From assembly GCA_048213135.1 (NCBI GenBank), contig PS015018.1:1-64000 (forward strand): 64,000 nt of DNA, given 5' to 3'. The stretch is from Reclinomonas americana ATCC 50394. Its lineage: Eukaryota. Made by a program: the position numbers and the translations under genes. The notes beneath the pieces are model-generated. The model made no database searches. It worked only from the letters and a program-made list of their open reading frames with translations, and was not told the origin of the DNA. This document shows positions 1 through 64,000 of the stretch, one piece after another. Within the stretch, counting starts at the first letter, position 1. Every line of letters starts with the position of its first letter.

Positions 1-634
1 CTGCTGCTGGGATTGGCAGTGCCAAATACCGATCCCGACGACGTTGGCCTCGAGTGCCCTGTGCTGCTGCTGCGTTTGGACAGGTCCAGCGCCGGACGCC
101 CTTGTGACGTCGACTGTCGGCTGGAGGTGCTGCGCCGAGCACTCAACATTGTCGACACGAACGATGAATCTGGCACACTCTCGCGTTTCTCGCTGGCCAC
201 TGCAGAATGAATCACACACGACCGCATGAGGAACACACTCACATCGGCGCAGACGCGCTCGTGCACTGGCGATTGGTCACACCTGCAGCCGCGGCCTCAT
301 TCAGTCGTGCAATGAGAACGCTGTCAATGTGCACCATGTGCCGCACATCCTCCAGCAACTCCTCCTGCACTGAGCCGGCGCCGTGCTGGTGCTGGTGCTG
401 GTGCTGGTGCTGCGTCGCACTCGCCGTCTTGCGCGCGGGTACGGCAAAGGTGGGATCCACGTAGCGAGCCGAGTCGAGTGGCGGATCCATGTGACTCACA
501 GCGTGAGCGGCCGAGACTGGCGGCGTCGGACCCATCGCCTTGTAGTAGAGCGAGTGTATCGCGCGTTGCCTGGCCGCTCTGTTGGCCGCCGCAGCGCGAT
601 CCATCGCGAGCCGGTGCTGCTGGCGGTCGTTCAT
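1..634 (-). CDS. hypothetical protein, 5' part (runs off the window edge); His/Gln repeat
   Basis: ORF 239..634 (MDRAAAANRAARQRAIHSLYYKAMG...QHQHQHQH) ends at a gtgagt donor near 240. A ttctgcag acceptor near 201 opens a further exon to the window edge. No family recognised. Confidence 0.4.
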
Positions 635-880
635 TCACCACCCACGAGCCGACGACGCACCAAACTGCACTTTTCTCAGCAGACACGTTAAAAAGCGATT
701 CAACGGTCTCGACGTCGACGTTCACCAATTTCAATCACCAGCAGCACGTCGCACAGAGAAGGGAGCGAAGAAGCGAAAGGAGAGAGTGCAAGAGACACGA
801 GGGGGAGAAAGAAACAGAGGAAATGAGAACGCAGGTGAGGAAAAAAAGATTGACGTCGATGGCATTGCCAGGAAGTTTCC

Positions 881-3800
881 TCAAGGATCTGACTCTGCTG
901 CCGGCATCTCGCTGTCACCGCCCTCGGTTCCTGCTGGTGGAGGAAGCGGTGGCGGCGGTGACGACGAAGCTGGCGGAGGGGCCATATCCGCATCCATGGC
1001 CTCGGCCGCTTCGCTAGCTGGCGGTGGTGGCGGCAGGGGCGGGGGCGGCGGGGGCGGCAGCGAGCTGCTCGCCAACGAGCCACTCGGCAGCGGCGGAGGC
1101 ATAGCGGAGATNNNNNNNNNNNNNNNNNNNNNNNNNNNNNNNNNNNNNNNNNNNNNNNNNNNNNNNNNNNNNNNNNNNNNNNNNNNNNNNNNNNNNNNNN
1201 NNNNNNNNNNNNNNNNNNNNNNNNNNNNNNNNNNNNNNNNNNNNNNNNNNNNNNNNNNNNNNNNNNNNNNNNNNNNNNNNNNNNNNNNNNNNNNNNNNNN
1301 NNNNNNNNNNNNNNNNNNNNNNNNNNNNNNNNNNNNNNNNNNNNNNNNNNNNNNNNNNNNNNNNNNNNNNNNNNNNNNNNNNNNNNNNNNNNNNNNNNNN
1401 NNNNNNNNNNNNNNNNNNNNNNNNNNNNNNNNNNNNNNNNNNNNNNNNNNNNNNNNNNNNNNNNNNNNNNNNNNNNNNNNNNNNNNNNNNNNNNNNNNNN
1501 NNNNNNNNNNNNNNNNNNNNNNNNNNNNNNNNNNNNNNNNNNNNNNNNNNNNNNNNNNNNNNNNNNNNNNNNNNNNNNNNNNNNNTGCGGCCGCTGGACG
1601 CTCTATGCCCGGGATTCCCACGCTGACGCAGTTGCAGGCGCTCATTGCGGATCCGACTCTGGCCGCCGCCATGTTCCAGAACATGGCGTCACCGGGTGGC
1701 ATGGATGGAGAGCCCGTCAAGAAGAAGGTGAAGCGCGAGGCACGCGACAAGCTGCTGACTCGCAGCATTTCGGAGTCGGAGCTGCTGTCGCTGGAGCCGG
1801 GTCAGCGTCAGGTACATTGCATTTGAATTTTTGTTTGTTTCTTTCTGCGCTAACTAACCAACCACGTGGCGGCATGCACTCAGTTGCTGCAAGAGGCCGA
1901 AGTCATGTTCAAGCGACGCTTCATGCATCCCAAGCCGCGAGTGCCACCGAACGCCCAAGTCAAGTTGCATCGTGCCTTCTGGATCAACCCCATCAGCCAG
2001 GTGGCATCGCAAAAGGCATACCGCCTCAACATGGGCGTGTTGCGCCAGATGATCAACGACCTGGCCGACGACAAATTCCCGGGGGCCACGCGCGTGGACA
2101 AGAACTCGACTGCCTGGAAGGTGTTTACACGCACCTGTGACGTCGGTGATCACAAGCGGTACTACGATGTGTTTGACTGGAATGGTTTGTAGTTGTTGTT
2201 GTTGTTGTTGTTTCTTCGCGCAAGAAGAAAAAAAACAGGTTTCTGACGAGCATTGATATCACAGTGACCATTGTGGACCCGTCGTCTGGCTACCTGTGGG
2301 TGGTGGCGGAAGACCGCCGTGTGGTGCCTCTGATTGAGGAAGGCATGCATCAGCACAGTACAGCCAAGGTACTCGGACCGGAGCTGGTTGCGTCGCCGCC
2401 TGGCAGTCCGCTGTTGTACAGCCCGCCGCCACCTCCACCACCGCCACCACCACCGCCTCCTCTGTCGGCAATTACCGCGGAGTCGTCGGTGACCGAAGCG
2501 GAGGCAGCCGCGATTCTCAGCCGCAGTCAGTTCCAACAGCCGGGTGGCTTGGTTACGCCGCCAGCCTCGGTTCCCTTCGCCGCACAGTACCGCCAGGCTC
2601 CACCACACTTCCCCACGGGCGACNNNNNNNNNNNNNNNNNNNNNNNNNNNNNNNNNNNNNNNNNNNNNNNNNNNNNNNNNNNNNNNNNNNNNNNNNNNNN
2701 NNNNNNNNNNNNNNNNNNNNNNNNNNNNNNNNNNNNNNNNNNNNNNNNNNNNNNNNNNNNNNNNNNNNNNNNNNNNNNNNNCCCGACGCCATGAGAGTGA
2801 ACGACATCGGTCCGACCGCTGACGACAACAGCGATGGTGGCGGTGGTGGTGGTGGCGGTGGTGGTGGTGGTGGCGGCGGCGGAGGTGGGGGTGGCAGGAG
2901 GGTGGTCGACGCAGCATTCCACGAGGACATGAGGTCACCACCGTTGATCAGTCCGCTGGGCAGTGAAGGCAGTCCTGCGGCGGCGGCGGCCGTGTCGATA
3001 TCCATACCAGGGATCGGCGGCAGCATCGATGAGCCGGTGACCGATGCAGACGGGAGCGTGAACGGCGACGAGAAGGAGTCACCGCGGGACCGCTTGCGAC
3101 CGCCGGCTCCCTTGCGACCACCGCTGCGCGACGGCGGGAACACAGAGGCGGTCGGCGACGTGGCCGACAGCTGCATCTGCGGCGCATCTCCAGTACCGGT
3201 GACCACGGCCATTGCGTACGCCACCAGGCCATTCACCGCCAGCGGTAGATCAAGTCGAGACGACGACAGACGATTCTGCGACGCGGCTGCCGAGGCCGCC
3301 GCACCAGCGTCATCAGTGGCCATTATCGCGCTGTACTGCAATCGATGCAGGCAGCTCGTGCAATCGTCGACCGTCAGGCGCGAGCGCCGAGAGGCAAGCA
3401 AATGGCGGACCAAGTCAAAGCGCGACTTTTCCGACGGGACCGGCAACTCAGGTTGGCTGAACAAGCAATAGCGTGCAGTGAGTGGACGCACACTCATTTA
3501 GACAGCCTTGTGCGCGCAGCCGCTCTCACCTCAGCAATCGAGCAGCGCACGCTGCCGGCCACCGATCCAGTACCGACTCGAGTGACACGCCAGGTGCGGC
3601 AGTGAGTTCGCTCACCAGGCGGTGCACAGTGTGCGGCACCAGCAANNNNNNNNNNNNNNNNNNNNGGTCTCGTCCAAATGGCGCACGAGAGCCACGTGAT
3701 CATTCAACACCGTATCCGTGCTCGTTCCGAGCGCCACGGTTTGCAGGGCGCGAGAGGTGGCACCCAAAGCCGACGCCAGACATTCATTCGACAGCTGCGG

Positions 3801-5184
3801 CACCAGCACCTCGGCCACGGACGGCTCGCAGGCCATGCCAACCACCAGTGGCTGCGCCCAGTGCACCGGCGAAAGAATCTCCGCACGCTGGCTGTGCTGC
3901 GCCAACCACGTCTCGTCCAGGTCCTCGTGTGAGGGCGCCATCAAGCGCAGCAGCCCAAAGGCCACCTTGCAGCACCAACGATTCGGCAAGTGGCCGAAAA
4001 AGGCGCCCAGCACGTGTGCGTCGCCGTTGCGCTCGACAATCGCATTGAGAGCGTCGGAAATGAGGCGCCTGCACAGACAGCGCAGTGAGACAAACGCGAA
4101 GCAGAGAGGCAGGACGATGAATCGGCACCAAACTCTTCGCCTTCGACATCCTCCACCGGCAGCTGCTCATTCAGCCGCAAGCCAGTGATGCATTCGATTG
4201 CCAGGCGATTCACCAAGCCGCGATCGACGCCGAGGAAGAACGACAGCGACAGCAGCGGCAGAGCGTTGGCGGTGGTGATCTGTGGAGGGGGAAGGAGAGC
4301 ATAAAGTGAGTGAGGGAGCACGCAAACATGCCACATGCAAGTGCACACGCAACATGCATATCGCCAGTGTAAAAGTACGCCAACAGCGAGTGCCACACAT
4401 GTGCCTCACGCGACAAGGTGCGCGGCAACACAACATCCAAATCCACCACACAACGCCGCACAGGGGCCGACGACGACGATGACGACGCCTTGTTGCGCTG
4501 CTTCTGCTGCTGCTTCCCAGTTAATCTCCGATCCTGCTGCTTGCCGCTCTCGCTTGCATCGGCCTCCGCAGCCGGAGCCGCCGCAGCCGATGCCGCTGCA
4601 TCAGTATCCACCGTGTTCAGGTCCTTGGCCACGCGCTCACGCAAATGATTGGCAAACCACGTCGACTGTAAAAACAGCATCGTCAGCTCCCATTGTCACA
4701 TCGGTCGTCAACAAAATGCAATGTTACACGCACCCCGTGGACGACAATGGGAATGTGCGCCAAGATGGAGAATCGATGGTGTTGACCGGCGGCTGCTGTG
4801 TAACACAAACACAAACGCAAACGCACAAAAAAGTGTGAGCCATTTCCCGCTGCACATGGCACTTTGACGACGACACACAAAAAAAACAACGCAACGATCG
4901 GGCAGCAGCAGGCACAAGTCGCAATGGCGGCCCTCATCCAGCGCACTGCGGTGGTATCCCTGGTCGCCGAAGGGTCCCACAGTGGCGGCCTGTGGGAGAG
5001 GCGGCGGCGGCTGCACTGCAGCGGAGGACGAGGACGCGGCCTGTGACAGCGACGGGAGAGGCGGTGGAGGCGGAGGTGGAGGCGGAAGTGCCGGTGGAGC
5101 AAGCGCAGAGGCGGGTGGTGGTGGGGGAGGCGGTGGTGGAGGGAGTGGCGGAGGAAGGACGTCGGAGGCGGGGTCGACTTCCAT
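881..5184 (-). CDS. Pro-rich BTB/POZ-domain protein, multi-exon; internal contig 1586-2623 is assembled in the opposite orientation
   Basis: Start MEVDPASDVLPPP at 5184. Spliced exons give BTB-like motifs (HCDLCLLLPD..FSILAHIPIVVHGSTWFANHL; VWHSLLAYFYTG; ITTANALPLLSLSFFLGV). Flipping contig 1586-2623 gives in-frame joins at both ends (FTLMAS-G-AAAGRSM and FPTGD-ISAMPPP). Stop at 881. Confidence 0.6.
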
Positions 5185-5387
5185 CTTGTCGGCGACCTTA
5201 TGTTCTGCGCACGCGGTGTGTATGTGTCGTGCGTGTCTCTCTGGCACAACACGTATCAACGCCAGTCACTCTCCCTTTGCGTGCGAGTGTGCGAGTGTGC
5301 GAATGCAATGGGGACAGACACGAGCGGCTCGCAGCAATCTGTCCAAGAAACTGTACGGCTTGATTCGCGGAAGAAAATGCGTTTCAC

Positions 5388-7394
5388 TCAGAAGTCGAGG
5401 TGCCACCTGAGGCGACCATAGTTGCACTCGTCGAGCACCGGCCTCCAGAGGGCGCTGTCGCGGCGGACGGCTATCATGTCGTGTACGCATCCGGGCGCTG
5501 ACGGGAAGGCAGTGCTTCGCTCCAGAGCCGTCAGATGCAGGCCGCACAGCTCGTGTGCATCCTGTCGAGAAGAAGTCAGCGGACAGGTGGTTGTGAGCGA
5601 GAGCTGTCTGTGAAGTTCCGTCGAACCTGCCACCACAGCCCGCTGACTGGAATGCACACGCCCACACCCAAAATGAACACGTCGAAACCGCGCTCATCGA
5701 GCCACGCTGCGAATTCGCGCAGCGTCGGCGACGGCATGGAGCCGATGGAGCGCGCGTGTTGGAATGGCCTGTGCTGGACTTGCGACAGTGCAGTGAATTC
5801 TGCACAAAGGAAAGAATCGGTGAGGGAGCGTCAAAGGGGGAATGAGTCGGGAGGGGAGGCGAATACCGCACCCTCATTCCAGAAGAGTCCGTACTCGAAC
5901 GAGAACAGGTCAATCTTGCGCTGCTGCAGCAGGCGTTCCATGCCCTTGACCACGTACGAGTCCCAGCCCTCCACATCAATCTGCGTGCACTCGAGATGAA
6001 CAAGAAGTGCGGCACAGCAGGCAGCTGGACTTGCACACCTTGATGTAAAAGATCTTTCGCCCCTCTGTCAGCAACGCCTTGGCCTCCGGATCGTTCTCCA
6101 CGAACCAGTCCAGGCGCACTGTGGGGATCGTGTCCACCGGCTCCTTGCTCATGCCGAGTTCCGTTTCACTCGTCGTCGGCTGTCGCAAGCTGCACGCACA
6201 CACTATGAGTGTTGTGAAAAGTCGCGCAGTGGATCTGCAAGCCACTCACCTGTACACGTTGCCGATCTTGTAGTTTGGATTCTGCAAGGAGAAGCGCTGT
6301 CGTCAACAGCAGCAGGCGGACGCTCGGCCTCATCACAAACACGCACACACACGTCTCACCGTGGTCAGTGTGTACAGAGGCTGAGCCTCGGCATTGCGAT
6401 CGCTCAATCCCACACGATGCGGCATCAATGCGCCGGGTGGCAACTCGGCCGCCGCAGACACCAGTTCGTTGAATGCCACCTCTCCAGGCTCGAACGCAAA
6501 CACACGTGCTCCGTGCTTTCCCAGCCGCTCGCCGAACATGACCGCATCGGAGCGATCGGCGATGCTGTGCGAAAAGTCTCCGGCGCCTGCAATGCCACAC
6601 TCATCGTGAGTGTCGGGGATCAGCGACAAGATGAGCGGCACTATCTTGCCACTCACCGACGTCGATCAGGATGGGCGGGTTGAACGCCGCTCGCTCCGCC
6701 TCGCTCAGCTTCAGCGACTTGTCCTTTTGCAGGCGGCGCCACAGACGACCGAGCTTGGTGTGGAAGGTCTTGAGCGGCCCGCCAAACAGACTGGCGGTGC
6801 GCGAGTAGTGCAGGCACAGGTGATGGTCGAGCAGCCAGTCGGCGAGCGCATCCCGCCACCGTGTGATTCGCTGCTGCTGCTGCAGTGCCTCCAGTCCGGC
6901 ACGCACCTCTGCTGCTACCGCCGGCGATGCTCGTTGCAGCACTGAGCATTCAGAGGGGGTGTGTGAGCAGGGGGGGGGGAGAAGAAAACAAGCGTGTCAA
7001 ATTGTCGGCGTGCCTTGTTCGACTTCAGCCGANNNNNNNNNNNNNNNNNNNNNNNNNNNNNNNNNNNNNNNNNNNNNNNNNNNNNNNNNNNNNNNNNNNN
7101 NNNNNNNNNNNNNNNNNNNNNNNNNNNNNNNNNNNNNNNNNNNNNNNNNNNNNNNNNNNNNNNNNNNNNNNNNNNNNNNNNNNNNNNNNNNNNNNNNNNN
7201 NNNNNNNNNNNNNNNNNNNNNNNNNNNNNNNNNNNNNNNNNNNNNNNNNNNNNNNNNNNNNNNNNNNNNNNNNNNNNNNNNNNNNNNNNNNNNNNNNNNN
7301 NNNNNNNNNNNNNNNNAATGTGCTCGAATGCACTTGAACACACAGAGAGGAGGGTGAGAGAGACGAGGAGGAAGAGGATGACCAGGCGCTGCAT
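5388..7394 (-). CDS. FkbM-family (Methyltransf_21-like) SAM-dependent methyltransferase with signal peptide, copy 1
   Basis: MQRLVILFLLVSLTLLSVCSSA signal peptide. Spliced motifs ILIDVGAGAG, VFAFEPG, VGLSD and KIFYIKIDVEGWD...FSFEYG are typical of FkbM. Ends YGRLRWHLDF*. First intron is GC-AG (6942-7013). Confidence 0.8.
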
Positions 7395-7493
7395 GTGCTT
7401 GAAAGAGTCGCTCGGAAATTTGATGAGTTTCCCGCCCTGCTGCTTGCTGTATCTGAGAAACGGAGGCTATAAGATGTACACTCTCTTGTTTGT

Positions 7494-9402
7494 TTAGTTG
7501 GCGTGCCACTTGAGGCGACCAAAGTTGCACTCGTCGAGCACTGGCTGCCAGAGTGCGCTGTTGCGGCGAATCGCCAGCATGTCGTGCACGCACCAGTACT
7601 CTGGATCGCGGTCTTGCGATACCATGTGCATGCCGCACAGTTCGTGTGCATCCTGTCGGCGTGGTAGTCAGCATGGTTGCTCAGCAGAGGATAAAAGGTC
7701 AACAAGCGAACCTGCCACCACAGCCCGCTGACTGGAATGCACACGCCGACGCCCAAGATGAACACGTCAAATTCGCGCTCGTCAAGCCACGCCACAAACT
7801 CGCGCAGCGTCGGCGACGGCATGGAGCCGACGGAACGGGCTGGCTTGAAGGCGTTGTTCCGCTTCATCTGGGTCAGTGTGGTGAACTCTGCAGGGCGTTC
7901 GGTGAGTGGGGAAGAGCAGCAGCGAGTGACAAAAAAGTAGAGAAGCACCGTCGTTCCAGAAGAGTCCGTACTCGAACGAGAACAGGTCAATCTTGCGCTG
8001 CTGCAGCAGGCGTTCCATGCCCTTGACCACGTACGAGTCCCAGCCCTCCACATCAATCTGCGTGCACTCGAGATGAACAAGAAGTGCGACACAACAGGCA
8101 GCTGGACTTGCACACCTTGATGTAAAAGATCTTTCGTCCCTCTGTCAGCAACGCCTTGGCCTCCGGATCGTTCTCCATGAACCAGTCCAGGCGCACCGTG
8201 GGGATGGTATCTACCGGCTCCTTGCTCATGCCGAGCTCCACTTCACGCGCCGTCGGCTGTCGCAAGCTGCACACACACAGAATAATCAACTCGAGCGCTG
8301 CGACGCGGAGAAACAAGAGTGAATTGGTGCCTACCCGTAGAGATTGCCAACGTCGTATGCGCTCTGCGAGAAAACAACCGTGGCGTAAGATCTGTGATTT
8401 CTTCTTCCGCAGGCCTGCAACAACAAATCACCATGGTCATCGAGTACAGCGGCTGCGCGTCCACGTTGCGATCGCTGAGTCCCACGCGATGCGGCATCAG
8501 TGTGCCGGATGGGAGCTCGGCAGCCGAAGACACCAATCCGTTGAATGCCGCCTCCCCCGGCTCGAACGCAAACACACGTGCGCCGTGTTTGCCCAGCCGC
8601 TCGCTGAACATGACTGCATCCGAGCGATCGGCAACATTGTGCATAAAATCGCCGGCACCTGCATTCATGCACGCCCCTCGCTCAGTGTGTGTGTATGAAG
8701 AGGAGTGACACAGCAATCGCATTCGCATCGACGCAACCGACATCAATCAGAATGGGCGGGTTGAACGCCGCTCGCTCAGCCTCGCTCACGTTCAGCGACT
8801 TGTCCTTTTGCAGGCGGCGCCACAGACGCCCGAGTTTGGTGTGCAGCGTCTTGAGCGGCCCGCCAAACAGACTGGCGGTGTTGGAGTAGTGCACGCAGTT
8901 GCGATGATCCGCCAGCCAGTCGGAGAGCGCATCCCGCCACCGCGTGATTCGCTGCTGCTGCTGCTGCGCCTCAAAGCCGGCACGGATCTCGGCGCCTAGC
9001 GCGGGAGGCAGTCGCGACACGGCTGCATTCCCACAAAAGAGCTGAGTTGCATGCAACAGGAGCGGCACATCTCTCGTCGTCAAGTCAAACCTTCCTCAAA
9101 CTCCACCGCCGGTGGCGACAGTGTGAGCGTCCCCACTGGCAGTTGCTTCGGAGCTCCTCCCTTGAGGCACGGAGCGAGTTCCTATCCATCATCACAACGA
9201 GTCAAACAACACAGGTCTCTCGCACACAGATGACAGGAGTGCTCAACACGCCGACCTCGTGAATCATCACAGCGACCACACTCTCAACGCGAAACACAAA
9301 GGCCTCTTCCGTGGCCGCCCGCTGCACAAAGTCATGCTTGGCATAGTAGTCCTTGGCTGCGCGCGAGAGAGATCGATTTCAACTTCGTTATCCCCGGGAG
9401 AG

Positions 9403-9472
<70 letters not shown>

Positions 9473-10363
9473 GAGAGAAGAGACGTACTCNNNNNNNNNN
9501 NNNNNNNNNNNNNNNNNNNNNNNNNNNNNNNNNNNNNNNNNNNNNNNNNNNNNNNNNNNNNNNNNNNNNNNNNNNNNNNNNNNNNNNNNNNNNNNNNNNN
9601 NNNNNNNNNNNNNNNNNNNNNNNNNNNNNNNNNNNNNNNNNNNNNNNNNNNNNNNNNNNNNNNNNNNNNNNNNNNNNNNNNNNNNNNNNNNNNNNNNNNN
9701 NNNNNNNNNNNNNNNNNNNNNNNNNNNNNNNNNNNNNNNNNNNNNNNNNNNNNNNNNNNNNNNNNNNNNNNNNNNNNNNNNNNNNNNNNNNNNNNNNNNN
9801 NNNNNNNNNNNNNNNNNNNNNNNNNNNNNNNNNNNNNNNNNNNNNNNNNNNNNNNNNNNNNNNNNNNNNNNNNNNNNNNNNNNNNNNNNNNNNNNNNNNN
9901 NNNNNNNNNNNNNNNNNNNNNNNNNNNNNNNNNNNNNNNNNNNNNNNNNNNNNNNNNNNNNNNNNNNNNNNNNNNNNNNNNNNNNNNNNNNNNNNNNNNN
10001 NNNNNNNNNNNNNNNNNNNNNNNNNNNNNNNNNNNNNNNNNNNNNNNNNNNNNNNNNNNNNNNNNNNNNNNNNNNNNNNNNNNNNNNNNNNNNNNNNNNN
10101 NNNNNNNNNNNNNNNNNNNNNNNNNNNNNNNNNNNNNNNNNNNNNNNNNNNNNNNNNNNNNNNNNNNNNNNNNNNNNNNNNNNNNNNNNNNNNNNNNNNN
10201 NNNNNNNNNNNNNNNNNNNNNNNNNNNNNNNNNNNNNNNNNNNNNNNNNNNNNNNNNNNNNNNNNNNNNNNNNNNNNNNNNNNNNNNNNNNNNNNNNNNN
10301 NNNNNNNNNNNNNNNNNNNNNNNNNNNNNNNNNNNNNNNNNNNNNNNNNNNNNNNNNNNNNNN

Positions 10364-10432
<69 letters not shown>

Positions 10433-10752
10433 GAGAGACAGAGAGACTCACCGGCCTCTCGTGGACTCATTCCACCAAACATGACAGTGATGGTGTCGAC
10501 CGGTTGCCCCGAGCTTGTGTAAAGCTGTACGGCAAAGTAGACTCCGCCGACGACTGCCGGTCGTCGCACTCGCCACTCCGCATCCAACGCTGCGTCCTCC
10601 TCCTGCTGAATGCGCAGCCATTCGTCGTCTTGAGGCGATGCTGTGTTGTTGTCGGTGAGAGATGTGTCGGTGGCGAGGGCGTGGAGGGTGAGCAGGAGGA
10701 GCAGGAGGAGCAGGAGAAGAGGGAGGGCGGTGAAGAGTCGCCTGCGTTTCAT
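7494..10752 (-). CDS. FkbM-family methyltransferase with signal peptide and longer N-terminal extension, copy 2 (tandem paralogue)
   Basis: [27 protein letters not shown] signal/anchor. Exons at about 9260-9355 and 9090-9185 link into a catalytic region with the same motifs and intron positions as copy 1. Ends FGRLKWHAN* at 7494. Confidence 0.78.
9405..10446. repeat. (GT)n(GA)n compound microsatellite in an intron, present on both sides of an N-gap
   Basis: Near-identical gtgt...gagagagacagagag tracts at 9405-9479 and 10364-10446, probably one locus represented twice. Confidence 0.85.
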
Positions 10753-11772
10753 TGTTTGTTATGTCGGGAAATATTTCGTGTCCTGCGCTTACTGGTGGTC
10801 GAGAGAAGCTTCTGCGTGGTTGGCGCGATGTAGTGCCGTGGTGGTGGCTGGTCGGAGGAAGACGGATCCGCAGTTTGGCGACTTGGCTACGTCGACGTTG
10901 ACTGCCTGGTTTCATGCGTGCGGAGTTGCAGGTTGGCACGTCGGAGACAAGGTAATGCGGGCAATTCTTCATGCTTCTCCGTCTCGTAATCGGCTTTGCG
11001 TGTGGGGAAAGGATCTGAGCTGTGCAAAGCAAAATTTCTTTCTGACGTTCTCAATTGCAAATCTCCACTTTCGTGGCGCAATCCAATAAGCAGCCGTTGG
11101 TTGTGATTATGCAGGTAATAGGCGAGTGCAGCGCTTGGCTGTGTGAACCCCAAAATCGATTTCTTCGCATTTGGTTTCTGTGTCCCACCGGACGCCAACG
11201 TCTCCGTGTTGTCTGTCCATCGGTGAGCGCCCTCGCCCTCCCTCCCTGCTCTCTCTCTCTTTCCACTCTACTCCAGCCTCGCACAGAGATACTACCAGTT
11301 GTCTCGCTGGGTCACAGAGTGAGAGTGGCGTTGTGAGTGTATACGTAAGAGCGATCGACGCAAACAGCGTTCATCGGATTCCTCTCTTGTGCTCGTTGAA
11401 CACTTGCTCAGTCTGCCTCTATCACACTCGCATACACATACATACACGCGCACAGTCAGTCAGTCATACACGCAGCGTTTGAGCAGTGGAGTGCGTCTTT
11501 TTCACGTCGTAACTCCTCAATTGTCTCAAGCACACCATGACACAGTCGAGCGCACTCATGACACACCACCGTGCCGTTAGTGTGTATGAGTATACGTGCG
11601 TGTGTGTGTGCGAGAGAAGAGAGCGAGGGAGAGCGTGATTGTCGTTAGTTGTCGCGGAACTGAGATGTCCCATGTCCTCACAACTCTTCTCAATCTCACA
11701 CACGCAGGTGTGTGCGTGGGTGTGTGAGCGTGTGAGAAGAGTGAGTGCGTCTGCGCACCTTCAACTGCAACC

Positions 11773-14700
11773 ATGGACGGCGCAGGGCAAGAGATTGTCA
11801 AGGTGCGCAAACAGCTGCAGTCTCTCTCACACACACTCTTACTCATCATATTNNNNNNNNNNNNNNNNNNNNNNNNNNNNNNNNNNNNNNNNNNNNNNNN
11901 NNNNNNNNNNNNNNNNNNNNNNNNNNNNNNNNNNNNNNNNNNNNNNNNNNNNNNNNNNNNNNNNNNNNNNNNNNNNNNNNNNNNNNNNNNNNNNNNNNNN
12001 NNNNNNNNNNNNNNNNNNNNNNNNNNNNNNNNNNNNNNNNNNNNNNNNNNNNNNNNNNNNNNNNNNNNNNNNNNNNNNNNNNNNNNNNNNNNNNNNNNNN
12101 NNNNNNNNNNNNNNNNNNNNNNNNNNNNNNNNNNNNNNNNNNNNNNNNNNNNNNNNNNNNNNNNNNNNNNNNNNNNNNNNNNNNNNNNNNNNNNNNNNNN
12201 NNNNNNNNNNNNNNNNNNNNNNNNNNNNNNNNNNNNNNNNNNNNNNNNNNNNNNNNNNNNNNNNNNNNNNNNNNNNNNNNNNNNNNNNNNNNNNNNNNNN
12301 NNNNNNNNNNNNNNNNNNNNNNNNNNNNNNNNNNNNNNNNNNNNNNNNNNNNNNNNNNNNNNNNNNNNNNNNNNNNNNNNNNNNNNNNNNNNNNNNNNNN
12401 NNNNNNNNNNNNNNNNNNNNNNNNNNNNNNNNNNNNNNNNNNNNNNNNNNNNNNNNNNNNNNNNNNNNNNNNNNNNNNNNNNNNNNNNNNNNNNNNNNNN
12501 NNNNNNNNNNNNNNNNNNNNNNNNNNNNNNNNNNNNNNNNNNNNNNNNNNNNNNNNNNNNNNNNNNNNNNNNNNNNNNNNNNNNNNNNNNNNNNNNNNNN
12601 NNNNNNNNNNNNNNNNNNNNNNNNNNNNNNNNNNNNNNNNNNNNNNNNNNNNNNNNNNNNNNNNNNNNNNNNNNNNNNNNNNNNNNNNNNNNNNNNNNNN
12701 NNNNNNNNNNNNNNNNNNNNNNNNNNNNNNNNNNNNNNNNNNNNNNNNNNNNNNNNNNNNNNNNNNNNNNNNNNNNNNNNNNNNNNNNNNNNNNNNNNNN
12801 NNNNNNNNNNNNNNNNNNNNNNNNCCGTGCCAGGCCATGTACTCGTATGAGACCAACCAAGAGTCTCATTTGCCGCTTGTGTGCGGCGAGTACATTGTCG
12901 TGTTGGAGAAGGACGCATCGGGTCAGTCACTTGTCAAGAGTCAGACAGCAGACAGCAGTCGCCGTCCGCTTACTTGTTCTCGCTCGCGCAGGCTGGTGGA
13001 TTGGTCGCAACTTCTCCGATGGTGTCGGCCTGTTTCCCGCCAACTACACGGCGTCGGTGACGACAGAGGAGCTGCGAATGCTGCAGGAGCGCATTGCGTC
13101 ATCGGATGTGTCGGCGATTACACAGTTGCAGACGGGGCGCAATGCCAGCGGACAGCTGACGGCGCGTGGTCGGCAAGCCAGTGTCACCTTTAAGAAGCCG
13201 CTGCGTCATGAGCCTGATTTGGCCACGTCCGGCGCCACTGCGCATCGTGCCAAGCAGATGCTCAGTGAGCTCGGGTTCGGTTCGTCATGTCTGCGTGCGC
13301 ACATTGAGCAAGCGCTTGCGGCGACACGATGTGCTGATGANNNNNNNNNNNNNNNNNNNNNNNNNNNNNNNNNNNNNNNNNNNNNNNNNNNNNNNNNNNN
13401 NNNNNNNNNNNNNNNNNNNNNNNNNNNNNNNNNNNNNNNNNNNNNNNNNNNNNNNNNNNNNNNNNNNNNNNNNNNNNNNNNNNNNNNNNNNNNNNNNNNN
13501 NNNNNNNNNNNNNNNNNNNNNNNNNNNNNNNNNNNNNNNNNNNNNNNNNNNNNNNNNNNNNNNNNNNNNNNNNNNNNNNNNNNNNNNNNNNNNNNNNNNN
13601 NNNNNNNNNNNNNNNNNNNNNNNNNNNNNNNNNNNNNNNNNNNNNNNNNNNNNNNNNNNNNNNNNNNNNNNNNNNNNNNNNNNNNNNNNNNNNNNNNNNN
13701 NNNNNNNNNNNNNNNNNNNNNNNNNNNNNNNNNNNNNNNNNNNNNNNNNNNNNNNNNNNNNNNNNNNNNNNNNNNNNNNNNNNNNNNNNNNNNNNNNNNN
13801 NNNNNNNNNNNNNNNNNNNNNNNNNNNNNNNNNNNNNNNNNNNNNNNNNNNNNNNNNNNNNNNNNNNNNNNNNNNNNNNNNNNNNNNNNNNNNNNNNNNN
13901 NNNNNNNNNNNNNNNNNNNNNNNNNNNNNNNNNNNNNNNNNNNNNNNNNNNNNNNNNNNNNNNNNNNNNNNNNNNNNNNNNNNNNNNNNNNNNNNNNNNN
14001 NNNNNNNNNNNNNNNNNNNNNNNNNNNNNNNNNNNNNNNNNNNNNNNNNNNNNNNNNNNNNNNNNNNNNNNNNNNNNNNNNNNNNNNNNNNNNNNNNNNN
14101 NNNNNNNNNNNNNNNNNNNNNNNNNNNNNNNNNNNNNNNNNNNNNNNNNNNNNNNNNNNNNNNNNNNNNNNNNNNNNNNNNNNNNNNNNNNNNNNNNNNN
14201 NNNNNNNNNNNNNNNNNNNNNNNNNNNNNNNNNNNNNNNNNNNNNNNNNNNNNNNNNNNNNNNNNNTGATGATGATGGCTACGCGCGTGTTGATTAGATG
14301 ACTCGGATGTGGATGGCTCCAGCAGCAGCTCGGATGGGGAGCCGAATGGTGGCGAGTCGGAAGTGGGGCCGTCGGTGACGGGTCCCGCGCCACCGTCGAT
14401 GCGACCACCATCGGGTGGTGCTGGCGTGGGTGGTGTGCGCAGGCTGCGCAAACAGTCGATGGCGTCGGCGGATTCCGACGAGCTGAAGGATCTGAACAAG
14501 CAGCTGGAGGACGAGCTGGAGAAGCTCAAGATTCGACTCGCCGACATGGCACAGATGCTGAAGAAGGAGACTGAGCGCGCCAACACACAACGCAACGCGT
14601 CCGGGCTGCAGAAGCAGCAGGCACTACGCTTCTCACGGGCCGCCAAGAAGTACAAGTCGCGGTATCGTCGGTTGAAGAAGCACTTGGACGACAACGAGGT

Positions 14701-17700
14701 GTCGTACCCGGAGCCGGCCGCCGACGACGACTATAGCGACGATTCGGATGACGACCGCGCGAGTGATGCTTCGTCCTCGCTGCTGTCCATGCCGCTGCCG
14801 GCTTCGACCTCAGGTCTTTCGGTGCCTGGCTCCATGTTGGGTTCGGGAGCGACCACAGCCGAGATGCAGGCACTGCAGGACACGGTTGCGCAGCAGGTGT
14901 GTGGGTGTGGTGTGAGTGGGGCGGCCCCTGCTTCTCACCCTTGCTGTTGGCTGACACGCGATGTGCAGTCACAAGAGCTGGAGAGTCTCCGCATGCAATT
15001 GCAGCAGAGCGAGTTGCAGCTGTCCGACGCAAGGTCAAATCTGGAGACGGCCGCTGTCGGTGGTGTGGCTGGTGGTGCGGCGGGCGACGCAGTCAAGCAG
15101 TACCAGAAGCAGATTGCCCAGCTGAAGAAGCTGGTGTCCAAGTACAAGGAGGAAAACGCACAGTTGAAGAGTGGCGCCGCCGCCAGTGGAAACGGCGCTG
15201 CGTCAGCGGCTGCTGCGGCGCCACCGCCACCACCGCCGCCGCCACCACCGCCGCCGCAGGCCCCGACGCTTCCGCCAGAGGAGGTTGAGCGGCTGCGCGG
15301 CCTGGAGGCTGAGGTGGCCACACTGCGACAGCGTGTGGAGCTGGCCAAGCGCAAGGTCAGTTGCTAGCGCACCGCCAAATCGGCCACTTCACGTAATAAG
15401 CGCTCATTCCTCTTTCCTCCTTTTTTTCCCCCTCCATGTAGACTGGCGGCAGCACTCAGCGTCTCGGCAACGTCAAGCTTGCTGTGTGCGAGCTTCGTGA
15501 ACAGATGGAGGCCGCACGCAGCGAGTACGAGGGCACATCACGCGAGATCTATCGCATGATGAAGGAGACTGTGAAGGCACTGCCGCGTGTACTGGCATCG
15601 GTGCGATACNNNNNNNNNNNNNNNNNNNNNNNNNNNNNNNNNNNNNNNNNNNNNNNNNNNNNNNNNNNNNNNNNNNNNNNNNNNNNNNNNNNNNNNNNNN
15701 NNNNNNNNNNNNNNNNNNNNNNNNNNNNNNNNNNNNNNNNNNNNNNNNNNNNNNNNNNNNNNNNNNNNNNNNNNNNNNNNNNNNNNNNNNNNNNNNNNNN
15801 NNNNNNNNNNNNNNNNNNNNNNNNNNNNNNNNNNNNNNNNNNNNNNNNNNNNNNNNNNNNNNNNNNNNNNNNNNNNNNNNNNNNNNNNNNNNNNNNNNNN
15901 NNNNNNNNNNNNNNNNNNNNNNNNNNNNNNNNNNNNNNNNNNNNNNNNNNNNNNNNNNNNNNNNNNNNNNNNNNNNNNNNNNNNNNNNNNNNNNNNNNNN
16001 NNNNNNNNNNNNNNNNNNNNNNNNNNNNNNNNNNNNNNNNNNNNNNNNNNNNNNNNNNNNNNNNNNNNNNNNNNNNNNNNNNNNNNNNNNNNNNNNNNNN
16101 NNNNNNNNNNNNNNNNNNNNNNNNNNNNNNNNNNNNNNNNNNNNNNNNNNNNNNNNNNNNNNNNNNNNNNNNNNNNNNNNNNNNNNNNNNNNNNNNNNNN
16201 NNNNNNNNNNNNNNNNNNNNNNNNNNNNNNNNNNNNNNNNNNNNNNNNNNNNNNNNNNNNNNNNNNNNNNNNNNNNNNNNNNNNNNNNNNNNNNNNNNNN
16301 NNNNNNNNNNNNNNNNNNNNNNNNNNNNNNNNNNNNNNNNNNNNNNNNNNNNNNNNNNNNNNNNNNNNNNNNNNNNNNNNNNNNNNNNNNNNNNNNNNNN
16401 NNNNNNNNNNNNNNNNNNNNNNNNNNNNNNNNNNNNNNNNNNNNNNNNNNNNNNNNNNNNNNNNNNNNNNNNNNNNNNNNNNAATCACCCGATTTTTGCT
16501 GTCTTATTCCCGTCTTCTGCTCACTCGCGTGTCGTGCAGACGAACGAGTTGCTGGCCAAGTACCGCAAGGAGCAGCACGAGCGACGCAAGTTGTTCAACC
16601 AGCTGCAGGAGCTGCGCGGAAACATTCGTGTGGTGTGCCGTGTGCGTCCGCTCGGTGTGGCTGGCGGTGGCGAAACTGTGCCGTGTGTGGTTGTCGACGA
16701 CCAGTACGGTCTCACGGTGGAGGATCCAGCCAAGAATCGTGCGCAGTCGTTCGAATTCGACGCTGTGTTTGGTCCCGCATCCACGCAGCAGGCGGTGTTT
16801 GACGACATCAAGGCACTGTCGACGTCGGTGATGGATGGCTACAATGTGTGCATCTTTGCGTACGGTCAGACCGGTTCCGGCAAGACCCACACGGTGTGTG
16901 TAATTGGATAGAGCGGCGATCACAATGTGTCCTCACGACGTTTTATTGTCGTTGCAGATGGAAGGCGACAGACACTCAGAGCAGATGCGCGGTATCAATT
17001 TCCGCACCATTGCCGAGCTGTTCGAGTTGATCGACCAACGGCGGCCCGACTGGGAGTACGAAGTCGCCGTGTCCGTCATTGAGATTTACAACGACAAGGT
17101 GTACGATCTGCTCGGCTCGCGCTCCAATCCGCGTGAGGAATCGTTGCGTCTGCCACTCGACTGTTTCTTTCTGCTTGCCTACTGACACGCGCCTCTTTCC
17201 GCCGTCCCCACAGCATCGACATTCGTCAAACCAAGGCCGGTCTGGAGGCACCACAGTTGGTGCGCCGGCATGTGTCTGCCGTGCACGAGACGCTGGCCAT
17301 TCTCGACGAGGGTTACTCAAATCGCTGCGTGCAAGTCACGAACATGAATGAGCACTCGTCCCGCTCGCATTGGTGCGTTATCGTGCCCTCCTCTCTCTCT
17401 CTCTTGCGCTTGCTTTCCGATTTGAGGTGGTGCATCTTGTGCTGACGACCATTATTCTCGTGCTCGTGGCGATGCAGCGCTCTGCTAGTGTGGGTGGAGG
17501 GTGAGTTGGCTCGCATTCCGTGTTCGCTCGCTCGCTCTCTCTCACCGCGCTTCTTTGCAGGCTTCAACACCATTGCCGGACAGGGAGTGAGGTCACGACT
17601 GAACCTGGTCGATCTTGCCGGTTCGGAACGCATCAAGAAGACGGGTGCCACTGGCGACCGCCTGAAGGAGGCCCAGAATATCAACCTGAGTCTGTCGGCC

Positions 17701-18027
17701 CTCGGCAATGTCATCCAGTCGCTGCAACAGAAGAACGCCCATCACCCGTTCCGCGACTCGAAGCTCACGCTACTGCTGCAAGACTCACTGGGTACGTTCA
17801 CCGTGTGCACACCCTTCCCCGGGCGTGCTTGCTAATATGTTGTTGTCGCTGCAGGTGGTGACTCGAAGGTCAACATGATTGTCAACGTGTCACCTGCCGT
17901 GGAAAACGTGACGGAAACCATCAGCTCCCTCACGTTTGCCAGCCGCGCTCGTGCCGTCGAACTTGGCAAGGCCGAGAAGCAAGTGGTGTCCGGACGGGGT
18001 GGCGGAGGATCGTCGTCAAACTCGTGA
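11773..18027 (+). CDS. kinesin-14 (C-terminal motor) with N-terminal SH3 domain, coiled coils and poly-Pro tract
   Basis: SH3: VKAMYSYE...[23 protein letters not shown]...GLFPANY. Kinesin-14 neck [25 protein letters not shown]-loop GQTGSGKT, switch I NEHSSRSH, switch II DLAGSER, then [19 protein letters not shown]. Includes a 23-nt microexon at 17478-17500. All three gaps fall in introns with compatible phases. Confidence 0.85.
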
Positions 18028-18270
18028 GCGCTGCTCGGCGCAGTGCAGCGGCCGATGTGTGCCCCGCTCTCATCGTTTTTTTTGTTATCCGTTACATGTG
18101 TGTGTGTGTGTGTGTGTTCTTGCGTGTTTTGCAATGTTTGTGCTGCCAGCAGCCGTTACCAAGAGAATTTTCCCCCTCCTTTTTTCCGTTTCCCCCCTTT
18201 CCCCCCGACTACAAAAGAGTATTTGTTGAACTGTACTTGTGTGCATCTATTGTGGATGCTGGGGCATTGC

Positions 18271-19785
18271 TCACAGCTCGTCGAGCAGCACAGGCTGCTG
18301 CTCGTCCGGCTCGGCCAAACCATGCCGCTCCAGCATTTGCTGCACCATGCGTGTGGCAGCCTCCCCGCTAAACTCGGTGGTGGAGTGGCGGGCCTTGTAG
18401 TCGAACTTGAACGCCTCGATCGATCCGCTCTTGTGCGACACGACAGTGTAGAGCAGCGGGGTCGACAGCAGCGCCATTCGCTCGCCAGTCTGCAGCATGC
18501 GCAACGACAGGTTCATGTCGTCGCCGTAGATGGCCGCCGGGAAGTTGACCATGTGATCCTTGGCGCACAGCAGCGTGCGATCCCACACACCCGCCGCCGA
18601 GAGGAATACGCGGTTGTCGGAGGGTCGCCACACGCGCACGTGCGAGAGCACCACGGCGTGCACGTCCAGCTGCCGCAGCGCACTGAACTGCACCGCCAGA
18701 CGATCTGGGTCGTGCAGATCGTCGTCCTCCCACATGGCAAAGTAGTCGCCGCTGGCGCGCTGCATACCCAGATTCTTCAACGCGCCCAACGTCAGCGGCG
18801 AGTCGGCCGGCAGTCGCACGTACACCACGGGCGCCTCGGTGACTGTCGACGCCACCACCTCCACGGCCGAGTCGGCCTCCTTGGAGACGATGATCATTTC
18901 TCGATTGGGATACGATTGCCGCCGGAACAAGTCAATGGCCCGAATGGCCATGGCCGTGCGTCCCCACGTCACCATGATGCACGAGATTCGCGGCAGCTGC
19001 TGCTCCACATGCTGCAGCGGGTGCGTCACCACACCAGTCTGCATGTAGCGCAGGTCGAGCGACGTGGACTCGGCGACCGGCGTGTAGAAGCGCACGCGAT
19101 CCCACACTGCGAGCAAGTCAGCACACACACACAAGGGAGGAAGAGACAAGCTGGAGAAAGACAGTGTGTGTGTGTGCGCGTGTAACTTGTCGGTGTCACA
19201 GCCTAATACGAAAAAAATGAGACAGACAAATAGAAGCAGGAGAAGCAGGAGAAGAAGAAGAGACACACCCAACGAGAAAACGTCTGAGGACTGTCGAGGT
19301 GGCCTCGCACGGCATCGCACTGTGAAGGATCGTCGGCCACTCGCCACGAATTCGGCGACACACACACATACGCGGTCGTCTGTGTGCACAAACGCTCGCC
19401 ACACGCATTCTTCAACGAGAACGGGTTGTACTGGTCGCACAGACAGCGATGCGTCTGGCAGTGGAGAGAAGAGTGAGAGAGAGAGTGAGAGTGACATTCT
19501 TCCGATCACTCACCTCTCCGTCAAACAGCATGAATGTCGCCGATGCGTCATCATACCCGCGCAGTTCCACATTGCCCAGCACTGATGCACACACAGAGAC
19601 ATACGGAGAGAGAGAGAGGGAGAGTCACATGCAGAACATGCAAGGTATCACAAACACACACACACATAAAGAACAAAATTGAGATACATGTGGGCGTGAG
19701 AAGAGAGGGAGAGAGCAAACTCGCCTGCACTCGCACACAGCACAAGTGCAACACACACTGCACACACTGCTCTTGCTCGATGCAT
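18271..19785 (-). CDS. glycosyltransferase family 2 (GT-A fold) with signal peptide
   Basis: MHRARAVCAVCVALVLCASA, then a GC-AG intron (19582-19724). Catalytic exon PRISCIMVTWGR..AIRAIDLFRRQSYPNREMIIV...LGALKNLGMQRASGDYFAMWEDDD..DPDRLAVQ. The middle exon boundaries are less certain. Confidence 0.8.
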
Positions 19786-19965
19786 GATTGGGCAATCGAG
19801 AGCGGCCCACGTATTATTCGCTACACCACCAAACCAATTCGGTTGATCGCAGCGCAGCGCAGCGCGGGAAAGTCCCTTTCTCCTTGCACTCGCGCATATA
19901 CACACACACTCCCTCCTGCCACCTCTCCTCTCTCTCGCTCATCGCACTTGTGTGTGAACCTCTCA
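19786..19965. promoter_or_regulatory. putative bidirectional promoter between divergent GT2 and GT77-like genes
   Basis: A 180-nt spacer between two head-to-head ATGs, with CCAAT boxes in both orientations (attgg near 19787, ccaat near 19834). Confidence 0.4.
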
Positions 19966-22877
19966 ATGCGTATGCGCTGGAGAGGAGTGGTGGTACTTGT
20001 GCTGCTGCCGCTGCTCCTCGCACTCCTCGCACAATGTCGTGCAGGAGAAGTCACCAGCGAGACCATCCTCGTGCGTCTCTCCCCGCGACTGCCTGATGGC
20101 ACTCTCGATGCGGAGACGCCACACGAGGTGCTCGTGGATGCGGCGCGTGTGCTGGAGAACGCCTGGACTGAGTCGTTGTTGTTGGCGTCGATTGAGTCGG
20201 TGTTCGTGACCGTGGAGGAGTGGGGGTTGCGTGGGGAGTCGTTGCGTTTCGCGGGTCATCAGCGAGTGGGCGAGGCCGGTGAGTGAGTTCCATATATCTG
20301 TGCACATCATCATTTGTAGCGCTGACTGGTGACGCTTTCCGTACGCGTGTCCGCGGCCGCAAAGTGATACACTTGTTGCGGGAGCATCGCATACCCGTGA
20401 ATCTGCAGACGCAGTCGGCGGTGTTGGCAAATGTGTTGCCAGCGATGCTGGTGTGTGCGAATATCACACCATCGGTCTCACGCTCGAATTCATCGTGCCT
20501 TCTTGCATGCAACCTCACAGCGAGCACTAGCGGTTCATGTCGGGTGCGGTTACCTCTTTGCGGAGGCGGGTGATGTGGACTTGCTGCACGATTGCCCGTC
20601 GGCGCTCATCCCACCGCTGCTTGGCGCTATTGGAAGTGGCTGGAAGGTGGTCGTTTCTGAGCTGAATGATTCCGTGGACGTCATGCTGGAGGGCCACCAG
20701 TCGATTCGAGCTGCTGGTGTGTGTCGCTCCCCTTGTTCCCCCTTTCCAATTCCATGTCACTGACGAATAATCATCACGTGCACATCCTCAGCTTTCGCCC
20801 ACAGTGTGACCCTCGGAGGTCGTCTCCCGGAGGCGTATGTCACCGCCGGCGTGCGAGCGGGCTGGGATCTGTTCAGCAATGTGCGTTTCGCCCACACGCC
20901 GTGGCGTGCTGTCATCTGTCATTTCACCGACACTTTTCCCTTCCCTTCTCTCTTGTGTTGCAGTTGGCACAGCCGGGAGAGCTGTGGGACGCACGACGAC
21001 AGTGGTGTGAGCGAGCCATATTCTCTGCCATGGTTTGTCGATGCCGACGACGGCGAGCCGTCTCATCTCTAGCTCGAGATAACACTGCATCCCATGGCAC
21101 AGTTCATTCCTCTTCGTGGTCTCCCTGTGGCCGCGACCGCGCCACCCACCATCGCTGGCACTACATTGTATCGACCATTCCTGGCCGAGTGGACGCACGG
21201 GAAGGAGTTGGCCACGAAGGCACTGCTGTCGAGCTCAATATGGCCCAGCAGTGTTGTGTGCCTCCTTCCGCACCACGGTGAGTGCTGCGCGCTGTGTGAC
21301 ACCACCTGTCTCTTCTTTCTTGTGAATGTACGAGCCGCGCGCGCGATGCAGCAGGCGAGGAGACCGACACGCTCGACTGCGATCACATGGGACCGGCTTT
21401 CGGCGCACGCCGACTCGACCTGCACCTGCCACCGCTCCCCGACCGCGACCCACTGCCTGCGGATGCGCCGGAGTACTTGCCCTCGCAGCTTTTTCCGCCG
21501 TCTTTGTGTCAGTCGATGGAGCTCACGCTGTTCAACTCGCTCACTTCGCCTCGGGCGTTGGTCGAGGCCGCTGAGGCCATTGGAAATCCGCGTGCACCAC
21601 AGCCACTGTCGCTTTTCCCGCCAGGCACCGAGTACCGTGAGCATACGCCGACGCTACAGCGCCTTGCCGCACTGCTGGCTGCAGACGAGCGCTTTCACAT
21701 TCGGTTCCCGGGTTCGTCGGAGAAGCTCATCGTGTACACCACGTTTGACGCCGGTCCGAATGAGCGCCACCCCGATCGACAGCTTTACGGAATTGCACTC
21801 ATATACAACTGGCTGCTCACCTTCTTCAAGCAACACGTAGACAACGTGATTCCCCTCATTGTGTGCAACAACGAGGCCACTCTCGCCGCCGTGCAAAGTA
21901 TTCTCAGCGACAACATCAAGCACATTGCGTTCCTGGACGAGACTCGCTGGTGCGTTGTTGCAGCCGTCTTCCTGCCTGTGTGCACAGTACAGAACATGTT
22001 ACTCATTGAACCTCCCTTGCTGCTCTCAATAAAAAAACAGGGGCAGCGACAGAGGCCTGATGCCGTTCAACTACAATCCCGTCAACAATTTCAAGTACGC
22101 GTACGCTTACATGCTGGCACGCTGTGGCTATCGGTCACTCTTCCTCGATGCTGACGCGGTGTTCACACGACCCGTGTGGGAGCTGGAGCAGCTTGCGGAT
22201 TCCAATGATGCCACCGCGCCTGACATTTTGTCGCAACCCGACCATCTCGATTGGAGCGAAGATGTGTCTCCGATGCTTGTCTCCACGCCGGCGGAGCGAA
22301 TGCGTGCGCCATGGCTGCACCTTTTCCGTACGTCTGCTAACGACACTCGTCGTAATGTTGTGTGTTACGCGAGGGACAGCTTTCTGTGATGATCATGTGC
22401 GCAACGACGTTGACTTTCATTTTGCGCTCCGCAGTTCCCTTTCATGTGTCGCGAGCATCGGCGGCATCTGGGCATCAGCGTCGGTGTGTTATATGTGCGC
22501 CCGACAGTCTACTCCCTCCGCTTGCTGGCGTTTGTCGTGGGCTATCTCGATGCCGAATGGGAAACCATCAATGGTCAGCGCCTCTGCCAGGCGACGATTG
22601 AGGCGCATGTGCGGCTTGGGCGCCTGCGTTTTGACTGGTTCGACTTGCGGCGAGTGTCGACCGAGTGGAGCTTCCGTGCCATGGAGAGGCAACAGCTGAC
22701 GCGACCCTTTGAGGACTCACACTTGCCAGTAATTGTAAGTCCGGATCCTGTGCAGTGATGCTTAATGCTCGCCTCATTACTCATCGCGATCGGTGGTGCA
22801 TGTAGGCACATGCCATGGGCGTGCGGGCTAACAAGATCGTGGAACTGGGCGATCTTGGTTTGTGGCTGGTTCCATAG
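19966..22877 (+). CDS. secreted/Golgi protein with C-terminal nucleotide-diphospho-sugar transferase (GT77-like) domain
   Basis: Signal peptide MRMRWRGVVVLVLLPLLLALLAQCRA. C-terminal motifs LIYNWL, FKYAYAYMLARCGYRSLFLDADAVF (DxD), GISVGVLYVRPT and AHAMG...KIVELGDLGLWLVP*. The N-terminal half is unrecognised and some exon borders are uncertain. Confidence 0.65.
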
Positions 22878-22999
22878 ACGAAACGTACTGCGGATTCAAG
22901 CAAGCTGCTACTTTATGTTATTCAAGTACAACTCAGCGAAAATCTGCTGTCAACAACAACACCCCCCTTGTCCGCGCATGCTGGCACTCTGTTGGTTGA

Positions 23000-24682
23000 C
23001 TAACTGCGTGTGGACGCTGACACCTCGCCCTGCTGTTGCTCCCTCTTCGTCATGTAGTTGTCGAGGCGAGTGCGCACCTCGTCGTACAGCTCCGGTTGTT
23101 GCTGCATGCGGCGCTCATACTCGGCAGCGTGCTTCTCCGACGCACACAGATCACGCATCTTGCTGAACGAGTGATGGCCGACCTGCGCAACTGCGTGGTG
23201 AGCTACGTGCAATCAAGAGTCATGAATGCGCTTTGCGCATGCACCTTACGAGCGGCCCAGTTGACGAGCCAGTCGGGAATCAGCTTGAGCTTGGGATCAA
23301 AATTGCTGTGCATTGGTGGCGACACACCGATTCACTTTCACGAGAACCTCTGACTTGGCAGACAGGAGCACGAACCTCAGCATGATCAAGCGACACGAGT
23401 CGCGAGTGAGTGGCGAGACGGTGAAACTGCGTGGCGTCAAATGTCAGGGCACACGGCCTCAACACCGCAACACAAGATCCGTGCACGCAACCCCGCGATT
23501 GGCATATCGATGCGCACAGTGCTCTTCTTGGGCGGTGGCAACGGCAGCGCACTGTCTGGCGAGCGTGGCGGTTTGAAGATGATCTTTTCGTACGACTCGA
23601 TCGTTTCGCCGACAACCACAAAAGCGCCGTGAGCCTCCAGCGCGTCGACGCCATAACCGTACACTGGAGATACGTGCATCATAAGAGAAAGAAAAGCTGA
23701 GTGAATAATCACCAGGGCGCAACACGTGCGACGCACCAACGCAATCGCGGTCGGAGATGATCGGCACACCAATCGCTGCATGCATAACGATGCGCGCGCG
23801 ATCGGGACGGGCCAACTCAACGCACTCGCGCATGTTTGGCACCCTACATGACGCGTGAGCATGAGGCAAACAGCGTACTCGAAACGGAAGCGAAAGCCTC
23901 GACAACAGCCACACGTACCAGTCCTTCCACAGATCCATCTCATTCAACACCGCAATCACCTTCAATGCACTGGCCGGAATGTCGCCCTCGATGCGCAGCG
24001 TCTGCAACGTCATGCCCGGCAGCGACTTCCAGCAGATGCGAATGCCTTTGGAGTTGTTCACCTCCTTCCACCCTGTGTTGCTGTGTGGTGAGCCACAGCA
24101 GAAGAAGGAGAAATACCAAGTGAAAAAACACGCCTTCCTCCTCGTACGTCAACGCGATAATCTGGTCAAAGCGCTCACGTTCCACACGAATGGTCCCAAA
24201 CTTGCTGTCCGCGCGTCGCAACTCCTCCAACATGGCGCGACTGTGACTTTCTGTCACCCGCGCATCAGTTGCGTGCTCTCGTGCTCTCTTACACACACGC
24301 TCTCTCTCACCCGCGGGTGTCTCCGGATGCTGTGCAACCCACTCCAGTCGCTGCGTGACTTTGCGCAGTGTGTCATCCGCCTTGGTAACAAACAAACACA
24401 ATCAATCAGTCGGCGGCGCTCATCGTGCACATGGAAAGGCAAGCAAAAAGACGCAACATGAACAAGCATTTCCTCATGAAACGGCACCATGATGGCATCG
24501 ACGACACGCTGCCACTCGTCGGCCTCCGCCGAGTGCACCCACGCTGGTGGCACACGAGCGCTCACATCCTCGAACAAGAGCTCCTCCTCCAGCCACGCGC
24601 ACAGTTCGGCCCACTCTGCCATGTGCGCTGTGCTTGTCACACTGTGCGACATGCTGCTGCTGCCGCCTGAGCCCGACGCCAT
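23000..24682 (-). CDS. START/SRPBCC-domain lipid-binding protein
   Basis: Spliced: GWKEVNNSKGIRICWK...LRIEGDI...VIAVLNEMDLWKDWVP...PIISDRDCV...GFTVSPL...NFDPKLKLIPDWLVNWAARK, the START signature. Has one GC-AG intron (24073-24133) and one GTTGCG donor (23491). Confidence 0.8.
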
Positions 24683-24794
24683 TCAAAGAGTCGCGATCGA
24701 GGCGGGACACTGCGTTGCGCCATGATTGGAAGTTTTTGTTTGTTTTTTGTGTGTGTTGTACATTACAAGAGCTCAGATGCATTCGCTATACTGC

Positions 24795-27700
24795 TCATCG
24801 TCGACGCAGCGAGGCGGTGGAACGAGGCGTTCGAGCCGAGGATCGCGGCTGTCGGAACGAGAAGTCAGTCATTTCACAATTTGCGTTTTCCCTGCTGGTT
24901 TTTTTGCATGAACGCAACTGACGATGAGTTGGAGCCGGGTGGCGGAATGGGCGAGCCTCCGCGACGAGGAATGGGTGGCGGTGGCGGTGGAACAGGCGAG
25001 CCGTTGCCGCTCACGTCGTCGCCTTCGCGGTCGTCGACGGAGCGCGCACTGGAGGGCATGAAGGGCTCCTGGAGCAGTGGACTCGGTGCCTGCGTAAAAG
25101 CAAGGTATAGTGTGAGCAAAATCATGAAGAGCGCGACCGATGAATGCATCTCCCACGCACCCGAGGTGACGGGGTGTTCCACCGACGAACACCAGGCGCT
25201 GCTGCTGCTGCTGTGGTCACTTCGGCAACGTCCTCCAGCGGCGGCATGTCGCCCGGCTCCGCGACGGCGTTCGCCACTGCCTCTTGAGGCGAGTGCGGAA
25301 CCTCGGGTGCCATGTCACTCGCCATCGACGCGGCAGTGAGGGCGGCGGCGGCTGCCTCACGCCGCACACGCAGAGGCGATTGCACCGCTCGCGCTCCCTG
25401 CGCCAGCGACTCGAAGAACTCACGCTTGTCGGCGAACGTCATACGACCAGGCGACACTTCGCTGTCGTCGTTGGCGCTCGAGCCGACTGCGGCCGCAGCG
25501 GCCGACGAAGCAGCACCGGCCACGGCACTGGACGTCACCGTACTGAGGTCCAGTTGGGTCGCGGAGGGCGACTTGAACGCCCCCCCACTCTTGACGTCTT
25601 GATCCTCAGACACCACTGGAGCCTCGACTTCCAGCAGTTTCACGTCACTCTCCGAAATCACCACCAACGGTGGTGGTGGTGGTGGTGTTGGAGGCGACGC
25701 AGGCGGCACTGACTGTGCTGGCGAGGCCACCGACGAGTCGGCGCCGTGCTGTGCATCCATGTCGCTGGCCACGTGTCGTGGTGAAGGCGGTGGAGAGAGG
25801 GAGCGTGGCGCGGGACGTCCGCGCTTGGAACGGCGTGTCGCCGCTCGCCGCGGTGCCACCAGCACTGGCGGCTCGGTGGAAACCGAGAGCACCGGCACAG
25901 CCACTGCAGGTTGTGGGTTGGGTTCAGGGACAGTGGTGGCGGCGGCGGCAGCAGCAGCAGCAGGAGCGGCGGCGCTGAGAGCTGCAGCATAGACTTGGGC
26001 GTGCGCCTGAGCGGGTGACATCGAGTGCGCCGTGGGACTCACGCGCTCCATCTGGCGAGCCAGCGGACGCAAAACTGTGTGGCACACGAAGCAGTGGTTG
26101 GAAGCACGCTCGAATTGTCGTTTTTGACTCTCCGCACACACTCACCAGCACTTCGGCGACCGGCGTTTCGATGCAGCCGCTCATACACATTCGCCGTGGA
26201 CTCCTCCGGCGCCCCTTGCTGGTGATGTGAGTGATTGTCCTCGGTGCTTTGCGACGTCAACAGGTCGATGTTGGTAATGTCTTCGTTCGCCGCATCCCCG
26301 GCAGTGAGCATGTACATGGCGTCCACAGGCACAGCTGGTGGCTGTGGGCTGTAGAACTCGACAGGCTGCACCCCCTCGCCCCGATCCTCCTGAACACACG
26401 CATGAGCAACAGCAAATCTATCAAGCGAGTGGCACGCACAAACACACACCATCGAGTCATTTCCGAGGCCACCGGCGCCACCGCCCATTGTTTCCGAGTG
26501 CGATTCGTCAGCCGACGTGGGCGACAACGGCATGGAGCCGTCATCCGCAGCGGCTGTACCCGACGGTTGTGGCGTTGACAAGGTGCGTTCCGCCAACTGC
26601 GACACAAACATGAGCACCCGATGCATCAATGAAGAAAAAGCAAGACAATTCTGACAGCGTACCAGACGAAGTTCGTGCATGGCCGTCTGCAAGAGTCAGT
26701 CACAAAAGCATGTGGTCAGCCAGCGAACAAACAAACAAACAGAAATTGTGAATGGCACACAACACCAACCAGTGACTCGGGAACTGGGGGCGGTGGCAGC
26801 AAGCGGGCCTCGCCCTGCTCGCGCTGTCGCTTTTGCGACACTCGGCGTCGGTACCGACCGACCGAGAGCCACCACACCAGCAACACCACCAGCACGATAA
26901 AGATGATGCCGGCGAACGGAATCACCAGGTACCACAACCACCAACGCGAGTCGGAGCGCACAACCACCGACGTGTCGTTGACTGAGGTCGACGTGCTTCG
27001 AATCACTGCATACGTGGCATCCGCGCACACGTACGCAGTCAGCAAGCTGCTTGTGCGATCGTACTGCTGCGTGGCCGTGGTCGGCGGGCAGCCAGTCTCC
27101 GACAACACGTAGGTTTGAGTGCTCGTATCGTAGCGATACAAGCGCGGGTCCGCCTCATCCGCGGTCGACGACACAGTGAGCGTGGAGACGGCTGAGGCTG
27201 ACCACGTTGTGGCGGTGCGCGTTGTAGAGGAGGCAGATGACGACTCGGAGCGCGAGGGATTCGAAGTGGTCGTGGAGTTTGACGACGACGACGAAGACGA
27301 AGAAGAGGTACTGCTCAGTGTAAAACCGGCGAGTACGGTGCCTGACCGTGGGGACGGTGGCGATTGCAGTCCGTTGAGAGAAACCGAGGTCGATCCAGAG
27401 GTGCTGTCGGTGACACCATGATAGTGAGCGCACAAGGAAACATCAGAGACCGACTTGCAACAACTCAGTGAGTGACAAACCCAAACGTAGTGGCCGGGAA
27501 CATGATGGATACGGACGAAGTGTTGCTGCTGGATGCTGTAGAGCCGCTGATCGACGGCAGTGGCACAGACGGCAGCGTCACCGATGAACCACCTGTGTAC
27601 ACATGATATTCAGCCACAAACACACATGTCTTCGCGATGTGCGTGACAAGCACACTCACCGAGGCCGTCGGTACGCGACGGATCCTCCACGTTGACAAGA

Positions 27701-30700
27701 GCGCTGGAGGATGAGGAGGATGTCGAATTCGATGACGAAGAGGACAAATAGGCGGCCAGTGTGATGCGCAGTGGAGCCAGAGGCACAGTCAGTGACGTGC
27801 TCTCAGTGCTGGTGAGTGTCGACGTCGGCGACAGTGCGCGCACTGTGCACGACACGGAGGCCAAGGTGGACGGGAACGGCTGCAGCAGGTCTCGTGTGGG
27901 CACGGCATACACCACTGCAGCGGAGCCAGTGCGCGCTTCGAAAACTCCACTCGACGCCACACTGTGAAGCGCACAGAGGCACAGACAGAGTTGGCGAAAC
28001 AAGCGCTGCCAGTGGAATGTCGACAGCGAACTCACCTTGGCGTGCACCGCAGCATGTACTCGGAAATTGCAACGTTGTTGCTGACGACCTGTTGCCACAC
28101 AAAGCGCACCGTGCCGACTAGGTCGAGGAGTGTGAGGCTTGTCGGAGTTGCCGGCGCCGCTGCAACAAGACGGTGTGAGCGCACGCCAGTCGATAACCCC
28201 CACATGAGGACGGAAATCGGTCACGCACCCAGTGGGCCGACAGTGGTGCTCACTTGCACCAAGTCGCTGCTGGCGCTCTCGCCGACTGAGTTGGCTGCAC
28301 GGACACGTGCTTCGTACGCCACGCCTGCAGATTTTTTACAACNNNNNNNNNNNNNNNNNNNNNNNNNNNNNNNNNNNNNNNNNNNNNNNNNNNNNNNNNN
28401 NNNNNNNNNNNNNNNNNNNNNNNNNNNNNNNNNNNNNNNNNNNNNNNNNNNNNNNNNNNNNNNNNNNNNNNNNNNNNNNNNNNNNNNNNNNNNNNNNNNN
28501 NNNNNNNNNNNNNNNNNNNNNNNNNNNNNNNNNNNNNNNNNNNNNNNNNNNNNNNNNNNNNNNNNNNNNNNNNNNNNNNNNNNNNNNNNNNNNNNNNNNN
28601 NNNNNNNNNNNNNNNNNNNNNNNNNNNNNNNNNNNNNNNNNNNNNNNNNNNNNNNNNNNNNNNNNNNNNNNNNNNNNNNNNNNNNNNNNNNNNNNNNNNN
28701 NNNNNNNNNNNNNNNNNNNNNNNNNNNNNNNNNNNNNNNNNNNNNNNNNNNNNNNNNNNNNNNNNNNNNNNNNNNNNNNNNNNNNNNNNNNNNNNNNNNN
28801 NNNNNNNNNNNNNNNNNNNNNNNNNNNNNNNNNNNNNNNNNNNNNNNNNNNNNNNNNNNNNNNNNNNNNNNNNNNNNNNNNNNNNNNNNNNNNNNNNNNN
28901 NNNNNNNNNNNNNNNNNNNNNNNNNNNNNNNNNNNNNNNNNNNNNNNNNNNNNNNNNNNNNNNNNNNNNNNNNNNNNNNNNNNNNNNNNNNNNNNNNNNN
29001 NNNNNNNNNNNNNNNNNNNNNNNNNNNNNNNNNNNNNNNNNNNNNNNNNNNNNNNNNNNNNNNNNNNNNNNNNNNNNNCGCGGTGGCACCCACCAAACGG
29101 TACTCGAGCACGTATTGCACTGTCTCGGCATCGATACCGCTGTTGGACGGAGCAACAAACGACCACACAATCGAGTTGTCGTTGCCAACACCACTCAGCG
29201 ATGTTGGCGTGGACGGAACTGCAAGCGGAGGAGGAAAATGAGCATCTCACAGAAATCTATGGAATGAGCAATTTCCACTGCTGGTGCTCGACAGTACCTT
29301 CGCTGACGGTGCGCACAACGCCTGGCACGGTGGCCGTGGACGAGGGGAGTGCCGTAAGGCCAACCAAGCAGGTCACTTGCACACGTGAGTATGGCGTGTT
29401 GGGCAGCAGGCCGATTACCGTGAACGACTGCGCACGGTTCGCGCCGTCGCGTACAAACGTTTGACTGATGGTCTGCTGACCATTGGTACCCAGGTTCTCA
29501 ACCATGGTCACACGGTACTGGTTTACGGCACTCGCCGTGTCGTCCTCCGGATGTTGCCACGAGAGCGTGACACTCGAGGAACGAACCGCAACCATGGTCA
29601 AATTGACCAGTGGCTGCGCCGGCGGCGGCAGCAGCTTGACCACACCNNNNNNNNNNNNNNNNNNNNNNNNNNNNNNNNNNNNNNNNNNNNNNNNNNNNNN
29701 NNNNNNNNNNNNNNNNNNNNNNNNNNNNNNNNNNNNNNNNNNNNNNNNNNNNNNNNNNNNNNNNNNNNNNNNNNNNNNNNNNNNNNNNNNNNNNNNNNNN
29801 NNNNNNNNNNNNNNNNNNNNNNNNNNNNNNNNNNNNNNNNNNNNNNNNNNNNNNNNNNNNNNNNNNNNNNNNNNNNNNNNNNNNNNNNNNNNNNNNNNNN
29901 NNNNNNNNNNNNNNNNNNNNNNNNNNNNNNNNNNNNNNNNNNNNNNNNNNNNNNNNNNNNNNNNNNNNNNNNNNNNNNNNNNNNNNNNNNNNNNNNNNNN
30001 NNNNNNNNNNCTACGGTAAGCGTGTAAGTTGGCAGCGTCGCAGGCGCCAGTCTGGCGCGGAGCACACTTGGAGCCATGAACAGCATGACCGGTTCAGTGG
30101 TGATGCCTGCGACAAGCAATTGTGTGAGCAACAGATTACGCAGCGCGACAAAGTAGGAGTCGACGAAACGTTGCAGCATGGTGAACCGCTGAGTCCACTG
30201 GTTGCCAGCCGCGTCGGTGACGGTGATCTCAAACGCGTACGACGGGTTCACCAAGTCGATCTGGGCGCGCAGCGTGACTCCGTCAATCACAAACGCATCG
30301 TTGTTGTTGACGACCATTTCGTCGACAGTGGTAAGCGTGTACACGACAGTGTCGTTGTTCGGCATGTCCTGATCCACCACATCGAGAGTGGCCAGTGGTG
30401 TGGTGGCGGTAGTGCCAGGCGGGAATGTGAGCTGGCTCGGCACAATGCCCGTCGGCGCGTGGTTGACGGTGAGCACAAACACTTGCTCGAGTGTCAGCGC
30501 CTGCGAGTCGGTGAAACGGACACGAATCAGCAGCGGAGTCCGCGAGTCGATCACAATGCCGGCGGCGGCAACGCGCAGCACAGAGTTGCTCTGGCCGACA
30601 AGCTCGAACAAAGCATTGTCGCGGTCGCCGACGCCTGCCACCAGAGTAAAGGTGCCGTTTTCGAACGAGGTCTTGTCGGTGAAGCTCAAGTTGCCGATCA

Positions 30701-33700
30701 CTCGATGCGCGGCTGCTGGCGACACTACCACCGCATTCGATAGTGCCATTGCTTGCGGTGCGATGGCATCTGCGCACAAAGAATTACAATTGGAACAATC
30801 ATGCCACGCTTCGTCGCACACTGGCGCGTTGTACCTTCGTTCAGAGTGAATGTCTGCAGGAATGTGTTGCCGTGGCCGTCGTCGGCCTGAATCTCCACAG
30901 TCTTGGTTCTGCCGGGCTGCAGCGCGCCAACTCGCAGCGCATTGTTGACAATGGTGAACTCGCCGCTGTTGGCCGTGTTGGTCAGCGTAAAGGTGAGAGT
31001 GTCATTCTCAGGGTCGGAGCCACGGAGGGCGGCCAGGGGCGTGTTGGGTGCAGCCTGCGCCGGATAAATGAGCGCGTCGGCACAAATGCTCGTCGGCCAC
31101 AAGTTGAAGGAGACTGCATGATTGCAAGAACACACACGTAGGGTGAGCACACAGAGCAACAACAACAAGAATTNNNNNNNNNNNNNNNNNNNNAAAGCGT
31201 GCCATCCGATGCACGCAAGCACACGTGGAGTACACGATCCTGCGGCTTGGTGATGGTCAGCTCGCCCACGAACAGTTGGTTGTTGGTCACAGTGAACAAG
31301 TTGTTGTTGGTGTCCACATTGCAGCTGGCCAACGAGTAGGTGATCGCAAAGCCGTTGGGGTCCTGCGCAGAGATCGTGCCGATCAACGTGCCAGGGGCGG
31401 CAGGAAGTGGCAGCGGCATCGTTTGCAGCGCCATGGTTGGCAGCGTTGGCGGCAGGTTGACTAGAGAGCACGCGAAGACATGAGCACCAAGTGTACCTAT
31501 CAACAAACTCGCAACCAACGCAACTTTCTGTGAGAGTCACTGGAGCGGTCGTTGAAACGGTGCCGTCGTTGACCACAAGAGTGAGCGACTTGGTGCCAGC
31601 CAGTGACAGGGTGACGCCAGTCTTCACAAAGAGCTGATTGAGGTTGCGTACTTCGAACTCCGCAGCTGCAGCGCCAGCGACCGAGTACGCCAGCGTGTTG
31701 CCATCCACGTCCATGCTCGAAATGGTGCCGACAAACGTGAGCGCCGGTGCGCTCGGGAGGTAGGTCAGTGGACCAGACAAGACCGGTGTACGCGGTGCGC
31801 TGTTGACTGGCACCACAAATGTTTGCACCTCCGTGAGGCCGCCGGCGTCTGTGACGCGAAGCCGCACAATAATCTGTCGTCCAGCCGCCTCGCCAGCAAT
31901 GCCGCCCATGACGACCACCAGCGACGAGCCGTCCACAGCAAAGAAGGCATCTCCGGACCCCGGCATGATGGAGTACGATTTCGTGTCGTTCGCATTGTCG
32001 TCGACTGAGGACATGTTACCGACGACAGTGCCAGGCGCGGCGGGCAGCGCCAACACCGGAGTCGCCAGCGTCAACTGCAGCGCCAGACCATACGGAGCCT
32101 CATTGGCTGCAACAAGAAGATGAAAAGCGTCAATACGTCTGCAGTAGGCGTAATGGTTAACATATCAACGGCAAAAAGCGAGACGCAACATTGGTTAATG
32201 TTAACATCCTGCGTGAATGACAGGCCGCCAGCGTCGGTGACCGTGATACGCACCGTCAGCGGGCCAGTGAGATTGGGGTCGGCCACAACGAGTCGATCGC
32301 CGGGTGCGCCGAGCACGAATCCAGCATTGTTTGCCGCTCCGGCAACCAGCGCATACGAGAACTTGTCTGTCAGCGAAGGGTCGGTGGCAGTGAGCACGCC
32401 GACCACAGTTCCCGCGGCCGATAGTGGTCGGTAGAACGATGGCGACAGCGCAATGCCGGTGGGCGCGGCGTTCACTGCACGGTGGCAAACACGTGGAGGT
32501 GAGTCACTGTAGTCACGTCAAAAGAGAGCAGAAAATGACTTGCGCGCTTCACCTGGAATGATGAAGCGCTGCTGCAACGTGGCTCCATTGGCGTCGGCGA
32601 CTTGAAGCCGCACTGACAGATTCGGCGCCAGCGGCGGCGCAAGACCGGCTGCACTAACGACAAGCGTGTTGCCGACGACTTGCACCAGACCATTGTCGGT
32701 GTCGCCGACGCCGGCAACCAGCGAGAACGACTGCGTCTCAGGCACGTTGACAGGCGAAGCCAGTGTGTTCGGATCGGTGGCCGCCAGTGTTCCGATCGGC
32801 AATCCAGCAGCCTTGGGGATGGTGGTAATGGATGACAGCAGCGTCAGTGACAGTGACGATGGCGGCATGTTGGCTGTTGTGGTGTTGCACAATGAAAAGA
32901 TGTGCATCGTGAGCAACTGTGATGTTCGGTGAATGAAAAAGGGGACTGCACCTTCGGTAATCGTCAGCGTCTGCACAAACACCGAGCCAGCGCGGTCCAC
33001 AACTTGCACAAAGACAATGCGCTCTCCTGTCATGGACGCCTGCGTGACGACCAAGCTCGTCACCGTACCCACCGTCTGCAGCGTAAACATCGCATTCTGG
33101 CCCATGCCATTCGGCAGCGTCAGAGTCCAAGACTCGTTGAGGTCGACGTCGGCCACCGTGAGGTAACCGACAACAAAGCCAACGTTGACACGCGGTGGGT
33201 ACAGGTTGGACGAAATGGAGACACCAGTGGGAGACGTGTTGACTGCGCATGTGTGTGTGTGTGAGTCGCAGCAGTCACAGATGCTCTCGGTGATTTTTCT
33301 CGTGCTCACCTGGAATGCTGAAGCCGTCTTCCACAAACGCACCGGCTTGGTCAGTGGCACGGATGCGCACACGCAGCGGGGAGTACCACGCGCCGGTGAT
33401 GCCGATCATTCCGTTGCCGACTCGAAGCTCGTTGCCGACAATCACGAAGAGGCCGTTGTTGTCGCTGCTGGCGCCCGAGCGCAGACTGAATGTGATGGAT
33501 TCCGAGGCGTTGGCATCGGCAGCACTCAGAATGCCCACAACAACATTGGGCACGGCAGGAAGCGCAAGTGGGGCAGAGGTGCCGCGATTCAGGGCGACGC
33601 TTGACGGGGCCACATTGGCTGCAGACGAGTGGTGTGAGTGCGAGTGGCGGCGACACGGTGGTGCATCATGTCAACGCATACCTTGATTCAACGTCAGCAC

Positions 33701-36700
33701 CGTGCGTGTGACGTTGCCGGAACCGTCGGTGGCCGACAGCTCCAGAGTCTTGGAGGTAGCTGGCGCCAGTTGCAGAACATTTCCAGAAACAATGAGTACG
33801 TTGCCAGCCGCCACAGTAAACTCCACGGCACTGGGGCCTCCGCTCACTGCCAGCGTGATGGGGACACCGTCATCGTCAACGTCGGAAGTTGTGAGGATAC
33901 CAATGACAGTGCCAGGCGTGGCATTCGGCGGATATGTGCCGGCAGAGAGCGCGATGGGTCTCGGAGGGCTCGACACTGGTGGTCGTCGGTGAGAATTCTG
34001 TCGTCACACACAAACAAAACAAGAACTGTCCACTTACCAGGAAGAGTAAACGACTGTTGCGATGCGAGAGCTCCATCGCTGACGGTGATGGTGACGGTGG
34101 CGTAGGTGTGGAGCGTCTCGGCAGCAAGGCCCATGCCACCCACACGAACTTCATTGCCATTAACAATGGACAAGAACGGCGCGCCGGTGCCGGCCGTGAT
34201 GGTGTAGGTCAACGTGGAGGCGGCGTTGGCGTCGGTGGCAGACAGTGTGCCAACCACTATCACACAGTGCACGCGTGAGTGACGACGACTCGTTGAGCAG
34301 AAGAAAGACGGGGGACGAAACAATGGTTGGCAGCCGCAGGCAGAAGCAGCACGGGCGCGGAGAGTGCGAGCGACGGGTCAGACGGCGCGACATTTGCTGC
34401 AAGAGAGCACACCAAATGAGGCATACGCACGACACTGACACTCGCGAACGCACGCACCTTCCACCACTGTGAGTGAGAACTGAGTCAGTGTGGCACCTCG
34501 CGAGTCGACCACGTTGACTTGTACAGTTTGAGATCCAGCAATGGAGACATTGTTAATCTCGAGGCGTGCCGGAGCAGTGATGCGGAAATTGTTGTTGCTC
34601 GCAACACCGGCAGGCAGCGTAAAAGTCCACGCATCCACAATGTCGGCGTCCACTGCCGTCAGCGTGCCAACCAAAGTACCCACGGCTGCTCCTGGAACAT
34701 ACTTGTTTGACGAGAGCGTCACAGCCGTGGGAAGTGCGTTGACTGATCGGAAACACACAGATGCACGAGGTCAGTTGATGAAAATGACAGTGGCGGTCAA
34801 ANNNNNNNNNNNNNNNNNNNNNNNNNNNNNNNNNNNNNNNNNNNNNNNNNNNNNNNNNNNNNNNNNNNNNNNNNNNNNNNNNNNNNNNNNNNNNNNNNNN
34901 NNNNNNNNNNNNNNNNNNNNNNNNNNNNNNNNNNNNNNNNNNNNNNNNNNNNNNNNNNNNNNNNNNNNNNNNNNNNNNNNNNNNNNNNNNNNNNNNNNNN
35001 NNNNNNNNNNNNNNNNNNNNNNNNNNNNNNNNNNNNNNNNNNNNNNNNNNNNNNNNNNNNNNNNNNNNNNNNNNNNNNNNNNNNNNNNNNNNNNNNNNNN
35101 NNNNNNNNNNNNNNNNNNNNNNNNNNNNNNNNNNNNNNNNNNNNNNNNNNNNNNNNNNNNNNNNNNNNNNNNNNNNNNNNNNNNNNNNNNNNNNNNNNNN
35201 NNNNNNNNNNNNNNNNNNNNNNNNNNNNNNNNNNNNNNNNNNNNNNNNNNNNNNNNNNNNNNNNNNNNNNNNNNNNNNGGGAGCACGAAGCAAGCAAGAC
35301 ATGAGCACAGACACCGACAAAGGCACAGCAAATGCCAAGAATCAACGCACTTGCAATAGTCAACACCGCCTGCAGTGTCAAGTTGGCCGAGTCGCGCACT
35401 TGCACCCGCACACTCAGTGGCGTAGCAAGACCAGTCGGCACACCACCGGCGCCGACTTGCAGCTGATTGCCGCTGATCACAAACAGGCTGTTGTGCGTCG
35501 CACCCACGCCGTTCACCAGCGTGAATGTCGCCGAGTCGCCCGCGTTGGCGTCGGTGGCGGCGAGCACTCCAACGGTTACACCGGGCGCCAGCCCACCAGT
35601 GGGAATCAGAATTGGTGTGGCTTGCGGCGTCAGAGTCACCAGAGTGGGTGCCACAGGAACTGTGTGCGTGGTCACACAAGAGTGAGCAATCACGAGTGGA
35701 TCGGTATGCAGATGTAGATACAGCGAGTGAAGCTACAAACCCTCCGACAACGAGAACTGCTGCTGCAGATTGTTGTTGGCCGAATCGACTACATTGACCA
35801 CCACTTGCACCGTGCCAGAGATCGGTGCGCTCAGCACCAAGTTGCGACCGGCAATCGAGAAACTGCCGTTTGCCTGCGGAGAAGTTGGTCAAAAAATGGA
35901 AGCACGACAGCCTCATCTTATTTCTTGCAGACAGCGGCTCACCATTTGACCCGCCGGCAGACTGAATGTGGCCGTGTCCAACGGATCGGGATCGGTCACC
36001 GTCAGGTACCCGATCACGGTTCCCGCGACCGATGCCGGCACATACGTAGCTGTCGACAACGTCAATGCCGTGGGTGCACCGTTGACTGCAGAGAGATACA
36101 AGAGGAATCAGTAACGCCGCACGTGCATTGCATGCGATAAATACAAGAGTGTTCACGCATGCGTACCAGGAATCACAAACGCCTCCTCCACCGACAGTCC
36201 GGACGAGTCCGTGGCGCGGATGCGCACACGCAGCGGATTCGACTGCGGCGCTGTGATCGTGACAGTGGCCGAGGTGCGCAGCTGCGCACCAACAATGGCG
36301 AACAGACCGTTGTTGGTGCTGCCGTTGCCGGACACCAGCGCGTAGCTGGCAATGGTGCCACCAGAGCCGGCCGAATTCGGATCAATGGCCAATAGGTTGG
36401 CCACAGGAGTGCCCGTCGACGCCGGCAGTGAGAGCACCGGCGACACCAGTGTCGCAGTCAACAGTGTCGGCGGCAGAGCAACTGCGAAAAAAAGCGAATC
36501 AGCGACTGCTTGTTTCGTCACCAGCTACCAAACAGGTGCGCAACTCTCCGTCAACGTGAACGTGTTGTCGATAAAGAGGGTCGGTCGAGTGGCATCCGTC
36601 GCACGCACAGTGATGGTGACGGAACCGAACGGCGTCGCCGCCATACCAATCGTCAGTGAGTTACCCATCACCGCAAAGGCGTTGCTGACCGACTGCGCCA

Positions 36701-39700
36701 CGATCGAGAACACGTNNNNNNNNNNNNNNNNNNNNNNNNNNNNNNNNNNNNNNNNNNNNNNNNNNNNNNNNNNNNNNNNNNNNNNNNNNNNNNNNNNNNN
36801 NNNNNNNNNNNNNNNNNNNNNNNNNNNNNNNNNNNNNNNNNNNNNNNNNNNNNNNNNNNNNNNNNNNNNNNNNNNNNNNNNNNNNNNNNNNNNNNNNNNN
36901 NNNNNNNNNNNNNNNNNNNNNNNNNNNNNNNNNNNNNNNNNNNNNNNNNNNNNNNNNNNNNNNNNNNNNNNNNNNNNNNNNNNNNNNNNNNNNNNNNNNN
37001 NNNNNNNNNNNNNNNNNNNNNNNNNNNNNNNNNNNNNNNNNNNNNNNNNNNNNNNNNNNNNNNNNNNNNNNNNNNNNNNNNNNNNNNNNNNNNNNNNNNN
37101 NNNNNNNNNNNNNNNNNNNNNNNNNNNNNNNNNNNNNNNNNNNNNNNNNNNNNNNNNNNNNNNNNNNNNNNNNNNNNNNNNNNNNNNNNNNNNNNNNNNN
37201 NNNNNNNNNNNNNNNNNNNNNNNNNNNNNNNNNNNNNNNNNNNNNNNNNNNNNNNNNNNNNNNNNNNNNNNNNNNNNNNNNNNNNNNNNNNNNNNNNNNN
37301 NNNNNNNNNNNNNNNNNNNNNNNNNNNNNNNNNNNNNNNNNNNNNNNNNNNNNNNNNNNNNNNNNNNNNNNNNNNNNNNNNNNNNNNNNNNNNNNNNNNN
37401 NNNNNNNNNNNNNNNNNNNNNNNNNNNNNNNNNNNNNNNNNNNNNNNNNNNNNNNNNNNNNNNNNNNNNNNNNNNNNNNNNNNNNNNNNNNNNNNNGTCC
37501 CTGTGCCGTGTCGTCCACTGCCGACAGAGTGGCCACAACACTGCCGGACCCAGCTGTCGGCGAGTACTGTGTCGTCGACAACGCCACTTGTGACGGCGCA
37601 TTGTCGACTGCGGNNNNNNNNNNNNNNNNNNNNNNNNNNNNNNNNNNNNNNNNNNNNNNNNNNNNNNNNNNNNNNNNNNNNNNNNNNNNNNNNNNNNNNN
37701 NNNNNNNNNNNNNNNNNNNNNNNNNNNNNNNNNNNNNNNNNNNNNNNNNNNNNNNNNNNNNNNNNNNNNNNNNNNNNNNNNNNNNNNNNNNNNNNNNNNN
37801 NNNNNNNNNNNNNNNNNNNNNNNNNNNNNNNNNNNNNNNNNNNNNNNNNNNNNNNNNNNNNNNNNNNNNNNNNNNNNNNNNNNNNNNNNNNNNNNNNNNN
37901 NNNNNNNNNNNNNNNNNNNNNNNNNNNNNNNNNNNNNNNNNNNNNNNNNNNNNNNNNNNNNNNNNNNNNNNNNNNNNNNNNNNNNNNNNNNNNNNNNNNN
38001 NNNNNNNNNNNNNNNNNNNNNNNNNNNNNNNNNNNNNNNNNNNNNNNNNNNNNNNNNNNNNNNNNNNNNNNNNNAACGCATGGAACATAGCGTGAGCATG
38101 TGCGTTGAGTCAACAACGCGCACATACGCCACACATACTCAACTGGCGAGAGTGAGCACGGTCTCGAAGCTCAAGTTGGTGGAATCACGAACTTGCACGC
38201 GAACAGTAAGCGGAGTCGCCAGTCCAGTCGGCAGACCGCCGGCAGAGACCTGCAACTGATTGGCTGCGATCGAGAATCGGCTGTTATGCGTGGCGCCGAC
38301 ACCGTTGACCAGACTGAATGTAAATGTCTCGGCTGAATTGGGATCGGCAGCCGTGAGCTGGCCAGCTACGGTGCCTGGTGCGAGTCCGCCAGTGGGAATG
38401 AGCAATGGTGCAGCTTGTGGCGTCAACGTAATGCCCGTTGGCGGCACGGCGGCTGTGTAATTTTGTTGACAGGTGGTGAGCAAGGAGGAGGAAAACGAAT
38501 GTTGCGTACACAACAACAACAACACACCTTCGACAATGATAAACGTCTGTTGCAGAGTGTTTCCGGCAAAGTCGACCACATTGACCAAGATCTGATTGTT
38601 GCCAGTGACGGCGGCCGCATTCAAGAGCAGGTTGCGTCCAGCGATGGAGAAACTCGCATTGCTCTGTCATCCCCAAGCCAAACGCAGTGAGTGCACACAG
38701 CAAAGCACACCAAGAAGACCGAGGGGTCTCAGAACAAACCAGTTGTCCGTTCGGCAGTGAAATCGTCGCGGTGTCGAGAATGTCGGGGTCAGCAATCGTA
38801 AAATAGCCGACAACGGTACCGACAGCCGACCCGGGAACATATGTGTTGGAAGACAATGTGATGCCCGTTGGGGAGGCATTGACTGCAGGACGACAGTCAG
38901 TGGACTGGTGCGTGAGTGAGAGATGTGCACACAAGTTGATGTCCTCACCGAGAATGGTGAACGACTGCTCCAAGAACAGATTGGTCTGATCCCGCACTCG
39001 CACTCGAACACTCTTGGGCGACGTCTGCGCCGAGGCGGATATGCCGGCAGCGGCGACCACCAGAGAATTTGGCGCCGAAATGCTAAACAAGCCATTGTCA
39101 CTGTCGCCAACACCGGTCACCAACGTGTAAGTGAACGAATTGCCTGCGGCATTGGGGTCAGTTGCCGACAGTGTGCCAACTGGCGTTGCCGCCACCGCCG
39201 GCAAGTGCAACACCGCGTTCGTCAGAGTCAGCGTCAGCAACGTCGGTGCCACATCAACTGCACAACATATGAGCACGTGAGGGTCGCAGACATGCACAAC
39301 CAAACAGCCAGATACTCAACTCTCGGTCAGCACCACGGTCTGATCCACGAAGAGCGAGGGTCTGCCGCTGTCGCGTGCGCGAATGGTAATGGTAACCGTT
39401 CCGTGCGGTGGCACTGTCCCGATGACCAAGGTGGCGCCCGCAATGGCAAAGGCATTCGCCGACGAAGAGCCAACAACGCTCACGGTGTACGAGGCTGGTG
39501 TTGTGTCGTCCTGTACAGTGTATGATGCGACAACGGCTCCGGCAGCGGCAGTCGGGGAGTAACTGGTCGTGGATACCACGACAGCCGACGGCGCGTTGTC
39601 GACTGTGCGAGAAAAGTTCAGTACGTGTGCACTGTCGAATGATAAGGAAAGTACAGTCACAGGTAGTTGTGCGCAACTTGGGANNNNNNNNNNNNNNNNN

Positions 39701-42700
39701 NNNNNNNNNNNNNNNNNNNNNNNNNNNNNNNNNNNNNNNNNNNNNNNNNNNNNNNNNNNNNNNNNNNNNNNNNNNNNNNNNNNNNNNNNNNNNNNNNNNN
39801 NNNNNNNNNNNNNNNNNNNNNNNNTGGAGAACACCGAGGTCGTGGACAGGCCCCCGGCGTCAGTGACCGAGAGACGGACGGTGAGCGGTGACGCCAATCC
39901 GGCAGGGAGTCCAGTGGCTCCAACTTGCAGTTGGTTGCCAGCCACCGCAAAGTAGCTGTTGTGAGTGTCGGCGGCGCCGGCGACCAGCGAGAACGTGAAT
40001 GTGTCAGCCGTGTTGGCGTCAGTCGCGCCCAAATTCGCCACAGCAGTGCCGACTGCCAATCCAATGGACGGCACAAGGAGTGGATTCGTAAGCTGGGCAA
40101 ACGTGATGGCTGACGGCGCACGGTTGCCTGCACGAAGGAAAAAAAGAGAAGTATGTGTTAAATTAGTGCAGGATTGTTTGAAAGAAGAGACAGTGCGCGC
40201 TTCGAATTCGCAACTCTCGCTGATGACGATGGGTGTCGTGACGCTGGCTCCAGTGGCGTCAGTGGTTGTCACTGCAGCCGTGTTGGTTCCAGTGACGGCG
40301 CCGACGAGAGCTAGTTGATTTACATTCACAATCTGGAATTTGTTGTTGCTCTAAAAAAGCACAGGGAGNNNNNNNNNNNNNNNNNNNNNNNNNNNNNNNN
40401 NNNNNNNNNNNNNNNNNNNNNNNNNNNNNNNNNNNNNNNNNNNNNNNNNNNNNNNNNNNNNNNNNNNNNNNNNNNNNNNNNNNNNNNNNNNNNNNNNNNN
40501 NNNNNNNNNNNNNNNNNNNNNNNNNNNNNNNNNNNNNNNNNNNNNNNNNNNNNNNNNNNNNNNNNNNNNNNNNNNNNNNNNNNNNNNNNNNNNNNNNNNN
40601 NNNNNNNNNNNNNNNNNNNNNNNNNNNNNNNNNNNNNNNNNNNNNNNNNNNNNNNNNNNNNNNNNNNNNNNNNNNNNNNNNNNNNNNNNNNNNNNNNNNN
40701 NNNNNNNNNNNNNNNNNNNNNNNNNNNNNNNNNNNNNNNNNNNNNNNNNNNNNNNNNNNNNNNNNNNNNNNNNNNNNNNNNNNNNNNNNNNNNNNNNNNN
40801 NNNNNNNNNNNNNNNNNNNNNNNNNNNNNNNNNNNNNNNNNNNNNNNNNNNNNNNNNNNNNNNNNNNNNNNNNNNNNNNNNNNNNNNNNNNNNNNNNNNN
40901 NNNNNNNNNNNNNNNNNNNNNNNNNNNNNNNNNNNNNNNNNNNNNNNNNNNNNNNNNNNNNNNNNNNNNNNNNNNNNNNNNNTCAAGCGAGCATCATGGA
41001 AGGGATTATTCGCTCACACTCTCTTCTTTTGCCTGCTTGCAGTGAACAACGCACCGGTGGATCTGCGAGTTTCCGCCTCCACATTCCCGTACGGCTGCAC
41101 ACCCGGAACGCAGCTGGCGGTACTTACGCCGGTGGATGACACAAATCCACCGTACGCCTTCTCGATTGTGAACCAGTTCCCCGCGGCTTCGGTGGCCATT
41201 GCAGGTTTGTCATCTACCCGCCTCTGCATTGCCCCTCTGCCAGCACTCTATTGACTCGAGTCCATGTTCATGCAGGCAATGCCATTCAGTCGGCCGCGAT
41301 GTTCCTTACTGGCACCGTCACACTTGTCGTGCGAGTGACGGACACCAGCAACCCCACTCTCTTCTTCGACAAGAACGTCGTGCTCACTGAGGGTACGCCC
41401 CCTCTCTGTCTGTGCCAATGGCAGCGATTAACTGATTGACTGACAATCACTGATGCACAGGCCCCGTGACACCGTCTACCCTGACTCTGACTTTGGGTTC
41501 GGCGACGTTGGCGCTGCCGGCTGCAGGTGCGTCACGGCTGCACGGTGCATCGGTGTGGCTCCGAGATCATCTGCTGACCATTGTAATCATGCAGCTGCCA
41601 CTGTTGTTGGTGCACTGTCGGCGAGTCCTGCCAACACCGGCGACAGCTTCACGTACACACTTGTGGCTGGACCGGGTTCTACAGACAATGCTCGGTTCGA
41701 GATCAGCATGCAGTCACTGGCGGTTAACTCGATGGCCGCACTGTCGCCACCGCAGGCGCGCGTACTGCGAGTGCGGATCCGCGCCACAGCTAACGCGTCT
41801 GGGCTGTACACCGAAGAGAGCTTCGCCATTCAAGGTACTCCAGCATTGTGACGCCAGCGTTTGTGTCGCGCATGAGTGGCTGTGACTGACAAGTCTTCGT
41901 CACTCGCAGTAAACGCGGCTCCGACGGCCGTAACAATCTCCACCAACACCTACCTGCCTGGCTCGCCGGCGGGAACAGTTGTGGGTGTGCTCTCTGCGAC
42001 CGACGCCGACACCATGGACTCGTGGACGTTCTCGTTGCCCGCTGGCCAGTTTGTTCGTACACCGCGTCGTGTCATGCTGATGTCTGTTGGCCTCTTCAGC
42101 TCACGNNNNNNNNNNNNNNNNNNNNNNNNNNNNNNNNNNNNNNNNNNNNNNNNNNNNNNNNNNNNNNNNNNNNNNNNNNNNNNNNNNNNNNNNNNNNNNN
42201 NNNNNNNNNNNNNNNNNNNNNNNNNNNNNNNNNNNNNNNNNNNNNNNNNNNNNNNNNNNNNNNNNNNNNNNNNNNNNNNNNNNNNNNNNNNNNNNNNNNN
42301 NNNNNNNNNNNNNNNNNNNNNNNNNNNNNNNNNNNNNNNNNNNNNNNNNNNNNNNNNNNNNNNNNNNNNNNNNNNNNNNNNNNNNNNNNNNNNNNNNNNN
42401 NNNNNNNNNNNNNNNNNNNNNNNNNNNNNNNNNNNNNNNNNNNNNNNNNNNNNNNNNNNNNNNNNNNNNNNNNNNNNNNNNNNNNNNNNNNNNNNNNNNN
42501 NNNNNNNNNNNNNNNNNNNNNNNNNNNNNNNNNNNNNNNNNNNNNNNNNNNNNNNNNNNNNNNNNNNNNNNNNNNNNNNNNNNNNNNNNNNNNNNNNNNN
42601 NNNNNNNNNNNNNNNNNNNNNNNNNNNNNNNNNNNNNNNNNNNNNNNNNNNNNNNNNNNNNNNNNNNNNNNNNNNNNNNNNNNNNNNNNNNNNNNNNNNN

Positions 42701-45098
42701 NNNNNNNNNNNNNNNNNNNNNNNNNNNNNNNNNNNNNNNNNNNNNNNNNNNNNNNNNNNNNNNNNNNNNNNNNNNNNNNNNNNNNNNNNNNNNNNNNNNN
42801 NNNNNNNNNNNNNNNNNNNNNNNNNNNNNNNNNNNNNNNNNNNNNNNNNNNNNNNNNNNNNNNNNNNNNNNNNNNNNNNNNNNNNNNNNNNNNNNNNNNN
42901 NNNNNNNNNNNNNNNNNNNNNNNNNNNNNNNNNNNNNNNNNNNNNNNNNNNNNNNATGTGTGCATGCGAGTGAGAAATTCACAAACGACATTGGCTGCGG
43001 ACACAATACAATACACGCAACCATACAGAGTAAAGTTGGCCTCGGTGTAGAGGTCGGACGACACAGACGCGCGTACACGAATGTACATGACAAATGGCAG
43101 CGGAGCGTCGAGGTTGGGCATGGAAGCCACCGCAATGACGCCAGTGGCTGGGTCGGCAATCTTGAAGTAGCTGTTGTGGGTATCGAGAGTGCCTGCTTGC
43201 AAAGTGTACGAGACAGCGCGGCCGAGATTCAAGCGTGTGCTCGACAGCGTGCCCACAGAAGCATCGGTGGCGGCCGGCAGGAGAATCACCGGACTCGGTG
43301 GAGTCAGTTTGACCTCCAGCGGGGGATACAGCACTGTACCGCAAGCAGTGAGTAACAGACTCCACAGAATTGGTGTCGAAGGCGAGCAAAGTGACGCACC
43401 CTCATCCACAGTGAACTGCGTCGACAGAGTGAGCTGCGGACGACCAGCGTCGACCACCTGGATTGTAAGTGTGACGGGCCCCACTGGCGGCGCCGAGCCA
43501 ATCACCAGCTGCGAGGCGCCATTGATGCTGAACGCGTTTGGCAGACTCTGCGCCGTGATGCTGAACGTGTAGGCGGCCGTGGTGTCGTCGGTGACGCGAA
43601 TGGAGGCGACCACTGTGTTGGCCACACTCTGCGGCGGATACTGCAGCGTGCTCAGGTCGATGCGGGTCGGGGCATTGTCGACTGCGTGAGTGCACGCACG
43701 CAAATCGTGAGTTGTGAGACGCAAACGGTCGGCAAGTCGACGGTCACGCAACTGGCAAACACAAATGTGCGATCGACAAACTGTGCAAAATAAAAAAATG
43801 CGGAGAGGAGAGTGTGAGGGGGCTGGGAAGTTTGAGTGTGACAGGGAGTTGAGCGGAAGGGAGGGATTACCAGTCCAGCAGAATCCGTCACACGCGCACG
43901 CACGCTGAACTCGGAAAAGTAGGTGCCAACAGGAATGTCGGCGGCACCGACCTGGAGCTGGTTGCCGACAATGGCAAACAAGGCGGTGTGCGCAGCGTCC
44001 GTCATGCCCATGGTCACCAGCGAGAAAGTGAGGGTGTCAGTGGGGTTTGGATCGGTGGCGGCAAACGTGCCCACGGCGGTGTTTGCCAGAAGACCGCCTG
44101 TGCGAATGAGCAGCGGCGTCGCAGCAGGCGAAAAAGTGAACGTGTCCGGCGCCATCTGCTTCTCCGACAGCACAATCGACGAGGTGGTTGAGGCACCGGC
44201 CGAATCGGTCACAGTGATCTGCAACGACCTGACGCCCTGCAGACTCATGGCGTTCACACGCAGCTCATTCCCGTTGGCCACCGTGAACGAGTCATTGTCG
44301 GCAACCATCGGCGCCAGCGAAAACGAAAAGCGATCGTTGGGATCCGTGTCGACAGCACGCAGACTGCCGACCAAATCACCGACCGCGGAATTCGGCACGT
44401 ACGTGGCGGTCGACAAGACCACCCCGGTTGGTGCCTGATTCAGCACCACCTCGTACCGCTCCTCCGTGAACTCGGCCAGCGTATTGGTCACACGGACACG
44501 AAAGCGCAATGGAGACGGCGTGCCCGCCACCAAGTCCACAGCCAGCTAGTAAAAATGCACACGCATGAGATTGGCACGACAAAGAAGAGGAAGAGGACGC
44601 CATGGATGCATACCGTGACCGTGGCCACACCGAAAGCATCGGTCGCGGCGGTGATCGTCAGCTTGGCATTGTCGGTGCTGCCGAGGCCGGCAACCAGAGT
44701 CAATGTCAACGCAGTGGGTGGATCCACTGGATCCGTGGGTGCCAGCGATGCCACGATCACTGGCTGCTCGACAATCATCAGAATCGGAGAAATGGCAAGA
44801 CGACGATCACAACACAACGCAACTGTGGTCATAATGTCCGTCGGCAGTGAGATCACGCCGGCGGTGAAGGCAGATGCGTTAGGCGCTACACGAACACACG
44901 CAGTGAGCATCGAAATCCCCTATTCCTATTGCGTGACGATCAGACGCAACGAGCCGCCGCGACGCTCACGATCAGTGTGGTGAACAGCAGCAGGAGCAAG
45001 CTTATTGCTGCTGTTGTTACTGTTGTTGTTGTGATCATTGATCTCCTCCTCGCTGGAAACGACATGCGTCGTCGCAGTGCGTTTGATGACATGCTCAT
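24795..45098 (-). CDS. giant single-pass adhesion receptor: signal peptide, ~30 cadherin-like repeats, ~3 FN3-like domains, Ser/Thr-rich stalk, TM helix, Pro-rich cytoplasmic tail; contig 40983-42105 is inverted in the assembly
   Basis: Repeats of the form VNxAPTxxTLS...GTVVGxLxATDxD/N...TFxYxLxxGxxDNxxFxIxGNxLxV...VRVRVTDxxG. FN3-like VTLSW...Y...GLLPNTPY and YEARVRAANSVGES. TM WWLWYLVIPFAGIIFIVLVVLLVWWL followed by RYRRR (about 26850-26945). Phase-1 introns lie at most repeat borders. The exact stop is tentative. Confidence 0.8.
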
Positions 45099-45771
45099 TT
45101 TTGTCAGCGACTCCCCGTCCGATGCTCTCCCTCTCTGATTGTGAGATTGCTTGTCGTCGTCGTCGTTGTGTCTGAGGGACGCGCTGATCTCTCTTTCTCG
45201 CTCACTTTCTGTGACACACACACGCAACACAAAAACCGTGGCCACTAAAGAAAGGAAAGAGGGCGGAGAGCGAGTGTTGCTCGTCGCGAATGTATTGGTA
45301 CGGGTATTCGGACACATTGCTCGGCGGGACTCGGGACGATGAGGATTTTTGTGGGCGAGAGGGAGCGAGGCAGCGGCTGGCAGTCAGAGGGGAATGCGAC
45401 GAGGAATGGGAAGTGATGAGCGGGGTGGAGAAGTGCGTTGGCGCACTGTCAGCCATTCCACTGCAAGAAAAATGACAGATTTCGTTGCTTGCACCCCGCA
45501 GAGTGCTCCATAGATCTCCTCAGCGCAGCCACGGTGTAACGCAGAATGTGGTCAGTGATACACTCACTCGCGACACCTGTGCGGGGACTTGCCACTTGCA
45601 CGCGACGTCGACTTCGAGAATATTCACAACACACGAAGGAAGTGCGTGGTTTTGCAATCGCGATCGCGCGCAGGTGGTCGTGGACGTGAATCGCCCTCCC
45701 CACACTACCGCATGAGGGGGAAGGTGTTTGCCAAGCTGCGAGTGTCCTGCTGCTCATTTCCGAACGCTCGC

Positions 45772-47942
45772 ATGAGAGCGCCACTGCAGCTCTTGCTGCT
45801 CCTCCTTCTCCTCCTCTCGCCTCTCTTGTTCCTACATAGCTGCAGCACCTACTCTGCCGCAAATGCTCTCGCACACAACAGTGAGCTGTGCGCGGCAGAC
45901 AAGTGGGAGGGCGTGAGCACGTCGGCCTCTGGCGTGATGATGCGAGTGCCGGGTGAACCAGCACCTGTGCCTCTCTACTTTGGCGACAAGACACCGTGCA
46001 ATGCAGGTGGGTCTCTCTCACGCACACACGCACACACACATGCATTCTCACTCAATTTCGTTCATCAGCTGTGGCGTTTGCCGCCGATCGCAAGCTGAAC
46101 GCCACCGAGGTAGCAGACATGGTTCTCGTGGCGCTTCTCGACCACAACAAACAGGCAAGCGATCTTTCCTCTCTCTCTCTTCCTCTTCTCCCTCCTCCTC
46201 TCTCATGCATCTGTCAACCGCAGGTGTTGAATCAGTGTCTGTGGGAACACGCTCGCCCTCCACCACCACTGTCGGCGACCACATCACTCAGCGCCGGAGC
46301 CGGTCACTGCGAGCGAGAGAGTGCGTCGTCCACCAGAGGCGACAGTGACAGTGCGGCTTGTGCGCCGGTGGACGCGCGGAGTGGGTGGATGAGCATGGTT
46401 CGGCAGGCGGGAGTCTCCGAGATCGTCGCCCGCGCTCCGGAGCTGCGAGCGGCGTGGCAAGCGCTGACCATGCAGAGGCATGTGCTGCGTTGGCGCGACT
46501 CGATCTCCGACTGGGTGCTCGAGCATCCGCAGTGCCTGGGCATTCAGGCGGTGGCCAGCGAGAATGGCGACAACCCGCTGAAGACGCTGCACAACAAGTT
46601 GGAGAGGGTGTGGCGGCGGTTGCATGAGGACACCACACTTGGTGTGAGTGCAGAGGAGCGACAGGCCTTTGGCGTGCCATTAATCGTCGATGTCGGTGAG
46701 TGGTGTGTTGTGTGTTATGCCGGCACTTCGATGCCTACTTTCTCGCGCAGGTGCGGGCGAGTACCGCGGGTCGCCGTGGAATCACGACTTGTCGGATGCC
46801 CTGTTCTTTGCGAATTCGTTTGCGGCGCACAACCCAAGAGTGCTGGCGTTTGAGCCGAGTCACACAGCGTTTATCAATCTCCAGCGACAGGCTCGTCTGT
46901 TGCCGACCGGCCGCTTGTTGCCGCTCAAAGTCGCTCTCGGCAACGAAACGTACCACGCGCAGCCGCTATATGCCATGGTTCACTATGTTCTTGTCAACGC
47001 GTGTTGCGATCGTTTCTTCCCCTTCTCATCCTGTCCCTTCTGTCGCAGCGCCGAGGCAGTGCAGGTCGTCTGTACAGGTGTGATTACCTCTTGATATGTT
47101 ACTCACCCTTTACGTCGGCTCACACATGTGCGGTGTGCGGGTGCAGTTTGCGCAAGCCCACGGAATTGGAGTGGCAAGTGGGCGCCGATCCCATGCCAGT
47201 CGACTACGTGCCAGTAACAACCCTCGATCACGTCATTACCGCAGACCCACGCGTGCTGCCGCTCCTCGGTGGCGATGCACACAAGATTTTCTACGTTAAG
47301 GTCTGCTGCACGTGCATGCGTCACTCCCAGTGCTTTTGCTGAGCCGCTCTGTTCTGTTACGCTCGTCACACAGATTGACACGGAAGGATGGGATGCGCAC
47401 GTGGTCGAGGGCATGGAGTCGCTGATGGCCAGTGGCCGCGTCGACATGTTCTCGTTCGAGTACGGTATTTTCTGGAACGAAGGTGAGTTAAGGGATGGAT
47501 GGATGGTATCCACGTGGTGGTGTCGCCTGACCCGGTCAGTGGCGACTTGCAGTGTTCTCTGTGCTCTCCGCGCACGTGCCCAACTACCAGCCTCCCAAGG
47601 CCGTCGGTGCATTCCCGCAACCGACATTACGCTCATTCGTCAGGTGGCTCGATGAGCGCGGTTTCGACACTCATCTGGTGGCCTCCGGATTGTGTGTACC
47701 ACTGACTGGCATGTGGTGGCAGGCGAGTGATGAATGTGTGATGGCAGCAGTGCGCACAGCGAGCTGACGTCGTGCCACAGGATCAATACGAGATTTGCAG
47801 TGTGGCTCCAATTACAGGCAAGCGCTTTGATCAACACTGGTGCGTGATGGATATGCTGGCCCTGCGACGTGGGAGCGCACTGTGGAGGCCCGTGCTCGAT
47901 GAGTGCAACTACGGGCGACTACAATGGCACGTCGATATGTAA
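45772..47942 (+). CDS. FkbM-family methyltransferase with signal peptide, copy 3 (diverged)
   Basis: [66 protein letters not shown]; ends LDECNYGRLQWHVDM*. Intron positions in the catalytic region match copies 1 and 2. Confidence 0.82.
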
Positions 47943-48250
47943 TCATGAGAATGTGGCTAACTTTTTGCTTACATTTTACACGCCGGGAAGAGAGAGGCGG
48001 GGAGATTAAGTAACGAGAGAGAAGCGGGGCGACGATTGGAGAAATGGCCGGCATTGCCGGCTCGCATAGCAGGGGTATTACACGAGGGAGGGAGGGAGAG
48101 AGAGAGAAACACACATATCGGTAGATTGATTGGATAGAGAGGATGCCGGTTGGGAACACTCACTCGCAGAACCACCGCAATCAGGGGAGATGACACATTA
48201 ACGGTGTCTCCGACGCTCGCAAATATCTGGTACGCGCGCGTAGGCGTAAA

Positions 48251-49603
48251 TCACCGCATCTCGTGGTGAAGGCGGCGGAAGAATACCAAATCCATCAGTG
48301 CCAGCACCGAGGTGTCGTGCGCGTCGCGCACAGACGTACCCGGCTGCGGCGACGCACCCAACGGCGGCAGCAGCATCGGCGACTGTGGAAGTTGACGAAC
48401 GTGCTGTGACTGTGCTTGTTGCAGTAGCAGTAGTTGCTGCTGCTGCTGCTGTTGTTGTTGTTGTTGTTGTAGTTGCTGACTCGCCAAGCGTGTGGCCACC
48501 GGAGAAGAGAGCAGCAGCGTTGAATCCGCGGCTGTCGCCGACGGCATCGGTAGTGAGGCGAGCATCGGCGGCACCGACGGTCTGGTGGTGACTGATGAAA
48601 CAGCCGGTACTACGACACGCTGCATTGTGGGTGACAAGCCGGTGGGTACTGTGGTCGTGGTGCTGGTGCTGCTGGCCATCATCATAGCCGGAGTCACCAT
48701 CGAAGCGCCACCGCTGCGACTCATGAATGCCGACGACGGCGACCGTGACGAGGAGCTGACCAGGCTGGCACGCCGCGCCTGGGATGGTGAGTCCTCGCCC
48801 TCGGGCCTGTCATCGTCGGACGCAGAGTCCGACGGTCCATACGGGTGATGCCGATCCGACGCAGCAACACCCGGCGACCGACGGCGACCGCCCATCACCG
48901 CCGCAGAATACGCCCGCCGTCCTCGCTTGCCTTTTGGCGGCGAGTCCTGGCCATAAGTCTGCGATAACAACAACAGCGCAATCAGTTGTCCGACCACAGT
49001 GCAGTGATGACGCTGGCTGGTTTCACACATACCGGTGAGTCGGGAGCGTCATCGACACCCGAGCCTGGTGTCTTGGCTTTCCGTCGTCGGTTCTCGAACC
49101 ATACCCTGCGACGCCCGCAATACTTTGCTGTGAGGCGCGCGGAAACAACTGTAACGAAAACAAACACACGCAACGTTACACTCGTCAGAGTGCGTCCGAA
49201 TGCCGCGGCAATCTCCTCCTTCTCGTGCCTTGTCGGGAACGAGTTGGTCTTGTACATGGTCTCCAGGATGTGCAGCTAGCAGCAGCAGCAGGCCCATCAG
49301 TCACAGTGACAAACACATACAGTCTCAGTCTCAAAAAATGAATCCGTGCACAAACCTGCTCTGGCGTGTACTTTTTGTACGAGCGCGACTTGTGCTGCTG
49401 CGAGCGCGCCTGTATGCTCTGCACAAGCGACGCCGCCGTGGCAGACAGAGCCGCTGCCGTGGACAACGTGGACGATGATGAGGGTGAGGCAGGCATGGTA
49501 CCAATGGTGATTGGGGGCGCCACAATGCGCATCAAGGACGGCGGCTGTTGATGAACAGGAAAGTCGGTGTTGCGATTGCCACTTGGCTGCTGGTCCATCA
49601 GCA
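48251..49603 (-). CDS. non-TALE homeodomain transcription factor with Ser/Gln-rich tail
   Basis: Spliced homeodomain KSRSYKKYTPEQLHILETMYKTNSFPTRHEKEEIAAAFGRTLTSVTVWFENRRRKAK has standard spacing (L16, Y20, W48, F49, N51, R53). Poly-Q tract near 48435-48478. Start and stop are approximate. Confidence 0.85.
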
Positions 49604-52600
49604 TTGTCTGACACACGCGGTGTGGGCGGCAAGGGGCAAGAGAGAGCAAGAGCTTTCTGGACACCAGCATACACAAAGTGAGCTGATATTGTTGACAAAA
49701 AGACAAGATCGCGCGTTGCTTCTGCTCACGCACCAAGCACGCCAATAAGTGGTGAGAAAGGCGAGACAGAGAGACAGAGAGAGGGTTGAATGAGAACAAT
49801 GAGAACCGAGAGTGGCAAGCATGATCAATTTTTTTGTTTTCTCTCCAACAGGCAGGCATGCACCAAGCGCACCAATAAGCAGCGGCACATGTAACAAGCA
49901 TGCAGCACCACACACAAGATGCTTGAGGGACGACGCGCGCGAGAGAGAGAGAGAAAAGAGGCAAAAAAGTTGTAGTATTCCCCTTGCGCCGGTATGACTG
50001 TGTGCACGTGGTGCGCTCTGCTCGCACACACAAAGAGCTTTCTGCATCACTGTCAACACAAAAAAAGAGGCAATAAAAAAAGGAAAACACAATGCACTTT
50101 CGCTGTGTGTGTATATAATGCGCGTGTGTTTGTGTGTGTGCAAGACAGGAGAGTGTGCGAGAATGTTCGAGTTCAGTGCACCAGTGTGACTGGAAATGCT
50201 GCAGAAGACTGAAAGAAAAGGAGTACTTATTTTTGTGTCTCACCTTCAACACACTCACATGTGGGTGAGAAGAAGCGACGTGCACATGACAGGTGGAGAG
50301 ACAGCGAGAGAGCGGGGGGGAATGTGAACAAGAATCAATCATTATTTTGTGGCAAGAGGGAAAACGGTCTCGTCCCTCTCTCTCTCTCTCTCCCCTTTCG
50401 TGTGTGTGTCTCTCTCGCCTGCTCGTGCATATGTGTGTCTCTCGGTATACAATACGTGAGGGATGTTCACCTGTGTTCCGCGTGCGTCCCCGTGTGCTCT
50501 TCGCTCCTGCGACAAAGAAAGAAAAACAACAACCAGTGTTGTGCTGGAAGGGCACTCCGGCTCCGTATCCCCGTATGGTAGGGATCCTGACAATTCGCCA
50601 TTGGCCGTTTTCGTACACACACGCGATGCCGTCTTTTCTCTCGCACACCCGCGCCATGACAGGCTCCGGTTCTCGTGCTTTCCCTCTTTTTGCGAGTATG
50701 GTCATTCCACACGTGGCGTGCACGCTACATCGTCATTGGAGGGCGCATTGGATTCCTTGCAATATGGTTGTTGGTGATACTGCAGCCTTCGGGCGCGTTG
50801 TGTTTGCTGCCTTTGGCGTGCCCCGCTTGCTCGGGATGTCCGGAAGAGGCGTGTCATACCACAGCAGAAGAAGAGCAGCTGCCCATCGATACTGCTACGG
50901 TCGCTCCGAGGTCGCATGTTGACTCGGCGAGCGATAACCAAACACGGCAACGTACATGTAACAAGAGCCCGCGCAGCACGCCTTCACTCACGCCCTTCAC
51001 TCTTCCAGCAGGCCACCGCCCCACACCGCTTCCTCCCCACCAAACCCCTCTCTGTCCCCCTTCCTCCGCTGCACAGACCCCCAGNNNNNNNNNNNNNNNN
51101 NNNNNNNNNNNNNNNNNNNNNNNNNNNNNNNNNNNNNNNNNNNNNNNNNNNNNNNNNNNNNNNNNNNNNNNNNNNNNNNNNNNNNNNNNNNNNNNNNNNN
51201 NNNNNNNNNNNNNNNNNNNNNNNNNNNNNNNNNNNNNNNNNNNNNNNNNNNNNNNNNNNNNNNNNNNNNNNNNNNNNNNNNNNNNNNNNNNNNNNNNNNN
51301 NNNNNNNNNNNNNNNNNNNNNNNNNNNNNNNNNNNNNNNNNNNNNNNNNNNNNNNNNNNNNNNNNNNNNNNNNNNNNNNNNNNNNNNNNNNNNNNNNNNN
51401 NNNNNNNNNNNNNNNNNNNNNNNNNNNNNNNNNNNNNNNNNNNNNNNNNNNNNNNNNNNNNNNNNNNNNNNNNNNNNNNNNNNNNNNNNNNNNNNNNNNN
51501 NNNNNNNNNNNNNNNNNNNNNNNNNNNNNNNNNNNNNNNNNNNNNNNNNNNNNNNNNNNNNNNNNNNNNNNGAAAACAGTCAGCGACTTACAGACAATCA
51601 ACAAAAGATACGGACGACGGATAGCGCTGTATCCTGCTTCCTTGATGCACACGTTCTATATGTGTGCAACAATCTCACTCACTTACTCACTAGCAGCACA
51701 AGCAAATGTCCCGATCAACGCACACTCTTCTTGAAGGCGCTTTTCCAAGAGTGGAAAAAGCTCCCAATCGACACCATTAAAAAAAGAGAGCACAAGAGAG
51801 ACACACACAATACATGGCAACGTACACAGGCATACACACACGCGCGCAGCTTCCCCCACGGAACACAGATGCCCAGAAAAGGAGCCTAGTAGATTGCTCG
51901 ACGCGCAGTATGCGAGAGAGAGGACGGCGCGGTGGAGAATGACCAGAAAAGGAGAAGTCGTCAAGCGAACCGAACACCGGCATTATTCGCATGCGCGCGC
52001 AAGAGACTTTCTGTGTTGTCCAGAAAGAAAGAAAAAGTGGGGGTGTCGCGACGCAGAATACAGAGTTTGACACGAAAATCAGGAGAGGGAGTATGGGCAT
52101 GTGCGGCGTGGAAACAGGGACGGAAAAAGAAGAAGAAGAACGGCAGAAAGAGTGCGTGTGTATTTGATGAGAATGGGAGGAAAAAAGAAACGACCGAAAG
52201 AGACCCAATAAAGTATCTCTTTTGCAACAGCCAACTGCAGCAAAAAAGCAATACGCGTTGCCGGCTCGGCGGCGGAAGGAGTAGGGTGGAAGAGAAGGAA
52301 AGAGAGAGCGGGTGCTCGGATACGACACGCGAGACACGCGAGCGGGGAGAAAATAAAGATGCTTGCATCAAACGACAAATCCCCGCAAGAGTGACGAGAA
52401 AAACAAGGCGACATACCCGCACACAAGCGTGGCAGAGACGCCGCCAGCGTGGAAACAGGGGAGACGAGCGAAAAGTAGTAGTGAAACCAGAGGCGGCAAC
52501 GGTGAAAAACAGGGAGAAAACACGTCCCACCACAAAACAACAACGGGGCACACACACAAGAAGAGGTGAGTAGGGCAGAGGAGTAGAGGGAGACGAGAGC

Positions 52601-53069
52601 ATCAGGGGTTGCATGCAAGCTGCAGGGGAGGAGATAGAGAGAAAAGGGCAACCAGCACGGAAACATGTCCCCCTACACAAAGAGAGAGAAGTACTCTTGC
52701 ATTGTAGCGCAGGGGTACGCGCAGCAAGACTAGCACACACAGCAGCAGCCGGAGGTCAAGAGAAGAGTTGACAGCAGGGAGAGAGAAAAAGAGAGACAGC
52801 GACTGTCATTTCCGCGTGTGCATATTCGACAAAAGCGAATGGTCGACGCATGCAGATATCGCAGCGAGAGAACATCGGCGAGATGAAGACGATAGAATAA
52901 CAACCCGTGCAGTGAGAAACACTCTCATCGAGGCACAAAGACACAGAGAGGCGAGCAAGCGAGGGAGAGGAATAATGATTGATCTTCACGCATGCGAGGA
53001 AACAGCCAGCAAGAATCATTAATGTCGTGAAGAGGAAACGTGTGCCGTGATGCTACATAGAGAAAGGGA

Positions 53070-53071
<2 letters not shown>

Positions 53072-53166
<95 letters not shown>

Positions 53167-53167
53167 G

Positions 53168-53200
<33 letters not shown>
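53072..53200. repeat. (GA)n microsatellite
   Basis: Long GA dinucleotide tract, resumed after the gap at 53894-53923. Confidence 0.9.
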
Positions 53201-53204
<4 letters not shown>

Positions 53205-53893
53205 GAGACGAGACGAGACGACGACGACGACGACGTACGTACGTAGTAGTAGTACGTAGTAGTAGTAGTANNNNNNNNNNNNNNNNNNNNNNNNNNNNNN
53301 NNNNNNNNNNNNNNNNNNNNNNNNNNNNNNNNNNNNNNNNNNNNNNNNNNNNNNNNNNNNNNNNNNNNNNNNNNNNNNNNNNNNNNNNNNNNNNNNNNNN
53401 NNNNNNNNNNNNNNNNNNNNNNNNNNNNNNNNNNNNNNNNNNNNNNNNNNNNNNNNNNNNNNNNNNNNNNNNNNNNNNNNNNNNNNNNNNNNNNNNNNNN
53501 NNNNNNNNNNNNNNNNNNNNNNNNNNNNNNNNNNNNNNNNNNNNNNNNNNNNNNNNNNNNNNNNNNNNNNNNNNNNNNNNNNNNNNNNNNNNNNNNNNNN
53601 NNNNNNNNNNNNNNNNNNNNNNNNNNNNNNNNNNNNNNNNNNNNNNNNNNNNNNNNNNNNNNNNNNNNNNNNNNNNNNNNNNNNNNNNNNNNNNNNNNNN
53701 NNNNNNNNNNNNNNNNNNNNNNNNNNNNNNNNNNNNNNNNNNNNNNNNNNNNNNNNNNNNNNNNNNNNNNNNNNNNNNNNNNNNNNNNNNNNNNNNNNNN
53801 NNNNNNNNNNNNNNNNNNNNNNNNNNNNNNNNNNNNNNNNNNNNNNNNNNNNNNNNNNNNNNNNNNNNNNNNNNNNNNNNNNNNNNNNNNNNN

Positions 53894-53928
<35 letters not shown>

Positions 53929-54549
53929 AGAAGAGGAGCGGACGTTCTGGCGAAGGAGACTGCTGTAACTGGAGCGAAGTCAGAGAGAGTGAGAAAAGAG
54001 ACCAGCACGATTAGATCGCAGCACAAGTGGCAATGTTTTGGCGAAAGCAGAGGGTAGTGTGAACATCGAGGGTGGGGGAAAAGAGAGCATGCATCTGGCA
54101 ATGCGCGGATGCGATGTCACGACAATGGCATACGAGAACAGTGGAGTAGTACCGCAGCAGTTCAAGAACAAGCAGCAAAGGTGAGACGTGGGTACAGAAG
54201 TGATGCGACGAAGGGAGCGCATAGAAGCGCACGTACAGAAGCACTGGTAATGGTGAGGCAGGATCCTGAAGGCACAACGAGCAGACCAAGACAGCACAGA
54301 CTCGAGCACAGCGACAGAAGACAACGCACGATGGTAACGAGAGAACGACGCACACTTCGCACGATTTCACAAACACCGGGGAGATTCGCACAGGAAGAAG
54401 AGCTTCAAAGGAAACCAGGGCAGATTTAAGTGCGTACGAGAATTACAAAGCAGTGAAACAAGAACACGCCATCAAACGACTGCGCAGCAGCGGCGATCAC
54501 GTGAACGACAGTGGGACAGCACGAGCTGCGAGCGAGATGAGGCAACACA

Positions 54550-55245
54550 CACAGGGACACGAGAGAAGGAAGGCAGGTGAGAAGCTGACAGCGAGCAGCC
54601 ACAAACGACATTAAACAAGAATGCAAGCACACACAATATTCGACACGAGAGAGCAGGAAGTCTGCGACAACCATCGGTGCAGATGACAAGAGATGGAAAC
54701 GAAGCAAGAGCACAGTCACGAGGACAAGACGATACGAGCGAGCAGTTGGCTCCGTGACTGCAGACAGTCGAGCATCGGAACGAATACGCATGAAACGCAG
54801 GCACACGAGAGAGCAGGTAGTTGGTGACAGACAGCGAGCGAGCACACTCGAGCAACGAGCGAAGCGAGAATGCATTCTAGAAAACGACACGAGAGAGCAG
54901 ATGGACAGTGACAGCACAAGCAACGAATGCACAACGATGAGGAAACAGACTGTTGTTGAGAGCACGTGGTATAGCGAGTGACGAGAGAGGCAAGCGAACA
55001 GCGACACGAGGGAGCGCAGTCGGCGACAGACAGCGAGTCACACAGATAACAAGGAACGATCAAAGAACGCAACCACGAAGCCACACACGACGACAGAAGA
55101 GAGCAGCTAGCTGCTGAGGACGGCGATTGTGCAGCACAGGCAACGAATACAAAGCGATGAGGAAACAGTACTTGACGCGAGCAGATCGTGTCAATTCCAA
55201 GTGACGAAGTGAAGCCAGCGAACAGCAACACGAGAGAGCGCATCG
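54550..55245. repeat. degenerate non-coding repeats
   Basis: Two related ~110-nt blocks (about 54910-55018 and 55130-55243: cagcaca.gcaacgaat.ca..gcgatgaggaaacag...agtgacga...gcgaacagc.acacgag.gagcgca). The motif acacgagagag recurs near 54557, 54643, 54803, 54887 and 55228. Confidence 0.55.
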
Positions 55246-55439
55246 TCGATGAAGGGAGCAAAAGTAACGAATGCACAACAATAGAAAAGACGGGCTATTG
55301 ATGAGAGAGCACAAGAGTCGAGCACGTCGATGGGTAGGTCGCGATGGATTACAAAGAAGCAGCGAACACACTGACACACACATCTCCACACGGGCGATCG
55401 AGAACTCTCCACGCTGCTACGCACGCTGCGCCTGTCGAC

Positions 55440-55473
<34 letters not shown>

Positions 55474-55533
55474 ATCATCCTGTTCTCTGCCTTCTCAATC
55501 TCCTTCTCCTTCTCCTTGCTGCCGACAACGAAA

Positions 55534-56211
55534 CTTGCGACGAATGGCACGAGTGCGCTTCACACGGAGATCCAACGGCAGCTGGCTCTTGCCGGCAAAC
55601 GCCTTGCGTGTGTTGCTGCGGCGCTTGGCATTCAACACCGTCAACACGCGAGCAATGTTCTTGCGCACAGACGAGCTGCGATACACAAAACACACAAAGT
55701 CAACAACACTGCTCCATCGCCCGTCCTCCTCCTCCTGCTGCTGCTGCTGGCACGCAACATCTTGCCGAGCTTGGAGGCACCACCGCTGGTCACTTGCGCG
55801 ACGCGCAGTTGTGCGAGCTCCTGCTTGAGCTCGGAAAGCTGGCGCTGCAGCTCCTCAGGTGACTTCTCGCGGAGCGAGTACGCAGAGATCTTGGCTGTGT
55901 GCGTGCGTGTGCGTGTGTGAGTGACATGACATGTGCGCGCGCGAGTCATGGCCAACAACAACAACAATCGCAGCAGAAGCAGAAGCACACAAAGGACGAG
56001 TCCTCTCTTTGCTCTCTCACTGTGTGCACGCGATGCGCGGGACCACACCACACTCGTACGTGAGCGTGCGTGCGTGTGGGCGCACATGCATGCACATCAG
56101 ACGCACTCTCTCTCTCTCTCTCTCAAGCCTGCCCTGCCCCAATCCGTCTCTGTTTTTTTCGTTCACACGCAGCACGATGCTCCCTGTCCCTGTGTACCCT
56201 ACGCAACTCAT
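55534..56211 (-). CDS. RPL35: 60S ribosomal protein L35 (uL29); final exon not visible
   Basis: ATG-A|intron 55895-56207|[47 protein letters not shown]|intron 55676-55758|[19 protein letters not shown]...[16 protein letters not shown]. The expected C-terminal ~25-30 aa was not found. Confidence 0.92.
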
Positions 56212-56552
56212 GATGATGTGGTGGCTCAGGGGGCGAGGCGCGATTGGTGAGTGTGGACTCGGTCCGTCCACTGGCACAGACCGTCGAATCCGTAACGTGT
56301 GTTTCGTATCTCGAGCTATCATGTTTTCCAGGCTGGGGCGTCTCTTGTTGCGTCCATCTTTGTATATTGTGAAAGAGAGACAGAGAGAGCGGGCTGAGCA
56401 GAGTTGAAGTGTGTGTGTGTCGTTGGGTGGAAATGGACGGCGTTCGTGTCCTCCTTTCTCTCGAGTGTCTGCGTGCGTGTGTGTTTCTCTCACGCGTGCT
56501 GGTGTGTCTCCCTCTGTATGTGGGTGGCACACNNNNNNNNNNNNNNNNNNNN

Positions 56553-57231
56553 ACGGAAGAGTCTCTTGAAGATCTTCTTGACGATCGACAAGAAGTCGCG
56601 TGGGAATGGTTGATCTGCCCACAAAGAGTCAGTCACTTGCAGCGTGAGTATGGATGACGAACAGCTGCTCCCTGCCCTCTCTCTGCTCGTGAGTGCACGT
56701 GTGCTCACCTGGCTTGGAGGGGAAGATGGTTTCTTGTGACACCGTGTCGCCAATCCATTGCATCAGCAGCTCGACATACTCCGGTGCCGACACCTTTACC
56801 GGCTTCTTCACCTTGTCGCCATCCGCCCACAAGTACTCGTACTGCAAAACAACAACAACAACAACAACTGTGAGGGGGGAGGGAAAAAACACCCCCCACA
56901 CACGCTGCTGAGTGAACTGCACCTTGGGACCGGCATTCATCGTCGGGCACGTGGTCTCATCGCAAAACTCAGTGATGCTTCCGTACAACAAGTTGGTCGT
57001 GTTGTAAAAGTCAATGGCTGCGCCAAAACGGAACGGATGGAGAGAGGAGGAAGTGAGCACAGGAGAGCAAGGAGAGTGTTCTTTGCGAGGATTGACGAAT
57101 TGTGAGCTCAACTGTTGACTGCCAACCACTCATTCAGTTCCTCTCCGGGTGGAAGCACCACAGCCGCTCGCAAGTCACCGCTGCCGAGGGTGGCCTTGGC
57201 CAGCTTGTGCAATGAGAACTGCTTGGTGCCC
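56553..57231 (-). CDS. MOB1: MOB kinase activator 1, central exons (first exon missing, probably in a gap)
   Basis: [98 protein letters not shown]...[18 protein letters not shown]. Confidence 0.95.
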
Positions 57232-58159
57232 TGTGTGTGTGTGTGGAGAGATGATTGAGTGAGAGTGATCAAACCGTCGAAATACACAGAGAGAGAGAGT
57301 CNNNNNNNNNNNNNNNNNNNNNNNNNNNNNNNNNNNNNNNNNNNNNNNNNNNNNNNNNNNNNNNNNNNNNNNNNNNNNNNNNNNNNNNNNNNNNNNNNNN
57401 NNNNNNNNNNNNNNNNNNNNNNNNNNNNNNNNNNNNNNNNNNNNNNNNNNNNNNNNNNNNNNNNNNNNNNNNNNNNNNNNNNNNNNNNNNNNNNNNNNNN
57501 NNNNNNNNNNNNNNNNNNNNNNNNNNNNNNNNNNNNNNNNNNNNNNNNNNNNNNNNNNNNNNNNNNNNNNNNNNNNNNNNNNNNNNNNCGAAACTCGAAT
57601 CGAGGGCGCCGGCACAAACAGCTTGCGTCTGTGCGTGAAAAGAGGGCCCGATCAATTTGTGAGGGACCTGCTGCTCATCGACACACACACGCGTGCTATC
57701 GCGCACTCTTCCTCTCTCTCTCTCATGTGCGCGTTGTTGAAGCAACTCACCGCGATGGCGACGTGCTGTCGGTCATTTTTCCTCGTCACCAACTCACTCT
57801 CTCTCACTCACACACACGATCGCTCCCTCTCACTCGCTCTCGCACACACACTGTCACAGTTGGCGATGTGGATACGAAGGAGTTGTTGTGATGCTGCTCT
57901 TCTCAACTCAAGCAACAAGGGACAGGACTTCTTTGATCGACACTGTACACTCGTTGTTCGCTTTTTTTGTTTTTCGCGTGTTTTTCTTCGCGACCCGCAC
58001 AGACGCGACACACACACACGCACATGCAAAGAGGGTGCGTGGAAGCGTTGCGCACTAATACATACCAACCACACATAAGACACAAACACAGAAGGACACA
58101 ACACAACTTGAAGGGCTTCCACGCCGACCAAGTCCACACACACACAGACAGTCACGCGC

Positions 58160-58472
58160 TCAAGAGAACAACGAGTTGATCAGGTCCTCCAGCGGTGCGA
58201 GTTCCTTTCGATCAATCAGATCGAACTCAAACACTGTGTACGCGCGCGCAAGTCAGCAGCAAGGAGAGGAGGATGGAGAGAAAGAGGAGGCTGGTGACGC
58301 ACCAAACCACATGAAGTGCTTGAACGCCGTGTTCAAGTGTGCTTCTTCGCCGAGTTTTTGGATCTTGGCAAAGTGGCAGTAGTAAATGTGCGCTGCGCGA
58401 GAGTGATGGAGTGAGGCGGGGACGGAAGGCAGGAGGCAGGCCGCGAATTTGCATCAGCGGCTCACCGTACAC
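58160..58472 (-). CDS. MOB1: MOB1 C-terminal exons on a misplaced contig
   Basis: VYAHIYYCHFAKIQKLGEEAHLNTAFKHFMWFVFEFDLIDRKELAPLEDLINSLFS*. It continues KRLFR (ending at 56553) with no missing base. Confidence 0.92.
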
Positions 58473-58963
58473 NNNNNNNNNNNNNNNNNNNNNNNNNNNN
58501 NNNNNNNNNNNNNNNNNNNNNNNNNNNNNNNNNNNNNNNNNNNNNNNNNNNNNNNNNNNNNNNNNNNNNNNNNNNNNNNNNNNNNNNNNNNNNNNNNNNN
58601 NNNNNNNNNNNNNNNNNNNNNNNNNNNNNNNNNNNNNNNNNNNNNNNNNNNNNNNNNNNNNNNNNNNNNNNNNNNNNNNNNNNNNNNNNNNNNNNNNNNN
58701 NNNNNNNNNNNNNNNNNNNNNNNNNNNNNNNNNNNNNNNNNNNNNNNNNNNNNNNNNNNNNNNNNNNNNNNNNNNNNNNNNNNNNNNNNNNNNNNNNNNN
58801 NNNNNNNNNNNNNNNNNNNNNNNNNNNNNNNNNNNNNNNNNNNNNNNNNNNNNNNNNNNNNNNNNNNNNNNNNNNNNNNNNNNNNNNNNNNNNTTCCCAC
58901 TCTCACACACACTTTCCTTGGCAGCAACGCGTGGCACTCACACACTCTGTCAACCCCCCGCAG

Positions 58964-60869
58964 ATGCGCCCGATTCAATACCTGACCGAGGATCACAAGG
59001 TCCGCGTTCGAGAAATCCGCTCCATGACCTGGCTGCAGCACACTCGCGATGAGGTTGGTCGCGTTCTTTGTGTAGTGGAGAATGCCAACATCGTACTGTG
59101 TCTGTAGAAGCGATGGGGAAGATTTCATTCTCCTTCGTTGATCGTTGTCTCTCTCTCTGTCGCCAGATCTACGACGGTGCCTACGAGCTGCTTCTCGATT
59201 CGCCGCACATGCCACCGACGGTGCGCGTGGCCGACGTCATTTACGAGGTGCTCATGCGACGGCATGTGCACAAGAGCGTGGCGGATTTGGTGCGCTCGAG
59301 CTTGAGTGGCACACGCAGTTTTCCGTGGGGGGCTGACGCGGTGATTTCTCCTTGCGTTGCAGGTGTGGTACGACATTGCGCAGGCGATTCGTCGCCGTGC
59401 CGTGGGCGAGGATCGATCGCTGCGCCAGCTTTATCGCTTTCTGCGGAATGTGAACACGGTGCCGGAGTTCATGTGCTACGCCTACGTGCGGGCGCTCACG
59501 GCGGCCAAGCTCGGTGCGCGAGACATTCAGTTGGCTGTGCCTGGTATCGATGTTGCGTGCCGTGCAATGCACGCCCACTCTCTTTTTCCTCCCGTCCCAT
59601 CTCATTGTGCGCGCAGTCCTCGTCGAGGAGAGTCGTGCACTTTGATCTGCCACTGGAGCTCGACGTGCACGACGTGACGGAGCAGCTGTTGCCGACACTG
59701 CGACTACTGCCCGGCCTAATTCCCGAGACCGCTGTGCAGCGCATTACCGCCTTTGTTGCGGAGAAGCAGCAGGCGCATGCGCACTTGGGAGCGCCGAGCA
59801 CCGTTGCTGCGCACGATCTGCTGCAGCTGGTGCTGGAGCACGCCGACTACGACGCCATGTTTGCTGGCTCGGCGGCCGGTCTGCAGGACGCGGCACATGA
59901 CTTGGTGTTGACCGGTTCGTTGTTGTCGCCACGGCATGTGCGGCGGTCGCATGTCGCCGGCGAGGAGTACGGCAGTGATCATCCGTCGTCGTTGCTGTCG
60001 GGCTCCTACGGCACCTCCGCGAAGCTGTCGCCGCCTGCGCCGCTGTCGTTTAGCTCGTTCCAACAGCCGTCGCCACGGTTGCATCAGCAACGGCAGGTGG
60101 ACTTTGACGACGGCGACGGTGGTACATTCGGCGAGTCTGCCGACGACGAGTACAATGTCGACAGTGACGACGATGATTACGATGGGGTGGAGGACGACAG
60201 CGGCGACGACGACGACGGTGACATGCAGCCAACTCGCACCATGCTGCCCATGTTTCCGGTGTGTGTGTGTGTTTTTTCGAGTGCCACCACTTGTTACTCT
60301 GTGTGGTATCCAGCACTCACCTCCCTCCTCCTCGCGCAGGATCACGACAAGATCACGCAAGATCTCTTTCGTGAACTCGAGTCGATTGTGGGACCCGGTC
60401 GCTTGACAGCACTTTCGACCGCGCGTGGCTCGTCGACCTCACCAGGCAGCAGGTGCGTGTTGCTTGTGCGCTCGTGTCGTTGTACTTGGCTAGTTGAGTA
60501 TAACATTGTGCTGTTGCCAATGTGCAGCGTGCCGGTGCGACCGAAACCGCAGTCTGTTGCGGGCGGCCTCAGTCGTGAGTGTCTACGTCAGCAGCATGCA
60601 CTGGTGTAATATTTCTCTTCTCACTATCATCGATGTGTGTGCGCGTGCGTCACAGCCGGAAGATCAAGTGGGGCCACGCGTGCTGGATCGGATGGGGTGA
60701 GTAGATCAAATATCCGTTCTCTCGCGCCTCGCTCTCACCACTCGCCGCACAGCCTGTGATGATTGACATTTCCGCCCCTCCGCGGAATGAGTTGGCGGAG
60801 CGTGAGCAGTTTCTGCGGCAGGTGGAAACAGCGGCCGACGAACTCACCCGACGCGAATCAGAACGCGTG

Positions 60870-60905
<36 letters not shown>

Positions 60906-61945
60906 TTGGCGGTGCCGACGTTGCAAAAGACACCGGTTCGCTACTCTCACGTCTCTCGTGGAGAATTTTCGCATCTCATTGATACTCTCGTAGGATGGCG
61001 ATGCGACAAGAGGCGGCGGCGGTGGCGGCGGCGCGGGTGATGGTGGTGGCGGCAATAGTGGACCGACCTCGCTCGAGTCATCGTTTGCCAGCCTCGGTGA
61101 CGAACCGAGTCGCGAGTGGTCGTCGGTGGACGAGTCATTACTCGGCGGGGCAACTGCAGACGGCGGTGACGATGCCGGTCCGCTGCACTTTGACTCTGAT
61201 CTGTCGGCTCTCCGACACACCTTCCAGCCGCTCAGCTCAGCTGGCGATAGTGGTGCCGGTGGCAGTGGTGGGTGGATGGAGAGAACGTGGGTGTGTCTTG
61301 TTGTGGTGATACGTGTGTGCTCATTACCTACCGTACGCAGCTCCCACGTCATCGTTCCTCGAGCTGCCTGTCCCCGTATCGCAATCTCGAGAGTCGCCGC
61401 GATCGTCGGCATCGTCCACGCCGTCGGCAGCTCGCATGCAGTCCATTCTCGAGGAGTACGATCGACTGAATGCCGAACGCAGCACACGTCGTCTCTCGTC
61501 GGAACCTGTACCGCCGGCACGAAAGCACCCAGTTCTGCAGCCTATTGTTATGGAGACGGCAGCCTTGGTGGACTCGGCCACGTCGCCGGTGGAGCACCCG
61601 TCGTCCACTGGCTCCGACACCAGACCATCGCGATCGACCGCCAGCGGCGGAGTGGTCAACAGCGGCACGCAACCGAGTGACGACGATGGAGACGACGAAC
61701 GAGAGGAGGGCGACGGCGGCGACGATGACGATGACGATGACGACGACGACGAGGGCGGCGACTTTGACAGCTACAGTTCCGAAGACGAGGAACTCACCGA
61801 GGCCGATTTGCTGGCGATTCTCGAAGACGCCAAGTGGAAAGCCGAAATCGCCACGCTGGTCACCGAGGCTCGTGCCGAGTTTGAGCTGGAGCAAGACAGT
61901 GATCGCTTCGTGCGCCGGTACAGCTCGCAGTTCCCGTTGCAGTGA
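58964..61945 (+). CDS. hypothetical multi-exon protein with helical N-terminal region, Asp-rich tracts and poly-Q (5' end possibly in the gap)
   Basis: Spliceable exons MRPIQYLTEDHKVRVREIRSMTWLQHTRDE|IYDGAYELL...SVADL|VWYDIAQAIRRR...LYRFLRN through ...FVRRYSSQFPLQ*, with coding-like composition. No family recognised with confidence. Confidence 0.55.
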
Positions 61946-62000
61946 AACCATGCAAGTCAATTTTCCCGCCAGCATTTTGTTCTGCATCGCAAACCACCCC

Positions 62001-62343
62001 ATGAGAGGAGCACAGACTCTCATCGGCGTCGTCGTCCTCGTCGGCACACTATGTGTGCTTGCCTCACGCGCCACCGCGCTGCTCGGGGGTAAGAGCGTCG
62101 CAGCACATGAGCGTGACAGTGGGAGTTTGTGCACACTCACCTCTCTCTCTCTCTCGCAGGAGGCTTCGGCGGTGGCTCTCTCTTCTCTGGAGGCTCTCTG
62201 ACGCTGCAGTATCAGCCACACTCGTTCCCCATTGCCGTGATCGCATACAACAGACCCGACTATCTGCGACGCACACTCGAGTCGCTGTTGAAGGCAGACG
62301 GTGTCGACGCCACACAGATTGTCATCTATCAGGCACGGATGTC

Positions 62344-62415
<72 letters not shown>

Positions 62416-62551
62416 AGTAGTAGTAGTAGTAGTAGTGTGTGTGTGTGTGTCGACGACGGTACGGTACCGGTACGTACGTAGTAGGTACGGGTACGACGAC
62501 GACGCGTCGACGTACGTCGTCGACGTACTTCNNNNNNNNNNNNNNNNNNNN

Positions 62552-62643
<92 letters not shown>

Positions 62644-64000
62644 CAAGAGGTTGATGATGAGTTGTCTTGTGCGTGCAGGACGGCTATGATGAGGGCGTGG
62701 ATCGCGTGGCGCAAGAGTTTGTCGCCTCGCATAGCATGCGACACGTGCAGCACCCGCGCGTGCTCATTCGCAGTGAGGGCGCCGAGTTCATCGCCGACAT
62801 GTACGCGTTCGTGCTGGAGCATGTGTTTGGCGAGTTTCCCGAGACCAAGGCATGACGAGGGAGGAGAGGTGTCATGATGGTTTTTCGTGCTGGCTGACTC
62901 GCTGGCGTGCTCGTGCACAGCATGCTATTATCATGGAGGATGATCTGGAGGTGGCCGCGGATATTTTGTGGTACTTTGCCATGATGGCACCGCTGCTCGA
63001 TCGTGAGGAGGGCGAGCACACGTCCGTGGAAGTCGACGCCACTGTCATGGCCATCAGCGCCTACAACGACAATGGCTTCGAGGGCCGTGTGCGCTTCACG
63101 AATCAGATGCATCGCACCAACTATTTTGTCGGTATGTTGCTTCTCTGCTCTTGTGACCGATGTGTGGACGTACGACCCACCGCCCCACCACTTCTGCTGC
63201 AGGACTGGGTTGGCTGTGCAGTCGGTGGCTGGCGGAGGAGCTGTTGCCGCAGTGGCCGAGTACGCATTGGGACATGTGGATTCGCAAGTCGGCCATTGCG
63301 AAGAATCGTGTGACGCTGTATCCTGAAGTGAGTCTCCCTCGTTGTTGTGTGGGAGTTGTCTGCTGAGGTTGTCGCTGCTGCAGATCTCGCGCGTGTATCA
63401 CTTTGGCGAGGTTGGCACGCACACTTCCCTCGTGCCGACAACCATGTATTCGCGCATCGTGTTGGCCAGCAGTGCCGCCAGTTGCGTCGCTCTCATGTTG
63501 TGGAGGACCATAAACAGTAGATCTCATGGTGAGCGGGCAGGAATTCTGGACTGGAGACGGTACCGAGAGGCGGACTATGACGCCTTCTTGCAGCAGCAGT
63601 TGGTGTCGGCGGTGAGCGTGTCCACCATGGACGAACTCGAGGCCGTGGCCGACATGGTCACGTCGCAGCCGGTGGTCATGTGGCTCTCTCTTGGAAAAGA
63701 TGAGGTTTCGTGCACCACCACCTACCAACCTACCCTCCTCTCCATTCTCTTACATGACTGTCGGTGCAGGAAATCTGGCAATTCGTCGCAAGTGTGTTTG
63801 AGCTGTGGCCCAACAGCAACCCCATTCGCAACTCCTACAAGGGTTCGTGGATACTGCGTGTGGGAGTGTGTGTGCCCTCGGCGGCCCATTAGGGTGTGGC
63901 TTTCCTGACTGCAGGTGTCATTCCACTGTGGTATCGCGAGAGACGACTGTACTTTGTGCTGGACACGTCGCCGTTTGCCACTCTGCGACCTGCTGTGGTC
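62001..64000 (+). CDS. GT13 beta-1,2-N-acetylglucosaminyltransferase (GnT-I/POMGNT1-like), 3' partial
   Basis: N-terminal signal anchor; PIAVIAYNRPDYLRRTLESL, IYQDG, AIIMEDDLEVAAD, AISAYNDNG, RTNYFVGLGW, WPSTHWDMWIR and YPEISRVYHFGEVG are GT13 motifs in the expected order. Confidence 0.9.
62348..62642. repeat. (GA)n microsatellite within a GT13 intron
   Basis: GA tracts on both sides of a 20-N gap. Confidence 0.85.

Follow-up and report, generated by a model that had tools for sequence, protein, structure and literature searches.

In human, shifted-register 5′ splice sites are a rarity. Their cut falls at GU, with the block complementary to U1 lying one base further into the intron (Roca and Krainer 2009, via the accessible text of PMC4856993). 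The same text gives a bulge register at +2/+3 for 68 predicted sites, 54 after curation, of 201,541 human sites, and puts all validated non-canonical registers together at 1.5%. Two major classes of 5′ splice site, AG//GU (U5 loop 1) and //GURAG (U6 ACAGA box), are described in the available portions of PMC11732430 and 10.1101/2022.04.05.487178. The words shifted, bulge and register are absent from the available text of a pan-eukaryote survey of donor preferences (10.1101/2023.05.04.539401).

We analyzed a 64,000-nucleotide stretch of Reclinomonas americana ATCC 50394 (contig PS015018.1, hereafter the window), which is intron-rich and combines a diverse main donor class with a GTTGCGT class. 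The initial annotation had listed about 20 introns starting with GTTGCG or GTTGAG, and the sequence read so at all 20 coordinates (GTTGCG at 17, GTTGAG at three), with T at +7 in 16 of them. As bare words, GTTGCG (27 copies on the plus and 35 on the minus strand) and GTTGAG (9 and 11) were not enriched in the window, so the signal of the class lies in how these words are used. A custom, donor-blind gene finder, for which GT was the sole donor requirement, called 99 introns in the window. Their commonest donor hexamer was GTTGCG (13, besides two GTTGAG), which was also the most enriched one (15.7-fold); GTTGMG opened 15 of the 99 introns compared with 82 of 7394 GT sites (1.1%; p = 4e-13). Among window copies, the heptamer GTTGCGT was a called donor in 17 of 30 cases (57%) and GTGCGT in 7 of 84, while GTTGTGT (0/17), GTCGCGT (0/10) and GTGGCGT (0/22) yielded no called donor and the control words GTTGCC (0/53), GTTGCA (0/43) and GTTGTG (0/58) were never picked. 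After self-training of donor scores, the finder assigned 19 of 107 introns to GTTGMG, two of which we dropped (see below). The range from 15/99 to 19/107 fits the initial estimate of a fifth of about 100 introns. A second donor class is thus confirmed as real and frequent in the window: about 15–17% of its introns, or one in six, seem to use a GTTGCGT-type start, a frequency obtained with a crude, error-prone finder from one 64-kb window of which 17% is N. The donor-blind finder recovered 12 of the 20 listed sites (13 after self-training). We add three GTTGCGT donors to the list, at 4353 and 8737 on the minus and 59552 on the plus strand (Table 1). The 20 listed sites do not represent 20 independent events, since nine are paralogous copies of one cadherin intron position, and four of the 20 are putative only.

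Table 1. Introns with GTTGCG or GTTGAG donors in the window, with two comparators. Slashes in the peptides mark exon borders; sites outside the initial list carry the words "added here".
Feature	Coordinates	Strand	Last exon base	Intron start	Length, phase	Junction or remark	Called by
Intron, same gene as 4895; added here	4280..4353	-	T	GTTGCGTG	74 nt		donor-blind finder
Intron	4796..4895	-	C	GTTGCGTT	100 nt		donor-blind finder
Comparator, FkbM-like paralogue A	6587..6656	-	G	GTGAGTGG		ordinary donor	
FkbM-like paralogue B; added here	8659..8737	-	G	GTTGCGTC	79 nt		
Kinesin motor	17143..17213	+	C	GTTGCGTC	71 nt, phase 2		donor-blind finder
Intron, gene without Pfam match	23427..23491	-	G	GTTGCGTG	65 nt		donor-blind finder
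Possible intron near gene 3′ end	24849..24918	-	A	GTTGCGTT	70 nt		
Cadherin-like linker	31461..31524	-	A	GTTGCGTT		..VTLTE/i/NLPP	donor-blind finder
Cadherin-like linker	32107..32189	-	T	GTTGCGTC		..NINQ/s/NEAP	donor-blind finder
Cadherin-like linker	36482..36544	-	A	GTTGCGCA		..FTLTE/i/ALPP	donor-blind finder
Cadherin-like, putative donor	38075..38143	-	A	GTTGAGTA		3′ end in N gap 37614-38074	missed
Cadherin-like linker	39258..39320	-	A	GTTGAGTA		..VVLTE/i/DVAP	donor-blind finder
Cadherin-like linker	39603..39677	-	A	GTTGCGCA		/i/DNAP; upstream exon in N gap	missed
Cadherin-like linker	40128..40214	-	A	GTTGCGAA		..IVISE/s/NRAP	donor-blind finder
Cadherin-like, putative donor	42956..43021	-	G	GTTGCGTG		3′ end in N gap 42106-42955	missed, owing to the gap
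Cadherin-like linker	43682..43752	-	A	GTTGCGTG		..FVFA/i/DNAP	donor-blind finder
Possible in-frame intron	44764..44823	-	A	GTTGCGTT	60 nt	read-through without stop	neither run
Cadherin-like gene, after signal-peptide-like exon	44886..44950	-	C	GTTGCGTC	65 nt	no in-frame alternative within 30 nt	self-trained run only
Homeodomain	49106..49174	-	C	GTTGCGTG	69 nt, phase 2		missed
RPL35 (uL29) intron 2	55676..55758	-	T	GTTGCGTG	83 nt, phase 2		
RPL35 putative intron 1, after ATG+A	55895..56207	-	A	GTTGCGTA	313 nt		
Comparator, second MOB1 intron	56842..56922	-	G	GTGCAGTT		neither +5G nor GTTG	
MOB1	57018..57112	-	A	GTTGAGCT	95 nt, phase 1		
Intron; added here	59552..59616	+	T	GTTGCGTG	65 nt		donor-blind finder
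Possible intron	63481..63540	+	A	GTTGCGTC	60 nt		both runs

Several of these donors had been described as forced by conserved proteins. We enumerated every frame-preserving, stop-free GT..AG or GC..AG pair and compared it with the spacing required by the Pfam profile. For RPL35, MOB1 and the homeodomain the claim held, the GTTG donor being the only GT-AG solution, with exact profile continuity in each. At RPL35 intron 2 the Ribosomal_L29 profile ran to position 39 at the exon end, 40 in the split codon and from 41 in the next exon, and a single pair gave the required 6 residues. At the MOB1 intron, Mob1_phocein positions 28/29/30 were contiguous, both of the two frame-preserving pairs used 57112, and an mRNA-like metagenome homologue (L001) carried an unbroken NEWLACKTVDLFN across the junction; at the second intron of this gene (Pfam 60/61 contiguous), where L001 reads TAGANYEYKWADN, one pair alone gave 0 extra residues. 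The homeodomain intron, overlooked by the finder, was verified by its profile (44/45/46), with one of 14 pairs giving the required 8 residues. The kinesin case stood in part: of five frame-preserving pairs, one used a GT donor (17143) and four used GC donors, making GTTG the only in-frame GT donor, but profile continuity held only to within about 2 residues of a loop, the Kinesin profile reaching 146 in the upstream exon and resuming at 153 in the downstream one. Two FkbM-like paralogues (87% mean identity) have homologous introns in the same codon (D-V-G-A-G-D), with an ordinary donor in A and a GTTG donor in B. The putative first intron of RPL35 is not forced by homology; its donor at 56207 is the sole ATGN/GT over the 500 nt that precede exon 2 and follows a 4-base first exon invisible to the finder. 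In the cadherin-like genes, removal of the intron at 31461..31524 left a junction as long as that of intron-less linkers such as FVLT-VNHAP, and the exon end before 38143 (..TVLTLA) matched that before 43752. Conservation among these paralogous introns was limited to the first 7–10 bases, implying selection on the signal.

Apart from their donors, the introns looked ordinary. All 23 catalogued sites start with GT; where the 3′ end is visible (21 sites), it is CAG in 19 and TAG in 2, the CAG end likewise matching ordinary introns, as does the median length (70 nt vs 71 nt). A CTSAY-like branch word 10–50 nt before the AG occurred in 20 of 21 GTTGMG introns (median 22 nt) and in 47 of 52 +5G introns (median 20 nt), the finder having rewarded such words equally in both classes. 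Removal of GTTGMG introns restored the protein exactly in RPL35, MOB1, the homeodomain and FkbM-like paralogue B, and likewise in the cadherin linkers as judged by internal paralogy. The sequence shows the introns and their exact borders, and by all these features they appear to be genuine U2-type GT-AG introns. U12-type introns are marked by RTATCCTT at the donor and, near the 3′ end, by a branch site resembling TCCTTAAC; we rejected this assignment, as all the donors are GTTGCG or GTTGAG and their branch words (CTCAC, CTGAC, CTCAT) are those of ordinary introns.

The class is tied to exon ends lacking G at -1, as had been proposed. The bases before the 20 listed donors were A (12), C (4), G (2) and T (2), in agreement with an earlier hand count of 18 non-G and 12 A. 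Among called introns, -1G preceded 35 of 45 +5G donors vs 2 of 15 GTTGMG donors (Fisher 1.5e-5), and within the cadherin-like linker the split was complete, with GTTGMG in all seven exons ending in A or T and in none of 12 ending in G. GTTGMG donors after G do exist (8737, 23491, 43021). The preference for A stems largely from paralogy, because outside the cadherin linker A made up only 5 of 15 (C 4, T 3, G 3; hand count). CA preceded 6 of the 23 GTTGMG donors (p = 0.002; hand count), as would be expected of CAG/GU in a shifted register.

The view of the initial annotation, that this class is the ordinary consensus shifted along by a single base, was only partly supported. The +7T of GTTGMG donors mirrors the +6T of ordinary ones, and the extra base at +3 was shown to have to be T, since +6G donors with another base at +3 were not enriched (13/99 vs 17% background). 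On the other hand, GAG and GCG occurred 9:5 in ordinary donors vs 2:13 in GTTGMG donors (p = 0.008), GCG outnumbered GAG 20:3 among the 23 catalogued sites, and neither GTTGTG nor GTTTTG-type donors were found among the called ones. A mere one-base shift of the ordinary consensus does not describe this class, which consists almost entirely of the GCG form.

What follows on U1 and U6 we infer throughout. The best explanation, on which we would put our confidence neither above nor below the midpoint, is that these U2-type GT-AG introns carry a second 5′ splice site signal, N/GUUGCGU (rarely GUUGAGU), which the ordinary spliceosome would read one base out of its usual register. The +1G of the intron would occupy the slot opposite U1 C9 that the last G of the exon normally holds, and the GCGU block would pair where +3 to +6 ordinarily pair; an equivalent description is that a single U, at +2 or +3, would be bulged out. 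Cleavage would remain at GU because U6, U5 and Prp8 would set the cut later. Ordinary donors in the window nearly always seem to need an exonic G; a signal bringing its own G could follow exons ending in A, C or T. The placement of +1G opposite C9 is what the human shifted-register sites share with this proposal, and GUUGAGU sites folded in exactly the shifted register when paired with the textbook 5′ end of U1 (-5 to -8 kcal/mol). Unlike in human, one heptamer serves about a sixth of the introns here, and its main GCG form pairs poorly with textbook U1 (-0.6 to -2.7 vs -9 to -14 kcal/mol for ordinary donors). On that textbook end, from which the host U1 may differ, 6 of 24 foldings were shifted, 3 canonical or bulged and 15 neither. 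It also counts against a displaced ordinary U1 that GUUGAGU should then beat GUUGCGU, yet finder donors show 13:2 in the opposite direction.

The human bulge register (Roca et al. 2012; Tan et al. 2016, as covered in the accessible text of PMC4856993) offers a further likeness, in that looping out one U turns GU-U-RxGU into an ordinary donor. Here only U is tolerated as the extra base, and the frequency of 15/99 introns departs from the rare human cases. That register leaves C9 free for -1G and so predicts -1G to stay favoured, yet only 2 of 15 GTTGMG donors have it; the specific extra T and the mirrored +7T agree with a bulge, while the lost -1G preference and the different +4/+5 spectrum do not. 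As in the AG//GU and //GURAG classes, so far as their available descriptions go, exon-end bases trade off with intron +3 to +6, and -1G donors in the window can be weak downstream (GTACAACG, GTGCAGT, GTGAAGC). Those classes keep one register, whereas the downstream block has moved by one base here.

An alternative that we consider unlikely, yet worth weighing, accepts the introns and has a matched partner read the signal: a U1 5′ end differing from AUACUUACCUG, a second U1 variant or a UUGCGU-specific protein. For example, G or C replacing the two pseudouridines would let the GCGU half pair strongly and tolerate a bulged U. In favour of such a partner are the excess of GCG over GAG, contrary to the textbook U1 preference, the high specificity of the heptamer, and additional TTGCG words inside the introns, of which the GTTGMG class has 7 in 1377 nt and the ordinary class 3 in 3502 nt (p = 0.007). 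Against it, the U1 5′ end is, to our knowledge, almost invariant across eukaryotes, and ordinary window donors are diverse at +3/+4 (GAG, GCG, UUG, ACG, GUG), as expected from standard U1. The window contains no U1, U5 or U6 gene.

That the true donors are nearby ordinary GTxxG sites, with GTTGCG coincidental, appears very improbable. Such a gene-model artefact would suit the two dropped GTTGCG donors of the self-trained run (14885 and 60556), which have in-frame +5G alternatives at most 30 nt away, and the sites at 24918, 44823 and 63481, which lack homology support; the latter two had already been marked as less certain. At 24918 the finder instead joined the same acceptor to a GTCGCG donor at 24965, and there are three possible frames; the exons flanking 4796..4895 have no Pfam match. 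But only one of the 20 listed sites (49174) has a +5G donor that is both in frame and open no more than 30 bases away, and there Pfam spacing excludes it, and the enrichment came from a motif-blind finder that left the control words unpicked. We rejected as scarcely credible that these are GC-AG introns starting three bases later (GTT/GCGT), in frame and with one codon added: GC does stand at +4/+5 in every GTTGCG site and the kinesin loop spacing fits both readings, but the shift leaves a surplus residue in RPL35 (7 vs 6 required) and the homeodomain (9 vs 8), adds a residue to FkbM-like B relative to paralogue A, and is impossible at the three GTTGAG sites, the forced MOB1 site among them. 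Equally hard to credit, and rejected, was an introner-like mobile intron carrying a GTTGCGT end or a homopolymer-error T in GTGCG donors, for although these introns share a uniform 5′ end and the draft assembly has gaps, all-against-all blastn of 23 introns found no match past the first 9–10 bases, and sequencing errors would keep the ordinary -1G preference (it was 2/15) and would not reach 57% of the copies of one heptamer.

A kind of splice signal that is normally very rare is thus common in this stretch of the R. americana genome, and could help to show how cells choose the sites at which RNA is cut.

All 20 coordinates at which the initial annotation had placed GTTGCG or GTTGAG donors (GTTGMG) carried one of these words (GTTGCG 17, GTTGAG 3), and the preceding exon base was A at 12 sites, C at four, T at two and G at two, in agreement with the earlier count. 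Position +7 was T at 16 of the 20. As bare words, GTTGCG (62) and GTTGAG (20) are unremarkable on the two strands of the window, being rarer than GTTGGC or GTGGCG. The window is a 64 kb draft eukaryotic scaffold with a G+C content of 58% and 23 N gaps (10.9 kb in total); its introns are dense and short (~60–100 nt), with branch words of the CTCAC/CTGAC type and CAG ends.

The frequency of the class was estimated with a gene finder based on dynamic programming, which used self-trained codon log-odds, a heuristic acceptor/branch/length score and GT as the sole donor requirement; an earlier version without acceptor or length model was too noisy and was set aside. This donor-blind run called 99 introns, including 12 of the 20 listed sites, and the top donor hexamer was GTTGCG (13 introns; GTTGAG, 2). 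GTTGMG accounted for 15/99 called donors compared with 82/7394 GT sites (binomial p = 4e-13), and the 15.7-fold enrichment of GTTGCG was the maximum of all hexamers. Once hexamer donor scores were learnt from its own output, the finder yielded 19 GTTGMG donors among 107 introns and 13 of the 20 listed sites; 14885 and 60556 were dropped from the 19 because of in-frame ordinary donors nearby. Since the finder is crude and misplaced ordinary donors (true positions: 17373, G/GTGCGTT, kinesin; 38948, G/GTGAGGA, cadherin linker; 4733, G/GTGCGTG; slash, exon border), the GTTGMG share of 15–17% is an estimate rather than a measurement. Among the GTTGCGT heptamers of the window, 17 of 30 were called as donors by the annotation or the finder, 11 by the blind run alone, compared with 7/84 for the ordinary word GTGCGT and 7/71 for GTGAGT. 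None of the control words was called (GTTGTGT 0/17, GTCGCGT 0/10, GTGGCGT 0/22, GTTGCC 0/53). The finder also scored two long ORFs as coding (Table); no relative was found for them at E ≤ 0.001 among a collection of 5.8 billion proteins, and they are either lineage-specific or non-genes.

Conserved proteins constrained the borders of four introns. Pfam was run on the flanking exon pieces, and all frame-preserving, stop-free G[TC]..AG pairs between the aligned blocks were enumerated. For RPL35, only GTTGCG with acceptor 55676 gave the required six residues out of 12 possible pairs, and for the homeodomain only GTTGCG with acceptor 49106 gave the required eight residues out of 14. Both possible MOB1 pairs use the same GTTGAGC donor, and the single required residue results only from the 95-nt pair. 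Five pairs were possible for kinesin, and the sole GT donor among them was GTTGCG. A metagenome scan with the MOB1 exon returned two contigs with 68% identity, one of which (L001, mRNA-like) reads NEWLACKTVDLFN unbroken across the MOB1 junction; it ends in a poly-A run and lacks the intron, and thus informs on the junction, not on orthologous introns. The exons flanking the introns at 4895 and 23491 matched no Pfam family, but presumably carry BTB-like and START-like motifs.

Features in the window, with the Pfam profile positions that constrain the introns
Feature	Position	Strand	Profile or remark
RPL35 intron			upstream exon to 39, split codon 40, next exon from 41
Homeodomain intron			44/45/46
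MOB1 intron			28/29/30
Kinesin intron			two profile blocks join within ~2 residues of a loop
Second MOB1 intron	56842-56922	-	
RPL35, downstream frame	55440-55560	-	
Homeodomain	48985-49275	-	
FkbM-like A	5831-6941	-	
FkbM-like B	7494-9356	-	
FkbM-like, third paralogue	45772-48848	+	
Cadherin-like gene or genes	29079-45456	-	
Cadherin-like piece between N gaps	40983-42105	+	
Long ORF	18274-19104	-	
Long ORF	21354-21947	+	

Three observations arose beside these junctions. The second MOB1 intron is forced by Pfam continuity, and its donor G/GTGCAGT is neither +5G nor GTTG; after -1G, several cadherin linker introns are equally weak downstream (GTACAACG, GTGAAGC, GTACTCC). The RPL35 frame meets a stop after ..RAIRRK, whereas translation of the next frame gives SKEKEKEIEKAENR and then enters a GA repeat; a normal C-terminus was not found in this stretch, for which an indel in the draft or a last intron still to be placed could account. 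In the homeodomain motif WFENRR, position 50 is E instead of the usual Q.

The two kinds of donor follow different exon ends. Among the blind calls, -1G preceded 35 of 45 +5G donors but only 2 of 15 GTTGMG donors (Fisher p = 1.5e-5). A large run of the window is taken up by cadherin-like coding sequence, either one very large gene or several; a search of the ESM Atlas with one such exon returned cadherin clusters only, and we treat the assignment as a lead. In most of the repeat linkers, a phase-1 intron falls at one shared place, after ..T-E/P/Q and before x-N/D-x-A/P-P, while some are intron-less, and the last exon base opens the split codon. Where this base is G (Val, Ala, Asp; 12 introns), the donors are ordinary or weak and GTTG occurs in 0/12, whereas codons starting with A or T (Ile, Ser) are followed by GTTGCG or GTTGAG in 7/7 introns (Fisher p = 2e-5). 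With two gap-truncated sites included, the split is 1/13 versus 8/8 (p = 4e-5); these p-values overstate independence, as the introns are paralogues, but the introns keep their first 7–10 bases while their interiors are wholly diverged. Spliced linkers equal the intron-less linkers of the same genes in length (e.g., FVLT-VNHAP). These contrasts bear out the proposal that a second donor class exists and depends on the -1 base. A preference for A at -1 was rejected, being largely an effect of paralogy. One cadherin-like coding piece lies on the plus strand between two N gaps, within the run of minus-strand exons, and is probably a contig set in the wrong orientation within the scaffold.

Three further paralogues, which we take from exon resemblance to be FkbM-type methyltransferases, include two tandem copies, A and B, with 87% mean identity. 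Their introns interrupt one shared codon (D-V-G/A-G-D), where copy A has the donor G/GTGAGTGG and copy B G/GTTGCGTC, with -1G in both. An ordinary and a GTTG donor thus occupy the same codon, which makes the two signals interchangeable at a homologous intron. Copy B has a second donor that appears degraded (G/GTGATTT). Neither Pfam, run on one FkbM-like exon, nor a metagenome scan with the exon alignment gave a match.

Simpler readings of the GTTGMG sites fared poorly. A homopolymer error was rejected, as it would preserve the -1G preference. Introner copies were likewise rejected: in an all-against-all blastn of 23 such introns, no match extended beyond the first 9–10 bases. U12-type introns were dismissed because branch words, branch distance, intron length and the CAG end are the same as in ordinary introns. 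Reading the sites as GC-AG introns (GTT/GCG) would add one residue to RPL35, the homeodomain and FkbM-like B, and is inapplicable to GTTGAG. A general tolerance of one-base bulges was discarded as well, given that +6G donors with a non-T at +3 were not enriched (13/99 versus 17% background), although single cases such as the forced second MOB1 donor exist.

Cut-site choice is thought to proceed in two steps, pairing with U1 followed by U6, U5 and Prp8. The donor pattern is compatible with a U1-complementary block displaced by one base. In such a shifted register, +1G would lie opposite C9, +2U would be mismatched, +3U would pair with A7, and GCGU would fill the +3 to +6 slots. CA preceded 6 of 23 sites (p = 0.002), and together with the loss of -1G, the strict +3T and the +7T this fits the shifted register better than a register in which one U of +2/+3 is bulged out and C9 is left free for -1G. 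Moreover, GUUGAGU sites folded on the textbook U1 5' end (AUACUUACCUG, as given in PMC4856993) exactly in the shifted register (-5 to -8 kcal/mol). The claim of the initial annotation that these donors are the ordinary consensus displaced by one base is supported to this extent. The GCG form, however, reached only -0.6 to -2.7 kcal/mol, compared with -9 to -14 for ordinary donors, and 15 of 24 sites folded in neither displaced register on the textbook end, which may not be that of this organism. GCG outnumbered GAG by 13:2 in the class, while ordinary donors comprised nine GAG and five GCG (p = 0.008), and no GTTGTG or GTTTTG was found among the called donors in the window. The class is therefore not a plain one-base copy of the ordinary consensus, and a partner with a closer match to GCGU than textbook U1, be it a U1 variant or another factor, is a serious alternative. 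We consider it rather unlikely that genome-wide about one intron in six has a dedicated GUUGCGU start read by such a matched partner and not by a slipped ordinary U1; the partner could be a U1 whose 5' end is altered, a second snRNA resembling U1 or a protein that binds UUGCGU. Rfam (gathering thresholds and E ≤ 1) found no snRNA genes in the 64-kb window; its two matches, MIR7526 and isrG, were at chance level. Internal TTGCG(T) copies occurred seven times in 1377 nt of GTTGCG-type introns and three times in 3502 nt of ordinary introns; the numbers are small, and the copies could act as back-up donors or as an enhancer, or be there by chance.

Of 201,541 human donors, 68 are predicted to use the bulge(+2/+3) register, and the validated non-canonical registers together amount to 1.5%, according to the figures taken from PMC4856993. 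A term search of a pan-eukaryote donor survey (10.1101/2023.05.04.539401) gave no match for shifted, bulge or register. Literature searches for GTTGCG or GUUGCG donors gave only primers and unrelated RNAs, and nothing relevant emerged from a search on non-canonical registers in protists or in intron-rich genomes.

Donors at which the U1 step and the U6/U5/Prp8 step differ by one base are natural probes of the hand-over between them. Human donors with such a disagreement are too rare and too varied for bulk study. A genome using one heptamer in this way in ~15% of its introns would supply hundreds of natural test cases, some with paralogous introns differing only in donor class and last exon base. 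Gene finders trained on a single donor matrix will miss or misplace GTTGMG introns in this genome. The class represents one way for an intron position to tolerate codons without an initial G. If a matched partner did read these donors, they would in effect add a third class to the U2 and U12 types of spliceosomal intron signal, and introns would be freed from the requirement for an exonic G.

Follow-up and report, generated by a model that had tools for sequence, protein, structure and literature searches.

Does a jakobid encode a cadherin receptor of its own making, and where did its repeats come from? The question is raised by a minus-strand gene (ATG at 45098, stop at 24795) in the 64,000-nt stretch of Reclinomonas americana ATCC 50394 analysed here (GCA_048213135.1, contig PS015018.1, positions 1 to 64,000; hereafter the window). 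A first-pass annotation had read it as a single giant receptor in a protist-like genome, with bacterial-style cadherin repeats that were possibly acquired horizontally. In its account of domain distribution, a 2021 review lists Filozoa, SAR, Thecamonas and, doubtfully, one green alga as the eukaryotes with cadherin domains, and names no Discoba there (PMC8164589). Our literature search found no paper on cadherins of jakobids or other Discoba, and domain tables in the supplements of protist genomes could already list such proteins. A jakobid cadherin receptor would either move this type of receptor towards the eukaryote root or show that one was built independently from a bacterial adhesin module, and both alternatives bear on the question of cadherin origin.

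Gene model and continuity across assembly gaps

The gene model was curated by hand; the automatic exon predictor had over-split exons. Its 49 exons encode 4,134 sequenced residues in seven blocks, none of which contains an internal stop, and an extra 63-nt in-frame intron (30169-30107) brings it to 50 exons and about 4,113 residues (about 4,110 sequenced). All 39 within-contig introns are GT-AG and 60-90 nt long, and 27 are in phase 1. The predicted product, a type I membrane protein, exceeds 4,100 residues. A signal peptide leads into 30 cadherin-fold repeats, which are followed by the start of a probable IPT-like domain, three FN3 domains, a Ser/Thr-rich membrane-proximal domain, a single transmembrane (TM) helix and a 546-residue Pro-rich tail. 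The receptor described earlier is thus recovered, and its host is a jakobid, a deep-branching bacteria-eating flagellate far from animals, rather than a holozoan. The host assignment comes from one marker on another contig (C7876), an EF-1alpha identical to that of Reclinomonas americana. Other markers did not place it: the search for a eukaryotic 18S gave a bacterial 16S only and the primer pattern matched nowhere, the cox1 matches were two bacterial genes and a plant-like fragment, the best HSP90 match (80%) was uninformative, and thymidylate synthase occurred only on the bacterial contig, which left no DHFR-TS fusion to compare.

Coordinates below are on the minus strand unless stated otherwise. 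Exon 1 (44951..45098) holds the start codon and the signal peptide, with a hydrophobic stretch at residues 31-49 (hydropathy 2.48; cleavage site placed by eye). Exons 2-7 (43022..44885) encode repeats 1-5, of types B-like, C, D, A and B; repeat 1 directly follows the signal peptide, and the gene model has no distinct head domain between them. The exon-7 intron already has a branch-point-like end at the edge of a scaffold gap (42106..42955), which probably conceals more repeats, of types C and D judging by periodicity. A reversed small contig (40983..42105) carries repeats 6 and 7 and the first half of repeat 8, in five plus-strand exons connected by splice continuity (41043-41204, 41276-41392, 41461-41526, 41595-41834 and 41910-42052). 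This segment is a scaffolder inversion: its last donor and the acceptor at 40350, both phase 0, fit together so that repeat 8 is interrupted exactly where repeats 12 and 16 are, and the allelic scaffold has another contig of the same gene inverted. A real inversion was ruled out by splice continuity and by other flipped small contigs.

The curated model completes repeat 8 and adds repeat 9 at 39825..40350. Ten exons (35351..39602) then encode repeats 10-17, which make up two complete ABCD cassettes; in the allelic copy (G000:C615), the gaps 36716-37496 and 37614-38074 shrink to about zero length. Repeats 18-27 occupy ten further exons of the curated model (31236..34742), mostly one repeat per exon with phase-1 boundaries, repeat 27 being interrupted by a 20-N gap (31174-31193), and repeats 28-30 two more (30170..31113). 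Because the gaps conceal sequence, 30 repeats is a minimum.

Downstream of the repeats, a segment at 30011..30106 probably begins an IPT/TIG-like domain that enters the gap 29647-30010. Its 31-aa piece gave no Pfam match; two paralogous receptors carry IPT-like repeats directly 5' of the same FN3. The FN3-like domains noted earlier are here counted as three, a number inferred from colinearity with the paralog G000:C69. FN3 domain 1 (29298..29646) is the one exon above the Pfam fn3 cut-off (39.7 bits against 25). Domain 2 (28229..29218) is split by the gap 28343-29078 into a first half (29218-29079) and its last strands (28324-28229); the paralog is colinear over this gap, and a phase-1 intron interrupts it where the domain is split here. 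Domain 3 (27830..28159; two exons, end approximate) was placed by tblastn to the same paralog (E 0.003), its pieces having no Pfam match. The FN3-to-TM base recurs in a protease/IPT receptor.

What had been called a Ser/Thr stalk (26990..27830) does have the expected composition (229 aa, 45% Ser plus Thr), but it probably folds as a domain that carries Ser-rich insertions and two conserved Cys residues forming a pair, and it is conserved in the paralogs G000:C69, C74 and C14237, there without the Ser runs. The nearest named Atlas cluster is ZU5 (0.83), and a ZU5/GPS-like fold is no more than a lead: neither Pfam nor the PDB gave a sequence match for the domain, and the model of a 56-aa paralog piece (pLDDT 56.8) was too poor for a fold search. 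The single TM helix (26860..26940, coordinates approximate) has a hydropathy of 3.09 and is followed by basic residues, and every segment scanned other than this helix and the signal peptide stays at or below 1.69. The long cytoplasmic tail (24795..26860; seven exons) is Ala/Pro/Ser-rich with several polyproline runs, and a disordered state is supported for it.

Continuity across four gaps (42106-42955, 34802-35278, 31174-31193 and 29647-30010) is inferred rather than sequenced, and these gaps are unsequenced in both alleles. The region could accordingly be two or more genes joined by scaffolding alone, for instance one for a secreted protein of repeats and another for an FN3-TM receptor, the more so as small contigs are mis-oriented and hence possibly misplaced too, and as unplaced contigs carry close paralogous fragments. 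We regard this as improbable: the sequenced part contains neither a stop nor a further signal peptide, and no stretch that looks intergenic; the reading frame is still open where the gaps at 30011 and 29079 begin; the ABCD order carries on over the upstream gaps; paralogs show IPT-FN3 continuity at the questioned junction; and the two allelic scaffolds agree in block order and spacing. Eleven unplaced small contigs were compared as possible gap fillers and rejected, as they are paralog pieces of 39-52% identity with no gap-edge overlap among the matches listed. The allelic copy shows purifying selection (pN/pS 0.07-0.16): across the 45 of 50 exons compared, pN/pS is 0.10 in the repeats, 0.065 in the FN3-TM part and 0.155 in the tail, and allelic exon indels are all multiples of three, bar one beside an assembly gap. 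A bacterial contaminant was ruled out by the introns, the allelic copy and the eukaryotic neighbours.

Cadherin fold and calcium ligands of the repeats

Each of the 30 repeats scores 19-76 bits against a profile built from 268 database repeats only, whereas 30 shuffled copies reach at most 4.3 bits; the top Atlas matches are cadherin-domain clusters (0.96-0.97). They show the N-x-A-P start and the T-D-x-D/N strand end described for about 30 repeats in the first-pass annotation, and they have diverged within the gene (mean identity 30%); near-identical arrays, unlike this one, occur in paralogs. Judging from the one repeat modelled, repeat 24 (32191-32472; AlphaFold pLDDT 96.5), the repeats adopt the cadherin beta-sandwich fold: Foldseek and VIA listed only cadherins for this model (50 of the 50 matches listed by VIA, Z 9.1-11.4). 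The Pfam comparison proposed earlier gave a divided result, the fn3 model passing its cut-off and the Cadherin model PF00028 having no match above cut-off in the genome; the best single exon scored 18.6 bits against a gathering threshold of 28.8, with exons scanned singly, so that the spliced protein might pass by summed score.

The canonical calcium motifs given for cadherins in PMC5120219 are XEX, DYE/DRE, DXNDN, DXD and XDX, a set that the window repeats do not present in full. The XEX Glu occurs in none of the 30 repeats, the DYE Asp and Glu in two each, and an acidic residue after the linker Asn in one, while the first DxD Asp (28/30) and the XDX Asp (27/30) are kept and the second DxD Asp is present in 12. 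The absence of LDRE/DYE reported earlier therefore holds, but its interpretation as a bacterial trait does not, since database relatives keep XEX in 243 and DYE in 217 of 268 repeats. Because most bacterial relatives keep both ligands, the comparison identifies their loss as a derived Reclinomonas feature; it could also predate a transfer, as some bacterial proteins lack both, and 6 of 263 proteins have no DYE-type motif in any full repeat. Such calcium-poor repeats offer a natural test of the behaviour of a cadherin chain that lacks its canonical linkers. They may also contribute to the lorica and the attachment material of this protist, which can be cultivated.

Origin and expansion of the repeat

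The closest database repeats are of bacterial adhesin type, as the likeness to large bacterial surface proteins had suggested. Against the window profile, bacterial repeats reach up to 89 bits per domain, and solved animal cadherins at most about 20 among the alignments listed. The label "bacterial style" fits these best matches but not the full range of relatives, because the holozoan Pigoraptor vietnamica has a protein (P0051) with 22 such repeats, motifs intact. In the phylogeny of single repeats, the Reclinomonas repeats stay together, 59 of 59 on one side of one branch, with a weak support of 0.73, and this branch could reflect a shared loss of acidic residues; in the likelihood tree, one DYE-less database repeat (P0112) joins them. 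No supported nesting within a bacterial clade was found in these trees of 97 columns without an animal outgroup. Monophyly of the Reclinomonas repeats is not rejected by the AU test (p 0.62), and neither is a clade of Reclinomonas plus Pigoraptor (p 0.30), so that horizontal acquisition, as first suggested, does not follow from the trees.

A horizontal origin is nevertheless plausible. The 24 metagenome and three viral loci inspected for intron-bearing eukaryotic relatives are all long intronless frames, and no named eukaryote is among the best 120 of 442 protein matches (8,000 candidates), which is weak evidence. The most likely history, at somewhat better than even odds, is a single entry of the repeat into the lineage, with a prokaryote or a phage as its source and independently of animal cadherins. 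The proposal that the repeat came to carry introns agrees with the gene model, where introns lie at module ends.

Within the genome the repeat has expanded as phase-1 exon modules, with 1,852 candidates on at least 88 contigs (all 150 scored match), and the four-repeat ABCD order is present as a cassette in the array. The ectodomain would have grown by duplication of phase-1 exon modules, including this cassette, on an IPT-FN3x3-X-TM base common to other receptors. A wider reading, in which jakobids made of the repeat a kit of calcium-poor, exon-shuffled modules (cadherin, IPT, FN3, protease heads, NTPase tails), a development parallel to the phase-1 module shuffling known in animals, is unlikely as a whole.

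Proposed function and known systems

Taken as a whole, the explanation that we favour, by a little better than even chances, is that the protein is a long, flexible surface tether or adhesion receptor, built from modules, its repeat derived from a single transfer; the adhesion role is proposed because of fold and architecture only. With the XEX and DYE ligands gone and the first DxD and XDX Asp kept, each linker might hold at most one calcium, and the chain would bend more easily than an animal cadherin and depend less on calcium. At 4.5 nm per cadherin repeat, it would span about 135 nm or more. In a protein that lacks a head domain, binding may fall to the distal repeats. Their most likely partner would be extracellular material of the organism itself (lorica or attachment matrix, perhaps made of paralogous repeat proteins) or a substrate, and the polyproline tail may link the tether to cortical adaptors.

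The same features could be read as those of a structural coat or lorica precursor, its ectodomain a displayed or shed spacer or fibre with no specific ligand or signalling. The huge repeat expansion on 88 contigs would fit a bulk structural family; the missing head domain and the 30 N-glycosylation sequons and Ser/Thr-rich runs also speak for a coat, and the ZU5-like lead points to a fold family that includes self-cleaving domains. Yet His-x-Ser/Thr, the cleavage motif of GAIN/GPS and ZU5 autoproteolytic domains, is missing, with no His at the cleavage position before the last strand in any of the three aligned copies; a shed fibre needs no 546-aa tail under purifying selection; and the diverged repeats differ from the near-identical paralog arrays. 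A recent preprint describes R. americana as a sessile, lorica-bearing filter feeder that also has a swarmer stage (bioRxiv 10.64898/2026.10.08.757618), and the lorica would suit a coat precursor, but we rate this reading as unlikely. That preprint also calls the organism bacterivorous, and a prey-capture receptor, its repeats attaching to the surface of bacteria in the feeding groove and its Pro-rich tail setting off phagocytosis, could draw varied binding surfaces from diverged repeat types. This role has been proposed for choanoflagellate and Pigoraptor cadherins, where it is presented as a hypothesis too (PMC4265756, PMC7147346), but the 29 exons scanned contain no lectin, LysM or other known microbe-binding domain, and we hold it to be slightly less likely again than a coat.

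A tether or adhesion receptor of this kind has partial counterparts in several known systems. Cadherin-repeat proteins outside Holozoa are reported from Pythium ("nonagonal") and Thecamonas (PMC2926784, PMC8164589, PMC4265756), and the Pythium proteins, described as a small family of four genes, keep LDRE and DxND (PMC2926784); these were set beside the Reclinomonas protein by their published descriptions. The giant prokaryotic "cadherin domain-containing" surface proteins (PF00028/PF17803; Planctomycetota, Bacteroidota, Cyanobacteriota and others, e.g., MEZ4885108.1 and XFA71677.1) are alike in repeat pattern and, as here, form tandem arrays of 10-40 repeats, with best identities of 33-50% per repeat. 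They are intronless, have T9SS/RTX/SLH-type ends (by eye) and mostly keep XEX and DYE, whereas in the Reclinomonas gene spliceosomal introns mark the module ends, FN3 domains, a TM helix and a long tail are encoded, and both ligands are lost; a gene of 50 exons is not the intronless gene with a T1SS, T9SS, SLH or sortase-type anchor that marks such adhesins. Pigoraptor vietnamica P0051 (EukProt EP01136) likewise comes from a eukaryote and has a signal peptide, and its 22 repeats are broadly of the type seen here, but its host is a filasterean, it keeps XEX (8/8) and DYE (7/8), it has an N-terminal Cys-rich head (by eye) that the Reclinomonas protein lacks, and its repeats scatter among bacterial ones, apart from those of Reclinomonas.

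Among animal proteins, classical cadherins carry a catenin-binding domain, and no Cadherin_C match was found in four of the seven exons that encode the tail; the four scanned cover most of it. CDH23, PCDH15, CELSR1, Fat and Dachsous have the cadherin fold in common with the modelled repeat (Z 9-11.4) at 12-27% identity in structural alignments. Animal cadherins hold three calcium ions in most linkers, and the FN3x3 base and Pro-rich tail set the Reclinomonas protein apart from them. Long non-classical animal cadherins likewise combine a long EC array, a membrane-adjacent domain, a TM helix and a tail, and the calcium-free linkers of PCDH15 bend (PMC5120219), as proposed here for the Reclinomonas chain.

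Gene structure, alleles and host

The giant gene, read on the minus strand from 45098 to 24795 of the window, was modelled by six-frame reading, an exon predictor and hand curation as 49 exons encoding 4,134 sequenced residues in seven gap-bounded blocks, none of which contains an internal stop. An additional 63-nt in-frame intron (30169-30107), with typical donor and acceptor and an indel between alleles, brings the model to 50 exons and about 4,113 residues. The 39 within-contig introns are 60-90 nt long (27 in phase 1, 10 in phase 0, 2 in phase 2), and the 45 donors modelled in 24795-45098 read GTT (18, mostly GTTGCG or GTTGAG), GTG (17) or GTA (10). In the protein, a signal peptide is followed by 30 repeats and the beginning of an IPT-like domain; then come three FN3 domains, a membrane-proximal domain carrying Ser-rich runs, a single TM helix and a tail of 546 residues rich in Ala, Pro and Ser. 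The 50-exon model without internal stop thus bears out the first-pass annotation of about 30 repeats followed by FN3 domains, one TM helix and a long tail. In the tail, a short hydrophobic-charged motif (about 25410-25450, minus strand) may resemble motifs in afadin and Scribble tails; a Pro motif of class II SH3 type is found close to 24960.

An allelic copy of the window (G000:C10:1-64000) is present on contig C615 (G000:C615, 95-98% identity). Five exons at 41043-42052 lie on the plus strand, on a contig with gaps on both sides; its last donor cuts a C-type repeat (one of four recurring types, A to D) at a phase-0 point matching repeats 12 and 16, and joins the exon at 40350. Because another contig of the giant gene is flipped in C615, and an HSP90 exon (G000:C20:45959-46297) has the opposite orientation to the rest of its gene, a scaffolding fault like that at window 40983-42105, the inversion of these five exons is read as a scaffolding artefact. 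Two gaps shrink to about zero length in C615, and the gap at 28343-29078 falls within FN3-2, both halves of which are adjacent exons with a matching phase-1 intron in a paralog on contig C69. As four gaps are still unbridged, we infer that 45098-24795 is very probably a single gene and count 30 repeats as a minimum. Across the 45 of 50 exons compared between alleles, the repeat region has 89 synonymous and 24 non-synonymous differences (pN/pS 0.10); the FN3-TM part has 18 and 3 (0.065) and the tail 24 and 10 (0.155). Exon indels are all multiples of three but one, which sits at a 20-N gap. Purifying selection acts on the gene, which is intact.

An EF-1alpha exon on contig C7876 (338 residues) is 100% identical to that of Reclinomonas americana, the next named jakobid matches being Histiona (87%), Jakoba (84%) and Seculamonas (82%). 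Read by eye, it lacks the insertion that is diagnostic of opisthokonts. The EF-1alpha locus and the window share an intron style and probably come from one organism, and the host of the window is therefore taken as the jakobid R. americana (Discoba), a non-holozoan, in agreement with the protist-like genome noted earlier. Bacterial contigs are also present in the assembly; the giant gene is not a bacterial contaminant, being spliced and flanked by eukaryotic genes. Large bacterial contigs and a mitochondrial cox1 fragment (G000:C1, C2 and C14726) represent co-cultured or contaminating DNA, with a presumably Bacteroidota 16S and a presumably plant-like cox1. From translations read by eye, we take the neighbouring genes to be a C-terminal-motor kinesin (14294-18024, +), a START-like lipid-binding protein (23000-24700, -), RPL35 (55498-56096, -), MOB1 (56632-57299, -) and a glycosyltransferase-like gene (62117-63363, +). 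A group of three related genes, including two near-duplicates in tandem, occupies 5979-9095 (-) and 45800-47100 (+); segments of these genes are presumably FkbM-methyltransferase-like.

Repeat fold, relatives and calcium ligands

A profile built from 268 database repeats only recovers 30 of 30 window repeats at 19-76 bits, with shuffled copies at 4.3 bits or less, so the repeats are not due to chance. The AlphaFold model of repeat 24 (21-row alignment) reached a pLDDT of 96.5; among the matches listed, Foldseek returned cadherins only and VIA cadherins in 50 of 50 (Z 9.1-11.4), PCDH15 and CDH23 sharing first place. Single exons match Pfam weakly (Cadherin at most 18.6 bits vs a cut-off of 28.8), one exon exceeds the cut-off for Big_9, and no PF00028 match exceeds its cut-off in the whole genome.

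By sequence, the nearest relatives of the window repeats are prokaryotic-type. The search matched 30,624 representatives, with per-domain scores up to 89 bits, whereas animal cadherins scored about 20 bits against the window profile among the alignments displayed, which upholds the proposed resemblance to cadherin domains of bacterial surface proteins. A taxon check covering 19 of the best 150 matches gave four with bacterial names, one from the filasterean Pigoraptor vietnamica and the rest without a taxon; the other best matches were judged by eye from the protein ends displayed. A second search gave bacteria for every named match, planctomycetes being frequent, and 36 genome loci were likewise bacterial. 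The Pigoraptor protein (P0051, EukProt), from a holozoan, carries 22 bacterial-type cadherin repeats.

Calcium motif names follow PMC5120219. The window repeats retain the first DxD aspartate (28/30) and XDX (27/30), with the XEX glutamate in 0/30 and the DYE glutamate in 2/30; both are absent from 29 paralog repeats. Database repeats, sampled as one from each protein but three from each of six DYE-poor proteins, keep these glutamates in 243 and 217 of 268, and Pigoraptor repeats in 8/8 and 7/8. Their loss therefore sets the window repeats apart from most bacterial ones, and the missing LDRE/DYE motif, first read as a bacterial likeness, points the other way; in a few prokaryotic proteins, too, these residues are gone. 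By the canonical geometry, the third calcium site would probably be the only one that can still form.

Modular repeats and a shared receptor base

A one-repeat search of the genome gave 1,852 candidates, and 150 of 150 scored match (E at most 1.7e-7; 88 contigs, alleles counted). Of 90 full repeats at the paralog loci examined, 63 are bounded on either side by a phase-1 splice site no more than 12 bases away. Repeats 2-18 of the giant gene follow an ABCD period (tree support: A 0.97, B 0.77, C 0.90, D 0.98). A/D-type repeats alternate on small contigs (C6884, C14591, C14170, C13296, C12964, C12321, C11701, C11702, C12121 and C15628 of G000; loci L066-L080), are 39-52% identical to those of the window, and probably belong to a close paralog that is split up at long stretches of CA/GT.

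Relatives of the membrane-proximal segment occur on C69, C74 and C14237. The C69 gene (G000:C69:131636-151600, plus strand; L083, L084; allele on C74) is predicted to encode a giant type I receptor in which a signal peptide precedes a subtilisin-like region, one cadherin-like repeat and about 19 IPT-like repeats, then three FN3 domains and a membrane-proximal domain matching those of the giant gene, and a TM helix. The subtilisin-like region, putatively assigned by a motif match, had no Pfam match in the two exons scanned, and P-loop exons downstream of the TM helix, which may belong to this gene, weakly match Pfam NACHT/STAND-type models. At a third locus (G000:C1067 and C1139; L090, L091), IPT-like repeats lead into an FN3 domain that shares 41% identity with FN3-1 of the window. 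The receptor base is thus common to these genes. The 'Ser/Thr stalk' of the first-pass annotation does contain Ser-rich runs, but since the C69 paralog has none, it is probably a folded domain rather than a plain stalk; a ZU5/GPS-like fold is a tentative lead.

Origin, proposed working and comparison with known cadherins

FastTree, run on the full set of 335 repeats, puts the 59 from Reclinomonas on one side of a single branch (support 0.73); those from Pigoraptor are dispersed among bacterial repeats both there and in an IQ-TREE tree. The latter used 66 rows (window 15/30, paralog 10/29, Pigoraptor 5/8, database 36/268), with A and C types under-sampled; Reclinomonas monophyly was unrejected (p-AU 0.62), and one DYE-less database repeat grouped with the jakobid repeats. 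With 97 columns and rows without animals, choanoflagellates, apusomonads or oomycetes, the trees give no direction. Transfer from a prokaryote or phage is somewhat favoured, horizontal acquisition having been proposed at first reading. The bacterial-type sequence supports it, but the IQ-TREE run also permits a Reclinomonas + Pigoraptor clade (p-AU 0.30). An Asp/His-Asn-x-x-Phe loop of bacterial type (window 8/30, database 176/268, Pigoraptor 0/8) may, as a small point, favour the bacterial link, and viral contigs of 23, 86 and 231 kb (L152-L154) carrying intronless cadherin-type repeat arrays are a possible vector. Inheritance from the eukaryote root seems unlikely, and other routes are similarly improbable.

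The giant receptor would most likely act as a flexible, calcium-poor surface tether with one membrane anchor, whose distal repeats would bind and whose tail polyproline runs might couple it to cortical adaptors. As R. americana is lorica-attached while feeding and has a dispersal swarmer (bioRxiv 10.64898/2026.10.08.757618), attachment, lorica and prey capture are candidate roles.

Cadherins outside holozoans are described in oomycetes, other SAR and Thecamonas (PMC2926784, PMC8164589, PMC4265756). No paper on Discoba cadherins was found in the literature searched, main texts only, and the portions consulted of PMC11603286, PMC5182410, PMC2362128 and PMC7147346 contain none. New here are the identification of the jakobid host, an architecture that crosses the membrane once and rests on a shared base, the organisation into cassettes and the calcium-motif comparison. 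With the canonical calcium motifs largely lost and no catenin-binding domain found in the four of seven tail exons scanned, the giant receptor is not classed as a true or classical cadherin. Its working would be like that of a long non-classical cadherin or a bacterial repeat adhesin.
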